Part shown: one piece after another, positions 1 to 64,000 of the stretch
Layout of the letters: the number at the start of each line of letters is the position of its first letter
How positions within the stretch are numbered: the first letter of the stretch is position 1
Made by a program: the position numbers and the translations under genes
From: Candidatus Bathyarchaeota archaeon
Lineage (GTDB): Archaea; Thermoproteota; Bathyarchaeia; 40CM-2-53-6
Direction: 5' to 3'
DNA length: 64,000 nt
NCBI GenBank assembly: GCA_963833125.1
Contig: CAWHWX010000001.1
Location: forward strand, 288,001-352,000
Notes under the pieces: model-generated
Seen by the model: the letters and a program-made list of their open reading frames with translations, nothing else
What the model was told of the DNA's origin: nothing
The model's database searches: none

Positions 1-1221
1 AACAATACTGGATACGCGGCGATGGCGACGACGTTGGTCCAGCCGAATTCATTAGCGATACTCAGCTTTGTGACGGTGATTGTTGCCGGGTTAATAGTGA
101 TGGGCGGAATTCGCATTTACCTTAAAGTGCAGACTGTCTTGTTCATCTTCGCGGTCGCCGCGGACATAGCGCTGTTGGCGCTAATGGCTATCACGACCAA
201 TGCAGCCTTCACGAGCAATCTGAACTCTAGCCTCTCGAGCGCTATCGGTTCAGCCGATGTCTACAACAAAATAATTAGCACTGCCCAAAGCGCCGGGTAC
301 ACACTTTCACCTCCAGTGACTCTGTTCGCTAGTATAGGAGGCATGATTACGCCATGGACGTTTGCGTTGGAATGGACTCTATTCGGAAACCTGGGGCTGT
401 GTGGGGAGATGAAGACAGCAAATCAACTTCGTACGCAAATATTCACAATGCTCGGTGCGCTTGCCTTAGTGGTGCTGGGGTTGTTCGCCGCGTACAACCT
501 CTTCATAACGATGACCGGTCAGACCTTTTGGTATGCTGCATCAACTCTCGCATGGAACTCTGCTCCCCTCTTCGGTAACTTACCAAGCATATTTTACTCT
601 CAACCGGCATCCTTCATTCTGCTTTACGGAACAAACAACCTCGCCTTGGGGACAGTGTGGGCGGTCGGCGGTGCTATTGCGATATTCGCTACGAACTTCA
701 CCATTTACATGCTCGTCTCTAGGATGCTGTTCGCTCAAACGTTCGATGGTCTATTTCCAGCCAAGCTAGTCCACATAACCGAGAAGACCCGGACCCCAGT
801 CTACATTATGGTCATAATGATCATAGCGGCCTGTGCCTGGACGTACGGCGTCTTGTTTTATGGTTCGACATTCTCCACCTACATGGCGTCAACACAGTTC
901 ATAATCTCACTCGCCATGATACTTACCATGATCGCCGCGGTAGTGTTTCCGCTCAAAATGAAAACCCATTTCGATCAAACTCCCGCACGTAAGTACCGGA
1001 TGGTAACGATTCCATTGGCAATAATCGGCATTCTCGTCAACCTTCTCATAATGTACTATCTGGTCACTGTTCCAGCCCTACTGGCCGTGACGCCTCAGTC
1101 GGAAGGATTAATGATAGGGATCATGGTGGCAGGGCTTGCCTACTATTATGCAGTTTACGCTTACCGGAGGAGTACGGGAATCAACATAAGCCAAGCCTTC
1201 AAAGAAATTCCGCCAGATTAA
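1..1221 (+). CDS. APC-family amino acid/polyamine permease (5' partial)
   Basis: Frame open from the window edge; many TM helices; GEMK and SRMLFAQTFDGLFP motifs; C-terminal FKEIPPD like the paralog at 54.3-55.9 kb. Confidence 0.85.
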   Translation, partial: NNTGYAAMATTLVQPNSLAILSFVTVIVAGLIVMGGIRIYLKVQTVLFIFAVAADIALLALMAITTNAAFTSNLNSSLSSAIGSADVYNKIISTAQSAGYTLSPPVTLFASIGGMITPWTFALEWTLFGNLGLCGEMKTANQLRTQIFTMLGALALVVLGLFAAYNLFITMTGQTFWYAASTLAWNSAPLFGNLPSIFYSQPASFILLYGTNNLALGTVWAVGGAIAIFATNFTIYMLVSRMLFAQTFDGLFPAKLVHITEKTRTPVYIMVIMIIAACAWTYGVLFYGSTFSTYMASTQFIISLAMILTMIAAVVFPLKMKTHFDQTPARKYRMVTIPLAIIGILVNLLIMYYLVTVPALLAVTPQSEGLMIGIMVAGLAYYYAVYAYRRSTGINISQAFKEIPPD

Positions 1222-1297
1222 CCCAAAATCGAACAAGGTAAAACTACCGTACCTAAGCCATCAGCCGACGTAAGAACCGACTCTAACAGGGAAGAGC

Positions 1298-1733
1298 ATG
1301 GGCAAAGTCTACATTACCAAGATGGAAGATGCGTTCGAATACAAGGATTGGGGCGGTTGCATCAAGTTCCTTCTAATGCCCCAGTTCCCCATTGAAGAAC
1401 GTCTCCTTGGAGATCGGGATATTCAAACCCGGGGAAGACTTGAAACCCCATACTCACCTTGAGTCGGATGAGATTTACTATATCATCAAAGGGGAAGCTC
1501 ATTTGAGAGTTGGGAAGGAGGAGCTAACCCTCGCCGAGGGAACGGCTGCCATAGTACCTTCTGGAGAGGAGCACTATCCAAAGAACGACGGCAAGGAGAC
1601 CTTAGAGATAGCATTCATCACATCACCACCAGAAAAATGGTGGTTGCTTGAGAGACTTGAGAAGCTGGAAAAACAAAGATGCTCGAGTCACAAAAGTCGT
1701 AACGCACAGACCCTGCTCAAGCTCAGACCATAA
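1298..1733 (+). CDS. Cupin domain protein (apparent frameshift near 1390)
   Basis: HTHLESDEIYYIIKG and VPSGEEH cupin motifs; ATG at 1298 (MGKVYITK) is in a different frame from the 1392 ORF. Confidence 0.75.
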
Positions 1734-1819
1734 TACGAGCAACCGGTTAGCCCAGGTTGCCTACGATCCAAACGACAGTGAGCTCTTAACGACCCTCGTT
1801 AGTCGAGTTTGTGACCTGA

Positions 1820-3061
1820 CTAGCTTGTGGTGAGTAGCCGCAGCAACGTGTTCAGCAGTACGTTTGCTCCGGCTTCGAGATGCTGATTAGATGTCCATTC
1901 AGTGGGTACATGACTTACCCCTCTCAAACTCGGCACGAAGATCATGCCGGCCTCAGTTATGCGTGCCATATTCTGGCAGTCATGCCCTGCCCCGCTCAGC
2001 ATCCGCTTCTGTCTTAGTCCAAGTGACTGAGCCGATTCTTCGATTGTCCTCACAATCCTAGTGGACATTCGGGCAGGTCTGATGAAGTTGCTCCTTTCTA
2101 TTCGGACCTTCAGATCCTCTTGATTCCCGACTCGTTTCGTTAGATGAATGAGATCGTCGCAAAGTTCACGGAGACCATGGATTGTTGGATGCCTGAAATC
2201 AATTGTGAGTGTGGCTCTTTCCGGCACGACATTGGAGGCGTTCGGCGAAACAACTAGGGAGCCCACCGTAGCAACGGAATCTCGCATTTGGGAAGCGATT
2301 TTGTTCACGCCGGTTATGATGCGGGACGCGCCCACAAGCGCGTCATGTCGACCTCTCATCGGGGTTGTGCCCGCGTGGCCGGCGATTCCTCCAATCTCCA
2401 CTTTGAGGTCCCCCAGTCCAACAATCGCCGTAACCACGCCAATCGGAACTTTTTCGCGTTCCAGTACGGGCCCTTGCTCGATGTGAAGTTCAACGTAAGC
2501 CTTGATGCGATTTTTGTGCGTGTACGTATGCGACGAAGTGAGATGGTTAAAGCCTGCGTCCATTAGTGCTCTTTTGAATGTGACGCCATTTCTATCTCTC
2601 AGTCCATATGCATCCTCCGGGCGGATCGCGCCTATGAATCCTAGACTACCTATGAACCCCGGAAATCTAGCACCCTCTTCCTCGGTGAAGACAACGACTT
2701 CTAATGGATTCTTGATCCGAACCCTCTGTTCGAGGATGGTCCGAGCTGCTTCAATACCTGAAAGTAACCCATAAGCCCCGTCGAGAGGTCCGCCATTCGG
2801 AACGGTATCAATGTGGGAGCCACACATAACCGTCGGAGCTTCCTCAGACATACCTCTCATGTGCCCCACTATGTTTCCGAACCGGTCAACACGAACCGAA
2901 AATCCAGAATCTGTCATCAGGCTCGAAACATATTCGCGGCCTTCGAGGTCAGCTGGGGTAAAGGTGAATCTCGATATTCCGCCGTCAGGTTGTCGTCCAA
3001 TCCCCGAAAGCTCGTGAATAGTCTTCCTTAGGCGGGGAGCATTGATCTTGTATGGGGGCAT
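1820..3061 (-). CDS. M20 Zn-dependent hydrolase (N-carbamoyl-L-amino acid/allantoate amidohydrolase family)
   Basis: GSHIDTVPNGG, EEEGARF, ELHIEQGPVL, HAGTTPM and SGAGHD motifs. Confidence 0.92.
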   Translation of the reverse strand: MPPYKINAPRLRKTIHELSGIGRQPDGGISRFTFTPADLEGREYVSSLMTDSGFSVRVDRFGNIVGHMRGMSEEAPTVMCGSHIDTVPNGGPLDGAYGLLSGIEAARTILEQRVRIKNPLEVVVFTEEEGARFPGFIGSLGFIGAIRPEDAYGLRDRNGVTFKRALMDAGFNHLTSSHTYTHKNRIKAYVELHIEQGPVLEREKVPIGVVTAIVGLGDLKVEIGGIAGHAGTTPMRGRHDALVGASRIITGVNKIASQMRDSVATVGSLVVSPNASNVVPERATLTIDFRHPTIHGLRELCDDLIHLTKRVGNQEDLKVRIERSNFIRPARMSTRIVRTIEESAQSLGLRQKRMLSGAGHDCQNMARITEAGMIFVPSLRGVSHVPTEWTSNQHLEAGANVLLNTLLRLLTTS

Positions 3062-3184
3062 GATCTCATTCTACCAGCGAGCGACTCTGAGGAAAACATT
3101 CGCGGTTGATTCAAGTCCAATTTGTTCCGACTTACGAAGGTTACTCGATAAATGTTAAATATTGCCCATCGCGGCTGACCTTAC

Positions 3185-3303
3185 ATGTTTCTAACGCAGC
3201 AAGAAGAGCTCATCCTCGGAGGCAACAATGGAGAGGGGCTCAGAAAGCGATTGAGCTACTTGTGGCGATTGGGGAGGCTTTCGATGCCCCAAGGATGATT
3301 CGA
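3185..3303 (+). pseudogene. Remnant of aconitase X (DUF521) N-terminus
   Basis: Reads MFLTQQEELILGG...GAQKAIELLVAIGEAFDAPRMI across one frameshift, then similarity ends. Confidence 0.6.
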
Positions 3304-3458
3304 CAGTGTAACTTGGCACGCAATTTGCAATCAACGATAATGTGAGGCTGAATCTACGACTCGAGAGATCAATATTAGCGCAGGTTTTTCAGGTTGAAAT
3401 TGTCCTCGTAAAGATCACAGAGACTTATGGTGACCTTCGGTTGGATGCAAACGGTGTC

Positions 3459-3689
3459 ATGTTCAGGAAGCAACTTCTCTCCCTTCTACTTGCCTTAGCA
3501 TCAATTGCTGGATCACTCTTTGCAATCTTTATTTTCTTATCCACAATGAGTTTCGGTGCGACTTTAGGCGCGGTTTTGTTCTTGGTTGTTGCTGCGCTTC
3601 TCTTAGCTGGTTATATGATGGGGTTCATGGCGGTTGCGTTTCTAGCAATCTTGTTTCTCACGATTTACTGGTCACAGCGTAGCAAATAG
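3459..3689 (+). CDS. Small membrane protein
   Basis: Almost wholly hydrophobic 76 aa from ATG 3459. Confidence 0.55.
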   Translation: MFRKQLLSLLLALASIAGSLFAIFIFLSTMSFGATLGAVLFLVVAALLLAGYMMGFMAVAFLAILFLTIYWSQRSK

Positions 3690-3715
3690 GCCGCGGCGGT
3701 GCTGGGCGGAGGGGA

Positions 3716-4981
3716 GTGTTCAAATACCCTCGTATTCGTTCTACGATCGTATCTGTCAGGCTGTGCATGATAATGCCGGATGGTTGGTCTCCTCCAAAAA
3801 GCGCGAAGATTTGGGGTCACCTCTTCAACGAGGTGGTACGTGCCAACCACTGTATGATGTGTGCCGCCTGCGTCGCCTCATGCCCAATCAACGTGCTAAA
3901 CGTAAACGTGAACGAGGAGCCAGTCATTAAGGGACCGTGCGCTGCGTGCCAAGTATGTTACTATAGTTGCCCCCGCCTTGAGTTACCGATCGATGAAATA
4001 GAATACTACCTATTTGGAAGAACCCGAAAACCCGAAGAAGAATCATTAGGCATCTACAGGAGCGTCTACTCTGCACGAGCCTTGGAAGAAGAGATCTGGC
4101 ATGCAGGCCAAGACGGCGGAACAACGATAGCGCTCATGACGCATGCGCTGCAAATCGGGTTGATTAACTGCTTTGCAACTTCGGACTTCACAAAATCAAA
4201 TTCAGTATTCGTTCTCGGAAGCGGAATGACACTAAAGACGGTCCCCGTCTTAGGTGATACAGCGGCTGACGTAATCCGCACCGCGGGTTCAAAATATACG
4301 CACGGCGGAGTTCTCGGAGTACTTTCGGACGCAGCCGCATCCTATCCGGATGGCAGGGTTGGCTTGGTGGCTCTGCCCTGCGAGTTACAAGGACTTTGGC
4401 GAATGTACACCTCCCTACAAGCCACAGTAAAATTCGGAGGTTCATGGATCAGAGGAGGACGCCCAGTGCTAACGATCGGCCTATTCTGCTCTAAAGTTTA
4501 CACCCACGACCAGTTAGTGACCGAATTCATTCAGAAGAAACACGGGATCGATCCAGCAAAGATTACGCGGACGGTAATCAAGCGTAACCGGTTCAAGGTG
4601 TACGTTGGCGCCGATTGCGTTCTCGATGTTGCGACGAAAGAGCTTGAGCCATACATGAGCCACCCATGCAAATACTGCATCGACTACGTGGCCGAGCTTG
4701 CCGACATTTCTATCGGCGCAGTTGGTTCCCCCGACGGGTGGACTACTGTGATTATTCGCTCCGAACTTGGACAGAAACTATTCGACAGCGCCGTTAAGTC
4801 AAGGGCGATCGAAGCTGTTCCAATAGAGACCGTCAAGCCTGGGCTCCCGTTCGTCGTCAAGTTATGCAACAAGAAGAAACGTGACAGGAATGCGTATTAC
4901 ATTAGGCGTGGGTTGCGAGAGGGATTCCTAGAGCAACGTAGAAACGAACTATTGCAGATCGCTCCAGCCCCAGAAGCGTAA
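3716..4981 (+). CDS. Coenzyme F420 hydrogenase/dehydrogenase beta-subunit family protein (FrhB/FdhB-like) with ferredoxin domain
   Basis: Two CxxCxxCxxxCP motifs; GQDGG, AGSKY, LPCE, IGLFC and ADISIGAVGSPDGWT; true start probably 3767-3773. Confidence 0.9.
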   Translation: MFKYPRIRSTIVSVRLCMIMPDGWSPPKSAKIWGHLFNEVVRANHCMMCAACVASCPINVLNVNVNEEPVIKGPCAACQVCYYSCPRLELPIDEIEYYLFGRTRKPEEESLGIYRSVYSARALEEEIWHAGQDGGTTIALMTHALQIGLINCFATSDFTKSNSVFVLGSGMTLKTVPVLGDTAADVIRTAGSKYTHGGVLGVLSDAAASYPDGRVGLVALPCELQGLWRMYTSLQATVKFGGSWIRGGRPVLTIGLFCSKVYTHDQLVTEFIQKKHGIDPAKITRTVIKRNRFKVYVGADCVLDVATKELEPYMSHPCKYCIDYVAELADISIGAVGSPDGWTTVIIRSELGQKLFDSAVKSRAIEAVPIETVKPGLPFVVKLCNKKKRDRNAYYIRRGLREGFLEQRRNELLQIAPAPEA

Positions 4982-5146
4982 CGGTACAGTAACTGCGAAT
5001 CTTTCAACTGAAAACCCTGAAGCCCATGTTCCTTTGACAAGATATTCGTAGGTTTGAACCTGTGCGGTCAATGATGTCCCTTTACCTGTTCACTATAGTT
5101 GTTTGGAGAGCTGTTCTTAAGAGATTAGATAGGCGATCTGATGTAT

Positions 5147-5803
5147 TCAAGTCAGTTTTGCGTTGACCTGCGCCACTAACTCTGCCGTTCCTGCTTCCTT
5201 ACAGAGTTCCGGAGGTAACCCTGAGGTGCATAGGAGTGCGGATATTATGTTGGCTTCGTCGTCAATCGTCTTCCTAATTTCGGATTCAACTTTCTTGAGT
5301 TCAGTTTCGGTTTGCCGGAATGTGTGGCCTATGAATATTTTGGGTGTGAATCCCGAACCAATTTGAGCGAACCTTCCAGCAATTAGTAAGAACGGGATCT
5401 CCTTCTTCGGGTTGAATTTGCGCAGTAGTTTTTCCTCTGTCTTCAGGAGTTTTTGCAGGGGCTTGAATTCTCGGTCCTTGATCTCGCGGGCGACAAATTC
5501 GATGTGGGGGCTTGTGTAAGTAGCCTTTGTGAAATCGTAGGTGGGAAGATTTAGGAACGGCTCATCTCTGGCGGCACTGATGGTTTGTTTAAGGCCGTCC
5601 CATTGTCCAAATTTTTGGAGGCTCCTGACGATGGCCCACCGTTCAGCGGCGCAGTAAGGGCAGTATTCAGCTCCCATGAAGAAGACGAACAGCTTGCCCC
5701 CTCGTCGCATGGTATCTTTTGAGACCTCGACAAATTTGCCGAGGACTTTGGGCTGTTTGCTCATCTCTTTGGAGCGCCGCCACGGCATACGATGGGTCAT
5801 CAT
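5147..5803 (-). CDS. DUF929-family thioredoxin-like protein
   Basis: GAEYCPYCAAERW signature; cis-Pro motif IPF. Confidence 0.8.
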   Translation of the reverse strand: MMTHRMPWRRSKEMSKQPKVLGKFVEVSKDTMRRGGKLFVFFMGAEYCPYCAAERWAIVRSLQKFGQWDGLKQTISAARDEPFLNLPTYDFTKATYTSPHIEFVAREIKDREFKPLQKLLKTEEKLLRKFNPKKEIPFLLIAGRFAQIGSGFTPKIFIGHTFRQTETELKKVESEIRKTIDDEANIISALLCTSGLPPELCKEAGTAELVAQVNAKLT

Positions 5804-6118
5804 TTATCCCTACCTGTAGGCCTCGACAAAAACAAGCTAACTTTCACAGTACAAGAAGCTTTGCAAACCAGAAACGTGCATGACCTTAGGAGCCAAGATG
5901 AGGGTAGCGATTACTGAAAACTCGGACAGGCTAAGGCTGATAGAGAGAATACCACCAAAGTCCACCTCCAAACGCTTAACCCGGATTGTGGGTTTCTCAG
6001 TAGTAGAAATTTAGAGAGTTCTCCTACTAACGGGAATCGATAATCGTCTTAATTTCGCGATACTCGACAAGAGGTCTTTTAAACGGAGCTCTAGGAGCAG
6101 GTATGTGGTTGAATTAGG

Positions 6119-6565
6119 ATGGCAAACTTACCTCGCGAAGAGGACACTCTCGGACATGTGATGACAAGCCCAGTTAGAACGATGGAGTCGAACGGAACTG
6201 TAGCCGCTGCTGCAAAAATTATGGTTGAACACGATTTTGGATCAATCGTTGTCGTCGAAGGAAAGAAGCCTGTCGGCATCATAACGGAACGAGACATAAC
6301 GAAACAGGTGATCGGAGGGGAAGGGGTACTGAATGAGACTGTGAAGAACGTAATGACAAAGGGGCTTGTGACCGCACCGCCGAATATGCCCGTTCAGGAG
6401 GCGTTCGAGCTGATGTTGATGAACAAGGTACGCCGCCTCCCAATAGTCGAGAACAACAACATTGTAGGCATCGTGACGGTGAAAGACCTTATGCGATGGG
6501 TCCTACGAGTCTCCTATGAACCTAACATTCCAAAACACATCAAAATGATTCTAGAAGCACCGTAA
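6119..6565 (+). CDS. CBS domain protein
   Basis: CBS pair (VGIITERD, VRRLPIV, VGIVTVKD). Confidence 0.9.
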   Translation: MANLPREEDTLGHVMTSPVRTMESNGTVAAAAKIMVEHDFGSIVVVEGKKPVGIITERDITKQVIGGEGVLNETVKNVMTKGLVTAPPNMPVQEAFELMLMNKVRRLPIVENNNIVGIVTVKDLMRWVLRVSYEPNIPKHIKMILEAP

Positions 6566-6630
6566 AACAACCCAGCCGCTGACACACCGGGTCTTCTACG
6601 CAGGGTTTTGTCCTCGAGGAGGAGCAATCA

Positions 6631-7776
6631 TTGAGAGTGGCAGTTTTCGGCTCCGGTCTCATGGGTTCGACTATAGCTCGTGACCTGGCAAGGTCAAAAC
6701 GTGTTGATGAAGTAACGGTTTACGACGTTGACCGCAATCGGCTGCGTGATTTGGCCGATAGGGATCATTCAGCGAAACTTTCAATTAAGATTCATGATGT
6801 CCGAAAGAAGGCTAAAACTGCAAAGTTACTGAAAAGATTCGACGTCGGTGTGGGGGCTTTACCTCACGGGTTAAGTGAGTACGCAATTTCAGCAACGATC
6901 ACGGCGGGCGTTGATTTTGTTGACCTTATTTTTGGTTGGCGATTCGGTCAACGGGAGATACATTCAGCGGCGAAGAGAAAAGGGATAACGATCATTCCCG
7001 CGTGCGGTTTAGCCCCAGGTCTAACAAACATTCTTGCTATGGATGCAGCCGAACGAATGAGTAGGGTCGATGAGGTCCACATTAAGGTAGGCGGCATCCC
7101 AGAAAAACCAAAACCACCCTTAAACTATCGAATAGTATTCTCCTTCGAGGCAGTCCTTGAAGAATACCTTCGGAAAGCCCGCATCATAAAGAAAGGAAAA
7201 ATCACTGATGTCCCAGCGCTCTCCGGCCTTGAGACCATATCATTCCACGCACCAATTGGCAGGTGCGAATGCTTCTACACCGACGGCCTCTCAACCCTCG
7301 TTCAAACGCTTAGGAAAGTGCGTGAGATGGATGAGAAGACAATCCGTTGGCCTGGCCATGCAGAGCAGATAAGAACTCTCATAGAGTGCGGCCTACTCGA
7401 AACTAAACCCATGCTCTTTCAGGGACAACCCATCGCTCCCAGAAAATTCGTCTCTACCCTGTTGTCTGACAAGTTGAGTCTGGGAAGGGAGAAAGACCTA
7501 ACGCTCCTCAGAGTTGACGTATCTGGGAAGACCGATGGGGGGCTAGTCCACCGCCGATATGAAATGATAGATCATTATGACACAAGGCAGGCAACGACCT
7601 CCATGGCCAGAACCACCGCCTTTCCATGCTCGATAGCCGCACAACTACTAGCATCAGGAGAAATAGCCCAGAAAGGTTTGGTCCCACCCGAACTTGCGTT
7701 CAAACAGGACCTGCGGCCTGAATTCTTAGATTATCTGGCAAACAGAGGCATGGAGATCACATCAAAATCCATTTGA
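6631..7776 (+). CDS. Saccharopine dehydrogenase family protein (lysine 6-dehydrogenase-like)
   Basis: GSGLMG Rossmann motif; CGLAPG, VGGIP, KTIRWPGH and SMARTTAFP. Confidence 0.88.
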   Translation: MRVAVFGSGLMGSTIARDLARSKRVDEVTVYDVDRNRLRDLADRDHSAKLSIKIHDVRKKAKTAKLLKRFDVGVGALPHGLSEYAISATITAGVDFVDLIFGWRFGQREIHSAAKRKGITIIPACGLAPGLTNILAMDAAERMSRVDEVHIKVGGIPEKPKPPLNYRIVFSFEAVLEEYLRKARIIKKGKITDVPALSGLETISFHAPIGRCECFYTDGLSTLVQTLRKVREMDEKTIRWPGHAEQIRTLIECGLLETKPMLFQGQPIAPRKFVSTLLSDKLSLGREKDLTLLRVDVSGKTDGGLVHRRYEMIDHYDTRQATTSMARTTAFPCSIAAQLLASGEIAQKGLVPPELAFKQDLRPEFLDYLANRGMEITSKSI

Positions 7777-7922
7777 AAGAGGTAAGAAATCAGTTCTGCG
7801 CTCTTTGAAACGGTCACTCTAACGTTACGAGTTCATAATCAGTTGTGGGAACCGTTAGTCCTGCTTATATCAAAAATTCGTCCCTCAGACCTTAGAGGAT
7901 TTTCTCGGGAGCGCGATTACCG

Positions 7923-8777
7923 ATGGTTCATCTTCAAGCCCCATCACGGTTAGACACTATCCGCGATGTTATGACCAGATGGGTCATTACGGTCTCCCCA
8001 TCGGATTCGTTGCTGAAAGCACGGGACGTGATGACCCAAAATCGGACATCTCAACTCGTTGTCGTTGATCAAAACAACCGGCCCATAGGCTCAGTTTCAA
8101 AACGCGACGTTGCGAGATTCCTACTCGACGATGTTACGACTCGCGACCTAGGGCAGATAACGGTCTCCGAGGCCTCACCAAAGCCCGTTTCCACTATAGG
8201 AGCCGATGTGAGCGTGCTCGATGCAGCACGCATGTTCGACGAGAACGACCTGGTATACGCAGTAGTAACAAATGATGATCCACTATCCGGAATCATAACA
8301 GAAACTGATCTTTGCCATTACTTTTCACAGAAATGGCCTGGGAAATTCAAGGTGGGCGATTTCATGACTACTGACTTTATGTTCGCCAAGAGCAACTACC
8401 CGGTCGTTCACGTGGCAAATGGAATCATCTTCCGACAACCGAGCGTTCCAGTCATCGACGAAGACCTTGTCGGTATACTAACACTCTCAGACTTGCTCTC
8501 GATTGGCGAAAAGATACCCGCACCGAAGAGCGCAGGAGTGCATGTAAACGGCAAAGCCGAGCTTGCTTTAATCACAACCAAGGACTTGATGACCCTTAAC
8601 CCAATTACAACTAGTGAGGGAACTGATCTCGCGCAAGCCGCTCAGATAATAATCAAGAAAAGCATAAGCAGCCTACCTGTAGTCGATATAGAATCCAAAG
8701 TTGTCGGCCTCATCACCAAACGCGATATCGTCAAAGCCCTTGGACAGATCGATAGAAAACTGATCCTGGAAGCATAG
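7923..8777 (+). CDS. Tandem CBS domain protein (4 CBS)
   Basis: Repeated GIITETD, GILTLSD and GLITKRD motifs. Confidence 0.88.
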   Translation: MVHLQAPSRLDTIRDVMTRWVITVSPSDSLLKARDVMTQNRTSQLVVVDQNNRPIGSVSKRDVARFLLDDVTTRDLGQITVSEASPKPVSTIGADVSVLDAARMFDENDLVYAVVTNDDPLSGIITETDLCHYFSQKWPGKFKVGDFMTTDFMFAKSNYPVVHVANGIIFRQPSVPVIDEDLVGILTLSDLLSIGEKIPAPKSAGVHVNGKAELALITTKDLMTLNPITTSEGTDLAQAAQIIIKKSISSLPVVDIESKVVGLITKRDIVKALGQIDRKLILEA

Positions 8778-8891
8778 CCACTTCCCACACAATACGAATC
8801 GAGGGATTTGACTGTGCTGTACGAGATTGCGAAATCATGAGAGGGATTTGCTGAACAATCTCAATTAGGTACTATAGCCTAAATTAACTAA

Positions 8892-8908
8892 CGCAAAGAG
8901 CCTTTGCG
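8892..8908. promoter_or_regulatory. Palindrome just upstream of the LysE gene (possible operator)
   Basis: CGCAAAG-AGC-CTTTGCG, 3 bp before the ATG. Confidence 0.3.
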
Positions 8909-8911
8909 CGT

Positions 8912-9547
8912 ATGGATCTCTTTAGTTTCGTAGTTACTGTAATTCTCGTGACAGCGTCCGGTGCGCTAGCTCCTGGGCCACTGTTCTTTGGGCTGCTGAT
9001 GCATGGGTCCAAAGAGGGCGCTCGCGCTGGGTTCTCATGTGCGGTTGGTCATACTCTGGTGGAGTTTCCTCTTGTTCTCGCCCTCTCCTTAGGATTACTT
9101 GCAGCTGCAAATCAACCGACCATAAAGGGAGTTATTGGATTCGTTGGCGGTGTGGGGTTGATCGGTTTTGGTGTGTTGCAGATCTATGACACGATCAAGA
9201 GCAAACCCGAGTTCGGCAAGATTCCGAAAAAAAGTAAGGTCCCCGCCAGCTCACTTATTCTCGGTCTTGCGTTGACGGGGCTGAATCCATACTTCATTCT
9301 ATGGTGGCTCACGATAGGTTCAGTGCTCATCGTTCAAGCTCTCGCTTTCGCGGCCATCGTAGGCGTACTCATAATGTACATTTCCCATGTCTGGATGGAT
9401 TACGCTTACCTAACCGCAATCGCCCACTTGGGCAAGAGAGGAAAAGGGTTAATCGGTTCACGATACTACAAACTCATGCTCATCGCTTTCGGTTTTATCC
9501 TAATCTACTATGGCTCCACCTTCCTCCTCAACGTCGTCAGACTGTAG
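8912..9547 (+). CDS. LysE-family translocator
   Basis: SGALAPGP and LNPYFILWW motifs; about 6 TM helices. Confidence 0.88.
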   Translation: MDLFSFVVTVILVTASGALAPGPLFFGLLMHGSKEGARAGFSCAVGHTLVEFPLVLALSLGLLAAANQPTIKGVIGFVGGVGLIGFGVLQIYDTIKSKPEFGKIPKKSKVPASSLILGLALTGLNPYFILWWLTIGSVLIVQALAFAAIVGVLIMYISHVWMDYAYLTAIAHLGKRGKGLIGSRYYKLMLIAFGFILIYYGSTFLLNVVRL

Positions 9548-9585
9548 AGAACACACTGTGAATTCGGTACGCAGCTTTGAGTAGT

Positions 9586-10368
9586 TCAAGTCAGTCTTTT
9601 GTAGAGCTGTCCGATAATCCTAGTTGGTTTCCCCACTAAAGCCTCCACCTTCCAGCAACTTCCTTGTCGAAGGGCACAGAGCAGGACTGTGGCCGGACCG
9701 GCAGATTTCTCAAGATCTACTCCTGGCGAATCCGATAGTCTAACCGAAAGGTTGGAACCTTTCGCCATTGTTCTGGCTTCTTTAAGAATTCCCCGTGAGC
9801 CTACAGGAATTATTTCATGCACGAATGGCTTGTCGCGAACTTTTAGGATATCCAGTGGATCCGCGATTTTTCGACTCGCTGCTCCTCGCAGAACTTCTTG
9901 TCCAACATGCGGCTCACCGACAGCAACTACTTCGTCCCCCGGTCTACATCGACCTACCTTAAGCCTTGAAGCAGATACAAAACCCATCGTTGTTACTCCA
10001 ATGCCGGTCTGACTTACTTTCACGTTCTTTTCGGAGCTGGATAGGATCCGTACTTTGCGGAGCCGTGCATACCGCACTTCGTCTAACATTCCCTTGATGA
10101 TTTGGTTGCCAGTCGGTTCAGGCTCAACCGACAATGTCCCGACAATGGCTGTTGGATTAGCGCCAATTGCGAGCAGTTCCATCAGAGCCACTCTAGCTGT
10201 CATCTTCCCCACAAACCACGGACTGGCTCTAACCCTATCGTGTACTTTCGAGCCGATTCCTCCAGCCGCGTCGCAGCTCACCGCGAGCAGTCGATCCCTA
10301 CTAACTCTCAGAAGGAGCAAGTCTCTACATGTTCTGATAGACCTTGGTGCCGCAGAGGACCCGGTCAT
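9586..10368 (-). CDS. AIR-synthase-related kinase, CblS-like alpha-ribazole kinase
   Basis: SCDAAGGIGSK, ARVALME, SSEKN, HEIIPVGSRGI and KSAGPAT; ATG overlaps the stop of the upstream S-component; cob operon context. Confidence 0.75.
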   Translation of the reverse strand: MTGSSAAPRSIRTCRDLLLLRVSRDRLLAVSCDAAGGIGSKVHDRVRASPWFVGKMTARVALMELLAIGANPTAIVGTLSVEPEPTGNQIIKGMLDEVRYARLRKVRILSSSEKNVKVSQTGIGVTTMGFVSASRLKVGRCRPGDEVVAVGEPHVGQEVLRGAASRKIADPLDILKVRDKPFVHEIIPVGSRGILKEARTMAKGSNLSVRLSDSPGVDLEKSAGPATVLLCALRQGSCWKVEALVGKPTRIIGQLYKRLT

Positions 10369-10865
10369 GTCCTTAGTCTTCTTCTTACCGCAACGTAAAG
10401 GACTGCACCAATTGCACCGTTGACACAGGCCGCCAGAAACAGGAGCGGGATAAAGCTCAATGTGGCAGCCATGCCCAGAACTGGAATAGCTACAACGACT
10501 AGAGCCGTATTGATTGCGATGCCTGCGGCAACGGCTGGGAAAGCGTTCCATTTCCTATTGATTGTACCAACTGCGGCTCCAGCAACGGCGAGGCCCAACG
10601 CGATTGGTAGATGGAGGATTCCAAGTGGAAAACCATGGACAATCGCCGTTGCCATGTGGCCTAGCCCAAACACGCAAAAACCGTCCACGGGACCGAAGTA
10701 TAATGCGACGAAGAAGCCGGGGGCTGAATCAAGTGCGACTGTTGAGACGGGACTGGGAAGTTGAATAAAGGAACCTACGACAGACAAAGCTGCAAACACC
10801 GTTATCCGTGCGACCAGGTATGTCCGTGGTACATTTCTTGGATTGGGATTGAACATGGACTTCAC
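10365..10865 (-). CDS. ECF transporter S component, CblT-like alpha-ribazole transporter
   Basis: TVALDSAPGF and GHMATA..GFPLG..H motifs; multi-TM; directly upstream of the CblS-like gene. Confidence 0.75.
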   Translation of the reverse strand: MKSMFNPNPRNVPRTYLVARITVFAALSVVGSFIQLPSPVSTVALDSAPGFFVALYFGPVDGFCVFGLGHMATAIVHGFPLGILHLPIALGLAVAGAAVGTINRKWNAFPAVAAGIAINTALVVVAIPVLGMAATLSFIPLLFLAACVNGAIGAVLYVAVRRRLRT

Positions 10866-10873
10866 TTTAGCAG

Positions 10874-11500
10874 TTATCTTGCGCTGTTGGTTCCTCTCTT
10901 GTCGGAGAACCTTTTCCTGGCGAGATCAAGCTCGCTTGACGTGTTAACATTAAGAACTACATCACCCGAGTCGATTACGAATATCGTCTGATCCAGCTCT
11001 CCCTCGTCGATACGTCTACCGTTGATCAGGTTGATTCCGACGGGTACGAAATCCTGGCCATCAACCTTGAACAGGTACTGTGGTTTCGAACCGATTTCGT
11101 CATACACCTCAGGTTTGGCCATGACTGCCAACGCTGGTTTGCCTGAACTACGATACTTTTGCACGACTCGCTCAACGATGTCTACGGTTATGAATGGAAG
11201 GTCGGAGGAAACAACCAGAACATCGCCAAGGGAGAGTTGTCGAATAGCAAAGTGCATATCCTCTTCGAAGCCGTCACCAGGCGTAACTAGTACCTCAACT
11301 CCTAGCCTCCTGGCTTCGATGCTGGTTGATGGGGTCTTGGTGCTTGAGGCAACTACAATTCTATCTACGCTCGTCTGTTTGAGCACTTGGATTACAATTT
11401 GCAGCATCGACTTGCCTGAGACTTCTAGAAGTGGCTTCTCTACTTTGGATCCCATCCGACTTGCTCGGCCGCCCGCCATTACTAGAGCAGTCATGCCCAC
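10874..11500 (-). CDS. cobY: Adenosylcobinamide-phosphate guanylyltransferase
   Basis: MAGGRASRM..EKPLL, SSDLP, VPVGIN and NVNT; adjacent to cobS. Confidence 0.85.
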   Translation of the reverse strand: MGMTALVMAGGRASRMGSKVEKPLLEVSGKSMLQIVIQVLKQTSVDRIVVASSTKTPSTSIEARRLGVEVLVTPGDGFEEDMHFAIRQLSLGDVLVVSSDLPFITVDIVERVVQKYRSSGKPALAVMAKPEVYDEIGSKPQYLFKVDGQDFVPVGINLINGRRIDEGELDQTIFVIDSGDVVLNVNTSSELDLARKRFSDKRGTNSAR

Positions 11501-12246
11501 TTCAAGAACACCAAAACCAGAATGAGCGAGATTGCCCGCGAAATCTCATTCGTAGCGCCCAGCACGTCACCTGTTATTCCTCCGAAGTGGCGATTGGACA
11601 CAGTGATCATTACCAAGGCGGTGATAATCGCGCCGATAACAACTGGTACGCCACCAAACCTCAATGACAGAAATGAAATTACAAGAATAATCACGCAGGA
11701 GAGTCCCAGACGCAAAGCGCGTTTGTGATGCATTGCGTCAACGAAAATGCTGTTCATACCCTTATGCGCAGACTTACCCATAGCTGCGGCAAGGACCATT
11801 GAGAATCCTGCAGCTGATTCCGACACGATGATGCCGGGGACAATCAAGGGTGGCGGTAAGGCAGCGATGGAGAATGCAGCTGTACCAAGAATGATTAGAC
11901 CTAAAGAGAAACCACCTGCCCCTGTTGTGGGATCGCGCATAACCCGTAATTTCCCACTCGGTGAACCATGAAACATTATCCCATCGCCGAAATCGAGCAA
12001 ACCATCCACATGTTGGGCACCATTAATGAGAAGAAGCAACCCCAACCCGATCATCCCTGCTACAAGTTGGGGTAAGACTAGTTGGAGAGCCCAGACAACT
12101 GCGCCCGCCATCAAGCCGGTTATCGCACCAATCAGTGGGAATAATGGCATGTACGACGCTGCTTGAGTGACACCGTCTCGGTCCATTCCAACTGGAATTA
12201 TCGTCAAGAAGGCGAAGGAGTTCTTCAGCCCACGCAGAATGCTCAA
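11491..12246 (-). CDS. cobS: Adenosylcobinamide-GDP ribazoletransferase (cobalamin synthase)
   Basis: FLTIIP, HVDGLLDFGD, MRDP..GAGG and FGGITGDVLGA. Confidence 0.93.
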   Translation of the reverse strand: MSILRGLKNSFAFLTIIPVGMDRDGVTQAASYMPLFPLIGAITGLMAGAVVWALQLVLPQLVAGMIGLGLLLLINGAQHVDGLLDFGDGIMFHGSPSGKLRVMRDPTTGAGGFSLGLIILGTAAFSIAALPPPLIVPGIIVSESAAGFSMVLAAAMGKSAHKGMNSIFVDAMHHKRALRLGLSCVIILVISFLSLRFGGVPVVIGAIITALVMITVSNRHFGGITGDVLGATNEISRAISLILVLVFLKWA

Positions 12247-12253
12247 GGGGGAT

Positions 12254-12748
12254 TCATCTTACACTCTGCCGAAGAGCTTGGGAGTACATATTCGAAGAAC
12301 AGCCCGCGATAAGTCCGCCCACAGCGTCATTCATTATCGGCCCCAGTTTTGCCAGGATACCGGGTTTATTCTGGTCGAACCGAATGAATTCGAAAATACC
12401 CTTCGCACCGGCGATGTAGTTTGCAATCGTCATCCCAAGAAGTTCGTCAGTTACGAGGCCGGGACGACCCATAAATCGTTCGATGGTAAGATTCGGTATC
12501 AATCCAACCTTAGCGTCCTCCTCGGCGCGGTAGCATGCCACTACTAACGTGGAAACGTTGACATCTGTGAGAGCCTCGCGGAATTGCTCTAGGATTATCT
12601 GTGTTGCCTTTTCACTGTTTTCCACTCCAGGATGCGGAACAAACAGTACCAGCGCCGTCTCAACCAAATCCTTCAACGTGACGCCCCTTTCCTCCAGATA
12701 GCGTAGAAGTGGCGGGTTCCCGATGATTTGACCGTTCAAGTCTGGCAT
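12254..12748 (-). CDS. cobZ: Archaeal alpha-ribazole phosphatase (PgpA-like)
   Basis: DVNV and DELLG..IANYIAG.KG.FEF.RFD..KPGIL motifs; cob cluster. Confidence 0.85.
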   Translation of the reverse strand: MPDLNGQIIGNPPLLRYLEERGVTLKDLVETALVLFVPHPGVENSEKATQIILEQFREALTDVNVSTLVVACYRAEEDAKVGLIPNLTIERFMGRPGLVTDELLGMTIANYIAGAKGIFEFIRFDQNKPGILAKLGPIMNDAVGGLIAGCSSNMYSQALRQSVR

Positions 12749-12777
12749 TTGTATGACACCAACAGCGCTTTATCTAT

Positions 12778-13404
12778 ATGGCTGGATTATCCAGCCAGGC
12801 CTCCATCGTGGTGCAAAGTCTGCGGTTCAACTCGAAGCAAATCGCTTTGGTTTCCACATTTAGCGCTATTGGTGCGGCGGTCCGACTCTTAGCTAAACGA
12901 CATTGCCTCCGTCACACCCGAGCCCAGTGTACGCGTGTTGTGATCAAGTTAGGTTTAGTGAAACGCTAAGTTTTGTCAGCGGATTTATTTTCGGTCCCAT
13001 CGCGGGCTTTATCACAGGTTTTTTGATAATTCTATTGTCCGATATAGCTAGTCCATATGGGCCAGGTGCTTGGACCCCCTTCATAGCTTCCATAATTGGT
13101 TTGTTAGGAATATGTGGGGGAATCATACGCCGAATTCATCCGACGGCCAACAGTATCGGTCGCATTGGTCTCAGCCGTAGCATTGACGTTATTGAGCGAG
13201 TTTTTGCAGAATGCGTGGGTCTCGTTAACCTACAATATTCCAATCGAGGGAACAATGATTACTGGGATTTCTAGTCTCGTGACCGCTATGGCGAACAATG
13301 TCATCCTCTTCCCAACTGTAGGCCTGAAAACGATCACGTTTGTTCAAGAACATTATCTCAAGCAATCAGATCCCAGCCCGTTATCCAAACAAGTTTCAGT
13401 TTAG
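12778..13404 (+). CDS. ECF transporter S component (split by apparent frameshifts)
   Basis: Three overlapping ORF pieces join into one multi-TM S-component (GFIFGPIAG, YGPGAWTPF); divergent from the cob operon. Confidence 0.65.
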
Positions 13405-14067
13405 GCTTCTAGAAGATCGATCAGAGTCGGTAGTTCGTTTATTGAACCTAAGAGATAGTCAGGTTCAGTTTTCAGGATCTCGTCCGATTGGAAATGGGCC
13501 AGTGGATACTGCTACGGAGAGCAAGCCTGCAGCTTTAGCAGCCATGATATCGATCACACCGTCTCCAACCAGGATCGTTGCCTCTGTTGAAACGCCCAGT
13601 TGTGCCAGGATTTTCTTAATTGGAGCGCATGCGGGCTTCATCTCTTCACAATCGTCTCTGGTGACGATGGCATCGAAAAACGGTTCAAGGTGATGCCTTT
13701 TGAGAGTTAGTTCCGTGCCGGCTCGACTGTTATTTGTTACTAGCCCAATCTTCAGATGCTTAGAATGCAGTTGCTGCAGCGTTTTCTCGGCGCCTGGGTA
13801 TATGGCAACATCCTCAGCTGCTTTAAGCTCCATTTCCTCGAAGAAGCCATAGAACGTTGAACGTAGCGTCGAGAACTTTTCTGGGTCGCAGTTATCCTTG
13901 AGCTCTTGAAGGATGACGAAGAGGTTGACTTGATCAGTCATATCGGGAGTTCTCAAGCCGAGCTTCTCGAGTTCTCCGAGCGCTCTCCGGCGGGCGGCCA
14001 TATAATCTAAGTTGAATTTGGTGATGGTTCCGTCCATATCGATTATGATCGCTTTGATTTTCAACAA
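13401..14067 (-). CDS. HAD-superfamily hydrolase (phosphoglycolate phosphatase-like; C-terminal frameshift)
   Basis: DMDGT, VTNN, KP and VGDGVID; C-terminus EPDYLLGSINEL continues in another frame to 13401. Confidence 0.85.
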
Positions 14068-14148
14068 CGACTCTTCCGGACGTTTCTGGCAAGGACTAAT
14101 AGTCGATTCCTTAAAGGTTGATGATGATTACATTGCCTTGGAAGGGCG

Positions 14149-14718
14149 TTGAACCTGCTAGGATCCATAGATTGTTCTACCCGCAAGTTCCGGTCGATGA
14201 TAACAACCGAGTTTCAGGGGCATATTGGTGGCATGCCAGCGATTTGGTGTATGTCGCTTTCATTCAACCCACCACTAGTTGGCGTGGCGATTGCGCCAGA
14301 ACACGCGACCTACGAAATGTTGATCGGCGCTCGAGCTTTTGGTGTAAACTGGCTGAACTTCTCATTCGCTAAACAGGTAGGTGAGCTGGGTGAAAACTCG
14401 GCCAATGTGGTTAGGGACAAGCTCTCCGCTGTAGGGCTTAGAGTTCTGAAGGGCAATACGACGGGTCAACCATTGATCCGAGATGCGGAAGCAGTCTTGG
14501 AATGCCGAATTCATGAACGGCACCGGATCGGTACCCATGAGTTGGTAGTTGGAGAAGTGGTAGCTGCCTCAGCAACAGAGAGCTTTACTGAGTACTGGGA
14601 TTTCTCAAAGTACAATCCCATCCTCTATGCTGGGACGGTGAATATTGGAGGAAAGAGTTGGGTGTTCAGGTCGGGTTCCGGAGAGAGAGCAGTTGTGCCC
14701 TTGAAACATGAGGTATGA
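14149..14718 (+). CDS. Flavin reductase-like protein
   Basis: SLSFNPPLV, LECRI and GTHELVVGEV. Confidence 0.85.
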   Translation: MNLLGSIDCSTRKFRSMITTEFQGHIGGMPAIWCMSLSFNPPLVGVAIAPEHATYEMLIGARAFGVNWLNFSFAKQVGELGENSANVVRDKLSAVGLRVLKGNTTGQPLIRDAEAVLECRIHERHRIGTHELVVGEVVAASATESFTEYWDFSKYNPILYAGTVNIGGKSWVFRSGSGERAVVPLKHEV

Positions 14719-14788
14719 GAGGCGTTCTAACTACGGTTTCAGTCAGTTCTATTCCTCGTGATCATCTGTGGACTCAGGAGCAAATCAC

Positions 14789-17182
14789 TCATTGTGCTAT
14801 GCTCTTGACTAGCCGATCATAGGCACGTAGTTTCTCAAGCCCCACTTTGATACCGGTTTCGGCGTCGGAAATGGCATGTTTAGTGAAGAAATCTTCAGCT
14901 TCAGAAACCCGGCCAACGCATAAGACTGGGATGATTGACATGAATACCGTTGAGAGGAGCCCCGTGCCCTCGTATAGCTCCCGAAGTTTTCCCATATTAG
15001 ATTTCAACCATTCCCACGCCATATCCCTAACTTCAGGGTTCTTGGTAGCCGCGGATACTACCGAGATAACATCCTGCCGTTTGACTTCGCCGCTGATCGC
15101 AAAGTTCAATGTTCGCTTAACAAGTTCCTCACTAGCGAATGTTGTCATTGACTGCAGAAACTTGATGCGATCCTCATCTGACACACTTTCCCGGTACTTG
15201 CGCGTTAGACCCTCGAGATCGTTGGTTGATCTGGCATAGGCTATGGCCACGGCTAGCCTCATGTCCGGAGGAGTTTTTCCGTAGTCGTTGAATTTGCGGG
15301 CCAATGTAGCCGCGTAGTCTGGATCAATCACGGCCATCCTGCTAGCCAGCGTGCCTTCTAGTATCGAACTCTTTGCGTCAGTGCTATCCTTGAACGTTTC
15401 AAGTAAGCCGTGATGAATCCTCTTCGAAATGTCCAAGATCTTTGGTGGTATGAGACAATATAGTAAGGTGATTTGGTCTGATAACTCCTGAGCGGGTAGT
15501 GTATCGGTCTCCCTCTCGAACTTGGTCAAGGTTGTTAGGTATTCGTTGAAGTTGGTTCTTCCAGAGATGAGAAATAAGAATGCGTCGTGTATTAGTCCCC
15601 ACCGATCGTATGGTGATAGTTTGCTACGCCAGATGATCTCATCGAGGCCTTGGTAGTGGACTACGTAGAACCCGGTGCGGTCAGGGTTTATTCTCAGTGA
15701 ATTCAAATCGTCAACTACAATGTCGTAATTCGAGTCTTCCATGAGAATGCTCTTTTTCTGATTGTTTACTTCGATTATTATCGGGATTGACCATTTTCGC
15801 TTTGCTTTATCTGGGCTCCCCGAAATCAGGAACCTTTCCTGTCTTAGAGTTAGTTTTCCGTCACATTTGGAAACAGCCACTACTGGAAAGCCGGGTTGCT
15901 GTATCCAACTCGACATTATCTTCTGCACTGGCTTCTGAGACGCGCCCTCAATTGCAGACCAAAGATCATCTCCGGTTGCGTTAGCGTAAGCGTGCGCCAA
16001 GAGATATCGTCGCACACCCTCGCGAAAGCCTTGCTCACCAACGAAGCTTTCGATCATTTGGAGCACGTGAGCGCCTTTCCCGTAACTGATCGCGTCGAAA
16101 ATCTGTTCTATCTCATCAGGTGAAGTCACTTTCACTTGAATTGGGTGAGTATTCTCCGTTGAATCCTGTTCCATCGCGCCAGCCAGCGACTCGACCGAAG
16201 GCTCTCCATTGAAGAAACTGGTCCAAATTCCCCATTCAGGATGGACTGAGTCGATGGCTTTGTAGGCCATGAAGGTCGCGAAGCTTTCGTTCAACCAAAT
16301 ATCGTCCCACCACTTCATCGTGACCAGGTCGCCGAACCATTGATGGGCTAATTCGTGGGCAATGGCCATGGCGGAGCGCATCTTCAGCCTATCGCTCGTA
16401 TTCGCGTCGGCTAGAAGTAGTATCTCGCGAAAGGTGATAGCTCCCCAGTTCTCCATCGCTCCCATGGCGAACTCAGGGACAGCGATCAAATGCACTTTTG
16501 GAAGCGCGTATGGTATCTTGTAATATGAGTTGAAAAATTCGATTGCTTTTTGGGCTTCGTTTTCTGCGAAGCCTCCTAGCTTCGTTTTCCCCGGGGTGGT
16601 TGCGAGAATTATGTCTGTTTCTCCAACTTTGGTGGTTTGCGTTTGGAACTTGCCCACTCCTAGGTAGAGTAGGTATGTTGACATTCGTGGAGTCTTCTCG
16701 AACGTTACAATTTTCTTGTCGCCATCCGCCTTTTGGGAGTCTATGGGCATGTTTGAGATTGCTTCTAGATCATTGTCTATTCTCACCGTAAGTTTGAATT
16801 CGGCTTTGACGTCGGGTCGGTCGACGCAGGGAAGCATTCGCCTTGCTTGAGCAGCTTCGAAGTGAGTGGTTACAATATGCGTATTCTCGTAGGAGGCTCT
16901 GTAGATTCCGGCCAGAGAATCCGGAATACGCCCCGAATACTCCACTTGTAAGACCCCATCAAATGCCCCGCTCTCAATCTTCAAGTCATCTTTCTCTTGG
17001 CTAAATCGAAAAGTTTTCGCGTCAGAGCTAACACGAGTTATGTCTAATGCCACAGTGTTCAGGACAATATCCTGATCTGTTTTCAATTTGACGCAAGGGT
17101 TCCGTTGAACTTCAGCCTTGAAAATCCAGATCGATAAGCAAATCGTAACTTGACACTCAAAGGATATGACCCAGCTGACCAT
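14789..17182 (-). CDS. M1 aminopeptidase (tricorn-interacting factor F2/F3-like); 5' end disturbed by a duplication and indels
   Basis: GAMENWG; HELAH-x18-E zinc motif; SYGKG; true N-terminus VSSYDLLIDLDF is in another frame. Confidence 0.93.
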   Translation of the reverse strand: MVSWVISFECQVTICLSIWIFKAEVQRNPCVKLKTDQDIVLNTVALDITRVSSDAKTFRFSQEKDDLKIESGAFDGVLQVEYSGRIPDSLAGIYRASYENTHIVTTHFEAAQARRMLPCVDRPDVKAEFKLTVRIDNDLEAISNMPIDSQKADGDKKIVTFEKTPRMSTYLLYLGVGKFQTQTTKVGETDIILATTPGKTKLGGFAENEAQKAIEFFNSYYKIPYALPKVHLIAVPEFAMGAMENWGAITFREILLLADANTSDRLKMRSAMAIAHELAHQWFGDLVTMKWWDDIWLNESFATFMAYKAIDSVHPEWGIWTSFFNGEPSVESLAGAMEQDSTENTHPIQVKVTSPDEIEQIFDAISYGKGAHVLQMIESFVGEQGFREGVRRYLLAHAYANATGDDLWSAIEGASQKPVQKIMSSWIQQPGFPVVAVSKCDGKLTLRQERFLISGSPDKAKRKWSIPIIIEVNNQKKSILMEDSNYDIVVDDLNSLRINPDRTGFYVVHYQGLDEIIWRSKLSPYDRWGLIHDAFLFLISGRTNFNEYLTTLTKFERETDTLPAQELSDQITLLYCLIPPKILDISKRIHHGLLETFKDSTDAKSSILEGTLASRMAVIDPDYAATLARKFNDYGKTPPDMRLAVAIAYARSTNDLEGLTRKYRESVSDEDRIKFLQSMTTFASEELVKRTLNFAISGEVKRQDVISVVSAATKNPEVRDMAWEWLKSNMGKLRELYEGTGLLSTVFMSIIPVLCVGRVSEAEDFFTKHAISDAETGIKVGLEKLRAYDRLVKSIAQ

Positions 17183-17304
17183 TGAGTCGGATTTTTTCCC
17201 TAGACTTTCTTTAGACGTGTAGTGTGTTCAACCCTTGAAAATCCAGATCGATAAGCAAATCGTAACTTGACACTTCCATAGGATATGACCCAGCTGACCA
17301 TTGA
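17116..17304. repeat. About 70-bp near-perfect direct duplication (17116-17185 and 17233-17304)
   Basis: CCTTGAAAATCCAGATCGATAAGCAAATCGTAACTTGACACT...GGATATGACCCAGCTGACCATTGA occurs twice. Confidence 0.95.
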
Positions 17305-17520
17305 AGGCCTGCGCTACCTAATCTTTTTCGCACTAAGACATTTCAGAATATTAGACCGATGATAAGCGTGGGAAGATAGTTCGGTTCCGAATTTATATTT
17401 GCAGTGTTAGACGCAAACGTTTCGATTTATGCGCGAGGCTTCAGCACGGGGGTTTGCATGCCTATGTCAGTTACGTGATACGCTTAACTTCTCGTTTTTC
17501 ATTTTAGTTCACGATGAATT

Positions 17521-17844
17521 ATGTGTAACTACTGCGGCTATGGCTCGTACCCGTACGGGGCCTACTCACAATACCAGAACTATGGCTATCCATCGAACTA
17601 TGCAAGCTATCCTAGCTATTCTAGCTATCCTGGTTTTGGTAGCTATGCTGGCTACGGAAACTACGGCAACTACGGCAATTTCGGCAACTTCGGAAACTAT
17701 GGAAACTACGGTAGCTATGGACTACCTTCAGGTTACGCCTACGGTCCATCCTTTGGGTCCATGGCGTACCCAGCATACTTCGGTGCACCCGGTATTCAGC
17801 GTGGAGAACACAAAGTCGGCAACTGTCTGATGATCTGTCAATAG
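17521..17844 (+). CDS. Gly/Tyr/Asn/Ser-rich low-complexity protein
   Basis: Y-x-x periodicity encoded by 9-bp repeats that vary largely at third codon positions; followed by a T-tract. Confidence 0.6.
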   Translation: MCNYCGYGSYPYGAYSQYQNYGYPSNYASYPSYSSYPGFGSYAGYGNYGNYGNFGNFGNYGNYGSYGLPSGYAYGPSFGSMAYPAYFGAPGIQRGEHKVGNCLMICQ

Positions 17845-17850
17845 GCCCAC

Positions 17851-17872
17851 CTCTTTTTTTCTTTCAAGTTTT
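17851..17872 (+). terminator. Archaeal oligo-T terminator
   Basis: CTCTTTTTTTCTTTC just after the stop at 17844. Confidence 0.5.
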
Positions 17873-17947
17873 CAATTTCGGCAGCGTTCCAGCGCAAGCC
17901 CTATAGAGCATGGAACGAGTTGAGAACACGGACACACGGCATGAAGT

Positions 17948-17971
17948 TAGCCTAGTGTATAACATAGGCTA
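17948..17971. promoter_or_regulatory. Imperfect palindrome upstream of the MFS gene
   Basis: TAGCCTA-GTGTATAACA-TAGGCTA, about 10 bp before a TATAA element. Confidence 0.35.
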
Positions 17972-18025
17972 GGCACGCCGTCTATAACGGCCACCTGCCA
18001 AGAGACTCGACGGCGAAACATCCTC

Positions 18026-19288
18026 ATGAGCAACCAAGACTCACACCGCTCACGCGATGCGGGCCTCTTGATCGGCGCGATGGGTCTAAACTCCCTACCC
18101 TACGGATTCACACTCGTCGTACTGCCAATCTACCTCAGCACTATCGGATTCTCAAGCCAAGTAATCGGTTATGTGACATCAATATCTTCCATAGCCAACA
18201 CGATCGCACTCATTCCCTTCGCCATTGCAGCGGATCGATATGGAAGGAAAGTATTCGTTCTTTTGGGCTTCCTTTCAGCCACCCCAGCTTACCTCTTTTC
18301 GTGTTCACACGGGATCTCAATTCATTATTGTTAGCGAGCGCGATCGGCGGTGTAGGACTTGCTGGAGGATTCAGCGCCGCCGTATGGACACCCGCGTGGA
18401 CAGCGTTGCTGGCCGAGAAGGCCCCCGCATGAGAAGAGGACAAGAGCCTTCGCATGGTCTCAAGGGATATGGACGATTGCGCTTACCGTAGGTTCAGCAA
18501 TGAGCGTAGTCCCCTACCTTCTCCGAAGCCAGCTCCACGTAACCTTCGGGCCGTCGTTTGAGTATACCTTCCTAATCTTCGCGTTGCTTTCATCGTCTCA
18601 GGGTTGGCTATCTTGCCAATTGGCGAGAGGCGAGCAACGAGAGTAGCCTCAAATGGAATAAGTTCGAAGAGTTTGCTACATTCAAAATCCAGAATGCAAA
18701 TTGCAAAGTTCTCAGTGACTATAGGACTGGTTGGCTTTGCGTCAGGCCTTGGGATTCAATTGCTTTCGCTTTGGTTCAATAAGATGTATGGAACTAGCGA
18801 AACCGTCTTAGGGCCTTGGTTTGCAGCGGCCGAAGCGACTTCACTGATAGTCATCCCGATCGTCCCAAGACTGGCGGGGAGTTTAGGTAGTCCAAGGAGC
18901 GCGTTTCTCACCCAAGCCGCTATCGGCCCTCCTCCTGATGTCGATGATCTTTGCTCCAACCTACGAGGTCGCGGCTATGCTCTTGGTCGCGCGAAACTTC
19001 TTCATGAATGCGTCATGGCCCATTCAGCAATCATACCTCATGGGCACCGTGAGTCCTAAGGAGCGGGCGTCTGCATCAGCCATAACATATACAGTCTGGG
19101 GAGTTGGGAGTTCCATTAGCCCGATTCTGGCAGGTTACTTCCTTAGCGGTACGAGTTTCATTTCGATTTCTGCTCCCGTCGCACTCGGAGGCGCGATCTA
19201 TCTCGCTTCCTCGATTAGCTTCTACTACTTCTTCCGAAATATTGCTCCGCCAGAAGAAAAGCTGCTGTTCAGGAGAGGAACCTCTTAG
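18026..19288 (+). CDS. MFS transporter (several apparent frameshifts)
   Basis: ADRYGRK motif A; PKERASASA; four ORF pieces join into a 12-TM protein. Confidence 0.8.
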
Positions 19289-19713
19289 GGCGCCAGCGTC
19301 AGGCTTTGGGTTGAGACAAGTTTCTTGCCGTCCCAACGGAACCCTAACTCCTGTAGCTCTTGGAAGAACCAGTTGAGGTTTTCCTTGGGTTCATGGAACT
19401 TGTTGAGTACTTGTCCTATGACGTAGCCTAGGAATGAGGCGAAGATTTCCTTGTTCCCTTTGTAGAGTCGATCAAGGAATATGGATAGTCGGTCGATTTC
19501 GTAGTCGCCGGTAACAACTTCACTGTACACCTTGTTCCAAGAGTCTTCCAGGTTGAATTGGCGTACTGTTTCGCGCATGTAGGGGAAAAGGTCGGTGAAG
19601 TATTCCCTCATCATTCCTTGCGATCGAAATACCGCCTGAACCAGACGCCTAATTCTCATGTCAACTTCCGGAATGCCGCTCACGGTTATCGAACCTGTCC
19701 GCTTAGAGGCCAA
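19285..19713 (-). CDS. Hypothetical protein
   Basis: 142-aa ORF co-oriented with upstream genes; no motif recognised. Confidence 0.6.
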   Translation of the reverse strand: MASKRTGSITVSGIPEVDMRIRRLVQAVFRSQGMMREYFTDLFPYMRETVRQFNLEDSWNKVYSEVVTGDYEIDRLSIFLDRLYKGNKEIFASFLGYVIGQVLNKFHEPKENLNWFFQELQELGFRWDGKKLVSTQSLTLAP

Positions 19714-19733
19714 GCTTGTTATTATGTGGTAGG

Positions 19734-21031
19734 CTAAGAGTAGATTTCCTTCAGCATATCCTTCATTACTTTATCCACACCGCGAGGCTCGACCTGACCA
19801 TCCTCGGTAATGTAACTCGAAACAGACTCTGCTGGAGTCAAGTCAAAGAGATCCTGTGGGATTGCGGGGCGTTCTCCAAGTAAATCCTGTGCGCTGAATT
19901 TTGTCGTTTCGCATGAGCTGTATAATGGTATCCCGAGTTTTTTGGCCGCGATTGCGATGTTTTTCGTTCCCGTTTTGTGAATTAGAGATCCGTCTTTGAG
20001 CACGCTGTCCGTCCCAACCAAAACAAGGTTCGCTCGTGGGATGATTGAGTCTACGATCGAGTCGGCTATGAGCCTCACAGGAACGCCTAGGGCTATCAAG
20101 TCCTTTGCGAGCTGTTTGCCTTCCATTCCTGGATAGGATTCGGTGGCGAAAACTTGGAAAGTCTTTCCGCTCTTGAAGCCTAACTCTAGCGATCTTAGGA
20201 CGGTGGTGCTGTAGCTGTGGGTGAGCACGACGCCATCCTGAGGGAGAATATGTGCTGTATTTCGGGACGCATCCTCGGAAGCCGCGGCAGCTTCTTTCAG
20301 AATCTGCTGACTGAACTCTCTGACGCGAGTCTTTAGTTCATTTACCGAGGAAACTGTCCCACTCTCTCGATCGACGACCTGCAGTAGTTTTCCGGTGAGG
20401 TTCCACACATTGGCCATTGCTGGCTGGGCTCTTCGTAGTTTTGAGAAGACTAGTAGGAGATGATAGAGTAAAGCGTCCGTATCTTTGGCATCTGAGGCCT
20501 GGGCGGTCGCTGACAACAACTCTAGGGCTCGGCGGCCGAGGAAGTTTGCTCCATGAACTCTGTCACTCGACACTTCCTCTATCCCACGTAGGATTCCTGC
20601 GAGTGATTCGGGAGTTGCTTGGAAATCGTAGCGTACGCGATCGTAGGCCGCTTTCAGTTTAGGTACAGTCTCGTAGGACGCTAGGCTGCTTCGGTTCGAT
20701 CCACCGGTATTCGCTGTTCTCCCAATCAAGTCGGACCGTGCTAGATTTTGTTTCAAATAGGAAAGGGTGGATCACCCATACAGTGTCGATTCCCTCTTCA
20801 AAGTCGCGAAGGATCTCCCCCTCACTTAGCAGGTTGATCTGGTTGGCGGAGAAGCCCCACCTCCTCCCGTATCTCAGTCATGGCACGTGTAAGCGGTTGC
20901 TCGTCTCCCTCAAGATATCCGCTAACTGCTGACCATTGACCTCTATAGGTTCCAACCTTCTGGCTGCGGCGTAGAAGGAGAATTCTTTGATCCTTTGTGA
21001 GAAAGGAGGTGACGACTTGCTTGTAATTCAA
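19734..21031 (-). CDS. NUDIX + eIF2B/ribose-1,5-bisphosphate isomerase-like fusion (frameshift near 20830)
   Basis: N-terminal GYLEGDE...EIREEVGL Nudix box; C-terminal HGA, QPAMA, LTHSYS, ESYPGMEG, VGTD, KTGT and FDLTP. Confidence 0.8.
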
Positions 21032-21062
21032 CGAGTTACACTGAGGGTTTCGAGGGGTTGGA

Positions 21063-22428
21063 TTATTTCTTGAGTGGGTCCACTTGTGGCTTGGAGGTTT
21101 TCAGTCTGTCCCAGAGTTTCGCAGCAGCAGCCTGCGCTAAAGATTGTGCCTTATCCTCGTCGAAGGTAACGAGTTTCTTGTTTTTGACGATTGGTTTTCC
21201 TTCGACGAGGACTGTTTCCACGTCGTCCCCATCTACCGTGTTGATCAGATGTCCGACGACGCTGCTCGCGTTGAGCGGTGTGGGGAGGATGGTTGGTTTG
21301 ATTAGGATGATGTCAGCCTTCTTCCCAGGCTCGATTGAGCCAACCTCCTTTCCCATCCCATAGAGTCCGGCCCCATTTACTGTCGCCATTTCGAGAATTG
21401 TGTATGGGTCGATGGCGTTAGGATTCTTGTGGTAGACTCTGTGTAGTAGGAAGGCTGCTCGCATGTTCTCGAACATGTCGAAGATGTAACCGTCGTTTCC
21501 TAACCCCACTCTCACGTTGTGCTTCAGCATTTGAAGAAGGGGCGCAACGCCAACGGCGTTTAGCATGTTACTCATGGGGTTATGTGCAACCCCGGTGTCC
21601 GTTTCCGCGAGAATGCCGATCTCCTTCTCATCGAGATTGACACAATGCGCAAGAACAACATCAGGGCCTAGCAATCCCACGTCGCGCAGACGTTCTACCG
21701 TTCGTTTGCCATAATTCTCCAGATTGTGATGCACATCCCCTAACCCTTCTGACGCGTGAATCGTGATAGGGGCGTGATATTTTTGGGCAAGCTGCTTGAC
21801 GCGACGTATGAGCCCGTCGGAGACTGTGAATGAAGCATGGATGCTGAAGAGCGGCCTTGCCTTACTCTCAGGTTTCACCTTCTCCGCGAACCGAACGTTC
21901 TCCTGAACCCCATTAGCCCCTTCCTCTGCTGAGTGGCGCTCGGTTGCTTCGAAAGAAATGAACCCCCTAATTCCGATCTCCCCAACCGCCCTCGCGATAT
22001 GGTCGAGAACGCCGGAGATCGAGTTAGGGCCGGAGTATGTGTCGGCGAAAGTAGTTACGCCAGATTTCGCGAACTCCAGACAGGCGACGAGAGCGCTCGC
22101 GTATGCGTCTTCAAAATTCATCGCCTCATCAACGGGCCACCAGACTCGCTGGAGGATTTGAGTGAACTCGGAAGGTGGGTCTATGTTGAGAGATGCGCCC
22201 CGTAACAACATGCCGTAAAGATGGGAGTGACTGCAGACTATCCCGGGCATTACGATTCGGCCTGTGGGCGTCGATAATCTCGGCCCGCCCGTGTTTCTTC
22301 TCTAGGTTCGCAGTCTTATCGACTTCAACAACTCGACCCGCTTCAACGGCTACGGCGTGATCTTCTAGAATTCTCCGGTGCTTGTCCATCGTGACTAGAA
22401 CGCCATTCTTTATGAGTAGATCAACCAA
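21063..22428 (-). CDS. Amidohydrolase family protein (MTA/SAH deaminase or SsnA-like; frameshift near 22260)
   Basis: HSH, IHASE, LAHCV, GLGND and GSIEPGKKAD. Confidence 0.88.
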
Positions 22429-22481
22429 GATTGAAACCAGTTCATGGTGGGAACCATCTGATAAAATAGGTTGCGTTATCG

Positions 22482-23081
22482 TTGGAGCTTCTTATTGTTG
22501 GGTTAGGTGATTCCACCACTGCTGGGACGCCGGGCTTCCTCTCGCCACTTGAAGTCCCACCGGAGGGCCGCGGCAACCGTGAGAGTCAGTATGAGTATTG
22601 GATGATGAAGAACCACCCTGAGTGGGCAGTTCTGAATAAGGGCGTCAACGGCCAGAGGTCAGATGAGATCCTAGCGAGGTTGGACCGTGACGCAATCAAA
22701 GTGAAGGCAGACTATGTAATTATTCTCGCAGGCGTGAACGACATCTACCAGGGCGCGCCAATAGAATTTACCAAGAATAGCCTCCTACTCATGTACCAAA
22801 ATTCGATCTCGGCTGGAATTCGACCCGTATCGGCATCAGTGCTGCCATACAACACAGCTTCTCCCTCAGAAGTTACGGCATTGAGAGATCTGAACAGCTG
22901 GATAGAGTATACATCCAACCGACTTGAAATTCCTTTCTGTAACACAAACCTTGCAGTTGCCGATCCAAAAAACCGGAACCGTTTGAGCGGTTCGCCTGAC
23001 GGATATCATCTAGACGTTTCAGGGTATCGAAGTATGGGCGAGTCACTCGCGCGAGTAATAGAAGCGGATATTGAACGCTAA
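22482..23081 (+). CDS. SGNH/GDSL hydrolase
   Basis: GDST, NKGVNG, GVND and DGYH blocks. Confidence 0.9.
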   Translation: MELLIVGLGDSTTAGTPGFLSPLEVPPEGRGNRESQYEYWMMKNHPEWAVLNKGVNGQRSDEILARLDRDAIKVKADYVIILAGVNDIYQGAPIEFTKNSLLLMYQNSISAGIRPVSASVLPYNTASPSEVTALRDLNSWIEYTSNRLEIPFCNTNLAVADPKNRNRLSGSPDGYHLDVSGYRSMGESLARVIEADIER

Positions 23082-23120
23082 CAATTCCTTGATATAATTG
23101 GGAACGAAGATTCGTCGAAG

Positions 23121-24479
23121 TTGGGCGCTTTGCCGACTATTCTCGTTGAAAACGCAAGAATTCTGCGTGAAGGCAAACTTACGCGCGCAAACATTTTGGT
23201 CGGAGATGGAAAGATCAAGTCAGTCACCGGATCAAAGAAACCTAATTCAGATGAGAAAATCGATGCGAAGGGGCGATTTGTGATGCCTGGTTTGGTGGAC
23301 GGGCATGCCCACCTTTATGATCCCGCTTTCACGAATCGTGAAGACTTCACAAGTGGAACGTCTGCAGCGGCCGCAGGGGGCGTCACCACCGTGATTGAGA
23401 TGGTTCTCACAACTCCAGTCGACTCACCTGAACGGGTCCGGGTTAAGATTGAGGAGGGACTGCGGAGTTCGTTGATTGATTTCTCTTTCCACGCTGGGAT
23501 GATGAATTTGAACAACCTGCCGAATATTTCTGCGATTGCAGAACTGGGCGTGCGTTCGTTCAAAACTTTCACCTGCAAACCCTACTACGCCGACGACCAC
23601 ACCCTTATGTCACTCATGCGGGAAACAGCAATGAATCATTCAATCCTGAACGTTCACGCTGAAGATGAACAGATCGCGAACGAGAACTTACAGAAACTTC
23701 TGGCATTGGGTAGGAAGGATCCGATGGCGCATGCGGAATGGAAACCCAATATTGCTGAAGCGCAGGCGGTGAAGAAGGTTATTGAATTTGCGCGGGGAAT
23801 AGGTGCTCGCCTTCATATCTCCCACATGTCGACCCATGAAGGGGTTGCTGCAGTCAAGAAAGCGAAGAAGAGTTGGGTAAGGGTGACGACGGAGACCTGT
23901 CCTCACTATCTTACGTTTACCCGCAAAGACATGAAGAAACAGGGGCCGTACCTGAAGATGAACCCGTCACTTAAGGGTCCAAGGGATGTGGAGGCTCTTT
24001 GGAGAGGTCTTCGCGATGGAACCGTTGACATTGTAACCTCCGAACATGCGCCTGGCTTGAGAGCGGAGAAGGAGATGGGGTGGAAGGATATTTGGAAGGC
24101 GTGGGGCGGCGTCCCAGCCATTGAAACAATGCTTCCCGTCCTGTTAAGCGAAGGAGTAAACAAACACCGCCTAACCCTTCCAACACTCCAAAGAGTTTGC
24201 TGTGAGAACCCCGCCAAAATCTTCGGCAACTACCCAAGAAAAGGCAACATAGAGGAAGGAGCGGATGCAGATCTCGTAATAATCGACTTGAAGATGAAAA
24301 GAAAAGTCAGGGGAGAAGACCTTCACCAAAAAGCCGACTGGACTCCCTATGAGGGGTGGATTTTGAAAGGTTGGCCGATCCTTACCATGCGCCGAGGACA
24401 AATAATCTACCAGGACCAAGAAATAGTAGGTGCGCCCGGTAGTGCCGAGTTCTTACCCATGTCCCTGGAATCGGGTTGA
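23121..24479 (+). CDS. Cyclic amidohydrolase (allantoinase/dihydropyrimidinase-like)
   Basis: DGHAH, AAAGGVTT, HAED, HISH, ETCPHYL, KMNP and SEHAP. Confidence 0.88.
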   Translation: MGALPTILVENARILREGKLTRANILVGDGKIKSVTGSKKPNSDEKIDAKGRFVMPGLVDGHAHLYDPAFTNREDFTSGTSAAAAGGVTTVIEMVLTTPVDSPERVRVKIEEGLRSSLIDFSFHAGMMNLNNLPNISAIAELGVRSFKTFTCKPYYADDHTLMSLMRETAMNHSILNVHAEDEQIANENLQKLLALGRKDPMAHAEWKPNIAEAQAVKKVIEFARGIGARLHISHMSTHEGVAAVKKAKKSWVRVTTETCPHYLTFTRKDMKKQGPYLKMNPSLKGPRDVEALWRGLRDGTVDIVTSEHAPGLRAEKEMGWKDIWKAWGGVPAIETMLPVLLSEGVNKHRLTLPTLQRVCCENPAKIFGNYPRKGNIEEGADADLVIIDLKMKRKVRGEDLHQKADWTPYEGWILKGWPILTMRRGQIIYQDQEIVGAPGSAEFLPMSLESG

Positions 24480-25066
24480 CGTACGCAATGTTATCGATAA
24501 TAGTATTAGCCGCTGGAAAATCTGTTCGAATGCGCGGCAAAAACAAACTCCTCACTCAGATCCAAGGAACGCCGATGATTCGTAGAGTTGTGCAAGCGGC
24601 TCTGAAATCAAAGGTGGACGAGGTAATCGTTGTACTCGGTTCGGAGGCGGATAAAGTTCGGAAAGTGCTCACCGACCTCCCTTGCCGGCTGGTTGTCAAC
24701 AAGATTTACGAGAAGGGACAGAGCAGCTCCGTTAAGGCCGGGCTCGGCGAAGTTAGTTCCCTGACGCGTGCAGTTCTAGTTCTACCTGGGGACGTGGCGC
24801 TGATTGACTCCCGATCGATCAACCTGGTCATAGAGAAATACAATCTTGGAAAAAATCCAATCGTGATCGCAGCTCATAAGGGCGCATCCGGGCATCCAAT
24901 TCTCTTCGATAAACAACTCTTCCCTGAGATACAGCGCATTGATGAAGAAACTTTCGGGTTGAAAGCCGTCGTTAAGCGGCATGAAGGGGAAGTAAATCTA
25001 GTTGAAACCGGCTCGCCTAATGTTCTGAAGGATGTGGATACGCCTGAAGACCTCAAGGAACTATGA
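24476..25066 (+). CDS. Nucleotidyltransferase, MocA-like molybdenum cofactor cytidylyltransferase
   Basis: LAAGKSVRM, NKLL, GQSSS, GHPILF and DVDTPED. Confidence 0.85.
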   Translation: MTYAMLSIIVLAAGKSVRMRGKNKLLTQIQGTPMIRRVVQAALKSKVDEVIVVLGSEADKVRKVLTDLPCRLVVNKIYEKGQSSSVKAGLGEVSSLTRAVLVLPGDVALIDSRSINLVIEKYNLGKNPIVIAAHKGASGHPILFDKQLFPEIQRIDEETFGLKAVVKRHEGEVNLVETGSPNVLKDVDTPEDLKEL

Positions 25067-25092
25067 GAAGGGCGAGGGTTTGAGTTTTCGTA

Positions 25093-26024
25093 CTATGAGT
25101 ATGTGTATGCTGGATAGACCCTGAGTGGCACCCCAGGTCTAATGGCTGCCTGTGCGTCAGCATTTAGTATGTAGCGGCCCGATGGGTCAGCGCTTCCCGC
25201 CTCCGCGAACAATTTAATGGCGAATTCCTTCACGGGTTTTCCCTTGTAGAGAAACGGGTAAGCCTTCGGTTTCTTGGGCAGATATTTTTTCCAGATTTGT
25301 TCGACTGGCATAATTCTCTTGAAGGCTCGATCATTGAATTCATAGAACCCAGAAAGTTCTGAATTCCTTGGAAGCCTAGAATGTCGCTCCGAAAGCTCCT
25401 CATAAGCGCCAAGAAGATATTCGTGGATTGTGTTGAAGCGGCGTTCCTTCACGTAGCCCTTGAAGAATTCGACGAACTCCCAGATCAGCTGATTCACTTG
25501 AGCCGCAACTTGTTTCATATTGGGCAGCAGAACATCTCGCGGTAGAACCTCCCGAACCAATCCAAGTTTCCCGTTACCTGAAATCGCGAGCCCGACATCG
25601 CGATATGCTTCCTTGAACCTCGCTCAACCCTGCGACTCCGAGTTGATTCTCATAGATTTCTAGCTCTAGCGCATGATCTTGCCTGAAGATTACTCCAATT
25701 TTCGTCCCAAACAATTTCGTAGCTCTTGCGCCGCATGTCCTCGACGATCAAGTTGGAGGTCTTCACAAGGCCTGCCCGTTTCAACGCGGCCAGCTGAATG
25801 CTCACGGCGTATTTGGATTTCCGAGTCTCGCGAGCCAGCTCACTCGGGGACTTGGCACCCTTGACCATCAAGAGGAGAATTTCAGCCAACGCCGCAGAGT
25901 TCAGGACCCTGCGTACGGCGGTTATTTGACGACTGAGATTCTCACCCGAATCTATCTTCACCTCAACCGCAACCCGTCTCCCCCACAATTGACGGGCCAG
26001 AACTGTTGGTTTTGTTCTAGGCAT
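25093..26024 (-). CDS. ArsR-like winged-helix regulator with C-terminal extension (frameshift near 25700)
   Basis: KSPSELARETRKSKYAVSIQLAALKRAGLV HTH; downstream ORF 25093-25560 probably the same gene. Confidence 0.65.
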
Positions 26025-26032
26025 GGTTGATT

Positions 26033-26060
26033 TTAACTAGCCAATGGTATAAGTAGTTAA
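26033..26060. promoter_or_regulatory. Inverted repeat in the divergent promoter between the regulator and SRPBCC genes
   Basis: TTAACTA-N14-TAGTTAA enclosing TATAAG. Confidence 0.45.
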
Positions 26061-26087
26061 TTCCACATTTAACCATCGGTAAGACAG

Positions 26088-26648
26088 ATGCCTCAAACTG
26101 ACGCTGATTCAATGAAAGGTACAATTTTGAAGGTTCTACAAATAGACGCCCCACCCGAACGGGTCTTCAAGGCCTTCACGAACAAGGAGGATGTCCAAGA
26201 GTGGATGGCTGACCATTACGAAATTGACGCTCGAAAGGGTGGAAAATGGAGGATGGGCGGTGAAGCGGACGGATACGTTGCGACAGGCGAGGTCGTAGAT
26301 GTTATCCCCAACGAGCTTCTCGTCTACACTTGGCAAATGAATGATTACGACACTGAAACCGGCAAGAAAGTTCCGAGTTGGATGGACACGAGCCCGACGA
26401 AGGTCACTGTTAAGTTCGAAAAGGCCGGGAGAGGCACCAAGGTCACGGTAACGCACCAAGGTTTCCCGGAACGCGACGAAGCATACTGGGGCACTGAGGT
26501 CGGCTGGGAAATGCTGGGCGGGGAGGTTCTAAAATACTATCTCGAACACACTAAGAGTGAGTTCGACAAATGGTGGAAAGAAAACGAGAGTTCATGGCAG
26601 GAACGCTGGCAGAAGACAGTGGAAACACGTGCCAAGGCAAATCAATAG
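26088..26648 (+). CDS. SRPBCC (AHSA1-like) protein
   Basis: IDAPPERVFKAFT, LVYTW, TKVTVTHQG and GW motifs. Confidence 0.88.
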   Translation: MPQTDADSMKGTILKVLQIDAPPERVFKAFTNKEDVQEWMADHYEIDARKGGKWRMGGEADGYVATGEVVDVIPNELLVYTWQMNDYDTETGKKVPSWMDTSPTKVTVKFEKAGRGTKVTVTHQGFPERDEAYWGTEVGWEMLGGEVLKYYLEHTKSEFDKWWKENESSWQERWQKTVETRAKANQ

Positions 26649-26664
26649 GAGGTGAGAAGAGAAA

Positions 26665-27084
26665 ATGGTGAAAGTAACCGACGACGGACTCTTTCCAGTA
26701 CCGCGCGACAAGGTCTGGCGTCTCATCGAAGCCCATGGGACAGACTTACGAGGCATTCATCCTAACGTCAAGGCAGTTAAGCCCCTGAACAAAGAAATGA
26801 CCAAAATCGAACAAACACGCGACATGAACGGACGAGAAGTTAAGATGGTCCTCCAAATCACGCCGAGTCCACCCGACAAGCTAACCCTCGAATTCCTAGA
26901 AGGGCCAATGACTGGCAAGATAGTCAACACCTACACCGAAGTACCTGGTGGAACAAAGGTAGTGAGCGAGTGCGATTTCAAATCGTCTATGATGGACGAC
27001 AAGCAACTGGAAGGCGCTGTTAGACAAACCCTCAATGACGGCTTCAACGAAGACCTTCGATATCTAAGCACGAAGATGAAGTAG
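26665..27084 (+). CDS. SRPBCC family protein
   Basis: PRDKVW, FLEGPMTG and GGTKV. Confidence 0.75.
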   Translation: MVKVTDDGLFPVPRDKVWRLIEAHGTDLRGIHPNVKAVKPLNKEMTKIEQTRDMNGREVKMVLQITPSPPDKLTLEFLEGPMTGKIVNTYTEVPGGTKVVSECDFKSSMMDDKQLEGAVRQTLNDGFNEDLRYLSTKMK

Positions 27085-27171
27085 CTGGGAGAGCAGTTTT
27101 TTCGGATGTTCTCCTAGCATCCCCATTATATTCCGACCTTTCGAGCTAAATGTTGAAAATCTCCGTCTTTT

Positions 27172-27198
27172 GTGTGAACCACTCAATTCCACTCACAC
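27172..27198 (-). repeat. Degenerate copy of the GTGTGTGG-N6-TGGTGCG site
   Basis: Reverse complement reads GTGTGAGTGG-AATTGAG-TGGTTCACAC (7-nt core). Confidence 0.5.
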
Positions 27199-27246
27199 CA
27201 AAACCACAACTGCAAATAAGTCATGTCAAAATGAGATTGTATTCCC

Positions 27247-27954
27247 ATGCCACAGATTCAGTTAATCGGAGACTTGACCAAGACACCCATCCCATCAGGA
27301 TCAAACATCCTGGTTGAGTTCGATCCATCATCACAGTGGTACAACGCTTCCCTCACCATCGCTGCAGGCTGGCTCAAACAAGGCGGCACTCTGATCTACA
27401 ACACGGGCGGTCAAATACCAAATGATATTCGGGCTACCCTCGGACAGCTTTCAGTAGATATTGGGGGATTGGAAAACTCAGGCAAGCTGAAGATTTATGA
27501 TTGGTATACAACCACGTTGGGTCAGAAATCGAGGGAAAAATTCGCGATTGATTCCCTAAGGATCCACGACCTTAGCATATATTTCTCGAAAGAAGCTATG
27601 CACGAATCACCCAATCCAGACCTGTTGAGAATTGGCGACAACGTTTCGACCCTAGCGAGGTTCAATGACGATAAGGCTTGGACGGAATTTCTACTAACTA
27701 GGAGTTTCCCATCTTCTGTGGTAAGAAAGTCAACCCAGATCCTTGGCATAGTAAATGGCGTTCACCCTGAGTCAGTCTACAAAACCCTCGAAGCCGGAGC
27801 GGATGGCATCATAGATTTCAAGCTTGACGAGTCAGGTAAGGAACTCCGGAACATCATGCGGGTTAGGAACATGCGTAAAGTCGTATGGGACGCACGATGG
27901 CATCAATTAACAATGCGCGAGAATCTGGAAGTCAGTTTAGAGGAATCAGGCTAA
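27247..27954 (+). CDS. RAD55/KaiC-like RecA-fold protein lacking Walker A
   Basis: IPSGSNILV, LKIYDWY, ADGIIDF and MRVRNMR; P-loop position reads EFDPSSQW. Confidence 0.8.
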   Translation: MPQIQLIGDLTKTPIPSGSNILVEFDPSSQWYNASLTIAAGWLKQGGTLIYNTGGQIPNDIRATLGQLSVDIGGLENSGKLKIYDWYTTTLGQKSREKFAIDSLRIHDLSIYFSKEAMHESPNPDLLRIGDNVSTLARFNDDKAWTEFLLTRSFPSSVVRKSTQILGIVNGVHPESVYKTLEAGADGIIDFKLDESGKELRNIMRVRNMRKVVWDARWHQLTMRENLEVSLEESG

Positions 27955-27985
27955 CCTGTGGTTTAAACCCCTGTCTAATGTGCCA

Positions 27986-28570
27986 TCATTTCAGCGCTTG
28001 CAAAATGTCTGACGTCTTCCTGACTCTTCCAATTCTTTTCAGGACGAACTCTATGGAACTCCTATGTGCTTCGGCGGAACGGTCTGACATGGCGTCTTCA
28101 GCGAAGATTTGCTGGTAGCCATACTCCTACGCGAACCTTGCGGTACTTTCTACTCCGTAAGTCGTTGCGATGCCTGCAAGCACAATTGTGTCGATCTCTC
28201 CGCGTCTGAGCCTAAGATCAAGGTCAGTTCCGTAGAATGCCCCCCACTGCCTCTTCGTTATCACTACATCAGATGGCGCAGGCCCCAATTCTGGTACTAT
28301 GTCCGCCCAATCTGCCGGCATCTCTCCTCTCGAAGGCATTGCAAGGTCAGCGATCGGTTGGAGAGCGGTTCCTTTTGAAAAGGCGACATGCACAAGGAAG
28401 ACAGGCATTTTGTTCTCTCGGGAAGCGCTAGCCAATTTCGCGGAGTTTGATATCACAGTCTTCGTGTCATACGGTTCAGTCGACATAGACGTGATTCCCT
28501 TTTGGAGATCGATCACTACGAGGGCTGTGTTCGCTTTGTTTAGAATCAGATCGCTCAATTCGCATCGCAT
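27986..28570 (-). CDS. Isochorismatase-family hydrolase (frameshift near 28127)
   Basis: VVIDLQ, KRQWGAF and GIATTYGVESTAR; continues EYGYQQIFAEDAM in another frame. Confidence 0.88.
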
Positions 28571-28720
28571 TGCAGAGCATTACAACTCATCTTCAATATT
28601 CATGTTGCCTCCTGAAAGTACCAGGTTAGCATAAGGTTCTCAGCTGCCTATGCATGAGTGCATTTTCCCATCATTTTCGTGGCCAAGGTTTAATGAGGCG
28701 TGTTTGCTTGCTTGCAGATC

Positions 28721-29812
28721 ATGCCAACAGCCAATTACGATCCCCTAGTACGTAACGTTCTTTCCAAAACGCTCGCGATTCAGTCGGGTGACGATGTCAT
28801 TGTTGAAACATGGGATCATGGCCTCCCCATTGCCGCGAATTTCATTTACCGACTGCGCGAGCTAGGCGCGCGCCCAATGCTATGGTTCGAGCATGAGAAA
28901 ACATTCTGGCAATCGATTGATTCACTTCCCGAAGATAAGCTGGGGAAGGTGGGTGACCATGAATGGGCTGCGATTGAGAAAGCTAAAGGATACATCTTCA
29001 TCACAGGACCTGCTGAGTTCTCCAGGGTATGGAAGAATCCGGCAAAATTCGGAGCGGCTACGGGCTATAATGAGGAATGGTACGAGAGAGCTAAACGCTA
29101 CCGGCTGAAAGCAGCCCGCATCGGCTTGGGTTATACTAGCGCTAATCGTGCTCGCTCATACAGGCTTCCATTAGCCGCGTGGCAGCGAATGCTGATCGAA
29201 GCATCTACTGTTGATTTCGCAGGGTTGAAAGGTCAGGTAACGAAGCTCGCTCCGTTAATGAAGAACGGCGAGGTTAAGATTACTTCTCCCAACGGAACAA
29301 ACTTGACCCTCCGACTGTTAGACCGAGAAGTTTCCTCGGAGGATTGCATAGTTGATCAGGACGATTTGGATCACGGAAGAAACGTGGCAAACATCCCCGG
29401 CGGCAACATCCTAGCCTGTCCAGATGAAATGTTCGCGGAGGGAAGGGTTGTCTTTGATAGACCAACTCCATACATGGGCAAGTGGGTAGGTGGGATGCGT
29501 TTGGATTTCAAAGACGGGATACTCACCAACTACAAGGCGACCCAAAACGTTGGTCACTTCAAAGCGAGTTACGATAAAGCCTCAGGCGAGAAGAATCGGA
29601 TTGCAGCTATTGGTGTGGGCTTGAATCCTAAGGCAAGAATAGGTTTCCTACAGGATACCATGGTCGCAGGTGCAGTCACCGTTGCAATTGGCGGTAACGA
29701 CGATATTGGCGGAGCGAGCAAGACCGATTTCTATTTCCCAGGCATCCTGACAAAGGCAACATTAACCGTCAACGGAAACACCATCGTTCGAAACGGTAAA
29801 CTGACCATGTGA
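28721..29812 (+). CDS. M29 aminopeptidase-like protein with degenerate metal ligands
   Basis: ITSPNGT, NIPGG, AEGRVVFD and GVGLNP fold markers. Confidence 0.8.
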   Translation: MPTANYDPLVRNVLSKTLAIQSGDDVIVETWDHGLPIAANFIYRLRELGARPMLWFEHEKTFWQSIDSLPEDKLGKVGDHEWAAIEKAKGYIFITGPAEFSRVWKNPAKFGAATGYNEEWYERAKRYRLKAARIGLGYTSANRARSYRLPLAAWQRMLIEASTVDFAGLKGQVTKLAPLMKNGEVKITSPNGTNLTLRLLDREVSSEDCIVDQDDLDHGRNVANIPGGNILACPDEMFAEGRVVFDRPTPYMGKWVGGMRLDFKDGILTNYKATQNVGHFKASYDKASGEKNRIAAIGVGLNPKARIGFLQDTMVAGAVTVAIGGNDDIGGASKTDFYFPGILTKATLTVNGNTIVRNGKLTM

Positions 29813-29868
29813 AACGTTCTTTTATCGAATACCAGTTATTTCAAGGCGCGCGATAAGCGAAGGAATCT

Positions 29869-32142
29869 GTGCTGCGCCCACCCTCGAATTCGATAACGGG
29901 AGCCCCTCTAATTCTTGTGGCTATGCTTCTAGCCCAAACCTTGGCATTTTCTCATGGTGCGACTACCGCATCGATCGGACAGCATGCCGTAGCGTCTCAA
30001 GACCCATCTTCCGACGACTGGCCCACCTACCACAGAGACATGCTCAGATCAGGATACGATCCGAACTTTCCTCAATTCACCTCCGCCGTCCAGCGAAATT
30101 GGACATCAACGACACTGGATGGGGACGTTTACGCCGAGCCTCTAATCGTCGGAGCGGATGTTGTAGTCGCGACGGAAGCGAACTCCCTATACGAACTAAA
30201 CGCGGTCACTGGCCAGATTCTATGGCACATGAATTTTGGAACTCCAGTCAATGGGGCGGTGCTCCCGTGCGGAGACATAAACCCGTCCGGCATAACTAGC
30301 ACCCCGGTCATTGATGTTGCCGGAAGAACGATTTTTACCGTCGCGTTCCTAGCATCGCCCTCCCTGCACCATCAATTATTCGGAGTTGACCTAGATACTG
30401 GAGCGGTCAAATTCCAGATGGGCATCGACCCGCCCGGCTCCAACCCTACAGTTCAGCAACAGAGAGGAGCCTTGGCTTTGGCTAATGGGTATGTGTATGT
30501 TCCCTACGGTGGGTTGGATGGGGATTGCGGGTCGTACCACGGTCGGCTCGCCGCGACCAACACTAACGGGGGAGGCCCTGTATTTGGTTACCAAGTTCCA
30601 ACCGGAAATGCAGGCGCTATATGGGGAGGAGGGGACGGTCCCGTCGTAGACCAGACAGGGAACCTGCTGGTTGCTACAGGTAACAGTTTTTCCACTTCGA
30701 CATTCGACTACGGAGACGCCGTGCTAAAACTCTCTCCAGCCACAAACCCTCCCATAACCCTGATCGATTATTTTGCTCCCTCAAACTGGGCCACGCTTAA
30801 CGGTGGCGATCTTGATCTGGGATCCACTGAACCAGTCACTCTCAGCTCGAGCTACCTCTTTCAAATCGGCAAGGAAGGCGTTGGCGACGTGCTTAACGCT
30901 ACCCACCTAGGGGGAATCGGAGGAGAACTCTACTCTGCCCAAGTGTGCAATAGCGGTGGCGGAGCGTTCGGCGGTTTGGCTTACTTCTCCCCGTACCTGA
31001 TAGTTCCGTGCGACAATGGCCTTGTAGCGCTGCAAGTGACTCTCGGTTCCAGCCCATCCTTCTCTGTTGCTTGGCGTGGCCCCACTTACTTTACCGGTCC
31101 GCCTATCGTTGCAGGCAACGCCGTATGGGATGTGGATGTTAGCCATGGGAAGATTTACGCGTTCAACCTGACCAGCGGGACACCACTGTTCACAGACTCG
31201 ATTGGGTCTCCCCCGACGCATTTCAACTCGGTAAGCGCGGGTGACGGAGCGATCTTCGTCACGGCCAGCCGACAGGTACGAGCTTACCGTCAACCAATGA
31301 CGGTCATATTTCACACGACCCCACCAACATTTCCAGGCGCAACTTTGCCGGGCTCAATCAAAGCTTGCGGTGGAACATTCAATGATAGCCAATCAACTGT
31401 TTGTGCCGCCAGTTTCCCGGTCACAGCAAACCTACCTTCGCCCTCGACTGGTTGGCAGTTTGATCATTGGACTTGGAACGGTGGATTAAGTTGTACACCC
31501 TCAATGAATATGGCGAGTTGTTCTACCTCCGCGGTTGGTGGATCATTAACGGCCGTCTACGCCGCCAAAGTCACTTTTCACACAAACCCAAGCTCTTCAG
31601 GAGCAATGATCAGTTGGACATCATGCGCTGCTGTCGGTGAAAGCGACGGAGCATCTATCAATAGCACGAGTTATGGTTTAGTCAGCGCCTGTTACGTGCC
31701 CTCCGGTTACACTCTAGCAAACTGGAGTTGTTCCGCTGGTCTGATGTGTTCCGGGTCGAATGATCCGACTCAGGTCATATTTACTGGTCCTGGAACAATT
31801 ACGTTGACCTTGAAGTCTGGTTCGATTTCGTTACCTGCGCAAACCAACATAACTGCTATAGCGACTCCCTTGAGCCCAATGCATGGGACCATGTTCACTG
31901 TTTCAGGAGTGTTACGGAATGTTTCGAATGGAGTTGGGATAGCTAACAAGCAGATTGTGTTGGTGTTCAGTTGGAGCACAAACGAAGCGACCGTCACGAC
32001 ACTGGGCAACGGCTCTTTCGCTTACAACGCCACCGCACCCTCCGCCGGCTCATATAACGTCGACGCCTTCTTCCTAGGCGACTACTCAACCAGCCCCCAG
32101 TATCTCCCAAGCAAAGCAACCGCCAATGTCACTGTTAATTGA
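29869..32142 (+). CDS. Secreted PQQ-like beta-propeller protein with Cys-containing beta repeats and a C-terminal Ig-like domain
   Basis: Signal peptide; DWPTYHRD..RSG, LNAVTGQILW, GITSTPVID and DLDLGS; FDHWTW/LANWSC repeats. Confidence 0.8.
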   Translation: MLRPPSNSITGAPLILVAMLLAQTLAFSHGATTASIGQHAVASQDPSSDDWPTYHRDMLRSGYDPNFPQFTSAVQRNWTSTTLDGDVYAEPLIVGADVVVATEANSLYELNAVTGQILWHMNFGTPVNGAVLPCGDINPSGITSTPVIDVAGRTIFTVAFLASPSLHHQLFGVDLDTGAVKFQMGIDPPGSNPTVQQQRGALALANGYVYVPYGGLDGDCGSYHGRLAATNTNGGGPVFGYQVPTGNAGAIWGGGDGPVVDQTGNLLVATGNSFSTSTFDYGDAVLKLSPATNPPITLIDYFAPSNWATLNGGDLDLGSTEPVTLSSSYLFQIGKEGVGDVLNATHLGGIGGELYSAQVCNSGGGAFGGLAYFSPYLIVPCDNGLVALQVTLGSSPSFSVAWRGPTYFTGPPIVAGNAVWDVDVSHGKIYAFNLTSGTPLFTDSIGSPPTHFNSVSAGDGAIFVTASRQVRAYRQPMTVIFHTTPPTFPGATLPGSIKACGGTFNDSQSTVCAASFPVTANLPSPSTGWQFDHWTWNGGLSCTPSMNMASCSTSAVGGSLTAVYAAKVTFHTNPSSSGAMISWTSCAAVGESDGASINSTSYGLVSACYVPSGYTLANWSCSAGLMCSGSNDPTQVIFTGPGTITLTLKSGSISLPAQTNITAIATPLSPMHGTMFTVSGVLRNVSNGVGIANKQIVLVFSWSTNEATVTTLGNGSFAYNATAPSAGSYNVDAFFLGDYSTSPQYLPSKATANVTVN

Positions 32143-32329
32143 CTGGTCCGTCGTATCCGCAGAGGTGCGTACGTACCTCCAATTCCTTGTTTCGTAGGTG
32201 CTGCGCACATCTGTTATCGCCCAAACAAGTTTGTTTGGCCAGGGTTACGGATTTGGAAACGCACGGGAGAGTGCTGATGTCGGCTACGTCAGCTAAATGG
32301 AAGGTTTCGTTTTCGTCGTTCGGTTTGAA

Positions 32330-32360
32330 GTGTGTATGGGTTTTGGTTTAGTTGGTGTGC
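32330..32360 (+). repeat. Degenerate copy of the repeat site
   Basis: GTGTGTATGG...TGGTGTGC preceded by the family arm TCGTCGTTCG. Confidence 0.4.
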
Positions 32361-32418
32361 CGCCTGCGGCGTCGCATGAAGTCTTATTAGGACTAAACAC
32401 ACGCTGAGCGCGTTAGGG

Positions 32419-32862
32419 GTGCGGTTTGTGAGGGTCGGAACGGTTTGGGTCAAGTATGTCCTTCTTGTTGCAGTCGTCCTAGCCTTGGCGACAACTATGA
32501 TTCCTAACGGGATGTCACTTGCTCCCGCGCAGACCTTCACATGCTCCAGTTTCGTCAGCACATCAACAACCTCTACTACAACGACGACAGTGACAACATC
32601 AATTTCGTCTACGCAAGTTCCCGGGTTGAGTGCCGTTTCCACAGTATCTTCATTTCAAACAACGAATACGTCTACCAGTACATCTTGCGATACGCTTTCG
32701 GGAACCTTTTCTGAGCTCCTCTCTGACCTTGTTACCGTCGTGATTATTCTCGGAATACCCTTGGCTATTCCTGAATACCCGTTGGGCTTATTCGTACTCG
32801 TAATCTTGATCGTGGTTGCGTACCTGTTTATCAAACGTAGGGCGACACGAGAACAGAGCTAG
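32419..32862 (+). CDS. Thr/Ser-rich surface protein with PEF-CTERM-like tail
   Basis: Signal peptide; Thr-rich linker; IPEYPLG-TM-KRR. Confidence 0.75.
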   Translation: MRFVRVGTVWVKYVLLVAVVLALATTMIPNGMSLAPAQTFTCSSFVSTSTTSTTTTTVTTSISSTQVPGLSAVSTVSSFQTTNTSTSTSCDTLSGTFSELLSDLVTVVIILGIPLAIPEYPLGLFVLVILIVVAYLFIKRRATREQS

Positions 32863-32951
32863 AATCACTTAGACCTAGCGTCAGAATCATCAACCGATTG
32901 GTGACAGCCACAAGAATTTTTTGCCCGTGAGGATAACGTTGCCCGTTTTCG

Positions 32952-33038
32952 GTGTATGTGGTATTAATGAGGCGGCCGTTGGGATTCGGACCGTCGTCGT
33001 TCGTCGTCAGAAAAGTGTGTGTATAGCTGGTGCGCACA
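32952..33038 (+). repeat. Two tandem repeat sites (cores TATTAA and TATAGC)
   Basis: GTATGTGG-TATTAA-TGAGGCG and AGTGTGTG-TATAGC-TGGTGCGCAC joined by CCGTCGTCGTTCGTCGTCAGAAAA. Confidence 0.85.
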
Positions 33039-33054
33039 GTCCGGGTCTGGAATT

Positions 33055-33501
33055 CTAGGCTAGATTTTGGTGGGCAATCGTGTGAGAACTCCTGACGGGT
33101 ACGAAGAGTTGTAGTTCGGTTTGACTTCGGTAGAATTCTATGGAAGGTCTTGTCGGGTCAATGTCGTGGACTTTGACCAGTTCTTGATATAATTGGGGGA
33201 GTTGACCGTCGCGGATCTTCTTTTCCCAGTCCAGAATTTTGCGACGAGCGTATATTCCTCCTGGAATCACCCCGGTCTCCAATTGCATCTTACCTGGGTC
33301 GTCGGCGTCGATTCTTGCCACGGACGCGTAGTACTCTTCTCCGTCAGGGGTTTCGTGGAAGACGCCGTAGAATTTTCGACCCTTCAGAGTTGGAAGCTTG
33401 GATTCTAGCAAATCCATGGCCGCCGACGGACCTTTGCCTTTCATGTCTGCTTTGACACGCATGATTGGGATTTCGTTAAGTTCAACATAGGTGTCGTTCA
33501 T
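33055..33501 (-). CDS. GyrI-like small-molecule-binding protein
   Basis: FYG, YYASV, IPGGIYAR and RPSIEFYRS. Confidence 0.8.
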   Translation of the reverse strand: MNDTYVELNEIPIMRVKADMKGKGPSAAMDLLESKLPTLKGRKFYGVFHETPDGEEYYASVARIDADDPGKMQLETGVIPGGIYARRKILDWEKKIRDGQLPQLYQELVKVHDIDPTRPSIEFYRSQTELQLFVPVRSSHTIAHQNLA

Positions 33502-33538
33502 AGAGAACTTCGGCGTGACGTCTGATATTTATGAATTG

Positions 33539-33560
33539 GAAGATGACTCGTGTCATCTTC
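33539..33560. promoter_or_regulatory. Perfect 9-bp inverted repeat upstream of the GyrI-like promoter
   Basis: GAAGATGAC-TCGT-GTCATCTTC next to a minus-strand ATAAATA box. Confidence 0.45.
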
Positions 33561-33570
33561 TGGTTGCCAG

Positions 33571-33778
33571 TCATTTTTCTGTGGGTGGTATAGCTGGTGC
33601 GTGAAAATGAATTTGAACTGTCGTCGTTCGTCGTAAAGTGTGTGTGTGGTATCGCTGGTGCGAGCGTCGGAAATTGAACCTTCGGTTTTAGTGTGTGGTA
33701 TTAGTGATGCGAGCACCCGAAATTGAACCGTCTGTCAGGCGTAATTTTGCGTGTGTGCGCACCAGCTATGCCAAGCAC
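33571..33778. repeat. Cluster of four repeat sites (three direct, one inverted)
   Basis: Cores TATAGC (33581), TATCGC (33642), TATTAG (33691) and inverted CATAGC (33751-33778). Confidence 0.9.
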
Positions 33779-33812
33779 GAAATGAATCTCCTGAACAGAT
33801 TTTTTGGTATCA

Positions 33813-34583
33813 TTAAATTCGAGGGGAAACTGTCCAGGTCCGGTAGTCTAGGATGTGGCGGAATCCCATTTTGAGATACACTGGGAATCCGATGGGGCTT
33901 GCCTGCAATGATGAGAGATCGCATCCGTGTTGAAATCCATCTTTCACAGCGAAAGCGCTCATGGCTGCGCCGAATCCTCTACCCCTGAATTCTGGGATGG
34001 TGCTCACGCCGTAGATTCCTGCAACGTTATCGGTTTCGTACAGAATAGAGGTAGCTACCGGCTTACCGCTGCAGATTCCCAGATAGTACGTCAAGCCTTT
34101 CGTTGCAAGGCTCTGAGGCGTAGCTAAACGGTCGAAGAAATTTGGGTCAGACATCTGGAAACCGAGAGCTGCTGCTCGCTCCCAAGACAAGCGTTCGCTT
34201 ACGTCACGAACTTGGCGGATTTCCAAGTCGGAAGGCAGGGGTCGGAGGGTAGCTGCTTCCTTGGGCAAAATCATTTCTGGATCCCTCCTAAACCGCGTGA
34301 CCGGTACGTGCCGAGGTATCTCGTAGAAATCATCTCCAACCGAGGGAGGCACAACGATCTTCCATTCAGACCTTTGCTCAGCAAAGAAGCGCTTCACTCT
34401 CTCCAGAGTCTCAGGCCGCACACCAGCCTTGTCCGATACCAGAGCACAATTCCAGTCATTCAATAGGATAGGACTGCGCATACACATAACCCCCGGAAAA
34501 TACTCAATCGTACCTCCGCTCTCAGCTGCGAAGGCGGATGAAGCAGCGAAGAAATTACGCGTCACACGTTCTTCGGTTGACAT
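33813..34583 (-). CDS. GNAT N-acetyltransferase
   Basis: AGIYGVSTIPEFRGRGFG and LQASPIGFPVYLKMGF. Confidence 0.9.
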   Translation of the reverse strand: MSTEERVTRNFFAASSAFAAESGGTIEYFPGVMCMRSPILLNDWNCALVSDKAGVRPETLERVKRFFAEQRSEWKIVVPPSVGDDFYEIPRHVPVTRFRRDPEMILPKEAATLRPLPSDLEIRQVRDVSERLSWERAAALGFQMSDPNFFDRLATPQSLATKGLTYYLGICSGKPVATSILYETDNVAGIYGVSTIPEFRGRGFGAAMSAFAVKDGFQHGCDLSSLQASPIGFPVYLKMGFRHILDYRTWTVSPRI

Positions 34584-34615
34584 AATACCACGAAAAACAG
34601 TACCAGTATCCACCG

Positions 34616-35434
34616 CTACGTGGCGAGTGTTGCTTCTCCGTTTGGTTTGATTTCTATTTGATGCCAAGCCGAGTCATGAGGTTGTCCTCTGAGACTCCTG
34701 ATTCTCAGAAAGTTCTGGGCCTTCTCTTCTTTTTCCATTACTCTGATGTCTATAACTCCGTCCCAATCGGCTTCCATGCGTCGATACACCCATTCGGGAT
34801 GGACTCCGCGAACGAAGCCCTGTAAGGTGATACGGTTCGCTCTCCGCTCGTTTGGATTAACTCTGCTTTCCATCCACTCCACGTATGCTTTCTCGTCGTT
34901 GAATCGCATTTGCGAGGAACACGATTCGACCAATAACAAACTCCATCCGGCCATGTGTGTTTGCCCTACTGTGTCCCTTTCATAGACTTCCGGGCTCAAC
35001 TTTGTCCATTTGAGCCATTCGAGGCTGAGGTCTGAAACCTTCAAAGACCGGACTCTGACTCCCCCATCGATTTGTTCGAAGAGTCCTTCATGCCCTCCTT
35101 CAGTTCTTACACGGCCACCGGTGAGGGTTGCGGAATACCAGTCCTGGACTTCGAGACGTCCTTCCTTCAATGTCGCCGATACATTAATTTCCAAAGCCGA
35201 TAAGGCATCTAAGACATTATTCCTCGATCTTGCCATCGCCAAATAACCAACACTTCTGTTTTCCAGTAGAGTTTTCGCGGCAATAGTCGCGGCGACGGCG
35301 AACCATTGAGACTCAGGATCAAATTCAACGCCAAAGATCGTTGCAGGTTTAATTCCGCCCGGAATAAGTTGAGTTAGAAGAGGAATGTCAACGCGGCCAG
35401 CGGAAGGCAAGTTATACCTGACAAAAGTAGACAT
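34616..35434 (-). CDS. RAD55/KaiC-like RecA-fold protein lacking Walker A
   Basis: LIPGGI, EFDPESQW, DWYSATL, DGVIDIR and LRIRSLRG. Confidence 0.8.
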   Translation of the reverse strand: MSTFVRYNLPSAGRVDIPLLTQLIPGGIKPATIFGVEFDPESQWFAVAATIAAKTLLENRSVGYLAMARSRNNVLDALSALEINVSATLKEGRLEVQDWYSATLTGGRVRTEGGHEGLFEQIDGGVRVRSLKVSDLSLEWLKWTKLSPEVYERDTVGQTHMAGWSLLLVESCSSQMRFNDEKAYVEWMESRVNPNERRANRITLQGFVRGVHPEWVYRRMEADWDGVIDIRVMEKEEKAQNFLRIRSLRGQPHDSAWHQIEIKPNGEATLAT

Positions 35435-35497
35435 TCAACTAACCAAAAGCATTGACGGTCCAAGTTTTCAGCCAAGTGCGTGTAAGCATGATGTGAG

Positions 35498-36433
35498 TTA
35501 ACCGATAAGTATCTGAGCAAGCTGGTGTGGCTCAATGTTTCCGCCGGTTACGAGAAGCGCTACGTTCTTCCCCTGCAATTCGTCCCGGATTTTTGTGGCG
35601 GCGGCTGTTGAGGCTGCTCCTGATAACTCAGCTACTTGACCAGTAGTTGAGAAGATCGTTCTCACAGCTTCCATCATTTCCGCGTCGCTGACGAGAACGA
35701 CATCATCCAACTTCTCCTTTAGAAAACTGAACGGCAACTCATAGGCCTGTGAAGTAGCCAATCCCTCAGCCTTCGTCTTTACGCCATTAGTGGACGTAAT
35801 CGACCCGCTCTTCCATGACTTGTAAAAGGCTGGTGCACCTTCGGCTTGCACGCCAATCACTCTGATCTTCGGGTCGATGGACTTGTAGACGATACACGCC
35901 GAGGATGCCGCTGACCCGCCTCCGATCGGAGCGATCACAATATCCAAATCGGGCTGTTCTTCGATGACTTCCAAATGCATAGTGGCAACGCCTTCGAAGA
36001 GCAGCGGCTCATTGCTAGCATGGATGTACAGGTACCCATTCTGAGAAGCCAGCTTCTCCGCGTACTCACGTGCCTCATCATAGTAGCTTCCGTGGAAAAG
36101 AAGTTCTGCACCCAAATCCTTGACAGCCTCAGACTTTAGCTGAGGGACGCCGTGTGGCATAACAATCTTGACCTGTACTCCGAATAGCTTGCCTGCATAG
36201 GCTACTGACTGAGCGTGATTACCTGTCGACGCCGTAATGACTGTACGAGATTGGCCTTGCTTCACCAAGTTCTCAATAAAGCGCACACCTCCGCGAACTT
36301 TGAATGCCCGTGTGGGCTGGAGATTCTCCAGTTTGAGGAAGACCTCGCACCCAAGTAGTTTCGAAAGCCCTCTCGGGTGAATCAGAGGGGTCGGCTTCAA
36401 GTAACGATTAACGATTGTTCGTGCGACAAACAC
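35498..36433 (-). CDS. PLP-dependent threonine/serine dehydratase
   Basis: KLENLQPTRAFKVRG, ASTGNHAQ, PIGGGS and TGGN. Confidence 0.92.
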   Translation of the reverse strand: MFVARTIVNRYLKPTPLIHPRGLSKLLGCEVFLKLENLQPTRAFKVRGGVRFIENLVKQGQSRTVITASTGNHAQSVAYAGKLFGVQVKIVMPHGVPQLKSEAVKDLGAELLFHGSYYDEAREYAEKLASQNGYLYIHASNEPLLFEGVATMHLEVIEEQPDLDIVIAPIGGGSAASSACIVYKSIDPKIRVIGVQAEGAPAFYKSWKSGSITSTNGVKTKAEGLATSQAYELPFSFLKEKLDDVVLVSDAEMMEAVRTIFSTTGQVAELSGAASTAAATKIRDELQGKNVALLVTGGNIEPHQLAQILIG

Positions 36434-36615
36434 ATCGAGCAGACGTGGAATCTGAGATTGCGCCGATATTCATCACGCTCACCTTTCCCGTTGCTAATTT
36501 CCACTCCGATAAGAGCCTTCAACTAAAGAAGCTGTTCATTCGACAAACAAAATCACCGGCTCAGTTTCCAGTATTTTACCACAATCGAACCAAACCCTCG
36601 TGGAGACTTCCTCGG

Positions 36616-37503
36616 TCATGGATGAGGCTCGGGTTCCAGGGGTTTGCCGTAGATGGTCGTGATTGCAGTAGATACTAGTATCAAGAAACCGCCGAACCAT
36701 TGAGATATGGTGAGTTTGTTTCCGAAGAGGGCTAGCGAGAGAAGTACTGAGGTGACCGGTTCGATGAGGCTGATCAATGCAGCTCTTGAGGGACCTATTT
36801 TCGAAATGCCGATGAAGAAAGCAGTTGCTGCGAAAACGGTGCATACGAGTGTTATGGTCAGCACCCAGAACCATCCAGCAACGCTCCAGTTCAAACGGAT
36901 CGAACCGGTCAGTGCTCCGGTTAAGCCAAAGGTTACCGACGCGGCTCCCATCACGTAGAAGGCAGCTACGTCTCCCTTTACCCTTCTAAGAACCTTCGAG
37001 CTGCTTAGAATGTAGATCGTGTATACTATCGATGAAGCAAATGCGAGGAACACGCCGAGGCCGATAGCTGTCCCGAACGGATTTGCAACCAAGACCAAAC
37101 CAATCAATGCTATTACGAAAACTCCTGCGAGACGGCGCGGTACCCGCTCCCATCCTAACAAGAATGCGCCTAACGTAACGAAGACTGGGTAGGTGTAAAG
37201 AAGCAGCGCAACGATTGCAACAGGCGAAAAGAGGAGAGCTGTAAAGTAGAAAGTGGATTGCAGGAAGTAGACCAATGCACCGAGTATAATCAACGCCAAA
37301 AGGTCGGTTCTCTTGGGAAGAACCAGCCTATGGGAAAGGGCGAGAAGTGTTCCCATAATCAGGAATGCGAGAAGGAATCTGACGAAGAGAAGCTCATCAA
37401 CACCAACTCCTTGAGCGTAGGCTAACTTAGCGAAGATGGGCTGGAAGCCAAACGCGACGGCTGACACAAAAACAAGGATTGTTCCTTCGTGATCACTCTT
37501 CAT
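36616..37503 (-). CDS. EamA/DMT transporter
   Basis: 10 TM; RFLLA, LLYTYP and IEPV. Confidence 0.9.
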   Translation of the reverse strand: MKSDHEGTILVFVSAVAFGFQPIFAKLAYAQGVGVDELLFVRFLLAFLIMGTLLALSHRLVLPKRTDLLALIILGALVYFLQSTFYFTALLFSPVAIVALLLYTYPVFVTLGAFLLGWERVPRRLAGVFVIALIGLVLVANPFGTAIGLGVFLAFASSIVYTIYILSSSKVLRRVKGDVAAFYVMGAASVTFGLTGALTGSIRLNWSVAGWFWVLTITLVCTVFAATAFFIGISKIGPSRAALISLIEPVTSVLLSLALFGNKLTISQWFGGFLILVSTAITTIYGKPLEPEPHP

Positions 37504-37530
37504 AGGGAGCCACAATAGGTTGATCTGATT

Positions 37531-38472
37531 CTAGCGTAAGTCGCACAGAACGTATCGATCTGGTCGATCAAATGCTGGCTCATTCGGCCTTAGCATTAGG
37601 ACTCCTTGAAAGTCAGCACGAAAACCTCGCGCAATCATTCTCCGGTACGCATTATGGCATGCGGAGTTTACGCCCGCGACTACATCCGTCACCCCTTTCA
37701 CAGTAGCTAACTCTTCGCAGGCATTTAGCAACCTGTCAAAGAAAACCTCCGCACTTGATCCGCTCCGAACGGCTCCGAACTTGACGTAGCATGTGTCTCT
37801 TCCAGCTTCAGTGCCCGGCCCGCAGTGACAAACAGCAACGCCAACAACCGTTTCTCCTTCCCACAAGAGTACGGTGTCGCCAAGTCCCTGCTTGCGGACT
37901 GACATTATTTCTCGTTCCAGATCCAACCCTTCGTAGACCGAGTTGGTCACGCTTCGACACATCTCCAAGCATCTTCCCATCTCAACGTGAGGCACATCGG
38001 AAAACTTAGACCACCCCTCGAAAGTGCCTTTACCCTGGGTAGTCTTCGACATCAGGAGTGTAAGAAATCGTGGCCAAAACCCGTACTTCTGGTACAAGCC
38101 TATGTGTTTTGGGCTCTGAGCGAACGTGAACAGACCTACACGGCTGACACCCCATTTATTGAAAAGATCCATAGCGGGCTCGAGCAGAAGTTTAGCAATA
38201 CCTCGATCCCACAGATCGGGACGCACAGTTAACGGTCCGAAGAAACCAAAACTGCCCCATCTTGTGGCAAAGTTAGAACCTACAAGCTCGCCATCGCTTT
38301 CAGCACCAAAAGCCGCATTCGGATCCGCAAGCCAACGAGTCCTCACGTGATCCATCCCTTCGCCGAAGCTTGCTGGATCAGGAACACCCATGAATGTTCC
38401 AAAAGCCACGCGCATGATGTGATCGGCCGTCTGCAAATCTTCCTCTTTCAAGAGTCGCACTTTGAATTCCAT
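37531..38472 (-). CDS. Tandem GNAT acetyltransferase
   Basis: GPLTVRPDLWDRGIAK, LYQKYGF and ARGFR. Confidence 0.88.
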   Translation of the reverse strand: MEFKVRLLKEEDLQTADHIMRVAFGTFMGVPDPASFGEGMDHVRTRWLADPNAAFGAESDGELVGSNFATRWGSFGFFGPLTVRPDLWDRGIAKLLLEPAMDLFNKWGVSRVGLFTFAQSPKHIGLYQKYGFWPRFLTLLMSKTTQGKGTFEGWSKFSDVPHVEMGRCLEMCRSVTNSVYEGLDLEREIMSVRKQGLGDTVLLWEGETVVGVAVCHCGPGTEAGRDTCYVKFGAVRSGSSAEVFFDRLLNACEELATVKGVTDVVAGVNSACHNAYRRMIARGFRADFQGVLMLRPNEPAFDRPDRYVLCDLR

Positions 38473-38585
38473 TCGCTAAACGCCGTCGACGTCTTGCATA
38501 TCAGAGATGATTAGCTTTCCGCCAAATCCTTGGTCGGCGAATATAAGTGTCAATTTGCAGGTCAACAGCAACAGTTACAGTTTGT

Positions 38586-39083
38586 TCAACGATTCAATGA
38601 TGACAGTAACACCACGTTCTGCAAACCTGCCATCCAGTGCCCTATCGCTAACAAAATCATGAACAACATGATTGCTGCGGCTTGACCAGCGGCCGTTGTC
38701 GCGAACGAACTTGTTCTCGTAACTGAGTAGGCTTTCCAAATCAAAACTATTTCAAACGCCCAGGTAGCAGCTAAGCCAATGAACAGGCCTGTAGTACCCA
38801 AGCCCAAGTTATACATGAGGAATATTACGAAGATATTTCCAACTTCTTCGAAGCTGCCCCTGAACATGGGATTAACGAACGCAGTAATCGTTGACGCAGA
38901 ATCAATCAGCTCACCCGTCACTAAGGCCAACGTAGCAATGGTCACGTAGAATCGAAGCGACGCCAACTCTGTTACGACACATCCGCCTATCCGGTGACTG
39001 AGAATAGTACCAACAGGTTTTGTTAAGTTGATGGGCGTTGATTCGACTGTTAGGTGCCGGGTGTCGAGGGTATGATGTCTCAA
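38586..39083 (-). CDS. Hypothetical membrane protein (start uncertain, likely near 38975)
   Basis: Several hydrophobic helices; D..ST...EVGN motif. Confidence 0.55.
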   Translation of the reverse strand: MRHHTLDTRHLTVESTPINLTKPVGTILSHRIGGCVVTELASLRFYVTIATLALVTGELIDSASTITAFVNPMFRGSFEEVGNIFVIFLMYNLGLGTTGLFIGLAATWAFEIVLIWKAYSVTRTSSFATTAAGQAAAIMLFMILLAIGHWMAGLQNVVLLSSLNR

Positions 39084-39407
39084 GTTCCGTTGATTAAGGC
39101 TCTGTCAAAAATCGAAGGGTTCGGAGCGTTTGCCTCACGACGAATAGAAAAGGAGTCTCAAATTGCGGTTTGGGATGGACCTTATGCTCACGAACTACCG
39201 AGTGATGCTTCTGCGAAATACTACCTGTATGTCAGACCGCACGTATACCTCGTAGGCTTCGGAGGGGACTACCCAGAATCTTTCATCAATCATTCCCGCA
39301 ATCCGAACAGCAAAATCGTTTGGACCGGTGACATAGCGATTCTTGTTGCAATACGCGACATTGAACAGAACGAAGAAGTTACCTTCGATTATGGGTTTTC
39401 GCCATGA
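39072..39407 (+). CDS. SET-domain protein-lysine methyltransferase
   Basis: GFGAFA, FINHSRNPN and RDIEQNEEVTFDY. Confidence 0.88.
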   Translation: MMSQVPLIKALSKIEGFGAFASRRIEKESQIAVWDGPYAHELPSDASAKYYLYVRPHVYLVGFGGDYPESFINHSRNPNSKIVWTGDIAILVAIRDIEQNEEVTFDYGFSP

Positions 39408-39524
39408 TGCTGCAAGTTAATTATCGCCCGACAGTTAACAAGCCTATCGAGCACACTTCAACTTAACAGAACCCGATTCAGTTACAGATATTACGGTCTT
39501 TACATTTGTTGGCTGCTGAGTTGT

Positions 39525-40196
39525 TTGAGTGTGAAGTGTCCGTCTTGCGGTAACGAGATGCCGGAAGGTAACAAGTTCTGTCCCAGTTGCGGTTTCAAGG
39601 TCGAAACCACACAACCCCAAGCAGCAAGCCCCGTCGGCTCCAGTTCAGTTTTCTCGGGTATGGAGTATATTATCGAGCAGAAGATTGCTGCATTGCGGGA
39701 TACGTTCGGCATTAAGGACAGAAACGGCAACTTGCTGGCTTACGTGAAGAAGAAACTCGTCAGTTGGGGGCCACAATTCTATTTCGAAACACCAGACGGA
39801 TCCACGTTGGGTGAGATGAAGGGTAAGGTACTAACGGTCAGGCCGACGTTCGAAATTTACAACCCCCAAGGACTTGTAGCAGTGGTCAAGAAGAAGGTCC
39901 TGAAGCTGCTAGGTTCGGAATGGTGGCTTGAAGATTCGACCGGGAAGGAGATTGCGAGAATTAATGGGAATATAACTGCGCATGAGTTTTCCATTCAAAG
40001 CCCATCAGGTAACACAATAGCCCAGATTCATAAGAAATGGGTGAGCATTCGTGATTCCTATGGCGTAGAAATACAGAGCCGAGAAATCGATCCGTATGTG
40101 ATTCTGGCTTATGCGATCGCCATGGACAACGCCGAATTCAAAGGTGCAAAGAAGGGCTTCGGCATTGGGTTCGGAGGCATACGAACCGACTTCTAA
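39525..40196 (+). CDS. Zinc-ribbon + LURP-one/scramblase (Tubby C-like) protein
   Basis: CPSCG..FCPSCG; HKKWVSIRDSYGVEI. Confidence 0.85.
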   Translation: MSVKCPSCGNEMPEGNKFCPSCGFKVETTQPQAASPVGSSSVFSGMEYIIEQKIAALRDTFGIKDRNGNLLAYVKKKLVSWGPQFYFETPDGSTLGEMKGKVLTVRPTFEIYNPQGLVAVVKKKVLKLLGSEWWLEDSTGKEIARINGNITAHEFSIQSPSGNTIAQIHKKWVSIRDSYGVEIQSREIDPYVILAYAIAMDNAEFKGAKKGFGIGFGGIRTDF

Positions 40197-40216
40197 CTGA
40201 AATGGTATACTTGGAG

Positions 40217-40248
40217 GTTCTCAAATGCCTGGTACATTGAGAACTTTT
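40217..40248 (+). terminator. Hairpin plus T-run between convergent genes
   Basis: GTTCTCAA...TTGAGAAC followed by TTTT. Confidence 0.35.
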
Positions 40249-40294
40249 CAGCGAGATTCAGAGTTTCTGTGGCAATTGTGCATTTCGGTCTTTC

Positions 40295-40314
40295 GCGTGT
40301 GGGTCTGGTGACTG
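40295..40314 (+). repeat. Degenerate copy of the repeat site
   Basis: GCGTGTGG-GTCTGG-TGACTG. Confidence 0.3.
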
Positions 40315-40337
40315 TTACCGGTACGGTTTCGTTTCAA

Positions 40338-41207
40338 TCATCCAATAATCGCGATCATGAGTAGGCCTGTGATCACGCAGGCGAGAGCGACCAGTTGAAG
40401 CCGATTCAACTTCTCACGAAGCAATATCACGGCGGCCGTCACTGTGACGAGCGGATAGGCACTGGATATTGGAGCAACAAGCGACACGAAGCCCATGCTA
40501 AGCGCAAATGTGAGAGCGAGTGTGCCAGAGACATTAAGGGCAAGGCCAGTCGCTCCGAAAACCCAAGCAGTCCATGACGGCTTCCCAACATTCGAATGTC
40601 CTTGTCCGCTTCGAAACCACATGTAGGCTAAGGGCACCGTGACTGCTGAGATTACGTAAAAGCCGAAAACATTTCCCACACCAATTTTGCTGACCGTAAT
40701 TTTTGCGGTCAGACTCCATAAACCCCAGAGTGCGAACGCCAACAGCGCGAAGAACAAGGATCTTCTCGGGATGGAATACCGTGAATGCGGATTCCGCTCG
40801 TAGGACAAAGCTACGATGCCACAGATTATAGCAGCAACTCCAACTAATTCCGCACCCGTCAGAGACTCTGAAAGGAACGCAAGCGCGCCGATGACAGTCA
40901 AGCTAGGATAGGCGGCTGATATGGTTCCCACGATTGCGACTTGACCGTCCACCACTGATTCTAAGAAGCAGATGTAAGCAGCTGTCCCGACAAAAGCTGA
41001 AGCCGCTGCAAGAGCACCGTATTCTAAGTCAACAACTGCGTTGTTGTGCCAAAAGAGGAAACCTGCAAAATACGCCATGCCCTCAATAACCACTACAAGC
41101 CCGGCTATGCGCGCTACTCCAAGCCTCGGAGTGCTTAGCTTGGCAAAGACATTACCGAAACCCCATAGAAACGCGGTCAGTATCGCAAAAACGAACCAGT
41201 ACTCCAT
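40338..41207 (-). CDS. EamA/DMT transporter
   Basis: Two EamA repeats; APISSAYP..LREKL. Confidence 0.9.
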   Translation of the reverse strand: MEYWFVFAILTAFLWGFGNVFAKLSTPRLGVARIAGLVVVIEGMAYFAGFLFWHNNAVVDLEYGALAAASAFVGTAAYICFLESVVDGQVAIVGTISAAYPSLTVIGALAFLSESLTGAELVGVAAIICGIVALSYERNPHSRYSIPRRSLFFALLAFALWGLWSLTAKITVSKIGVGNVFGFYVISAVTVPLAYMWFRSGQGHSNVGKPSWTAWVFGATGLALNVSGTLALTFALSMGFVSLVAPISSAYPLVTVTAAVILLREKLNRLQLVALACVITGLLMIAIIG

Positions 41208-41474
41208 GAAACCATACCGTCCGCGACTCGTTCCAGGCACACTCCACTCGGACTCCTTAGACTTTAGTGCTTCCGGCCGAGAGACTACTACCATCGTCGA
41301 TTTTCATTTGGAATCGGCTGGATCCTTCACTCCGTTGTTGCTGTTGGTGTAACTCAGCTGTTCTAAGGTTGTGAATTGTTATAGTCTAAGAGTAGAGTTT
41401 ACCAGCCGCTTACGTAAATACTGTAACGGCCAGTATCCTATACTTCTAACCTGCCGTAAAAGGAGCATTCACAT

Positions 41475-41530
41475 GTGTGTGGTATAGCTGGTGCGCGCAC
41501 ACACACACACTTATTGAAGGAACGACGATC
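41475..41530 (+). repeat. Repeat site (core TATAGC), palindromic type
   Basis: GTGTGTGG-TATAGC-TGGTGCGCGCACACACACACAC...GAACGACG. Confidence 0.9.
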
Positions 41531-41567
41531 CAAAATATGACGGAGCACGAGGTGCGTATTCGGTGAG

Positions 41568-42035
41568 TTATCGATGTCTTCTATAGTCCTTCTCTAGCGC
41601 GGCCGCATACTTTGTCCAGACGTCATGAATAGATTTCAGATAATCTGATTTCGACGGATAGTCTCCGATTTTCCATCGTTCAATAAACTTCATGTCCAGT
41701 CTAGTCTTCGCGGAACCGAGTTTCGATAATCTGTATTCTCCCTCTTCGTCATCTTCGTCTCCTCTGGAGTCTAGATGCCAGGACCTGGGTGGGTGTAGAG
41801 TGACTATGTTCACGGCGGTCCGGGTTTTTCCACCGCTCTTGTAGCGAATTGTATAGATCACTCTTTCTTTCGTCTTCTCGAGTATCTTCCTCCTGTTCCC
41901 TGAACCAGTTATCTTCGGGTCGGTGTCACGGAAGTCTGTACACCACCGGTAAGCGAATTTTAATGGCGCGTTGAGCACCTTGGTTGCATGGTAGGTTCTT
42001 ACGTCAGGTTTCTTCGCAGACACGTCGCAAGCCAC
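41568..42035 (-). CDS. SRPBCC-like hypothetical protein
   Basis: APLKFAYRWCTDF; C-terminal W..Y..ALE helix. Confidence 0.6.
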   Translation of the reverse strand: MACDVSAKKPDVRTYHATKVLNAPLKFAYRWCTDFRDTDPKITGSGNRRKILEKTKERVIYTIRYKSGGKTRTAVNIVTLHPPRSWHLDSRGDEDDEEGEYRLSKLGSAKTRLDMKFIERWKIGDYPSKSDYLKSIHDVWTKYAAALEKDYRRHR

Positions 42036-42121
42036 CGGTGTTAACCCGTTTCCGTTGTGTCGTTATAAATCGCTTACGGAATTTCCCATCCTCAAATCTT
42101 GGCAGACGTTGAGTTAGCTTA

Positions 42122-42228
42122 GTGTGTGCGTGGTATGCTGGTGCGCACACACACTTTTCTGACGACGAACGACGGTCCGATTTTGGACGCCCTCACCAGT
42201 GGATACACGCACAAAAGAAAAACGACGG
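42122..42228. repeat. Back-to-back repeat sites (direct core GTATGC; inverted core ATCCAC)
   Basis: TGTGCGTG-GTATGC-TGGTGCGCACACACACTTTTCTGACGACGAACGACGGTCC then CTCACCA-GTGGAT-ACACGCAC. Confidence 0.9.
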
Positions 42229-42288
42229 CAGTGGATCTCTAATACCGTAAGCAACTCTCAAATACTCCAATCATGCGAAGTCTGATTT

Positions 42289-42738
42289 ATGACGCAGAAG
42301 TCTGATGTTATCAACCTTCAACTACTAATTCGTAAATCTCCTGAATCGGTTCGTGCTTGGTGGACCGATCTTCCGGAAGACTATCAAGCGAAAGATCCGC
42401 GGGAACAGCCCTACCGAATCGTGACTACCCGTAGGTTATCAAACGGGCGCGAGCTTCGCACGTATTGGCGAATGCCGGATGGTTCAGCATTCGATTTCCA
42501 AGAGATACTGACTTTGAAACCGGATGGGAGTTGGACCTTTGAAATCCCAAACGGCATGGGCTTCCGCATACTCGACGAATTTCGAGCCGAATCAGTTCCA
42601 ACCGGAACTAAACTCACCATTCACAGTACTCTGACACCGCTAGACGCTTCCGCTGCCAGCCGTATTTCGGCACAGGAGGAGCTAATGGCCGAAGGTTGGA
42701 AGGGCGCGGCAGAAATTTGCGAACATGACTCACCTTGA
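42289..42738 (+). CDS. SRPBCC-like hypothetical protein
   Basis: SPESVRAWWTD, GTKLTI and GW. Confidence 0.6.
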   Translation: MTQKSDVINLQLLIRKSPESVRAWWTDLPEDYQAKDPREQPYRIVTTRRLSNGRELRTYWRMPDGSAFDFQEILTLKPDGSWTFEIPNGMGFRILDEFRAESVPTGTKLTIHSTLTPLDASAASRISAQEELMAEGWKGAAEICEHDSP

Positions 42739-42805
42739 TCAGCTATCAGTTAACATTAACAACAGGTTAATGACGCCGGCCACTTAGATCGACGCAATCG
42801 CGCTG

Positions 42806-43543
42806 ATGAGCTTGTCGAGTTCTTTACGCGCAAAGATTGTCGAAACAGGAAATCTCGATTTAGCGGTTCTATCTGAGATTTTCGGCCGCATTCCTTACGG
42901 AAGAGTGATATTAGCTCTGTATGATCCTGATAGCCAATTTAACTCATTGATGGTCAACGTCGCAGCTGAGCACCTGAAGATCGGGCGTGATCTCCTCTAT
43001 CTTGCCTCATCTAGGCCCACAGTCGAAGTCAGGCAGCAATTCAATGGTCTTGGAGTGAACGTGGCGGAATACGAGGCGAAAGATAATGCGGTTCTCTTTG
43101 ATGATTATTCCACGCAAATGGGCGTGAAGTCACCTGAGAGATATCACTCCACGACTTCGAATCTCAACGAACGGTCCATTACCATAGGTCAGTCGGCACC
43201 CCAATGGCCGGCGGGAACGTTGGTTATTGTAGAGTCCTTCTCGAGCATGGCGGTTAATGAGGAGAACGTCTTTGCGAAGTTCTCGAAACGGGCCGTGGGA
43301 GTATGGAGAGCTCGAGGAGCAGTCATGATAGTTGGTCTGGCAGTCGATATACATACGTTACAATTCTATCAGGAAATGAAACTGCTATGCGATGGAGTGT
43401 TCGAGGTAAGACTAGTTGAACATCACGCAGAGATGATCAATTCGATCAGGTCCAGGTCAATGAAGGGGCAGATGTCAGACTCCAGATGGCGACGGATTCT
43501 ATTCGACAATAAGATGAAAGCTTCACTCCAATTCCTCAAATAG
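42806..43543 (+). CDS. RAD55/KaiC-like RecA-fold protein lacking Walker A
   Basis: IPYGRVIL, LYDPDSQF, CDGVFEV and RSMKG. Confidence 0.75.
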   Translation: MSLSSSLRAKIVETGNLDLAVLSEIFGRIPYGRVILALYDPDSQFNSLMVNVAAEHLKIGRDLLYLASSRPTVEVRQQFNGLGVNVAEYEAKDNAVLFDDYSTQMGVKSPERYHSTTSNLNERSITIGQSAPQWPAGTLVIVESFSSMAVNEENVFAKFSKRAVGVWRARGAVMIVGLAVDIHTLQFYQEMKLLCDGVFEVRLVEHHAEMINSIRSRSMKGQMSDSRWRRILFDNKMKASLQFLK

Positions 43544-43571
43544 CGGAAAGAGCAATCTTACAAAGTTTTGC

Positions 43572-43631
43572 ACCGTCGTCGTTCGTTTTCATTTGTGTGT
43601 GGCATTAGTGGTGCGCACCCCACCAGAAAAT
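43572..43631 (+). repeat. Repeat site (core CATTAG)
   Basis: ACCGTCGTCGTTCGTTTTC...GTGTGTGG-CATTAG-TGGTGCGCAC. Confidence 0.9.
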
Positions 43632-43695
43632 GCTGAAACAATTCGTTCGGACTTTTCGAATGATGTACGTGATTTTATGTTTTCCTGTGTGCTCA

Positions 43696-44022
43696 TTATG
43701 GACGGGGTTGTTTTAGTTCAACGAATAAGACATGAGTGTTTGTCTCTCCGATATTTTCGCCGATATGCGATTGTTCATCGTTCCAGACGACTTCTCCTCC
43801 CTTAATATCCACAACTACAGACTTACCATTATCGAAAGTAAGTTTCCTCTTGAAAGCACTCAGCATATAGAGCACAGCGTCCGGGTGATGATGCAGCTTT
43901 GTCTTATCGCCAGGTTTGTCTTTGTAATCGATAACTCTTACACGGTCATTTTCGAAAATGACCTTATACTTATCCGGATCAGTTGTTACGGCGTGCGGTA
44001 AAATATTCCTTGCTGCTGACAT
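43696..44022 (-). CDS. Cupin-like protein
   Basis: FENDRVRV, HHHPD, HIGEN.G and VELK. Confidence 0.85.
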   Translation of the reverse strand: MSAARNILPHAVTTDPDKYKVIFENDRVRVIDYKDKPGDKTKLHHHPDAVLYMLSAFKRKLTFDNGKSVVVDIKGGEVVWNDEQSHIGENIGETNTHVLFVELKQPRP

Positions 44023-44113
44023 AACATAAAAAACCACATACGTACACTAAAACCTTTATTGAGTCCAAAGTGACGGCCTCGCATATCATCGGCTTTTTTT
44101 CGGTTGATTTTTA

Positions 44114-44147
44114 GTGTGTGTGGGTATGCTGGTGCGCACACACACAC
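44114..44147 (+). repeat. Repeat site (core GTATGC), palindromic type
   Basis: GTGTGTGTGG-GTATGC-TGGTGCGCACACACACAC. Confidence 0.92.
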
Positions 44148-44183
44148 GAAAACGGGATCGACGGTGGAACGATGGAGTCGTAG

Positions 44184-44732
44184 TTAGACTTGCCTTGGAT
44201 TAGAGGTTCTGCGTCGGATAATTCCGTACACGATTGCAGTTAGAAACACTAGGATGGCCAGACCGTATGGGTATTCTCCGATTGAGGATAAACATGTGGA
44301 AACAGTGGTCAGAGCGACGGTGGCGGTACTCGTGACGGTGGTTATCGCCTGCTCCAAGACATTCACGAAGCTCGACGCCAGAATAAGCCCGTCAGAGAAT
44401 TGAATCGTCTCTACACAATGTACCCCAATTGGGTATCCAGAAGTAGAGATTGCTATCGGACCAATGTTACCCGAATTGTCAACAAAGGCCTTGTCCGTAA
44501 AAATATTGTTTAGAACGGACCCTGTACAGACTCCGGCGATGTCCGACCAGACCCTAACCGCAACTTCATCAGGCGCCTGGATTGTGTATTCGCCGCCGGA
44601 GACTTGGAAGGTATCCCCTTGAATGACCGTGTTGGGGGTAACGTTGATCGTTTGGACGGCATATACCTTTCCAGCATTAAGAAAAACCAGAATGATTACG
44701 ACTAGGGCTATTGTGGCTTGATTTCTAACCAA
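44184..44732 (-). CDS. Surface protein with PEF-CTERM-like tail
   Basis: Signal peptide; Thr-rich linker; IGEYPYG-TM-RRR. Confidence 0.78.
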   Translation of the reverse strand: MVRNQATIALVVIILVFLNAGKVYAVQTINVTPNTVIQGDTFQVSGGEYTIQAPDEVAVRVWSDIAGVCTGSVLNNIFTDKAFVDNSGNIGPIAISTSGYPIGVHCVETIQFSDGLILASSFVNVLEQAITTVTSTATVALTTVSTCLSSIGEYPYGLAILVFLTAIVYGIIRRRTSNPRQV

Positions 44733-44894
44733 AAGCGAAAACCGAGCGAGCCGTCACCGACAGAGGCAATATAACACTTTTGCGTGATGAGGATCTTCTT
44801 GACTAATCTTGATTCCCATTTTTTCTTGATGGTGCTAACCAGCCTGTCCACAGACACAACAGAATCTGGTTTTTCATCGTCCTCTTTTGGTGTT

Positions 44895-44924
44895 GTGTGT
44901 GTGCACCAGCATACCCACACACAC
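44895..44924 (-). repeat. Repeat site (core GTATGC), inverted
   Basis: Reverse complement reads GTGTGTGTGG-GTATGC-TGGTGCACACACAC. Confidence 0.92.
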
Positions 44925-45055
44925 TTTTGCGCCGTATGAACGAAACAAGTTATTTGACTTGGGCCGAAAGGCGAACTTGAGAAGTGTCTAGGTGTATCGC
45001 ACAAGAACCTTAAACCCTACAATCACAGAATGGCGTTGGTTCAGGGAGTCGCGAT

Positions 45056-45911
45056 TTGAGGCATGCCATGATCGAGGTGCTGTTGACGATCGCCCTTTTC
45101 CTGTTTTTGATTAATGCTCGGCCTGCATATGCCTTTGCGACCCTAGTTCAACAAAGCAACTTCGGTTGTTCTTGCAATAGTGTTAGTGGCTCCCCTCCCA
45201 CACTGCGCATGTTTCTCTCCTTCTCTCCGGCACTGTGACGGCCGGGGACGTGTTGGTTGTCGGGTTGGCATTCTCTCATCTAGGGAGTCCTTTCCTCATT
45301 GCGTGTGGGTCTCCTATGGTGACGGTTGTCTGTGTGACGGATGCCCATGGCTCACAGTTCACGCAAGCCGTAGCGACGGGGGCGACGGGTAGTTCAGCTG
45401 TGCTCATTTATACGGCTACCATTCCACCGTGTGGAAGTTGCATCCCCTCAGATGAGTTTACTGTAACATTCTTGCGCGTCGCACTTTCATGGATGTGTAC
45501 GCGTATGAAGTGTCTGGCGTAAGCACCGTCGGCCTCGCAACCGGCACGGGTTCAGGGTCCGGAACGATTGTTTCCACATCACCGGTCAGCTTCACAGCGG
45601 GTGCCTTTCTTCTCGGATTCAATATCCATGATTCCGGTGCGTCGGTTACCGCTGGGTCGGGGTTTACACTCAACAATGACCTCCTCGGGATCTCAGCCGC
45701 CGAGTATGCTGACCCGGTCTCTTCGCCAACAACCTTCCCAGCCATCTTAAGCGGCAGCGTGAACTGGGCTGAGGCAGGAATAGCTTTGAATCCGGCACTT
45801 GTTCCTCCAATATCTGAGTATCCTGTGGGGCTACCCTTACTCGCTCTCCTAGCTACGGTCGCCTACGGTGTGGTAAGACGCAGAACTTGTGACAGTCCAA
45901 AGAAGATGTGA
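45056..45911 (+). CDS. Surface protein with PEF-CTERM-like tail (apparent frameshifts)
   Basis: Signal peptide in 45056 ORF; TAGDVLVV beta-sandwich; ISEYPVG-TM-RRR in 45489 ORF. Confidence 0.7.
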
Positions 45912-45931
45912 TGACTCATCCTTCAGTTCAA

Positions 45932-45955
45932 GTGTGTGTGGGTCTAATGGTGCGC
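45932..45955 (+). repeat. Repeat site (core GTCTAA)
   Basis: GTGTGTGTGG-GTCTAA-TGGTGCGC. Confidence 0.92.
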
Positions 45956-46043
45956 TTACCAACCGCGGAGAACTTACACAAGCGAAGCCTAGAGACTTTT
46001 CATCCTTTCACACACACAAAAATAATTGATTCTCTCGCAGAGT

Positions 46044-46991
46044 CTAGAACTGATATGTCGTACCGACGCTGTTTTGGATGAATGCGCCTGGTGCTGTCCG
46101 CATTATTTCATATACCGCTTTCAATCCTGTACAGTGGCATGGAACGAGGACGCGAGGCTTGAGCGCCGTTAGCTCTTCAATGGTCTTTGGGATTATCGGT
46201 TCAAAGATTCCTCCTGTCAGATGCATTCCGCCTATTACTGCATAGATTGTGTCTTGTCCAGTCAGATCTTTCGCATAATTGATTGTGTTAATGATTCCGG
46301 AATGACCGCAGCCTGTGATGACGACGAGCCCCTTGTCTTTCACATTTAAGACCAGAGCCTGGTCGTCTTGGATTAGGGGATCGTTTTCCATTTTTCCGTC
46401 GATTTCCGCGTAATGAATTGGGAACCCCTTCTCGAATTCATTGATCCTCGGAATTTCCCCTGTGACAAGAATTCTACCATCCAACCGCGGGCTGGGACCA
46501 CTGTCTTCTACGATTTCGTAACCCGCATCTGTCAAGAGCGCCTTGCTTGGAGGGGGAAGCGGCAACGTTCTTCCATCGGGGAATTTTACCATCCTGTTCC
46601 TGAAAGCGTACGGGTGCAAGAGTAACGGCATCTTTCTCGCAGCCGGCATCTTTCGCTTTATGTTTAGAAGTCCACCTGCATGGTCTATGTGGCCGTGGCT
46701 TGAAACAACTGTTTCACAATGGGATAAGTCGAAATCGAGGGCTTCTACGTTATGTACGACGGCAAAGGGGTCTAGTCCGGAATCGAATAGAAGACTACGT
46801 TTCCTTCCGTCGAGTTCCAGAGTGACAAGCGCTGAAAAGCCATGCTCTGCAATCAGCGGCCTTTCAAACCAATCATTTCCCATCATTTTGGGTCTCTTAG
46901 CCACATCGGTTGTTGCGAGTAGAACATCGACCGTGTTGTCCACTAAGCAGGTGACCTCTGCTTTTTCTACTTCTTTCAGGCTAACTGGCAT
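46044..46991 (-). CDS. MBL-fold metallohydrolase (dihydropterin synthase-like subfamily)
   Basis: AEHGFS, FDSG, SHGHIDHAGG, GCGHSG, GGMHL and PCHCTG; start set at ATG 46991. Confidence 0.9.
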   Translation of the reverse strand: MPVSLKEVEKAEVTCLVDNTVDVLLATTDVAKRPKMMGNDWFERPLIAEHGFSALVTLELDGRKRSLLFDSGLDPFAVVHNVEALDFDLSHCETVVSSHGHIDHAGGLLNIKRKMPAARKMPLLLHPYAFRNRMVKFPDGRTLPLPPPSKALLTDAGYEIVEDSGPSPRLDGRILVTGEIPRINEFEKGFPIHYAEIDGKMENDPLIQDDQALVLNVKDKGLVVITGCGHSGIINTINYAKDLTGQDTIYAVIGGMHLTGGIFEPIIPKTIEELTALKPRVLVPCHCTGLKAVYEIMRTAPGAFIQNSVGTTYQF

Positions 46992-47027
46992 GACTAAAAT
47001 TAGCGTAGAATGATTAATTTGATTTTT

Positions 47028-47073
47028 GTGTGTGTGTGGGTCTAATGGTGCGAGCGAGGCAAATTCAACCGTC
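47028..47073 (+). repeat. Repeat site (core GTCTAA) with tRNA-like right arm
   Basis: GTGTGTGTGTGG-GTCTAA-TGGTGCGAGCGAGGCAAATTCAACCGTC. Confidence 0.92.
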
Positions 47074-47213
47074 AATAAATTACGAAACTTTCGTGCAAAG
47101 ACTCCTTGCGATTTATTTAATTAGAATGAGAGACCAAAATGGAACGTTAGTGCGAACATGTCCTTCGGAAAATTATGACTCCCAGGTTGCCTAAAATAGA
47201 TGATGCGCAGGGA

Positions 47214-47591
47214 TCAAATTCTCTTGAGTTGGGCCAGCGTCTTCTCGTTCTTCAAGTTACCGGTGTTCAAGGTTGATTTCGGTTCTATCAAAACAACGTG
47301 AACCTCTTCATCGGCAACTGGCTTATGCTCAACTCCTTTCGGAATTACGATGAACTCACCCTCATCTAACCAAATATCTTTGTTTCTTAGTTTGATCAGC
47401 AGTTTCCCTTTCTTCACAAGGAATAACTCGTCCTCGTACTCGTGTTTGTGCCATACGAATTCGCCTTTCAGTTTGGCAACTTTAACGTAAGAATCGTTGA
47501 GTTCGCCTACGATGCGTGGTGCCCAATATTCGTTGAATAGCGCAAATTTTTGATCTATGTTTACTTTCCCAAGGTTAGGGTGTTCTCCCAA
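47214..47591 (-). CDS. Cupin domain protein
   Basis: KLKGEFVWHKHEYEDELF and PKGVEHKP. Confidence 0.9.
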   Translation of the reverse strand: MGEHPNLGKVNIDQKFALFNEYWAPRIVGELNDSYVKVAKLKGEFVWHKHEYEDELFLVKKGKLLIKLRNKDIWLDEGEFIVIPKGVEHKPVADEEVHVVLIEPKSTLNTGNLKNEKTLAQLKRI

Positions 47592-47606
47592 AAGTTAGAC
47601 CTAGCT

Positions 47607-48479
47607 TTATTGTTTCTTTTCTGTCCAGTCGTAGAATCCTTTCCCGGTCTTCCTTCCGAGTAGGTTTGCGCGCACCATTTGTTTGAGTAGGGTGCTCGGG
47701 CGGAATTTTGGATCCCCAGTCTCGTTCACCATCACATCCGTGATGAAGAGGTGTGTGTCAGCGCCAACGTAGTCAACTAGTCTCAGTGGGCCCATCGGCC
47801 AGTTCAATCCCAAGGTAATTGCTTTGTCAATATCCTCTGGATCTGCAACCCCTTCTGCGACAAGGAATACAGCCTCGTTAAGGGCTGGTACTAGAATCCG
47901 GTTTACAATGAAACCAGGCGTATCCTTCTTGACTAGCACTGACTCTTTCCCGAGTTTAGTAGAAACTTGTTTGATTGTCTCCACCGTCTCATTTGAGGTC
48001 TTCAGACCGCGGACAATCTCGATCAATCGCATTAATTGTGGGGGGTTGAAGAAATGCATCCCGCAAACCTTCTCAGCCCTCTTTGTAGCAGCTCCGATCT
48101 CGGTAATACTGATCGAAGATGTGTTAGATGCGATGATTGCGTGTGGGGGAGCATACTTGTCAGCCTCTGCAAGAACAGCTTTCTTAATCGGCGGATTCTC
48201 AGTGACCGCCTCGATAACTAGATCCACGTTCTGAACAGCCTCTTTGAGGTCCAAGGTGGGGTGAATTCTGTTGAGAATTTCTTTCGATTCGGCTTCGCTT
48301 ATGGTTCCTTTCTTGACGAAACGTTGAAGGCTGTCTTTGATCATCTTCATGCCATTATCGATGAATTGTTGCTCGATATCCCGCATGCTAACATCGAATT
48401 TGCCGGTTTGAGCGCAGACCTGAGTTATGCCATGACCCATTAAACCGGCACCCAAGACACATACTCGCTTCACTTCCAT
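47607..48479 (-). CDS. hbd: 3-hydroxybutyryl-CoA dehydrogenase
   Basis: GAGLMGHGI, SNTSS, GMHFFNP, PGFIVNR, PMGP and GRKTGKGFY. Confidence 0.9.
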   Translation of the reverse strand: MEVKRVCVLGAGLMGHGITQVCAQTGKFDVSMRDIEQQFIDNGMKMIKDSLQRFVKKGTISEAESKEILNRIHPTLDLKEAVQNVDLVIEAVTENPPIKKAVLAEADKYAPPHAIIASNTSSISITEIGAATKRAEKVCGMHFFNPPQLMRLIEIVRGLKTSNETVETIKQVSTKLGKESVLVKKDTPGFIVNRILVPALNEAVFLVAEGVADPEDIDKAITLGLNWPMGPLRLVDYVGADTHLFITDVMVNETGDPKFRPSTLLKQMVRANLLGRKTGKGFYDWTEKKQ

Positions 48480-48622
48480 ATTGAATCAACGACACATAGT
48501 CCGTTTTTCAAGCGAGATATGCTTTCCCATACAGCAGACCTTGGTCTAGAACTCGTAGCGGACGCTTCGCCCATGGTCTATCTGTCACCGGTGGTAGTCA
48601 ACACAGACGACTGAGTCTATTT

Positions 48623-49552
48623 TTAACGAAAAGAGAGGAATGTGTATGCGTAGATTAGAATCGTTACGATGGGCATAATTCTCACCGTGTAGTACTGAAT
48701 TTTCTCTGACTTGATCAAATCCTTCTTGTCGTTATACTTCAGCAGCAGAATTGAGATCGCCAAAGTCGCTACGATGATAATGTACGTCGCGATCATGAAC
48801 TTGTCCGCGAACGTGAGATAACCCAGGGGTGGAAGCGTGCTGTCCAATGTGAATTGGAAGAACACTGCGGCTAGCAGAGCAGTCACTGTGAGTAAGATCC
48901 TCGATTCGAGTCTGCTGCCGACGAGTAGCATGGAAATCAATGCAATGAAAACTACGAAGAAGACCGGAAGGAACATGTTGAATCCTGAAGTTAAGCCCGG
49001 CCGGTTGAGGGCGATTGAAAAGATGTAACGGGAATAGGTTTGGTTGTAGGGAGGGTAGAAGTGATCGACTACGCTTGCGTTCCATCCAGCGACGTTCCAA
49101 CCCACGATTATAACTCTCGGGTCCAAGCCGCTATTACTTGGATCAGGCTGGTATACCAGATATTGTTTGGTGAGAGTGGTATCCTCGATTTCGATATGCA
49201 GATTATGAGAGTCGAAAGGGTATTTCTGTAGGTCTAGATTTTCGTAGAACTCTCCTTGTATGCGGTAGAACCTTTCGTTGGTCGTGTTTTCCTGCAAAAT
49301 GATGCTATCGGCGCGGCCGTCCATGAATTCGAAGGAACCCAGGTTGCATTTGCCGTCGCATGACATAGATAAGTAGAAATCGACTGTATAGGAACCTGTC
49401 GATAGATCGAATTTTCCAATCTGAAGCACATAGATTCCGACTCTCACGACGTTGGGCGACGCTGTTGTCTGAGCGTGCACACTTGATGCGTGCATTTGAC
49501 TGAGCATCAGCGCGAAGAAAAGATAGTAGGCAAGGAGCCGGCTGTATGCCAT
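48623..49552 (-). CDS. Prokaryotic pentameric ligand-gated ion channel (GLIC/ELIC-like)
   Basis: Signal peptide; YTVDFYL; YPFD Pro-loop; GW; four C-terminal TM helices with LP..GYLTFAD. Confidence 0.85.
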   Translation of the reverse strand: MAYSRLLAYYLFFALMLSQMHASSVHAQTTASPNVVRVGIYVLQIGKFDLSTGSYTVDFYLSMSCDGKCNLGSFEFMDGRADSIILQENTTNERFYRIQGEFYENLDLQKYPFDSHNLHIEIEDTTLTKQYLVYQPDPSNSGLDPRVIIVGWNVAGWNASVVDHFYPPYNQTYSRYIFSIALNRPGLTSGFNMFLPVFFVVFIALISMLLVGSRLESRILLTVTALLAAVFFQFTLDSTLPPLGYLTFADKFMIATYIIIVATLAISILLLKYNDKKDLIKSEKIQYYTVRIMPIVTILIYAYTFLSFR

Positions 49553-49636
49553 GGGCCATAGTCTAATTCTTTCCCGATAAAGCGCTTACTGCGAGGCTAA
49601 CAGGTTATGCCAAAGAAATTCGCAGCTCGACTCAGT

Positions 49637-50986
49637 CTATCGAAGCTGAGCTGCTACTTCCTTTACTGCGCCTTCGAAGATTTCCAATCCTTCATCGATG
49701 ATGTCACGGGTTATGATTAGGGGTGGGGCGAAGCGCATCGCTGATTTGCCAGCAGTTATGATTGCCAATCCACGTTTGAAGCACTTGTTCGTTATGTCCT
49801 CCACTTCCTGAGGTGCCGGTTCCTTGGTCTCCGGATCTTTAACGAATTCCACTCCGATCATCAAACCTTTGCCGCGAACGTCGCCCATGATGGGGTATTG
49901 CTGTTGCATTTCTTTCAGTCGCTTCATCAGGTACGTCCCTTGATGGGTCGCGTTCTCCATGAGCTTCTCTTCCTTTATGATATCAATCACCTGTAACGCG
50001 GCGGCGCAAGCTACTGGGTTACCTCCAAAAGTATTGGCATGGGAACCCCCTTCCCAATCCATGAGTTCTTGTCGGGCGACTGCGGCGCCAATCGGAAGGC
50101 CCGATGCAAGGGCCTTGGCGGTGGTCACAATATCAGGTGTTACCCCCCAGTGCTCTAATGCGAACCATCTGCCAGTACGCCCCATCCCAGATTGTATCTC
50201 GTCGTCAGCCAAGAGAATATCATATTTGTCCAGAATCTTCTTCAGGCGCTGGAAGTAATCGTCGGGAGGAACCACGTACCCTGCCTCCCCCTGGATTGGT
50301 TCTACGAACATTGCCGCAGTGTCTTCTGGGGGATGGTATTTCTTGAGTACCTCTTCTTCTATGAAGTCGACGCACCACATGTCGCACTCGGGATACTTCA
50401 GCCCGAAGGGGCAGCGGTAGCAGTAAGGATAAGGAACATGGGTTACTTCGGGAACGAGCGGGAAAAAGTGCCTTCTCTGAACGGGTTTACTAGCAGTTAG
50501 AGCCATCGTTCCGAAACTTCTTCCATGAAACGCACCGGTATAGGCTAAGAAGAGCGGTTTGCGCGTGTGCCAACGGGCCATCTTCATTGCCGCCTCGTTC
50601 GCCTCCGCACCACTATTACAGAAGTACACTTTCTTAGCAAATGAGCCAGGCGTAATCTCAGTTAATTTCTCGGCCAGGTCGATGATTGGCTTATAGTAGA
50701 AATCGGTCCATGAATAGTGAATTAATTTCTCAGCTTGATCCTTGATCGCTTTGACCACGCGCGGGTGCGAATGGCCCACGGCCAAAACTACTAACCCCGA
50801 ATTGAAGTCTATGAACTCGTTACCGTCCACATCCTTAACGACGCATCCCGAACCAGAGTCGGCGACGAGAGGATACCAGCGAACAGCCGATTGCGATATC
50901 AGACTCGCATCTTTCTTAAGCAATTCCCTCGCCTTAGGTCCAGGCGGAGTGGCAACGATCTTATGTCGCTCAACTTTAGCCACCAT
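49637..50986 (-). CDS. Class III aminotransferase (acetylornithine/4-aminobutyrate family)
   Basis: SGAEANE, AFHGR, EPIQGE, DEIQSGMGRTG, AKALASG and TFGGNP. Confidence 0.93.
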   Translation of the reverse strand: MVAKVERHKIVATPPGPKARELLKKDASLISQSAVRWYPLVADSGSGCVVKDVDGNEFIDFNSGLVVLAVGHSHPRVVKAIKDQAEKLIHYSWTDFYYKPIIDLAEKLTEITPGSFAKKVYFCNSGAEANEAAMKMARWHTRKPLFLAYTGAFHGRSFGTMALTASKPVQRRHFFPLVPEVTHVPYPYCYRCPFGLKYPECDMWCVDFIEEEVLKKYHPPEDTAAMFVEPIQGEAGYVVPPDDYFQRLKKILDKYDILLADDEIQSGMGRTGRWFALEHWGVTPDIVTTAKALASGLPIGAAVARQELMDWEGGSHANTFGGNPVACAAALQVIDIIKEEKLMENATHQGTYLMKRLKEMQQQYPIMGDVRGKGLMIGVEFVKDPETKEPAPQEVEDITNKCFKRGLAIITAGKSAMRFAPPLIITRDIIDEGLEIFEGAVKEVAAQLR

Positions 50987-51116
50987 TACGAGTCACCCGC
51001 TTATTGGAACGCGAGCGCTTAGTCCATGAATTGTAAAAGGCTTCCGTTCATCTCTCGTGCATAACACCTAGTTCACTGAAGGACCGGTTTCATGATAAAC
51101 CAAGGTGGCGTCCCGA

Positions 51117-52866
51117 TCATTTTATGATTAGAGGTACCACTCTTTGGTGATCAACGTCAAAGAGCCCTTTGTCTGTAATTCTTGCGTGAGATATTACCGG
51201 AAGTGCGAGCGTGGAGATTATCAGTATGGTTCCGTAATCGACGAGTCCAAGTTGTTCCTCCACTTTTCTGAATGCCAGCAATTTTCCTGCGACTGTCTCA
51301 GCCTTTTCTTCCGACATGAGGCCTGCTACCGGTAGCTCAACTTTAGCCAACACCTTTCCTCCGTTCACTGCAACCAACCCACCTTGGCACTCGATTAGAG
51401 TGTTTGCGGCCATCGCCATATCTGGCGGGTTATTCCCAACAACAGTAAGGTTGTGTGAATCGTGTGAAATGGTGGTAGCTAAGGCTCCTTCCTTCAGACC
51501 GAATCTATCCAGGAAGCCAAGCGACTTGTTTCTGGTTTTTCCGTGTCTTTCCAAAACGGCAACGGTCGCACCATCGTGCTGCACGATATGGTCCTTGACG
51601 GTCATGTCTTTTTCCTCAAAGTTGGTTAAGAAGCCCTGCATGGTTATTGTGCGGACTCTGATCGATCCAGTCTCTTGTTCGACCCGGACCTGGAAATCTC
51701 CCGGCGTCACGCTCGTGAAGTTTCACTGTGTGTGTTGCTTCTTTCGGGAAATGCGTCGTCGTAAGTTTTGTTGTAAGCATACCATTTTCTGCTACGATTC
51801 TCCCATTCGCAACAACCAAGTCCACTCTGAACTCATTCAAGTCTTTGAGTAGTAGGATGTCGGCGATTTTTCCTGGGGCTATGGCGCCGCGGTCGAATAG
51901 GCGAAGGTGTTTGGCTGGGAAGAGGGTTGCTGAGCGGACGGCGTCGATTGGATCGAACCCGTTTCGTATTGCTTTGCGCACAACATCGTCCAAATGTCCA
52001 TCTCGCACGAGATCGTCTGGCATTGTGTCGTCAGTAACGAATAGCAGGCCTTGCTTGCTAGGAAGCTTGGCCAGCAATTTGACTAATCCGGGAACGAGAG
52101 AGAATTTCCTTAGCTTTGCGAACATTCCGAGCCGCATTTCGCGGAGGATTATGTCAAAATCAGCCTTGTAACCATGTTCGGAGTCCACAGGGAAGTATTC
52201 ATGGTTTGCTTCAATTCCTGCGGCTGCGTACGCGTTCGTTCCCTTTTCGTCTAGACCCATGCAGTGACCGTCAATAACGACTCCTGCCTCCCTGCCAGCC
52301 TTGACTATACCAGTCATACGTTCATCGAGGTTGACAACGCCGCTGTAATCCATTACTTCTGCGAGGCCGATAACCCTCTCCCAACCAAGCATTTCTCTAA
52401 CATCTGATGCTTGAATTTCAGCCCCCGCTGTGTCCGCGTTCAAGACCGCAGGGACGCACGTAGGGACGAGAACAAGAACCTTCAACGGCAGGCCTGCACT
52501 GGAATCAAGCATCATCCTTACCCCGGCTTTCCCTAACACATTTCCAATTTCATGAGGATCAATTGCCACGGTAGTCGTCCCATGTGGTAGAACGGCCTCA
52601 GCAAATCGCGGTGGAGTAAGCATACTGCTCTCAATGTGGAGATGCGAATCGATCAGGCCTGGTATGGCATACATTCCTTTCGCGTCGAAAACATCCTTCG
52701 ACTTAGTTGCTTCTAGATCTCCAACATAGGAGATTATGTCGCCACAAATCCCTATACTGGTCTCGTATTGTTCGCGGGTGTAAACATTCACGAGCCGCAC
52801 GTTTCTCAGTACGAGGTCGAACGGGACGTCTCCGCGTGCAGTCTGGACTACTTTTTCATAACTCAA
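51117..52866 (-). CDS. ade: Adenine deaminase, Ade type (frameshift near 51710)
   Basis: DSHLHIESS, DPHEIGNV, LAEVM, DGH, VTDD, SHDSHN and LPVAGLMS. Confidence 0.9.
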
Positions 52867-52923
52867 GTTTGAATCAAGTCTTTCCCAATACTGGCAACCC
52901 TAGGAAATGATTACAAGGCTTTC

Positions 52924-54190
52924 GTGATCGTTGACGTAACAAAAATGGATGTGGTTGGTGTGACTTCGGCGAGTCAAGTCGCCACGGAGCGCTTGGTTCA
53001 ACGATCGCTTGCGCCTGCAAGATGGTTCTGGTTGGATTGGCTCAGAGTTATCGCCATGGGCACTATCTTCCTGTTTCATAGTAGCAGGCCCTTCGCGCCG
53101 CCTCCATGGCATGTTATGAACTCGACTTTGGATCTAGGGTTCACTCTGTTCGACGCTTTCATTTCCGGATGGATCATGCCCCTCTTCTTCGTAATCTCAG
53201 GTATCGCCGTGTACTCTTCTCTAAGAAAACGAAGTGGAAGTGCCTCTCAATTCCTTAAGGACCGATTCATGCGACTCATGATCCCCTTCCTAACCGTTGG
53301 ACTGCTAGTCATTTTATCTGTGAACGTTTACTACGACGCAGTCTTCCACGGGAATTTCACGGGAGACTTTCTCAGCTTCTATCTTGGACCGTACTTCACG
53401 AAGTTCTTCCCATTCGACCTGAACTTTTCATCCACCTATTTCGCAGAACTCGAATCAGGGCATATACCTTTGGTACCTCTTCTGGCTGTTCGCCTTCTCC
53501 ATCGCGACATTTCCCTTGTTCAGATGGCTCGCGAAGGAAGTGAACCGCGAGAGGCTCTCGAAGCTGTACGCTGCCTGCAACAGGCGGGGAGGCATTCTAT
53601 TGCTGGCGATTCCTCTGATCATTGTGAATATAGCCGCGGTGCCGCCTTACTTCGTCTTTCCCAGCGGCTATGGAGGCTGGAAACTCCCCGCATACCTCGT
53701 GCTTTTCGTCATTGCTTACGTGATGGCTTCTAGCCCTCAATTCGAAGAGTCGATCGAGAAGAACCGGAAAATCAGCTTGATTTTGGGGGTCGTCATAAGC
53801 CTCATCATAATCGCCATAGCAGCTTCATCCGGAGGCGCGCCCGCTTCATCTGGCATAGACGGTTCTTACGTTGTGGTTTCCACGATCTGGGCATTGAACG
53901 GGTGGTGCTGGGTGACGGCGATACTTGGCTTCGGGCGCAAATACCTCTCCTTCGACCACAAATACCTGAAAGTCTCAAATGAACTCGTGTTACCGTTCTA
54001 TATTCTCCATCAGTCCGTCATCGTCGCAGTAGCCTTCTATGTTGTCGGTCTGAACTTAATCGTGATCGAGAAATACCTTCTAATCGTGCTCGTATCATTT
54101 CCAATAATAGCGGCTCTACTTTACCCTGTTAGCAAAGTCAATGTGCTCAGGTTTCTGTTTGGAATGCGAACGAAGACGCACGCTTCCTGA
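52924..54190 (+). CDS. Acyltransferase 3 family membrane protein (OpgC/MdoC-like; frameshift near 53450)
   Basis: LDWLRV, MPLFFVISG, RLMIP and PFYILHQ. Confidence 0.85.
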
Positions 54191-54206
54191 GGGCGAGCAA
54201 CAATCG

Positions 54207-54238
54207 CATGTGGGGTTATCGTGGTACGCACCCACATG
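54207..54238 (+). repeat. Divergent repeat site (core TTATCG)
   Basis: CATGTGGGG-TTATCG-TGGTACGCACCCACATG; outer 8 bp perfectly inverted. Confidence 0.7.
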
Positions 54239-54296
54239 GACAGTCGTCAAGCCATATTGTAGAATATCGTTCGAGACGCGTTTTCTCGGCTGTTGC

Positions 54297-55860
54297 TCAC
54301 TCGGGAGGGATTTCTTTGTAGGCGAGTGATATGTCGATTCCTCGTTTTCCGTGGTAGTACTTGGATACCCCGTAAAGAACCAGGCCTGTTAGAAATGAAG
54401 CTGCTACGTATGAGTATGCGAATGGGTTTCCGCCCCAGATCGACGGGAACGCGAGGAACTGGTAAAGCAGGTACAGAAATACTAGAGAGGTGAAGGTTCC
54501 ACAGGATAACAGCAACCATTTCGCTTGTCCCTTCTCCTTCCTAACTCCATACACCGCCCCTGCTGCTCCGATGCATGCGAAGTAAATCATCGAGGCGATG
54601 ACACTTCCGTAGAGGGATACCAAGAGTTCCATAGAGGAAGGAAGCTCCGCCGATCAAGAAGATGACTACGACAAGGTCAATCAAGTGAGCCACGACTGGA
54701 GAACCCCATTTGGGAGTTACATAGGCGATTTTTGATGGGAGGAAGCGGTCGAATGCTTCGGCGAACAGATACCTAGAAACAAGAATTATCCCGTAAGCAA
54801 GGATGGCGACGTTCCAGACAATCCATCCCAGCCCAATGAACCATGACAAGGCGACGTTGTTGGATACTCCCATCGCTAGAGTCCAGAAGTTGAACGAGTA
54901 TGTATACACCAAAGTAGAATTGGCTAAGGCGGCCGTAATGAATTCGAACCCTCCTACAAAGTACATCGTTGCGAACGAACCGGTAACGAGTAAGAAGATG
55001 ATGAACGCTGCGATTGGAATATTCCATTTGAGAGTTTTATTTCCGCCTTTGAGTTCAGACGCTACGGCAGGGCCTGCGAAGACCCATGGGTAAACGAAGA
55101 TTGCGAAGAACGGAAGCATCATAATTGTGGCGTTGAAATCGAACGTAGGCCCCGTATAAGACGCAGCGACCTTTGCGTAGGTCGTATTCGCGCCGATGCT
55201 ATTGAGGAAGTCCATGTAACTCGACACTCCTGCCCTACCGGCGGAGAGTAATGTGATGTTGGCGACGATCATACTAATGACGCCGAGAGTAGTGCATACC
55301 GCTACAAGTTTGTATCCGAACTTGGGTCTCCAGATATTCACGCCTATCATTACGGCAAAGATCACGGCACCAAGGACAAACTGGGACACTACGTCAGCTC
55401 CTTGAATGTTCCCAGGCAAGGCGAGTCCAAGGCAGCTTGTAATTCCGCAGCTCGTGTAACCCAAAGACGCACCCACTGAACCGATTGCAAAGATTGTTGA
55501 AAGCGTAATCAGCGCAAGATATGCCATCGTCTCGAGGGCTGGACCCATGAAGGCTAGGGATCCTCCTAACCATCCGCCGAAAGTCCGGGAAAGCCAGACA
55601 TAATCTCCGCCCGTTCTAGGTATACGTTGAGTCATCATCGTGTAGACGACAATTTGCGGTATAGAAAGCACGAACGCAATAATTGATCCATACACAAGGT
55701 TTACGCCGGATATGGTTGGCAACAAAACCATCGTGAAACCCACAACGGCGAGTGCCGCTCCGGCTGACATGTCAGCTATGTTGAGAGCGACCGCATCAAA
55801 GAGAGAGACGTTCTTGATCAGCCCAGTAGCTTCACGAACGAAAACAGCGCCTTTAGCCAA
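54297..55860 (-). CDS. APC-family permease (frameshift near 54620)
   Basis: VFVREATGL, PRTGGDYVW.SR, SELK and YKEIPPE. Confidence 0.88.
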
Positions 55861-55991
55861 TTAGTCTTCCCTAGAACGCCATTCATGACGTCTGTTCGCA
55901 TAAAAGACTTTGTTGACACTTTCAAATGGCGGCGGACCCGATCGTGACAAAGATTTATGAACGCACCCAAAAATAAAGCCCGAAGGCCACT

Positions 55992-56999
55992 TTGTCAAGT
56001 AGAATTAACCAAATGATCTACGAGTTTCCAAAGGCTGAGTTACACCTTCACATTGAGGGCACGTTCGAGCCGGAGCTAATGTTCGAAATAGCGCAACGAA
56101 ACAAAGTAAAACTTCCTTACAAAACCGTGGAGGAGGTTCGAAAGGCCTACAAGTTCACGGACCTGCAATCGTTCTTGGACATATACTACAACGCGATGAG
56201 CGTTCTTCTTCACGAACGAGACTTTTACGAGCTAACCACGGCTTATCTCAAACGAGCATCATCCCAAGGGGTTCGGCACGCTGAAATTTTCTTCGACCCC
56301 CAAGCACACACAGATCGACACGTACCTTTCGACACCGTAGTCAATGGAATAAGTCAAGCACTCGTTGACGGCCAGAAGAACATGGGAGTAAGCTCCAAGC
56401 TCATAATGTGTTTTCTGAGAGACCTCTCAGCGGCTTCCGCCATGCAAACGCTCGAGAAGGCATTTTCGTACAAGGACAAGATTTTCGCAGTAGGGTTGGA
56501 TTCCAAAGAACTCGGTAACCCTCCCAAGAAATTTCAAGAAGTGTTCGCGAAAGCAAGGGACGGAGGCTTTCTTGCCGTAGCACACGCAGGGGAAGAAGCT
56601 CCACCGGAATATGTTTGGCAAGCTTTGGAACTATTAGGGGTGTCTCGAATCGATCATGGATACCACTCCCTTGAGGACCCCAGATTAGTGGATAAACTTG
56701 TGAAGGAACAAATCCCCCTAACCGCCTGCCCATTGGCCAGCGTCGGCGTCCAATACTTTGAGTCCATGGATAAGTTCCCAATCAAGAAGATGCTCGATCT
56801 AGGCTTGCTCGTGATGCTGAACTCAGATGACCCGGCGTACTTTGGCGGCTATGTCGCAGAGAATTACAAAGCAGTGACGGACGCGCTTAGGCTCACCGAG
56901 CAAGATGTGCTCAAACTTTTGAAGAACTCATTCAAGGCTTCCTTCTTAGAAGAGAGCAGTAAACAGCGATATATCACACAACTGGACGAAAAATTCTGA
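55992..56999 (+). CDS. add: Adenosine deaminase-family protein (adenosine or type-2 adenine deaminase)
   Basis: PKAELHLHIEG, HAGEE, RIDHG and NSDDPAYFGG. Confidence 0.9.
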   Translation: MSSRINQMIYEFPKAELHLHIEGTFEPELMFEIAQRNKVKLPYKTVEEVRKAYKFTDLQSFLDIYYNAMSVLLHERDFYELTTAYLKRASSQGVRHAEIFFDPQAHTDRHVPFDTVVNGISQALVDGQKNMGVSSKLIMCFLRDLSAASAMQTLEKAFSYKDKIFAVGLDSKELGNPPKKFQEVFAKARDGGFLAVAHAGEEAPPEYVWQALELLGVSRIDHGYHSLEDPRLVDKLVKEQIPLTACPLASVGVQYFESMDKFPIKKMLDLGLLVMLNSDDPAYFGGYVAENYKAVTDALRLTEQDVLKLLKNSFKASFLEESSKQRYITQLDEKF

Positions 57000-57106
57000 T
57001 CCGAGATCGAGTGTCTCGCCTGGAATTCTGCGTTATATTGAACAACTGGAAGCGAAAATTAAGAGTAAGTGTTCGAAATACGATATCGAATGTCTCGCTT
57101 GGAATA

Positions 57107-57442
57107 TTACGAGGTTGTGGTTTGCTCAGCTTCGACGCTCTCGTCTTCTTCAAACTCGCCTTCGTCTTCTCCTTGCGAGAGCGTGATTTCGATCGTTGAA
57201 ATGTTGCCCCTAGTACCGTCGTAACGGGTGACGTCTTCTGAACCAAGGTTTATGCTTTTAATGAGTACGTCTTTGAGAAAGCTATGCCTTAGCATTTGTA
57301 CGGTGTCGATGGCTTTCTCTATCGCTTGACCCCTCGCCCTGACCATAACTTCCTCGTTGCCGGAATTGAAGAGCGTTACGCAGGCTGTGACGTAGTTCAT
57401 GACGGGTTTCTTGCCAATTCGAACGAGGTTCGGTTGACTCAT
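57107..57442 (-). CDS. albA: Alba chromatin protein with acidic C-terminal tail
   Basis: IGKKPVMNYV, ARGQAIEKAID and ISTIEITL. Confidence 0.93.
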   Translation of the reverse strand: MSQPNLVRIGKKPVMNYVTACVTLFNSGNEEVMVRARGQAIEKAIDTVQMLRHSFLKDVLIKSINLGSEDVTRYDGTRGNISTIEITLSQGEDEGEFEEDESVEAEQTTTS

Positions 57443-57574
57443 CGAACACACCAAAACAAAATTGTTGGATTACTCGTGAAGGGCGTTGCGATTCAGGGTT
57501 TTCTGGGAAGGACCATCTCGCGTTCTATTAAGATTGTTCGACGAAGAATTCGCTATTAAAATAGTCTGCTCTCT

Positions 57575-58564
57575 CTAGCCACCAATGGTGTGCATTGGTC
57601 GGATATGTTCAAGCCCTTCATATTTCTTGAGCAATGTTTCAACACCAGGCGCCTTACGCAGAACTGCGTCGCGCATGAAATTCAGAATGGCTTCATCGGA
57701 TGCTCCGCCTCTAAGCAGGGGTCTTAGGTCGAATCCAGTTTTGTCAAAGAGACACGGAACTATTTTGCCATCCGCGGAAAGACGGATTCTGTCGCAATCG
57801 GAGCAGAATGGTTCGGTTATTGAAGTAATTATTCCGATCTCACCTTTTCCGTCTTGAAACTTGTAGAGCTTTGCAGTGCTTCCGGCTTGGCGTGGAACTG
57901 GGGCCAGCGGGTAGTGTTCTCGAATTCTTTCCACAATCTCATTGCCGCTCACTACCTTATCCATGCCCCAATGTTGTTGACCATCGAAGGGCATGTATTC
58001 AATGAATCTCACCGTGACGTCGCCCGCTATCGCAAGGGAAGCCAGGTCCGCAACCTCGTCATCATTGCAGCCGCGAATGATTACGGCGTTTATTTTGAGA
58101 GGTTTGAAGCCGCTTGATTTCGCAGCTCTTATTCCAGCGACAACGGTCTCGAGGACACCGCCTCCCGTTATCTGGCTGAACCTTTCGGGCTTGAGGCTGT
58201 GAAGGCTTACAGTGACTCCCTTCAACCCGGCCTTTCTTAGGGCCGAGGCTTTCTCAGACAGGAGGAATCCGTTCGTGGTCATGCTGAGCTGGCGGAGTTT
58301 GGGAATCTTAGCTAAGAGAGCGACTAGTTCCTCGATGTCGCGGCGCATTAAGGGTTCGCCGCCACTCAACCGTATGTTCTCTACACCCATACCCACGAAG
58401 AGAGATGCAACTCGCTGAATCTCCTCATAGCTGAGAATCTCGCTCTGCGGCAACCAGACCGGGTGTGTGGGCATGCAGAACTGACAGCGGAAGTTACAGC
58501 GGTCCGTAACCGAAATTCGGAGCTTACGCGCAACGCGCCCATAAGAATCGGTTAGAACCGGCAC
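57575..58564 (-). CDS. moaA: GTP 3',8-cyclase
   Basis: CNFRCQFC, SGGEP, CxxC..C C-terminal cluster and terminal IGG. Confidence 0.95.
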   Translation of the reverse strand: MPVLTDSYGRVARKLRISVTDRCNFRCQFCMPTHPVWLPQSEILSYEEIQRVASLFVGMGVENIRLSGGEPLMRRDIEELVALLAKIPKLRQLSMTTNGFLLSEKASALRKAGLKGVTVSLHSLKPERFSQITGGGVLETVVAGIRAAKSSGFKPLKINAVIIRGCNDDEVADLASLAIAGDVTVRFIEYMPFDGQQHWGMDKVVSGNEIVERIREHYPLAPVPRQAGSTAKLYKFQDGKGEIGIITSITEPFCSDCDRIRLSADGKIVPCLFDKTGFDLRPLLRGGASDEAILNFMRDAVLRKAPGVETLLKKYEGLEHIRPMHTIGG

Positions 58565-58643
58565 TAGACCTAAGCCGCCCTATGTAGCATGCAGAAAGTG
58601 CATCATTTAAAGCCTAATTTTCCCCATCAAGAGTGAACCAGAT

Positions 58644-59108
58644 ATGAGTCCATCAGGACCTCCGCTGGTGTCCTCATCCTCTGAGCAAATTGTATTGTTC
58701 GTTTGCGTGGAGAATACCTTTCGTAGTATCATAAGTGAAGCTATTTTCAACACATATGCACCAAAAGGCTGGCATGCAGAAAGCGCCGGCGTGCAACCCA
58801 GCGAAGCCATCAACCCAGTCGCCATCGAGCTCCTACGAGAGATTGGAATCGAAATCGGCTCGAAAAAGCCTAGGTCGGTCACGCCGGAGTTAGTCGCCGG
58901 TGCAACTCGGATCGTCACTTTCGGCTGCTTAGACCGCTGTCCCATCGGTGCTAAAGAAAAATCGGAGGATTGGCCTATCCCCGGGAGCACGACCGGGAAG
59001 AATGGCTCTCTGAGGAGCCCTGTCGAGTTACATGCGATTCGCGGTGAACTAGAACGCCGGATTCTCAAGTTAATCCATGAAATCGAACGAAGCACACCAG
59101 CTCAGTAA
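58644..59108 (+). CDS. LMW-PTP/arsenate reductase-like protein
   Basis: FVCVENTFRS, ESAG, GC..CP and DWPIP. Confidence 0.8.
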   Translation: MSPSGPPLVSSSSEQIVLFVCVENTFRSIISEAIFNTYAPKGWHAESAGVQPSEAINPVAIELLREIGIEIGSKKPRSVTPELVAGATRIVTFGCLDRCPIGAKEKSEDWPIPGSTTGKNGSLRSPVELHAIRGELERRILKLIHEIERSTPAQ

Positions 59109-59164
59109 ATACGTCAACCACCATCGAAACAATATATCGGCGGGGTTAAGGTAATGGTGCAGCC

Positions 59165-59416
59165 ATGCCTAGAAAACTTCCGTCCTCATACTTGCGGAAA
59201 CTGAACGAGGAACAGAAAAGAACCAAAGTTTACGCTGAGAAAGCGGCAGAAAAGAAACTGGAGCCAAAGGATCCGGATTCGGGAAAGCTCAAAGGGTTTA
59301 CGGGGATTTGTCAAACGTGTGGGTCTCGCACGAAATTCACTGTAGACAAGTTTGGGTACGCGACATGCGGAAACTGTAGGGCAATTGCCAGTTACAAGTT
59401 CGGGCACGTAGCGTAA
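59165..59416 (+). CDS. Small basic zinc-finger protein
   Basis: CQTC...CGNC; Lys-rich N-terminus. Confidence 0.6.
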   Translation: MPRKLPSSYLRKLNEEQKRTKVYAEKAAEKKLEPKDPDSGKLKGFTGICQTCGSRTKFTVDKFGYATCGNCRAIASYKFGHVA

Positions 59417-59434
59417 TCTGAGTTCGATAGGAAG

Positions 59435-60100
59435 CTACGTAACCACAGGTTGCTCGAGAGCATCAACACTCGCTTCATCTAGATCAAGATCGAAGACTTC
59501 CTCGAACCTCCTTCGAACCTGCTCTTTCACATCACGGAACTTCAGGTCTGTCCCAAGCAGGGCTTTCATCGAGGTCATGGTTGAACCAGAGAACCCGCAA
59601 GGGTTAATCTTGTGGAAGTAACTCAAGTCCGTGTTCGCGTTGAGCGCGAATCCGTGAAAGCTTACCCAGTTTCTGATCGCTGCCCCGATTGAAGCAATCT
59701 TCTTGCTTCCTACCCATACACCAGTCTGCTCTCCTCGCCCCCCAGCTATCCCAAACTTCCCAATCGTCAGAATGAGAGTTTGCTCAATATTTCTTAGGAA
59801 TCGATGAATGTCTCGCTCTCTCTCATTCAAGTCTAGAATCGGATAACCCACTACCTGTCCCAAGCCGTGGTACGTCCATTGGCCCCCGCGCTCTATTCGA
59901 TAGACTGGGATGCCATCTATTTGGGGAGGGATGTCCCCAGACACGGCTTTGCCTACTGTGAATACATGTGGATGCTCCACCAAGATCAAGCTATCCGGAA
60001 TCAGTTTCCTCGCTCGAAGATCAACGAGCTTCCGCTGAAGTTCCCAGACTTCTGCATACTCTCGTTGTCCGAGGTCGAGTAGATTTCCTTTCGTTGTCAT
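59435..60100 (-). CDS. lipB: Lipoyl(octanoyl) transferase
   Basis: EHPHVFT.G, RGGQWTYHG.GQ, KIASIG, HGFALN and INPCG. Confidence 0.9.
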   Translation of the reverse strand: MTTKGNLLDLGQREYAEVWELQRKLVDLRARKLIPDSLILVEHPHVFTVGKAVSGDIPPQIDGIPVYRIERGGQWTYHGLGQVVGYPILDLNERERDIHRFLRNIEQTLILTIGKFGIAGGRGEQTGVWVGSKKIASIGAAIRNWVSFHGFALNANTDLSYFHKINPCGFSGSTMTSMKALLGTDLKFRDVKEQVRRRFEEVFDLDLDEASVDALEQPVVT

Positions 60101-61488
60101 TTTTGTAGGATGTGAATCGCTTTTCCTTTTGCTGCCTCGGCTGCCTCCATCACACTTTCTGGTAAAGTGGGGTGGGGGTGAACTGTGAGTCCAATGTCTT
60201 CTAATGTTGCTCCCATTTCTATGGCGAGAGCGGCCTCGCTGATTAGGTCAGAGGCTTCGGTACCAACTATGTGAACACCGAGAACCAAGTCGGAGTTCTT
60301 GTCGGCCACTATCTTGGTGAAACCCTCGGTTTCCCCTGCGAGGAGTGCGCGTCCCAAGGCTGTAAACGGAAACTTCCCAACGATAGGTTCGTACCCCTTT
60401 TCTTTTGCTTGCGATTCGGTGAGGCCGACAGTTGCGATTTCTGGGTCGGTGAATATGACTCCTGGGATCGCATGAAAGTCAGCTTCACTGCTCATTCCCG
60501 CGATAACCTCCGCGGCTACAATCCCTTCCTTGGAGGCCTTGTGTGCGAGCATGGGTGGTCCCACCACATCACCGATCGCATAGATTCCTGGTGAGCTGGT
60601 TTGCATCTTCTTGTTGACTTGAATGAACCCGTGGGAATCAGTTTGGACCCCGGCCTTTTCCAAGCCGATTTCGTCGCTATTTGGACGCCTTCCGACGGTG
60701 ACCAAGACCTTGTCAGCCTCAAATGCGCCTTCCTTCCCGTCCTCTAGGGTGGCGTAGATTTTCCCGTCACGATATTCCTTTGCCTTGGATTTGACATGAT
60801 ATTCAATGCCAAGTTTTCGAAGTGACCTTTCGACGACTCTCACGAGGTCAATGTCGGTTCCCGGGAGAAGTTGGTCTAACATTTCGATTATGGTCACCTT
60901 CGTTCCAAGTTGGGCGTACATAGTTCCCATCTCCAATCCAGTCACGCCGCCCCCGATTATGCCCAACTTTTTCGGGACTTGCTGAAGTGAGAGTGCTTCG
61001 GTTGAGCTGATTATGCTGGTTCCGTTGAACTTGAAAGTGGGAAGGTCGAAGTAACGCGAACCCGTTGCTATGATGATGTCCTTTGCTTCAATGATCTCCG
61101 TCCCAGTCGACTCTTAACTTCAAGCTGGTGAGCGTCAATGAATTTCCCGGATCCTTTTACGAGCTTGACGTTGTTTCCTTTGAGTAGGTAATCGATACCC
61201 GATACTAAGCCGATCGACTACACCCTGTTTCCATGCTTGCACTTTAGCAAAATCTACGTTAACCCCGGTTACCTCTAGGCCAATCTGTTTGGCTGCTTCT
61301 ACCCGCTGTTTTAGTTTCGCGACGCGGATAAGTGCCTTCGAGGGTATACATCCAATGTTTAGGCATACACCGCCTAGCTTTTCTTTTTCTATGAGGATCG
61401 TTTCCTTTCCGAGCTGCCCGAGTCTTATGGCTGCAACATAACCGCCCGGCCCACTCCCAAGCACAGCAGCTTCCGTCTTCTGTGTCAT
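60097..61488 (-). CDS. lpdA: Dihydrolipoyl dehydrogenase (frameshifts near 61100-61200)
   Basis: GSGPGG, GGVCLNIGCIPSK, IIGGG, IGDV and HPHPTLPE. Confidence 0.93.
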
Positions 61489-61714
61489 TTTAACCCCTAA
61501 ATTCAGATTTATGAGGCGAATGTTAGGCTTAATCCTAAAAGTTTGCTTCGACCCTCCCGAACCTCCCGTTCGGATTTCTCCAGCCGTTCAGCCACCTCGT
61601 CGAGTTCGGCTAGGTACTGGATCTCAAATCACCGATTGCTCGCAGAAATCTAGACGTATGGCAAAGCTACGCTAACCTGGTCTACCGTAGCGGTTTAATG
61701 GTAGTCCAGACTGA

Positions 61715-61762
61715 GTTCAAATTCAGTTGCCCGCACCACTAGACCCACACACACTGAACGAC
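61715..61762 (-). repeat. Repeat site (core GTCTAG) with tRNA-3'-like arm
   Basis: Plus strand reads GTTCAAATTCAGTTGCCCGCACCA-CTAGAC-CCACACACAC. Confidence 0.9.
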
Positions 61763-61791
61763 CCGCCGGAAGACTGCCCTCGACTAATTCT

Positions 61792-62127
61792 TCAAGTGTT
61801 CAACGTCCATCCCATTAGATCTCTTACAAGTGTGATCTGTTCGCGTATTACGTCCACAAGCTTCTTCACTGGTTGTAACGCTGCGAGGTATGCGCCTTGC
61901 GACCCGTAAGTTGTTGCAATAAGCTCTTCATGCTGCCGGTTATAATGCTCGCAATGAATGAACAGGTTTCGCAATGCTCTAAATTGGATAGGTTTTAGCT
62001 GAAACAGAAGTCCACTCGACTTTGCGACTTCCCATGAATCAAGAGGGATGTACGGAAGCTTATCGGAGTCAAGTTCGTGAAACACTTGATCCATCACATC
62101 AACCTCTTCTCTCAGTAACAAAAGCAA
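61792..62127 (-). CDS. Hypothetical helical protein
   Basis: ORF co-oriented and closely spaced with the two upstream genes. Confidence 0.5.
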   Translation of the reverse strand: MLLLLREEVDVMDQVFHELDSDKLPYIPLDSWEVAKSSGLLFQLKPIQFRALRNLFIHCEHYNRQHEELIATTYGSQGAYLAALQPVKKLVDVIREQITLVRDLMGWTLNT

Positions 62128-62132
62128 CTTGC

Positions 62133-62726
62133 CTAGGTCGCCTTCCTGTTTCTCCCACTTCCGTTGAGCGGCGGGTATGCGATAAGTAACACGAATTGAG
62201 TGGGATTTAGCGAAATCTGTTCGAAGAGACCCTCGTAGCCACAGACTGGTTTATCGCAACGGTTCGGTGCAACAAGCTCTGGGGTATACTCGGTTCTGCA
62301 ACGAGGGCATCTAACCATACGCTTTCCTGACCACGCAATCGTCGCGAATCCAGCATTGGCATAGATTGGTGCCCAACTTTCCGCGTCGAGTTGAGGAATG
62401 ACAACACTAACAGTGTCAGTTGGGTGGCTTCTCTTGTACTTTTTGAGTTGTCTTAGTGTTCCTCCGATATCATATTCGTGAATCTCCCCAACCCGCAAAA
62501 CCTTGACGTGCGTCTTTATCTCGAATCTTAGTCTATGATTCGAGGTCGTGGCTGAAACATCGGGCCAGCCTTCCCCAGAAGGATCTTCCAGATCGAAGCC
62601 CAAGAGATCTTCCCGCACCAGTTCTTTTGTGATTGTTCTTAGACCACCATCCAGAACAAACGTGCGAGCAACATCATCCTGAAGAGTCACTGACCGGACA
62701 CTTCCTACTCCTTTGCAATGGATCAC
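62133..62726 (-). CDS. Putative PD-(D/E)XK nuclease with inserted zinc ribbon
   Basis: WPDV...FEIKT and QLKKY helix; CPRC...CDKPVC. Confidence 0.65.
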   Translation of the reverse strand: MIHCKGVGSVRSVTLQDDVARTFVLDGGLRTITKELVREDLLGFDLEDPSGEGWPDVSATTSNHRLRFEIKTHVKVLRVGEIHEYDIGGTLRQLKKYKRSHPTDTVSVVIPQLDAESWAPIYANAGFATIAWSGKRMVRCPRCRTEYTPELVAPNRCDKPVCGYEGLFEQISLNPTQFVLLIAYPPLNGSGRNRKAT

Positions 62727-62759
62727 GTCTGGGAGACATTATGTGATCTCCACACTGTT

Positions 62760-63566
62760 CTAGGTTTTGGTTATTGGAATGCCAAAGTCGGCAAAAGTCT
62801 TCTGGATCTCAGAATTGGCCAGACTTACTGCTATCCCGTATAGACTTGGTATCTTTATCCAAATTTCTTGGCCGTTCTTCTCCAAATGCCTTTGACGAAC
62901 TGGCATGGGTTGAAAGCGTGTGCAAATAGCATGAACATTTCCAGTCGATTGAGCGATAATAGGTCCACCGCTATTTCCGTAGTTCAAAGCCTTGTCAAGC
63001 ACGTATACCTTTGTATCCGCCGCGGACATCACCATTCTTGACTTCTCGAAAGTTGAAGAAACTATTGCAGATGTAACTCGCGGGGAATGCTCAACTATTC
63101 CGACTGTTGCGCCCGGCATTTCGAATGATTTTGCCATCGACAATGGGTACCCAAATGAGTATACGGGCTCTCCCTCCTCCAAGTCGCGCACTGAAGTGAG
63201 TATGTAGGGAAACTCAGTTTTTCCTTGTAGCCAAGCCTTGTTGGAGTTCTTTGCGAAATCAACTTTTATTAGCGCAAAATCATTTTTCGAATCTACATGT
63301 TTTAGCTCAACGTACTGACACATGTCTCCGGGTCTCCCTTGCCCTGGTCGAGATTCTTTCATCAACCAAGCCTGGTTGACATCATCTCGAACTTTTGCTG
63401 ACTCACCTTCGCCATGCATTACGACATGTGCAGCCGTAGCAAACCAGCCGTCACTTGACACGAAGAAACCTGTTCCTGCAGGTGTTGGCAGACCTTTGTT
63501 CAAATCGCTGGGAAGATCGATAGAGAACGTGGCAGTTTGTGTTCGACTAAGGGTTTTCCTAATCAT
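62760..63566 (-). CDS. Trypsin-like serine protease, no signal peptide
   Basis: GTGFFV, TAAHV, DFALI, GYP and GNSGGP. Confidence 0.9.
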   Translation of the reverse strand: MIRKTLSRTQTATFSIDLPSDLNKGLPTPAGTGFFVSSDGWFATAAHVVMHGEGESAKVRDDVNQAWLMKESRPGQGRPGDMCQYVELKHVDSKNDFALIKVDFAKNSNKAWLQGKTEFPYILTSVRDLEEGEPVYSFGYPLSMAKSFEMPGATVGIVEHSPRVTSAIVSSTFEKSRMVMSAADTKVYVLDKALNYGNSGGPIIAQSTGNVHAICTRFQPMPVRQRHLEKNGQEIWIKIPSLYGIAVSLANSEIQKTFADFGIPITKT

Positions 63567-63822
63567 CGATTGTACCTTCTATCCTTGCAGCGACCTTACG
63601 ATACACTCGAAAACTTTTTCGACCTTTGGCGTTTTGTCGGAGATAATGAAGCGTACTCTTGCCAATGCCCCGTTGTTTGGCATGAGATCCAGTGAGCGAG
63701 AATCTTAGCGCGCATTCCAAGATCCGCATTTCGTACTAGCCTTGGTGCAGGATAGTCCGCACTACAATTTCAACACGCCGAACAGTAGCGCGTCACGGCC
63801 GGCGGCTGCGAAGAGTGGTGCA

Positions 63823-63843
63823 GGGTGTGGGTATTCATGGTTT
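63823..63843 (+). repeat. Degenerate copy of the repeat site
   Basis: GGGTGTGG-GTATTCA-TGGTTTG. Confidence 0.3.
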
Positions 63844-64000
63844 GAGGTTTGTAAGTTTATGGCGAGTTGGGGATGTTTATGAAATCAATATGCTTTCGTT
63901 TCTTGGAACTTGGATAGACATAAGAAGAATCAATGGTAACCTTCCGGCCTGCAATGACCCGAAGAACAAAGGTCCCGAAACAGATCGAAGCAAGCGTTCT

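What the first reader, a model, noticed from the sequence alone, without database searches (positions are those of the whole stretch)
27172..63843. Dispersed recombination-site-like repeat family dividing accessory genes into cassettes (candidate new archaeal cassette system)
Seen: about 16 clear intergenic copies of GTGTGTGG-N6-TGGTGCG at 32952, 33015, 33581, 33642, 33691, 33751(-), 41475, 42122, 42191(-), 43595, 44114, 44895(-), 45932, 47028, 54207 and 61732(-). Degenerate copies lie at 27172, 32330, 40295 and 63823. The arms and spacing are fixed while the 6-bp core varies (TATAGC, GTATGC, GTCTAA, CATTAG, TATCGC, TATTAG, GTCTAG, CATAGC). Many copies carry an ACCGTCGTCGTTCGT side arm. I found none in the housekeeping region 1-27 kb; they sit between one- to few-gene accessory units. 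Established: tyrosine-recombinase sites are imperfect dyads around a 6-8 bp overlap, and the 44114 copy reads 11-6-11 (GTGTGTGGGTA-TGCTGG-TGCGCACACAC) as dif/pdif sites do. Inference: these are att-like sites of an integron- or pdif-module-like gene-shuffling system. No recombinase gene lies in this window.
Basis: partly seen in the sequence, partly recalled or inferred. Interest (0 to 1): 0.92.

Follow-up and report, generated by a model that had tools for sequence, protein, structure and literature searches.

The report
tRNA-end-derived repeats bounding shuffled gene cassettes
A 21-base repeat copied from the tail of a tRNA gene marks the joints between small blocks of accessory genes that sit in different places in related archaeal genomes, so it looks like the docking site of a gene-shuffling process whose enzyme is still unknown.

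Summary
The repeat is real. GTGTGTGG-N6-TGGTGCG occurs 11 times in the window at up to 2 mismatches, against 0.16 expected. It occurs 73 times in the genome and 31-70 times in each of five relatives.

TGGTGCG is the reverse complement of a tRNA 3' end (acceptor, discriminator, CCA). About a third of copies continue into a decayed T-arm. Two real tRNA genes carry the motif directly after their CCA.

All copies between 27 and 58.6 kb lie in segments missing from the syntenic locus of the closest relative. There, copies sit at 12 of 32 synteny breaks and 0 of 19 syntenic junctions.

Single cargo genes bounded by copies recur in other contexts. Cargo includes GNAT, EamA, glyoxalase-type, DinB, GT2 and a KaiC-like family.

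My best reading, at 0.45 confidence: these are tRNA-derived attachment-site copies and secondary sites that build and reshuffle flexible islands.

No recombinase is tied to them. Orientation is mixed, breakpoints are not at one fixed base, and some copy-rich genomes have no detectable tyrosine recombinase. It is not an integron.

Also seen: an IS110-family element inserts into these sites, and the window holds a 62-base remnant of it.

The parts
27172..27198 (-). decayed copy (left arm, short tRNA-end box, spacer, CACAC box) upstream of a KaiC-like gene (27247-27954)
   Evidence: below the PWM threshold and recognised by eye
32954..32974 (+). weak copy (3 mismatches) followed by a T-arm-like tail and the side arm
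   Evidence: it marks the end of a block (29859-33022) that G016 holds on another contig, where the block also ends at copies
33015..33034 (+). copy lacking one G of the left arm
33581..33778 (.). compound array: three head-to-tail units (33581+, 33642+, 33691+; period 49-61 bases; each is core + T-arm-like tail + side arm) closed by an inverted copy (33758-)
40295..40315 (+). decayed copy about 97 bases inside the left edge of the 6.9-kb window-specific insertion (40200-47136)
41475..41510 (+). copy followed by CACACAC ('A type')
42122..42212 (.). inverted pair: an A-type copy with 3 extra bases (42122+), a linker with the reversed side arm and T-arm-like tail, and a weak copy (42192-)
43595..43615 (+). 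copy preceded by the side arm; left border of the cassette 43582-44134, which recurs in G002 and G017
44116..44146 (+). A-type copy. Many metagenome contigs match only this stretch and diverge on both sides
   Evidence: depth 84.8 in X2; loose ends at 44109-44115 and 44136-44152
44902..44932 (-). A-type copy. Homology of cassette 44894-45887 to G016 (93% identity, different context) begins here
45934..45954 (+). copy whose CACACAC partner (46010-46016) is separated from it by an insertion remnant
45955..46016 (-). remnant: the first ~62 bases of an IS110-family element that inserts into these copies in relatives
   Evidence: 86-97% matches, 5 places in G003; DEDD_Tnp_IS110 hits ~150 bases from those places; alignment of 4 full copies
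47032..47071 (+). copy with T-arm-like tail ('B type'), 84 bases inside the right edge of the 6.9-kb insertion
54208..54237 (+). weak copy (3 mismatches) with matching changes on both arms, inside the window-specific segment 52870-54282
61732..61790 (-). B-type copy continuing into a well-formed T-arm and further tRNA-like sequence but no 5' acceptor strand (a partial tRNA gene). An identical 21-mer sits ~200 bases from the same conserved block in G016
63823..63843 (+). decayed copy
42806..43543 (+). KaiC-like/MEDS-like cargo gene with no P-loop visible; the commonest cargo family next to copies

Best explanation
**What I think it is.** The repeats are attachment-site-type DNA sites derived from the 3' end of a tRNA gene.

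**Anatomy, read on the tRNA strand.** A full copy is a decayed T-loop and T-stem, then CGC-A-CCA (the end of the acceptor stem, the discriminator and CCA), then three variable bases, then GAC-CCACACAC.

**Proposed mechanism.**
1. Integrating elements that target the tail of a tRNA with acceptor stem GCGGCCG bring in small blocks of accessory genes. Each event leaves another copy of the site.
2. Later exchanges among the many copies, by site-specific or short-homology recombination, move, invert, replace and delete the blocks.
3. The result is a mosaic of one- to few-gene cassettes in a few islands per genome.
4. The enzymes are carried by rare, transient elements (viruses, small integrative elements), not by the islands. 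This resembles the tycheposon-built islands of Prochlorococcus.

**Shown:** the tRNA derivation, the conserved tRNA-site link across families, the island and cassette association, and the strain- and species-level shuffling at the sites.

**Inferred:** that integration created the copies, that an integrase recognises the 21-base core, and that exchanges among copies are enzyme-driven.
For: **tRNA origin.**
- TGGTGCG followed by RGC-N5-AAATTTGAACC is the reverse complement of a tRNA 3' end.
- It is in the same register as the real tRNA genes at C6:3380-3539, the C18 copy and C16:463652-463744, whose CCA is followed at once by N6-CCACACAC.
- In a different, AT-rich family (G098, G028) the same type of tRNA carries the same core.

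**Islands.**
- Copies are clustered: 28 of 73 lie on contig C1, in two clusters.
- Copies are intergenic.
- Window copies between 27 and 58.6 kb all lie in segments absent from the G016 syntenic locus. That locus has one weak copy in 60 kb.
- Copies sit at 12 of 32 non-syntenic junctions against 0 of 19 syntenic ones. By my own hand arithmetic, one-tailed Fisher p is about 0.001.

**Shuffling.**
- Consecutive blocks between copies in G016 locus L009 map to five different places in the window's genome at 67-96% identity.
- Cassettes 43582-44134 and 44894-45887 recur bounded by copies elsewhere.
- Haplotype contigs C29 and C6 carry different cassettes directly downstream of the same tRNA. The break lies at the left arm of a copy.
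- Metagenome contigs show an empty-site form (joint 40199 to 47137, one contig). Cassette 44920-45887 is far deeper than its neighbours.

**Integrase links.**
- Viral record G105 has a tyrosine integrase 270 bases from a B-type copy, 860 bases from the record's end.
- In G011 an integrase lies 560 bases from a tRNA ending in CGCACCA. A B-type copy lies 4.4 kb away in direct orientation.
- That integrase family gives no hit at E<=1e-8 in the 22 scanned genomes of the nearly motif-free genus g12 (0 of 22), against 9 of the 22 other genomes of g1 plus a weaker hit (35% identity, E 3.5e-18) in the window's own genome.

**Spacer sharing.** Directly repeated neighbours share an identical N6 in 11 of 90 pairs, against 2.4% of random pairs.

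**Precedent.** Partial tRNAs scattered through islands, with rare integrase-bearing elements, are described for tycheposon islands (10.1101/2020.12.28.424599, abstract and passages). Partial tRNA genes as integration scars in archaea are described in 10.1101/2022.07.05.498093 (passages).
Against: - **No integrase near the sites.** tblastn with 10 integrase queries found none in 556 kb around 242 copies. None lies on contig C1.
- **The viral integrase link does not generalise.** None of 12 loci holding homologues of the viral integrase has a copy within 1.5 kb.
- **Copy-rich genomes without a recombinase.** G018 is 98% complete with 36 copies, and G059 has 30 copies. Neither has a PF00589 hit at E<=1e-5.
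- **Orientation is mixed.** Tandem integration would give direct repeats. Observed pairs are ++ 44, -- 46, -+ 63 and +- 29. The excess of pairs with left arms facing the cargo is unexplained. These counts are not de-duplicated.
- **No fixed crossover point.** Homology breaks lie left of the left arm, between arm and spacer, right after CCA, or past the copy.
- **One-sided association.** One end of a variable block is often not at a copy.
- **The big insertion is not bounded exactly by copies.** The 6.9-kb insertion has its outermost copies 84-97 bases inside its edges. The empty site has no copy.
- **Conservation outside the tRNA.** The 8-base left arm lies outside the tRNA yet is 88-97% conserved across families. 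Plain decay of scars would not predict this.
- **Few tRNAs at the islands.** ARAGORN found no tRNA on contig C1. It found only 5 tRNAs, none abutting a copy, in 80 loci. ARAGORN handles these intron-rich tRNAs poorly.
- **Little sign in viruses.** Only 2 of 46 viral-contig matches are true family members.
Confidence: 0.45

Rival explanations
1. The core is the terminal inverted repeat of non-autonomous cassette transposons. A cargo gene flanked by two inverted 21-base ends, tRNA-like box outermost, would be moved in trans by a transposase that was not found. The tRNA-like end would let insertion next to a tRNA restore its 3' end.
For: - Pairs with left arms facing the cargo exceed the opposite arrangement, 63 to 29, and 43 to 18 in the 80 loci alone.
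- KaiC-like genes typically have an upstream copy in tRNA orientation and a downstream copy in the opposite orientation, 0-50 bases after the stop.
- The two haplotypes at the tRNA carry the KaiC-like cassette in opposite orientations.
- Seven inverted compound pairs of 85-97 bases occur in the genome, as junctions of adjacent units would give.
- In G098 and G028 nearly all copies are identical, including N6, and many lie about 100-130 bases from contig ends. This is what a recent burst would look like.
Against: - No transposase family was found in the window's genome: no Y1, TnpB, Cas1, serine recombinase, DDE_Tnp_1, DDE_3 or IS110.
- No multi-copy gene at 70% identity or more exists other than haplotype duplicates.
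- Directly oriented pairs (90) are as common as inverted ones (92).
- The same cargo is flanked ++ in one genome and -+ in another.
- N6 of the two ends of a unit is no more alike than chance (2.7 against 2.5 of 6).
- Target-site duplications were not examined.
Confidence: 0.2
2. The core is a host repeat with a cellular job: a binding site for a conserved DNA-binding protein, in the manner of REP/BIME or neisserial mosaic elements. It would only secondarily act as a recombination hot spot and as a landing pad for mobile elements. Cassette shuffling would then be ordinary short-homology or homology-facilitated illegitimate recombination.
For: - The 15 specified bases are conserved across families of very different base composition.
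- Copy-rich genomes exist with no detectable tyrosine recombinase.
- Breakpoints are spread over the repeat rather than at one base.
- Variable blocks are associated with copies on one side only, and the empty-site joint shows 6 bases of microhomology.
- There are tandem and compound arrays of units.
- An IS110-family element uses the copies as its insertion site. Listed papers report the same for IS110-family elements and REP or other conserved intergenic repeats (titles and abstract starts only).
Against: - The distribution is patchy: nearly absent from genus g12 (0-2 hits in each of 22 genomes) and from several families of the same order.
- Copies are restricted to variable islands and absent from the 27-kb core part of the window and from 60 kb of G016 backbone.
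- The tRNA derivation and the fixed link to one tRNA type have no role in this reading.
- No RAYT-type (Y1) gene is present.
Confidence: 0.2
3. The core is a transcription signal (promoter element, terminator or RNA-processing site) of accessory genes. It would travel with them simply because it is part of each transcription unit.
For: - In co-directional gene pairs the tRNA orientation matches transcription 21 times against 8.
- Homology of a cassette often starts at the upstream copy.
Against: - Distances to the next start codon range from 42 to 563 bases.
- Copies lie between convergent genes, at 43595 and 45934.
- T-runs precede rather than follow the A-type inverted repeat.
- Mutations in the left arm are compensated in only 2 of 53 A-type copies, so no stem is selected.
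- There is no Rfam family hit in the window.
- No RNA data were available.
Confidence: 0.07

Closest known systems
Tycheposon-built genomic islands of Prochlorococcus (10.1101/2020.12.28.424599; abstract and passages read)
   Same: - Flexible islands are seeded at the 3' side of particular tRNA genes.
- Partial tRNA copies are scattered through the islands.
- Integrase-bearing elements are rare and transient.
- Cargo is left behind as small cassettes.
- Secondary insertion occurs next to short tRNA segments.
   Different: - This is an archaeal lineage.
- The conserved site extends 14 bases beyond the tRNA, with an invariant 8-base box.
- Copies occur about one per kb, in both orientations.
- Most units are single genes.
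- No hallmark integrase or replication module was found near 242 copies.
pdif (Xer-dependent) modules of Acinetobacter plasmids (recalled, not read here)
   Same: - One- to few-gene modules are flanked by short recombination sites, often inverted.
- The modules move between contexts.
- The recombinase is supplied in trans.
   Different: - Only the copies followed by CACACAC have a dyad.
- The sites are chromosomal and tRNA-derived.
- Several copy-rich genomes have no detectable tyrosine recombinase.
Integrons, including the archaeal ones (10.1101/2022.02.06.479319; passages read)
   Same: Arrays of mostly single accessory genes separated by repeated sites. The cargo types are similar (acetyltransferases, glyoxalase-type proteins, DinB, transporters).
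   Different: - There is no integron integrase.
- There is no attC-type folded site.
- Orientations are mixed.
- There are many arrays per genome.
- That paper's text does not contain 'Bathyarchae' (0 occurrences).
REP/BIME and neisserial intergenic mosaic elements (recalled); IS110-family targeting of such repeats (listing only)
   Same: - Short conserved intergenic repeats occur in tandem and compound arrays built from a few modules.
- They are associated with rearrangement.
- An IS110-family element uses them as its insertion site.
   Different: - No Y1 (RAYT-type) gene is present.
- There are only tens of copies, confined to variable islands.
- The sequence is tRNA-derived.

Membership tests
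Integron | integron integrase gene beside the array | tested here: not met
   There is no PF00589 hit on contig C1. There are 0 integrase hits in 556 kb around 242 copies.
Integron | attC: an imperfect palindrome whose paired boxes are kept by selection | tested here: not met
   The core is asymmetric. In A-type copies a mutated left arm is compensated in 2 of 53 cases. Only 7 inverted compound pairs of 85-97 bases occur in the genome.
Integron | cassettes and sites in one orientation | tested here: not met
   Adjacent pairs are ++ 44, -- 46, -+ 63 and +- 29.
pdif / Xer module | site with two inverted arms around a 6-base spacer | tested here: inconclusive
   This is true only of copies followed by CACACAC. 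Copies with a T-arm-like tail or a GC-rich tail lack the second arm.
pdif / Xer module | modules flanked by inverted sites | tested here: inconclusive
   There are 92 inverted against 90 direct neighbour pairs. Within the inverted pairs, one arrangement is favoured 63 to 29.
pdif / Xer module | resident Xer-type tyrosine recombinase | tested here: not met
   G018 (98% complete, 36 copies) and G059 (30 copies) have no PF00589 hit at E<=1e-5.
tRNA-targeting integrative elements (att remnants, tycheposon-like islands) | site contains the 3' part of a tRNA gene | tested here: met
tRNA-targeting integrative elements (att remnants, tycheposon-like islands) | intact target tRNA at the edge of the island | tested here: inconclusive
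   Met at C18/C6/C29 and C16. Not met for the window's own island: no tRNA was found on C1. None abuts a copy in 80 loci.
tRNA-targeting integrative elements (att remnants, tycheposon-like islands) | integrase-bearing element bounded by directly repeated sites | tested here: inconclusive
   There is one candidate in G011 and one virus end in G105. It is not general.
REP with RAYT | Y1 (IS200/IS605-type) transposase in the genome | tested here: not met
   PF01797 gives no hit.
MITE | uniform short element with inverted ends, a target duplication and a related autonomous IS | tested here: inconclusive
   There are seven 85-97-base inverted pairs. No autonomous partner was found. Target duplications were not examined.
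IS110 family (the remnant at 45955-46016 only) | DEDD transposase, non-coding left end, insertion at one specific repeated sequence | tested here: met
   This holds for the full copies in G003 and G002: PF01548 hits and four copies inserted at the same point of the left arm of copies with three different right flanks. The window holds only the first ~62 bases.

The most novel reading that the evidence does not exclude
Soil and peat Bathyarchaeia possess a dedicated cassette-exchange system of a new kind. It would consist of a 21-base site that mimics the tail of a tRNA plus an 8-base box, together with a trans-acting recombinase outside the families I scanned. That enzyme would insert, invert and swap single accessory genes at many chromosomal loci. 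Functionally this would be an archaeal counterpart of integrons or pdif modules. The strict conservation of the site across families, and its presence in genomes without tyrosine recombinases, would then reflect this enzyme.
Probability: 0.27. Interest if true: 0.88.

Novelty: new variant of a known kind. Interest (0 to 1): 0.7.

Why it matters
Bathyarchaeia are abundant and uncultured, and how they exchange genes is poorly known.

This short, easily scanned site marks where their accessory genes are gained, lost and rearranged. It could be used to delimit flexible islands and cassettes in metagenome-assembled genomes. It could also serve as bait to find the enzyme, virus or element responsible.

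If a dedicated recombinase exists, this would be a new gene-capture platform in archaea. If not, it is a clear archaeal case of tRNA-seeded island building.

The site is also the natural target of an archaeal IS110-family element. That gives a natural target-and-element pair for studying RNA-guided recombinases.

Tried and rejected
**Wrong taxon at first.** Until I took the organism for a thaumarchaeon. Literature searches and the reading of PMC6563490 (passages) were aimed there and gave nothing on this repeat. Record titles name Bathyarchaeia.

**Candidate enzymes that did not fit.**
- Y1 transposase, TnpB, Cas1 (casposon-like arrays) and serine recombinase are absent from the genome.
- SSV-type integrase gives one weak, broken hit on C12 beside a weak copy. 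I did not pursue it.
- DDE_Tnp_1 and DDE_3 are absent from the genome and uncorrelated with the motif.
- The KaiC-like cargo family is not a partner enzyme. Its copy number is uncorrelated with the motif: G017 has 70 copies and 0 hits, while g12 has 4-10 hits and no motif.
- The G105-type integrase is not a general partner. None of 12 homologue loci has a copy nearby.

**RNA and transcription readings.**
- RNA gene or known RNA family: no Rfam hit.
- Terminator or promoter reading rejected on geometry.
- Hairpin selection rejected.

**Viral collection.** 46 exact matches is about what chance gives by my rough estimate. Only 2 have the family's flank. In G106 no integrase lies within 9 kb of the copy.

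**Sequencing runs.** No RNA holder was listed. All four runs laid were contigs with small shares. Joints with sides of 21-31 bases are repeat cross-matches, not deletions.

**Literature.** Searches found no description of this repeat. Only searches used Bathyarchaeia terms, and they returned no paper on the topic. 'Not in print' is therefore a weak statement. Supplementary files were not opened.

**Not done.**
- De-duplication of overlapping loci in the orientation counts.
- A search for target duplications.
- Polarity of insertions using an outgroup.
- Any structure prediction.

Full report

Yes. GTGTGTGG-N6-TGGTGCG has 11 matches at up to 2 mismatches in the window, against a mean of 0.16 in 100 shuffles. 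No hit with 3 or fewer mismatches lies in 1-27 kb.

In the 3.07-Mb genome there are 73 hits at up to 2 mismatches, 28 of them on contig C1. A position weight matrix gives 81 hits against 6 in the reversed-sequence control at score 14 or more, and 63 against 0 at score 20 or more.

Copies are clustered:
- C1:96-125 kb
- C1:320-353 kb (the window)
- C28:139-159 kb
- C14:65-67 kb
- C16:446-464 kb
- C18:126-129 kb
- several small contigs

61 of 63 strong copies lie outside ORFs of at least 110 aa (my own crude ORF caller, 85% coding).

**2. What the repeat is made of**

On the opposite strand the right arm reads CGC-A-CCA, which is the end of a tRNA acceptor stem, the discriminator and CCA.

Copies fall into types by what follows TGGTGCG:
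- **B type:** RGC-N5-AAATTTGAACC, the reverse complement of a T-loop and T-stem, often running on into the side arm GTCGTCGTTCGT.
- **C type:** a GC-rich tail.
- Others.

These types are seen.

Real tRNA genes with acceptor stem GCGGCCG carry N6-CCACACAC immediately after their CCA. TTTGAACC lies in the same register as in B copies. These genes are C16:463652-463744 (Rfam tRNA, 48 bits) and the intron-rich gene on C6, C18 and C29. ARAGORN's isotype calls for them are not reliable. The other 17 tRNAs found by Rfam have other trailers.

Units also occur head to tail with a period of 49-70 bases, and as inverted pairs of 85-97 bases.

Over 415 copies from many genomes:
- The 15 specified bases are 88-98% conserved.
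- N6 is biased towards GTC/GTA/TAT at its first three places.
- A mutated left arm is matched by a compensating change in the CACACAC box in only 2 of 53 A copies.

There is therefore no evidence that a hairpin is selected.

**3. Who has it**

| Group | Result |
|---|---|
| Five near-complete relatives | 31-70 copies each at up to 1 mismatch; controls 0-1 |
| Order as a whole | 64 of 105 genomes have a match |
| Genus g1 | 22 of 22 genomes |
| Genus g15 | 10 of 10 genomes |
| Families f2, f5, f9 | Patchy presence |
| Genus g12 | 0-2 hits per genome in 22 genomes |
| Families f7, f6, f4, f8, f3 | No matches in any genome scanned |

In two AT-rich genomes of family f2 almost all copies are one identical 21-mer. 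They show the same A and B flanks and the same link to a GCGGCCG-type tRNA.

A scan of named species-representative genomes with the 28-base A-type pattern gave 108 stretches. Chance expectation is far below 1 by my own arithmetic.
- 71 of the 80 listed loci have titles naming Candidatus Bathyarchaeia or Bathyarchaeota.
- 3 are titled just 'archaeon'.
- 6 are short contigs in bacterial bins.

So this is a Bathyarchaeia feature. My earlier assumption of a thaumarchaeon was wrong.

**4. Relation to gene content**

The closest relative, G016, shares 79-93% nucleotide identity with the window over matched genes and blocks. It holds a syntenic backbone for window positions 6-60 kb with one weak copy in 60 kb.

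Against that backbone the window has extra segments at:
- 29859-36617
- 38522-39480
- 40144-47213
- 48533-49636
- 52870-54282

Every copy between 27 and 58.6 kb lies in one of these segments. Two of the five segments (38522-39480 and 48533-49636) have no copy.

Pieces of the extra segments occur elsewhere in G016, where they are bounded by copies.

In 20 fetched G016 pieces I classed the 51 junctions between neighbouring best hits. Copies lie at 12 of 32 non-syntenic junctions and at 0 of 19 syntenic ones. Several 'copy-free' breaks hold decayed or indel-bearing copies. The pieces were chosen because they hold copies. The comparison within them is still fair.

In G016 locus L009, four consecutive inter-copy blocks map to four different places in the window's genome.

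Cargo seen by Pfam:
- GNAT, EamA, metallo-beta-lactamase fold, cupin
- glyoxalase-type, DinB, family-2 glycosyltransferases, an oxidoreductase
- a KaiC-like/MEDS-like family without a visible P-loop

That KaiC-like family supplies 22 of 220 ORFs within 350 bases of a copy.

**5. Strain-level evidence**

The assembly holds haplotype contigs. C29 and C6/C18 are 92-97% identical except for replaced segments.

- One replaced segment lies directly downstream of the tRNA. It is bounded by the tRNA's own copy and by a second copy.
- Shared sequence runs through the side arm and the left arm, then stops.
- The two haplotypes carry a KaiC-like gene there in opposite orientations.
- C39 against C32 shows a replaced block starting at a copy and ending at no copy.

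Contigs of four metagenome runs (three studies) were laid on 40100-47300:
- Loose ends pile up at the copies.
- One contig joins 40199 to 47137, an empty site like that of G016.
- Cassette 44920-45887 is much deeper than its neighbours and continues as in G016.

**6. Where exactly do exchanges happen?**

Pairs of copies that share one flank at 80% identity or more, but not the other, show no single break position. The break can be:
- left of the left arm (C1:99678 against G016);
- between the left arm and N6 (the tRNA copy against G016; N6 is kept with the tRNA);
- directly after CCA (the C16 tRNA against G016; N6 differs);
- beyond the copy.

A tyrosine recombinase that cuts at both edges of the spacer could give the two middle patterns. 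The spread as a whole does not prove a fixed crossover.

**7. The enzyme question**

The window encodes no recombinase among the 30 ORFs I scanned. Whole-genome family searches place none on contig C1.

Tyrosine recombinases do not track the motif. G018 (98% complete) and G059 have none at E<=1e-5.

There are two positive links.
- **Viral record G105.** It holds tail and baseplate-like genes and an integrase of 363 aa with a zinc ribbon. Its start lies 270 bases from a B copy. The copy is followed by a KaiC-like ORF and lies 860 bases from the record's end.
- **Genome G011.** An integrase lies next to a tRNA ending in CGCACCA, with a directly oriented B copy 4.4 kb away.

The G105 integrase family gives no hit at E<=1e-8 in the 22 scanned genomes of the nearly motif-free genus g12 (0 of 22). 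It gives hits in 9 of the 22 other genomes of g1, plus a weaker hit in the window's own genome (35% identity, E 3.5e-18).

Against these links:
- None of 12 homologue loci has a copy within 1.5 kb.
- 556 kb around 242 copies holds no integrase.

**8. Orientation**

| Neighbouring copies more than 150 bases apart | Count |
|---|---|
| ++ | 44 |
| -- | 46 |
| -+ | 63 |
| +- | 29 |

These counts are not de-duplicated. The excess of pairs with the left arms facing the cargo is not predicted by tandem integration. It is the main support for the transposon-like rival.

Directly repeated neighbours share an identical N6 in 11 of 90 pairs, against 2.4% of random pairs. This would fit attL/attR pairs or local duplication.

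**9. Verdict**

The repeat family and its link to shuffled accessory cassettes are real, and I found no description of them in the searches I ran.

The most economical reading is tRNA-seeded island building with later exchange among the scattered sites. The closest described case is the tycheposon islands. I hold this at 0.45.

I hold it no higher for four reasons:
- the enzyme is missing;
- orientations are mixed;
- the left arm outside the tRNA is too well conserved for passive scars;
- breakpoints are not fixed.

It is not an integron. It resembles pdif modules only loosely.

**10. Side finding**

A ~1.3-kb IS110-family element is present in five copies in G003 and also occurs in G002. It is inserted at the same point inside the left arm of copies with A, B and C flanks.

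Window 45955-46016 is its first ~62 bases, lying between TGGTGCG and CACACAC of the 45934 copy. The family is reported to use guide RNAs and to land in conserved intergenic repeats (listing only).

Noticed in passing
window 45955-46016; full copies at L250-L253 (G003 and G002): An IS110-family element of about 1.3 kb (DEDD transposase) inserts at one point of the left arm of the repeat, whatever the repeat's right flank. The window keeps only its first ~62 bases. Its left non-coding region holds a stretch resembling the GACCCAC part of the target, as a guide RNA would.
   Followed up: partly
window 27247-27954, 34616-35434, 42806-43543; 21 members genome-wide: An expanded family of ~240-aa KaiC-like/MEDS-like proteins without a visible P-loop. 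Paralogues are 24-26% identical to the first member. It is the commonest cargo next to the repeats (22 of 220 nearby ORFs) and is often flanked by inverted copies. Its copy number does not follow the repeat across genomes.
   Followed up: partly
G000 contig C29:4621-6320 (locus L019): One haplotype has a 1.7-kb insertion carrying a single 368-aa secreted-looking ORF. It lies inside or at the 5' part of the same tRNA gene and is flanked by a ~33-base direct repeat of the tRNA 5' end. This is a second kind of single-gene insertion at this tRNA.
   Followed up: no
G000 contig C16:1-13 kb (locus L022): Six tyrosine-recombinase hits lie within 13 kb at a contig end. Three are consecutive ORFs of ~415 aa, which looks like a recombinase-trio type element. 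They are not near any repeat cluster.
   Followed up: no
whole genome G000: Small contigs C6, C29, C39, C11, C2, C3 and C33 are 92-96% identical variants of parts of larger contigs. The bin therefore mixes at least two close strains (contamination 7% by the tool's figure). This was useful here as a strain comparison.
   Followed up: partly
window 38522-39480 and 48533-49636: Two single-gene segments are absent from the G016 syntenic locus and have no repeat at their edges. The first gene recurs elsewhere in G016, G013 and G014. In G014 it lies next to a repeat.
   Followed up: no
G000 C1:124692, C1:352831, C16:447247; G003 C14 (L252): A third flank type follows the repeat: a GC-rich run (CCGCCCCCGCCGCC...). 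It recurs in several genomes and its meaning is unknown.
   Followed up: no

What the first reader, a model, noticed from the sequence alone, without database searches (positions are those of the whole stretch)
32968..61738. The repeat contains a tRNA 3'-end mimic (T-loop to CCA) with exact 24-nt geometry
Seen: seven copies parse as 8+5+7+1+3 nt, matching tRNA positions 53-76. They are GTCCGAAT-CCCAA-CGGCCGC-C-TCA (32968-32991, -), GTTCAAAT-TCATT-TTCACGC-A-CCA (33595-33618, -), GTTCAATT-TCCGA-CGCTCGC-A-CCA (33656-33679, -), GTTCAATT-TCGGG-TGCTCGC-A-TCA (33705-33728, -), GTCCGATT-TTGGA-CGCCCTC-A-CCA (42175-42198, +), GTTGAATT-TGCCT-CGCTCGC-A-CCA (47046-47069, -) and GTTCAAAT-TCAGT-TGCCCGC-A-CCA (61715-61738, +). 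The T-loop-like and CGC-A-CCA ends are kept while the middle drifts. Established: archaeal tRNA-Gly and tRNA-Leu typically end in CGC-A(CCA), and integrases that target tRNAs duplicate the 3' fragment. Inference: the sites derive from a tRNA attB and were amplified by serial integration. Copies with a tRNA arm would be hybrid sites, and the fully palindromic (GT)n...(AC)n copies would be attP-like. A tRNA primer-binding site or RNA-processing tag is a less likely alternative.
Basis: partly seen in the sequence, partly recalled or inferred. Interest (0 to 1): 0.85.

Follow-up and report, generated by a model that had tools for sequence, protein, structure and literature searches.

The report
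Casposon target sites copied from tRNA-Gly
The tRNA-like 24-mers are copies of the spot at the end of a glycine tRNA gene where a Cas1-driven transposon (casposon) inserts, and the repeats around them are the short duplications and element ends that such insertions leave behind in a soil archaeon.

Summary
GTTCRA lies exactly 18 nt before the G of GCACCA in 13 of 13 cases in this genome. Intact, intron-rich tRNA-Gly genes of the same Bathyarchaeia MAG end in the same sequence and carry the same downstream motif.

The sites derive from a tRNA 3' end and were multiplied by serial insertion, but I found no link to a tyrosine integrase. In relatives of the same genus, elements of 7 to 16 kb carry a Cas1-solo gene. 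Its closest solved relative is the Methanosarcina mazei casposase. Three such elements are flanked by perfect 15-bp direct repeats, CGCACCA-N6-CC. The copy next to the tRNA-like arm is always the proximal one.

This matches published casposase targets: a 14-15 bp duplication starting with CGCA, plus about 18 bp of T-loop sequence upstream. The tRNA-like copies are therefore "leader plus duplication" landing sites. The (GT)n...(AC)n palindromic copies are junctions made of an element end, the duplication and the next element end.

Two of the seven window copies head small elements bounded by such duplications, 1.1 kb and 3.1 kb long. This genome has no Cas1 gene, and the elements lack PolB. I class this as a new variant of a known kind.

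The parts
32954..32998 (-). The GTCCGAAT-type tRNA arm is followed by the decayed duplication segment CGCCTCATTAATACC and ACATACAC.
   Evidence: (D1). Best tRNA match is the C16 tRNA-Gly(UCC) 3' end, 20 of 24.
33015..33045 (-). Core copy GCGCACCA-GCTATA-CACACAC. The conserved linker TTTTCTGACGACGAACGACGAC (33022-32995) joins it to copy 1, forming a doublet.
   Evidence: C1:321033, weak E=1.9; I5, D7.
33581..33735 (-). Start-to-start spacing is 61 and 49 nt.
   Evidence: (D1).
33748..33778 (+). Weak (GT)n-type core copy in opposite orientation.
   Evidence: I8; C1:321752-321773, E=1.6.
41474..41506 (-). (GT)n-type junction copy GTGTGTGTGCGC-GCACCA-GCTATA-CCACACAC.
   Evidence: (D2). Metagenome contigs match only this core and run on unlike from 41474 and 41506.
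42120..42154 (-). (GT)n-type junction copy with N6 GCATAC. It is a direct twin of 44123-44145 (23 of 23 nt), 1,991 bp away.
   Evidence: (D8).
42147..42215 (+).
   Evidence: (I5).
43594..43626 (-). G-rich-arm copy GGTGGGGTGC-GCACCA-CTAATG-CCACACAC.
   Evidence: (D2).
44113..44146 (-). (GT)n-type junction copy. This is the homology breakpoint between cassette A (43582-44134) and cassette B (44137-44910).
   Evidence: (I2).
44894..44925 (+). (GT)n-type junction copy with the same N6 (GCATAC) as 44113-44146 but inverted. This is the breakpoint between cassettes B and C.
   Evidence: (I2, 97% complementary).
45932..45954 (-). Distal copy of the duplication CGCACCATTAGACCC plus (AC)n of the 1.1-kb mini-element.
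   Evidence: D1: 23 of 23 nt identical to 47030-47052, spacing 1098.
45955..47037 (-). Mini-element without casposase. It has 22-nt terminal inverted repeats (46009-46030 / 47013-47034), one metallo-beta-lactamase-fold hydrolase gene (46044-46994) and a 54-nt multi-copy insert (45955-46008).
   Evidence: I1 77%, I2 15 of 15; PF00753; the multi-copy segment.
47030..47076 (-). The T-loop arm GGTTGAATTTGCCTCGCT is followed by the duplication CGCACCATTAGACCC.
61714..61758 (+). Its twin lies 3,099 bp downstream at contig position C1:352831-352845, about 830 nt beyond the window's end. The twin is preceded by a GGCGGCGGGGGCGGC arm.
   Evidence: Genes in between include a trypsin-like peptidase.
40204..47137 (.). 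6.9-kb accessory island holding the repeat-punctuated cassettes. It is absent between the same core genes in two relatives and is bounded by AAATGG on both sides.

Best explanation
The repeat family consists of attachment scars of casposon-type transposons, which are integrated by a Cas1-family casposase. The natural target is the 3' end of tRNA-Gly genes. About 18 bp encoding the T-loop (tRNA positions 52-69, GGTTCAAAT...) act as a recognition 'leader'. The next 15 bp, CGCACCA-N6-CC, are cut in a staggered way and duplicated on insertion; they comprise tRNA positions 70-76 including the encoded CCA, plus 8 nt of trailer. Copies with a tRNA arm are leader-plus-duplication landing sites, either at real tRNA-Gly genes or as ectopic copies without a tRNA body. 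Copies with a (GT)n or GC-rich arm are distal junctions: right end of an element, then the duplicated 15-mer, then the (AC)n left end of the next, older element. Repeated insertion at such sites, and movement of composite units, built arrays of small accessory-gene cassettes separated by these sites. Shown: the geometry, the tRNA-Gly anchoring, the 15-bp duplications around casposase-bearing elements in relatives and around two elements in this genome, and cassette exchange between species. Inferred: that the casposase recognises the T-loop arm, that the single-gene cassettes are moved in trans, and that ectopic leaders spread because some elements carry one next to their end.
For: 1) Real tRNA-Gly genes carry the motif. 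The tRNA model scores 34.4 bits on the C18 gene, with anticodon loop CUGCCAC. Identical copies lie on C6 and C29. The C16 gene is called Gly(UCC) by ARAGORN once an 18-nt insert is removed. All align in register with the window copies.
2) 330 of 339 distinct sites have C before GCACCA, giving CGCA.
3) Three casposase-bearing elements have 15 of 15 direct repeats: G014:C1, CGCACCATTAGACCC, 16,297 bp apart, with about 60-nt inverted ends; G004:C45, CGCACCAGCTGACCC, 7,158 bp apart, with GC-rich inverted ends; G013:C3, CGCACCACTATACCC, 8,629 bp apart. In all three the proximal copy has the tRNA arm and the distal copy a (GT)n or G-rich arm.
4) The Cas1 proteins are 404-410 aa. The best solved relative of the one searched (G014:C1, 407 aa) is 6opm_A, E=3.9e-74 over the full length, against 5.9e-24 or weaker for CRISPR Cas1. 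6OPM is the M. mazei casposase-DNA complex (PMC6977970, data-availability passage).
5) Homologues occur in 14 of 22 other genomes of the genus: 13 near-full-length copies and many broken ones. By my hand comparison of the coordinates, 10 of 11 matches in G011, G013 and G014 lie within 5 kb of an exact motif copy, where at most about 15% would be expected.
6) In the window, 47051(-) and 45953(-) share a 23-nt direct repeat 1,098 bp apart with 22-nt inverted ends inside. 61733(+) has a twin 3,099 bp away.
7) Adjacent direct pairs share N6 in 9 of 86 cases, against 2.9% for random pairs.
8) Published passages match. For A. boonei the minimal target is a 15-bp duplication plus the adjacent 18 bp of the tRNA-Pro T-psi-C loop, and tandem arrays separated by duplication segments are expected (PMC5137440). 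For M. mazei the 14-bp duplication starts with conserved CGCA, which overlaps the last 4 bp of tRNA-Leu, and upstream tRNA sequence is required (PMC6977970).
9) Cassettes bounded by the sites sit at other loci in relatives, at 93-97% identity against 76-88% for core genes.
Against: This genome has no Cas1 hit, though the MAG is only 87.8% complete. The window copies are therefore footprints or non-autonomous elements, and no activity is shown. Only 3 of 13 casposase loci examined gave a flanking 15 of 15 pair within the DNA fetched. One of the others (G014:C3) has the cores inverted at both ends (10 of 15), and two loci with 38-42% identical casposases have no site at all. 77 of 86 adjacent direct pairs do not share N6. 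No PolB was found among the ORFs tested in four elements, although the papers I read say casposons always carry one. A 15-bp duplication cannot copy the T-loop arm, so the spread of about 60 ectopic arms, the conserved ACGACGAACGACGAC linker and the three tandem units at 33581-33735 are explained only by inference. Most cassettes have inverted ends no longer than the (AC)n/(GT)n runs. No RNA data were available.
Confidence: 0.78

Rival explanations
1. These are relic att sites of tRNA-targeting elements moved by a tyrosine integrase (SSV/pNOB8-like 'gene capture'). The tRNA-arm copies would be attL/attR hybrids and the palindromic copies attP-like.
For: tRNA-Gly genes carry the motif and variable DNA follows them. 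The genome does hold PF00589 genes. A tRNA 5' fragment lies 1.7 kb upstream of a full copy on C29. This resembles a published archaeal case (PMC3293823, abstract).
Against: None of the 12 PF00589 hits is on the window's contig or on C18, C6 or C29. None of 10 ORFs around the C18 tRNA-Gly is a recombinase. The integrase on C28 is about 5 kb from the nearest site. G018 has 29 motif copies and no PF00589 hit. Distal copies repeat only 15 bp plus (AC)n, not the T-loop-to-CCA block.
Confidence: 0.06
2. This is a selfish or structural intergenic palindrome (REP/MITE-like) that spreads on its own. It merely provides homology for host recombination, and the tRNA likeness comes from a preferred insertion point.
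For: The sites are strictly intergenic: 0 of 56 lie inside ORFs of 120 aa or more, against 73% of random segments. There are about 56 copies per genome. Sharp core edges are seen in metagenome contigs. The variable N6 travels sometimes with the upstream flank, sometimes with the downstream flank, and sometimes with neither.
Against: No Y1/RAYT transposase in this genome. No TnpB over cut-off. No reverse transcriptase or resolvase in five genomes. This reading does not explain perfect 15-bp direct repeats around casposase elements, or why the proximal copy always has the tRNA arm.
Confidence: 0.06
3. This is an RNA-level tRNA 3'-end mimic. It would serve as a processing or stability tag, an RNase P/Z or CCA-enzyme substrate, a primer-binding site, a terminator, or a promoter-proximal regulator.
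For: The T-loop and ACCA are the most conserved parts. A/T-rich runs flank the palindromic copies. Co-directional sites often lie 30-200 nt upstream of genes.
Against: Folds of the five single tRNA-arm copies are not clearly better than shuffles (z -2.1 to +1.2). There is no T-stem in 58 of 62 and no tRNA-model hit. The distance to start codons is not fixed. No reverse transcriptase was found. The orthologous tRNA-Gly lacks the downstream motif in 5 or 6 of 14 genomes.
Confidence: 0.04
4. This is an integron-like cassette system with a tRNA-derived attC/attI.
For: Single small accessory genes are each bounded by a site: GNAT, glyoxalase, DinB, nitroreductase, EamA and a weak Cass2 hit. Cassettes are exchanged between species.
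Against: There is no integron integrase. Sites and genes occur in both orientations. The boundaries are target duplications with inverted element ends.
Confidence: 0.03

Closest known systems
Family 2 casposons of Methanosarcina mazei and Aciduliprofundum boonei (Cas1-solo 'casposase' transposons)
   Same: The closest solved protein is the M. mazei casposase. Insertion is at the very 3' end of a tRNA gene. The duplication is 15 bp and starts with CGCA at what I infer to be the same tRNA position (70-73). An approximately 18-bp T-loop segment lies directly upstream. Terminal inverted repeats are present, and tandem elements are separated by duplication segments (passages of PMC6977970 and PMC5137440; PMC4779613). 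One element carries an HNH nuclease.
   Different: The target is tRNA-Gly with an encoded CCA. No PolB was found in four elements. The cargo is defence-type and accessory genes. There are dozens of target or duplication copies per genome and up to 13 casposase matches in one genome. Ectopic leader copies lack a tRNA, and single-gene mini-elements lack a casposase. The host is Bathyarchaeia; one search for 'casposon' plus 'Bathyarchaeota' returned one paper that does not treat this (listing only).
CRISPR leader-repeat junction (Cas1-Cas2 spacer integration)
   Same: The target has two parts, an upstream leader and a duplicated segment, with new insertions next to the leader. This parallel is drawn in PMC5137440. 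The three tandem units at 33581-33735 look superficially like leader/repeat units with short inserts.
   Different: There is no Cas2, and this genome has no Cas1 hit. The inserts are elements or a constant linker, not diverse spacers.
tRNA-targeting tyrosine-integrase elements of archaea (SSV, pNOB8, pTN3 types)
   Same: A tRNA 3' end is the target, variable islands lie downstream, and tRNA fragments are scattered (PMC3293823 abstract).
   Different: No integrase is associated, and the repeat is only 15 bp rather than the tRNA 3' half.
Integron gene cassettes / attC
   Same: Small promoter-less-looking accessory genes are each bounded by an imperfect palindrome.
   Different: There is no IntI. 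The boundaries are duplication-plus-inverted-end junctions, and orientations are mixed.
REP/REPIN elements with RAYT transposases
   Same: Short intergenic imperfect palindromes, often in inverted doublets.
   Different: There is no Y1 transposase, and the sites have tRNA-derived arms and flanking duplications.

Membership tests
Casposon (Cas1-solo transposon) | Cas1-family casposase gene inside the element | tested here: inconclusive
   Met for elements in relatives (PF01867 E 1e-49 to 1e-53; 6opm_A E=3.9e-74). Not met in the window or anywhere in this genome, so the window copies can only be footprints or non-autonomous members.
Casposon (Cas1-solo transposon) | [quoted passage not shown] | tested here: met
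   15 of 15 in three casposase elements, and in two elements of this genome (47051/45953; 61733/C1:352832).
Casposon (Cas1-solo transposon) | Terminal inverted repeats | tested here: met
   About 60 nt in G014:C1 and about 50 nt in G004:C45 (local scores 55 and 46; sequences). 55 nt at 80% in G014:C3. 22 nt at 77% in the window mini-element. Weak in G013:C3 (score 12).
Casposon (Cas1-solo transposon) | Target at a tRNA gene 3' end, with upstream T-loop 'leader' and 5'-CGCA at the start of the duplication | tested here: met
   tRNA-Gly genes align in register. CGCA in 330 of 339 sites. GTTCRA at -18 in 13 of 13 and 46 of 55. The defining features are taken from passages of PMC5137440 and PMC6977970.
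Casposon (Cas1-solo transposon) | Family B DNA polymerase gene (self-synthesising) | tested here: not met
   No PolB family among the 39 ORFs scanned in four elements (10+10+8+9, plus the 2 E1 ORFs counted there). The largest ORFs in the 7-8.6 kb elements are about 410 aa. Short ORFs and some ORFs of the 16-kb element were not scanned.
Casposon (Cas1-solo transposon) | Integration activity of the casposase | not testable with these tools
   Needs biochemistry or population time series.
Tyrosine-integrase att site at a tRNA gene | Integrase gene adjacent to attL/attR | tested here: not met
Tyrosine-integrase att site at a tRNA gene | Direct repeat covering the tRNA 3' part at both ends of the element | tested here: not met
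   Distal copies lack the T-loop arm. Only the 15-mer plus (AC)n is shared.
tRNA gene / tRNA-like RNA | Cloverleaf, or at least T-arm and acceptor helix | tested here: not met
REP/RAYT | Y1 (RAYT) transposase in the genome | tested here: not met
   PF01797: 0 hits in this genome (87.8% complete).
Integron | IntI integrase with attI and co-oriented attC array | tested here: not met
   No PF00589 on the contig. Mixed orientations. attC structure models were not run.

The most novel reading that the evidence does not exclude
This Bathyarchaeia genus hosts a polymerase-less casposase transposon family that has gone 'IS-like'. It would comprise many autonomous copies carrying defence cargo, single-gene and empty mini-derivatives moved in trans, and elements that carry their own leader-plus-duplication landing pad. 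New insertion sites would thus spread through the chromosome and assemble cassette arrays. The tandem units of leader, 15-mer and short insert (as at 33581-33735) would be casposase-made arrays of short insertions. That would be a natural intermediate between a transposon target and a CRISPR leader-repeat array.
Probability: 0.25. Interest if true: 0.85.

Novelty: new variant of a known kind. Interest (0 to 1): 0.7.

Why it matters
Casposons are held to be the ancestors of the CRISPR adaptation machinery. In the papers I read they appear as rare, large, PolB-encoding elements, with one to a few copies per genome. Here a whole genus of soil and peat Bathyarchaeia carries tens of target and duplication copies per genome, and up to 13 casposase matches in one genome. 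It also has elements without a polymerase, single-gene mini-elements, and free-standing copies of the leader-plus-duplication target.

If these elements are active, the genus is a natural system in which to study three things: how a casposase reads a tRNA T-loop 'leader', how non-autonomous derivatives arise, and how target copies multiply. The last is the step needed to turn a transposon target into a repeat array.

There is also a practical side. The sites are synteny breakpoints and contig ends in these MAGs, and they mark the flexible gene pool that is exchanged between species.

Tried and rejected
Tyrosine integrase: PF00589 in this genome and in five relatives, ORFs around the C18 tRNA-Gly and the C28 integrase neighbourhood. 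No association was found.

Other enzymes:
- Y1/RAYT: none in this genome.
- TnpB domain: none over cut-off.
- Reverse transcriptase and serine resolvase: none in five genomes.

KaiC-like/MEDS paralogues of about 240 aa are enriched near the sites: 13 of 25 genomic copies lie within 1.5 kb, against 3.4% of the genome. They match PF06745/PF14417 only weakly. By eye they lack a Walker A motif. I treat them as cargo, not as the recombinase.

Clustering of flanking ORFs gave only accessory enzymes and secreted proteins.

Locating a crossover from pairs that share one flank was inconclusive. N6 went with the upstream flank, the downstream flank or neither.

Promoter spacing: no fixed distance to start codons.

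RNA readings: no tRNA-model hit, and folds no better than shuffles for tRNA-arm copies.

IMG/VR scan with the 16-base core: the 11 hits have neither a (GT)n arm nor a T-loop arm and look like chance.

Sequencing runs: no RNA holder listed. Laying contigs of four DNA runs showed many contigs that match only the roughly 33-nt cores and run on unlike. The 'joints' between cores had short sides (21-34 nt, one of 250) and I do not read them as excisions.

Island borders: AAATGG on both sides, which is not a repeat site.

A ticketed structure prediction, protein-atlas searches and large protein searches were not needed and were not run.

Supplementary files of the casposon papers were not seen. They hold the TIR and duplication sequences of known casposons and could show closer precedents.

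Novelty rests on two searches only: 'casposon'+'Bathyarchaeota' (1 paper, listing only) and 'casposon'/'non-autonomous'/'MITE' (listing; PMC13343696 passages). PolB-less or miniature casposons may be in print elsewhere.

Full report
**What is there**

The window is G000:C1:288001-352000 of a 3.07-Mb, 39-contig MAG that is 87.8% complete with 7% contamination. Titles of related records place it in Bathyarchaeia from peat and soil.

They belong to a larger intergenic repeat family. The invariant core of that family is GCGCACCA-N6-CC(AC)n. A profile built from 32 exact copies finds 77 hits at E<=10 in the genome, 56 of them at E<=0.05. They cluster on C1 (96-125 kb and the window), C14, C16, C28 and several short contigs.

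Over this genome plus fetched relatives I collected 301 distinct sites:
- 193 have a (GT)n arm in front of the core.
- 62 have the tRNA-like arm, consensus aaaaacgacGGTTCAAATTccGntGCtC.
- 46 have other arms, among them a GC-rich arm.

None of the 56 sites lies inside an ORF of 120 aa or more, against 73% of random segments.

**Is the tRNA likeness real?**

- Pattern count: the strict pattern has 5 window matches against 0.76 expected, and 0 of 100 shuffles reach 5.
- Spacing: GTTCRA lies exactly 18 nt before the G of GCACCA in 13 of 13 cases here and in 46 of 55 in other genomes.
- Not tRNAs or RNA mimics: ARAGORN and Rfam find nothing in the window, and the tRNA model has no hit at E<=10 on 32800-33900. 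A complete T-stem exists in only 4 of 62. The five single tRNA-arm copies folded (copies 2-4, 6 and 7) do no better than shuffles.
- Identity to tRNA 3' ends of this genome is 16-20 of 24, against medians of 14-16, so by itself it is only weakly discriminating.

What ties the family to particular tRNAs is the downstream sequence. This genome's tRNA genes are intron-rich and encode CCA.

One tRNA occurs on C18, C6 and C29. ARAGORN misses it, but the tRNA model recovers it at 34.4 bits, with anticodon loop CUGCCAC (Gly-GCC) and inserts of 58 and 31 nt. It ends GGTTCAAATCCCGGCGGCCGCACCA and continues CCAGAC-CCACACACAC. A linker and a partial tRNA-arm copy follow.

A second tRNA, on C16, ends GGGTCCGAATCCCGGCGGCCGCACCA-ACTTAC-TCACACACA. 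ARAGORN calls it Gly(UCC) once an 18-nt insert is removed; this is the commonest call among the deletion variants (258), with Ala(TGC) second (204). It is the best match of the two GTCCGA-type window copies.

The orthologous tRNA-Gly(GCC) keeps an identical 3' end in 13 of 14 genomes of the genus, with one substitution in G022. It is followed by the (AC)n motif in about eight of them, and by unrelated sequence in G021, G018, G007, G001, G012 and arguably G013.

**Distribution**

The core pattern occurs in 19 of 22 other genomes of the genus and in 1 of 18 genomes of other families of the order. The reversed control pattern gives 0 hits. In a scan of all species genomes, 73 of the 80 listed loci are titled Bathyarchaeia or Bathyarchaeota. 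Three are titled 'archaeon RBG_16_50_20'. Four lie in MAGs with bacterial titles, and two of those four (L011, L045) belong to a genome (G010) that the tool places in the same genus as the window. Near-complete relatives hold 16-43 exact copies spread over the chromosome.

**The sites bound mobile cassettes**

Window 40204-47137 is absent between the same core genes in G016 and G019. Inside it, every intergenic space carries a site.

Single cassettes occur elsewhere in relatives at higher identity than the core genes (76-88%):
- 44137-44910 at 96.8% in G019.
- 44894-45887 at 93% in G016.
- 43582-44134 at 87% in G002.

Homology ends inside the repeat. The same holds for a second array, C1:94-112 kb. 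There, cassettes reach 89-95% identity at other loci of G013, G015 and G016, again next to sites, and further breakpoints coincide with decayed or half sites. At an isolated site on C1:151.9 kb, the left and right flanks map to different loci of G016.

Flanking genes are small accessory functions: GNAT, EamA, glyoxalase, DinB, nitroreductase, DoxX, CBS, secreted proteins and KaiC-like/MEDS paralogues.

**Which enzyme?**

Tyrosine integrases, Y1 transposases, TnpB, reverse transcriptase and resolvase are absent or not associated.

A Cas1 search hit only G014 among five genomes, at two places, and both lie inside site-rich regions. These proteins are 404-407 aa and 60% identical to each other. 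No Cas2 family was found among the neighbouring ORFs scanned. The best solved relative of the one searched (G014:C1) is 6opm_A at E=3.9e-74 over the full length, against 5.9e-24 for the best CRISPR Cas1. 6OPM is the M. mazei casposase-DNA complex.

Homologues occur in 14 of 22 other genomes. By my count from the table there are 13 near-full-length copies without stops in 7 genomes, and 31 partial matches, 11 of them with stop codons. G017 alone has 13 matches, and this genome has none. In G011, G013 and G014, 10 of 11 matches lie within 5 kb of an exact motif copy. This is a hand comparison; at most about 15% of those genomes lies that close.

**The decisive anatomy**

In G014:C1 the casposase sits in a 16.3-kb element. 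Read in the orientation of the tRNA arm, the layout is as follows:
- Proximal end: ...GGTTCAAATTCGAGCGCT [CGCACCATTAGACCC], then (AC)6TTTGAAACGGTTGG..., which starts the element.
- Distal end: ...CCAACCGTTTCAAA(GT)7G [CGCACCATTAGACCC], then (AC)5 and the flank.
- So there are inverted ends of about 60 nt and a perfect 15-bp direct repeat.

Two more casposase elements show the same plan: G004:C45 (CGCACCAGCTGACCC, 7,158 bp, GC-rich inverted ends) and G013:C3 (CGCACCACTATACCC, 8,629 bp).

In all three, the proximal copy has the tRNA arm and the distal copy a (GT)n or GC-rich arm. In G004 the proximal 15-mer is followed directly by the element, without (AC)n, while the distal one is followed by (AC)n. 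The arms of the repeat are therefore element ends and the core is the duplicated target. A (GT)n..(AC)n 'palindromic' copy is a junction of right end, 15-mer and the left end of the next element.

**Fit to published casposon biology (passages read)**

- A. boonei casposase needs the 15-bp duplication segment plus the adjacent 18 bp, which encode the T-psi-C loop at the 3' end of tRNA-Pro.
- The M. mazei duplication (14 bp) begins with a conserved CGCA that overlaps the last 4 bp of tRNA-Leu, and upstream tRNA sequence is essential.
- Tandem arrays with one duplication segment between neighbours are expected and have been seen.

Here the 15-mer starts with CGCA in 330 of 339 sites. By my inference from the passages, that CGCA is tRNA positions 70-73, the same register as in M. 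mazei. The conserved GGTTCAAAT block starts 18 bp upstream of it.

**Back in the window**

Copy 6 (47046-47069) is the proximal site of a 1.08-kb mini-element. A 23-nt direct repeat occurs at 47030-47052 and 45932-45954. Inside it are 22-nt inverted ends and one metallo-beta-lactamase-fold hydrolase gene.

Copy 7 (61715-61738) shares CGCACCACTAGACCC with a GC-rich-arm copy 3,099 bp downstream, just beyond the window. A trypsin-like peptidase gene and two unknown ORFs lie between them.

The sites at 42120-42154 and 44113-44146 share a 23-nt direct repeat 1,991 bp apart, with a different site between them (D8). That is what a composite unit moved as one piece would leave.

Overall, adjacent direct pairs share N6 in 9 of 86 cases and inverted pairs in 4 of 83, against 2.9% for random pairs.

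**What does not fit or is open**

- This genome has no casposase.
- Only 3 of 13 casposase loci gave a flanking pair within the DNA fetched. The G014:C3 element has the cores inverted at both ends, with no duplication.
- Most neighbouring sites differ in N6.
- None of the four elements shows a PolB, so they are not canonical self-synthesising casposons.
- A 15-bp duplication cannot copy the tRNA arm. My proposal is that one element family carries a leader-plus-15-mer just inside its end. Three observations suggest it but do not show it: the conserved linker in 39 of 339 sites, GGTTCRA 22-90 nt downstream in 51 of 301 sites, and the doublet right after the C18 tRNA-Gly.
- Copies 1 to 5 (the doublets at 32954-33045 and 42120-42215 and the three tandem units at 33581-33735) are of this unexplained kind.
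- No RNA run holds the locus, so an additional RNA role is not excluded.

**Verdict**

The thing itself belongs with casposons by target, duplication, inverted ends and enzyme, but it is a polymerase-less, high-copy, cassette-forming variant in Bathyarchaeia.

Noticed in passing
whole genome G000; e.g. L114:7838-7994 (C18), C16:463649-463744: tRNA genes are intron-rich and encode CCA. ARAGORN without intron search finds only 7, and the tRNA model finds 19 matches, most of them 90-150 nt long. The tRNA-Gly(GCC) has inserts of 58 nt (D-loop region) and 31 nt (variable region) and is missed by ARAGORN.
   Followed up: partly
G000:C29:4440-6377 (L121): A fragment holding the upstream flank, the first tRNA-Gly exon and the start of its first intron lies 1.7 kb upstream of a full copy of the same tRNA. 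An NHL-repeat protein gene lies between them. The homology breaks inside the intron, which resembles the tRNA-fragment scattering described for Caldiarchaeum.
   Followed up: partly
window 42806-43543(+), 34616-35434(-); 25 copies genome-wide: A family of KaiC-like/MEDS proteins of about 240 aa (weak PF06745/PF14417 hits; no Walker A motif by eye) is strongly enriched beside the repeat sites: 13 of 25 copies within 1.5 kb. Copies often have a site at both ends.
   Followed up: partly
window 40204-47137: The whole 6.9-kb cassette island is bounded by AAATGG on both sides. It is missing between the same genes in G019, which has a single AAATGG at the join. The island as a whole therefore arrived or left by a route other than the repeat sites.
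   Followed up: partly
window 45955-46026: A segment of about 55-70 nt lies between the (GT)n end of the mini-element and the 15-mer. It is single-copy in this genome but multi-copy in relatives at 86-97% identity, with at least six copies in G003.
   Followed up: no
G000 C11:4780-4812, C14:44769-44800, C9:3885-3917; L188:5540-5600 (G014): Several tRNA-arm sites are preceded by a conserved module, CCCCAATTTACCGGTAyATATAAC, which contains a TATA-like box. Its meaning is unknown; it could be a promoter or another element end.
   Followed up: no
L186:7557-16645 (G014:C3), L187/L188 (G014:C1): The casposase elements carry defence-type cargo. One has a TIR-domain protein and an HNH nuclease. The other has AIPR, an N6/N4 DNA methylase, a DndB-like protein and HATPase proteins.
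   Followed up: partly
window 32419-32862(+), 44184-44732(-), 45489-45911(+); L125:4219-5052: Small secreted Ser/Thr-rich proteins end in a shared PEYP(L/V)G motif, then a hydrophobic stretch, then an RR(K/R) tail. This looks like a sorting signal. They are frequent cargo between repeat sites.
   Followed up: no
window 17116-17304 and 17643-17720: A 42-nt exact direct repeat 117 nt apart, with a further 28-nt repeat beside it, and a run of seven 9-nt tandem units (CTACGGnAA). Both are unrelated to the finding.
   Followed up: no
Genome-contig loci L011, L045, L022, L031: Contigs with the repeat occur in MAGs titled Acidoferrum, Methylomirabilota and Terriglobia. The Acidoferrum-titled MAG (loci L011 and L045) is placed in the window's genus by the genome tool (G010), so its title looks wrong or the contigs are mis-binned.
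   Followed up: partly
window 33055-33501(-): A 148-aa protein flanked by repeat sites gives a weak hit, below cut-off, to Cass2, the 'integron-associated effector binding protein' family.
   Followed up: no
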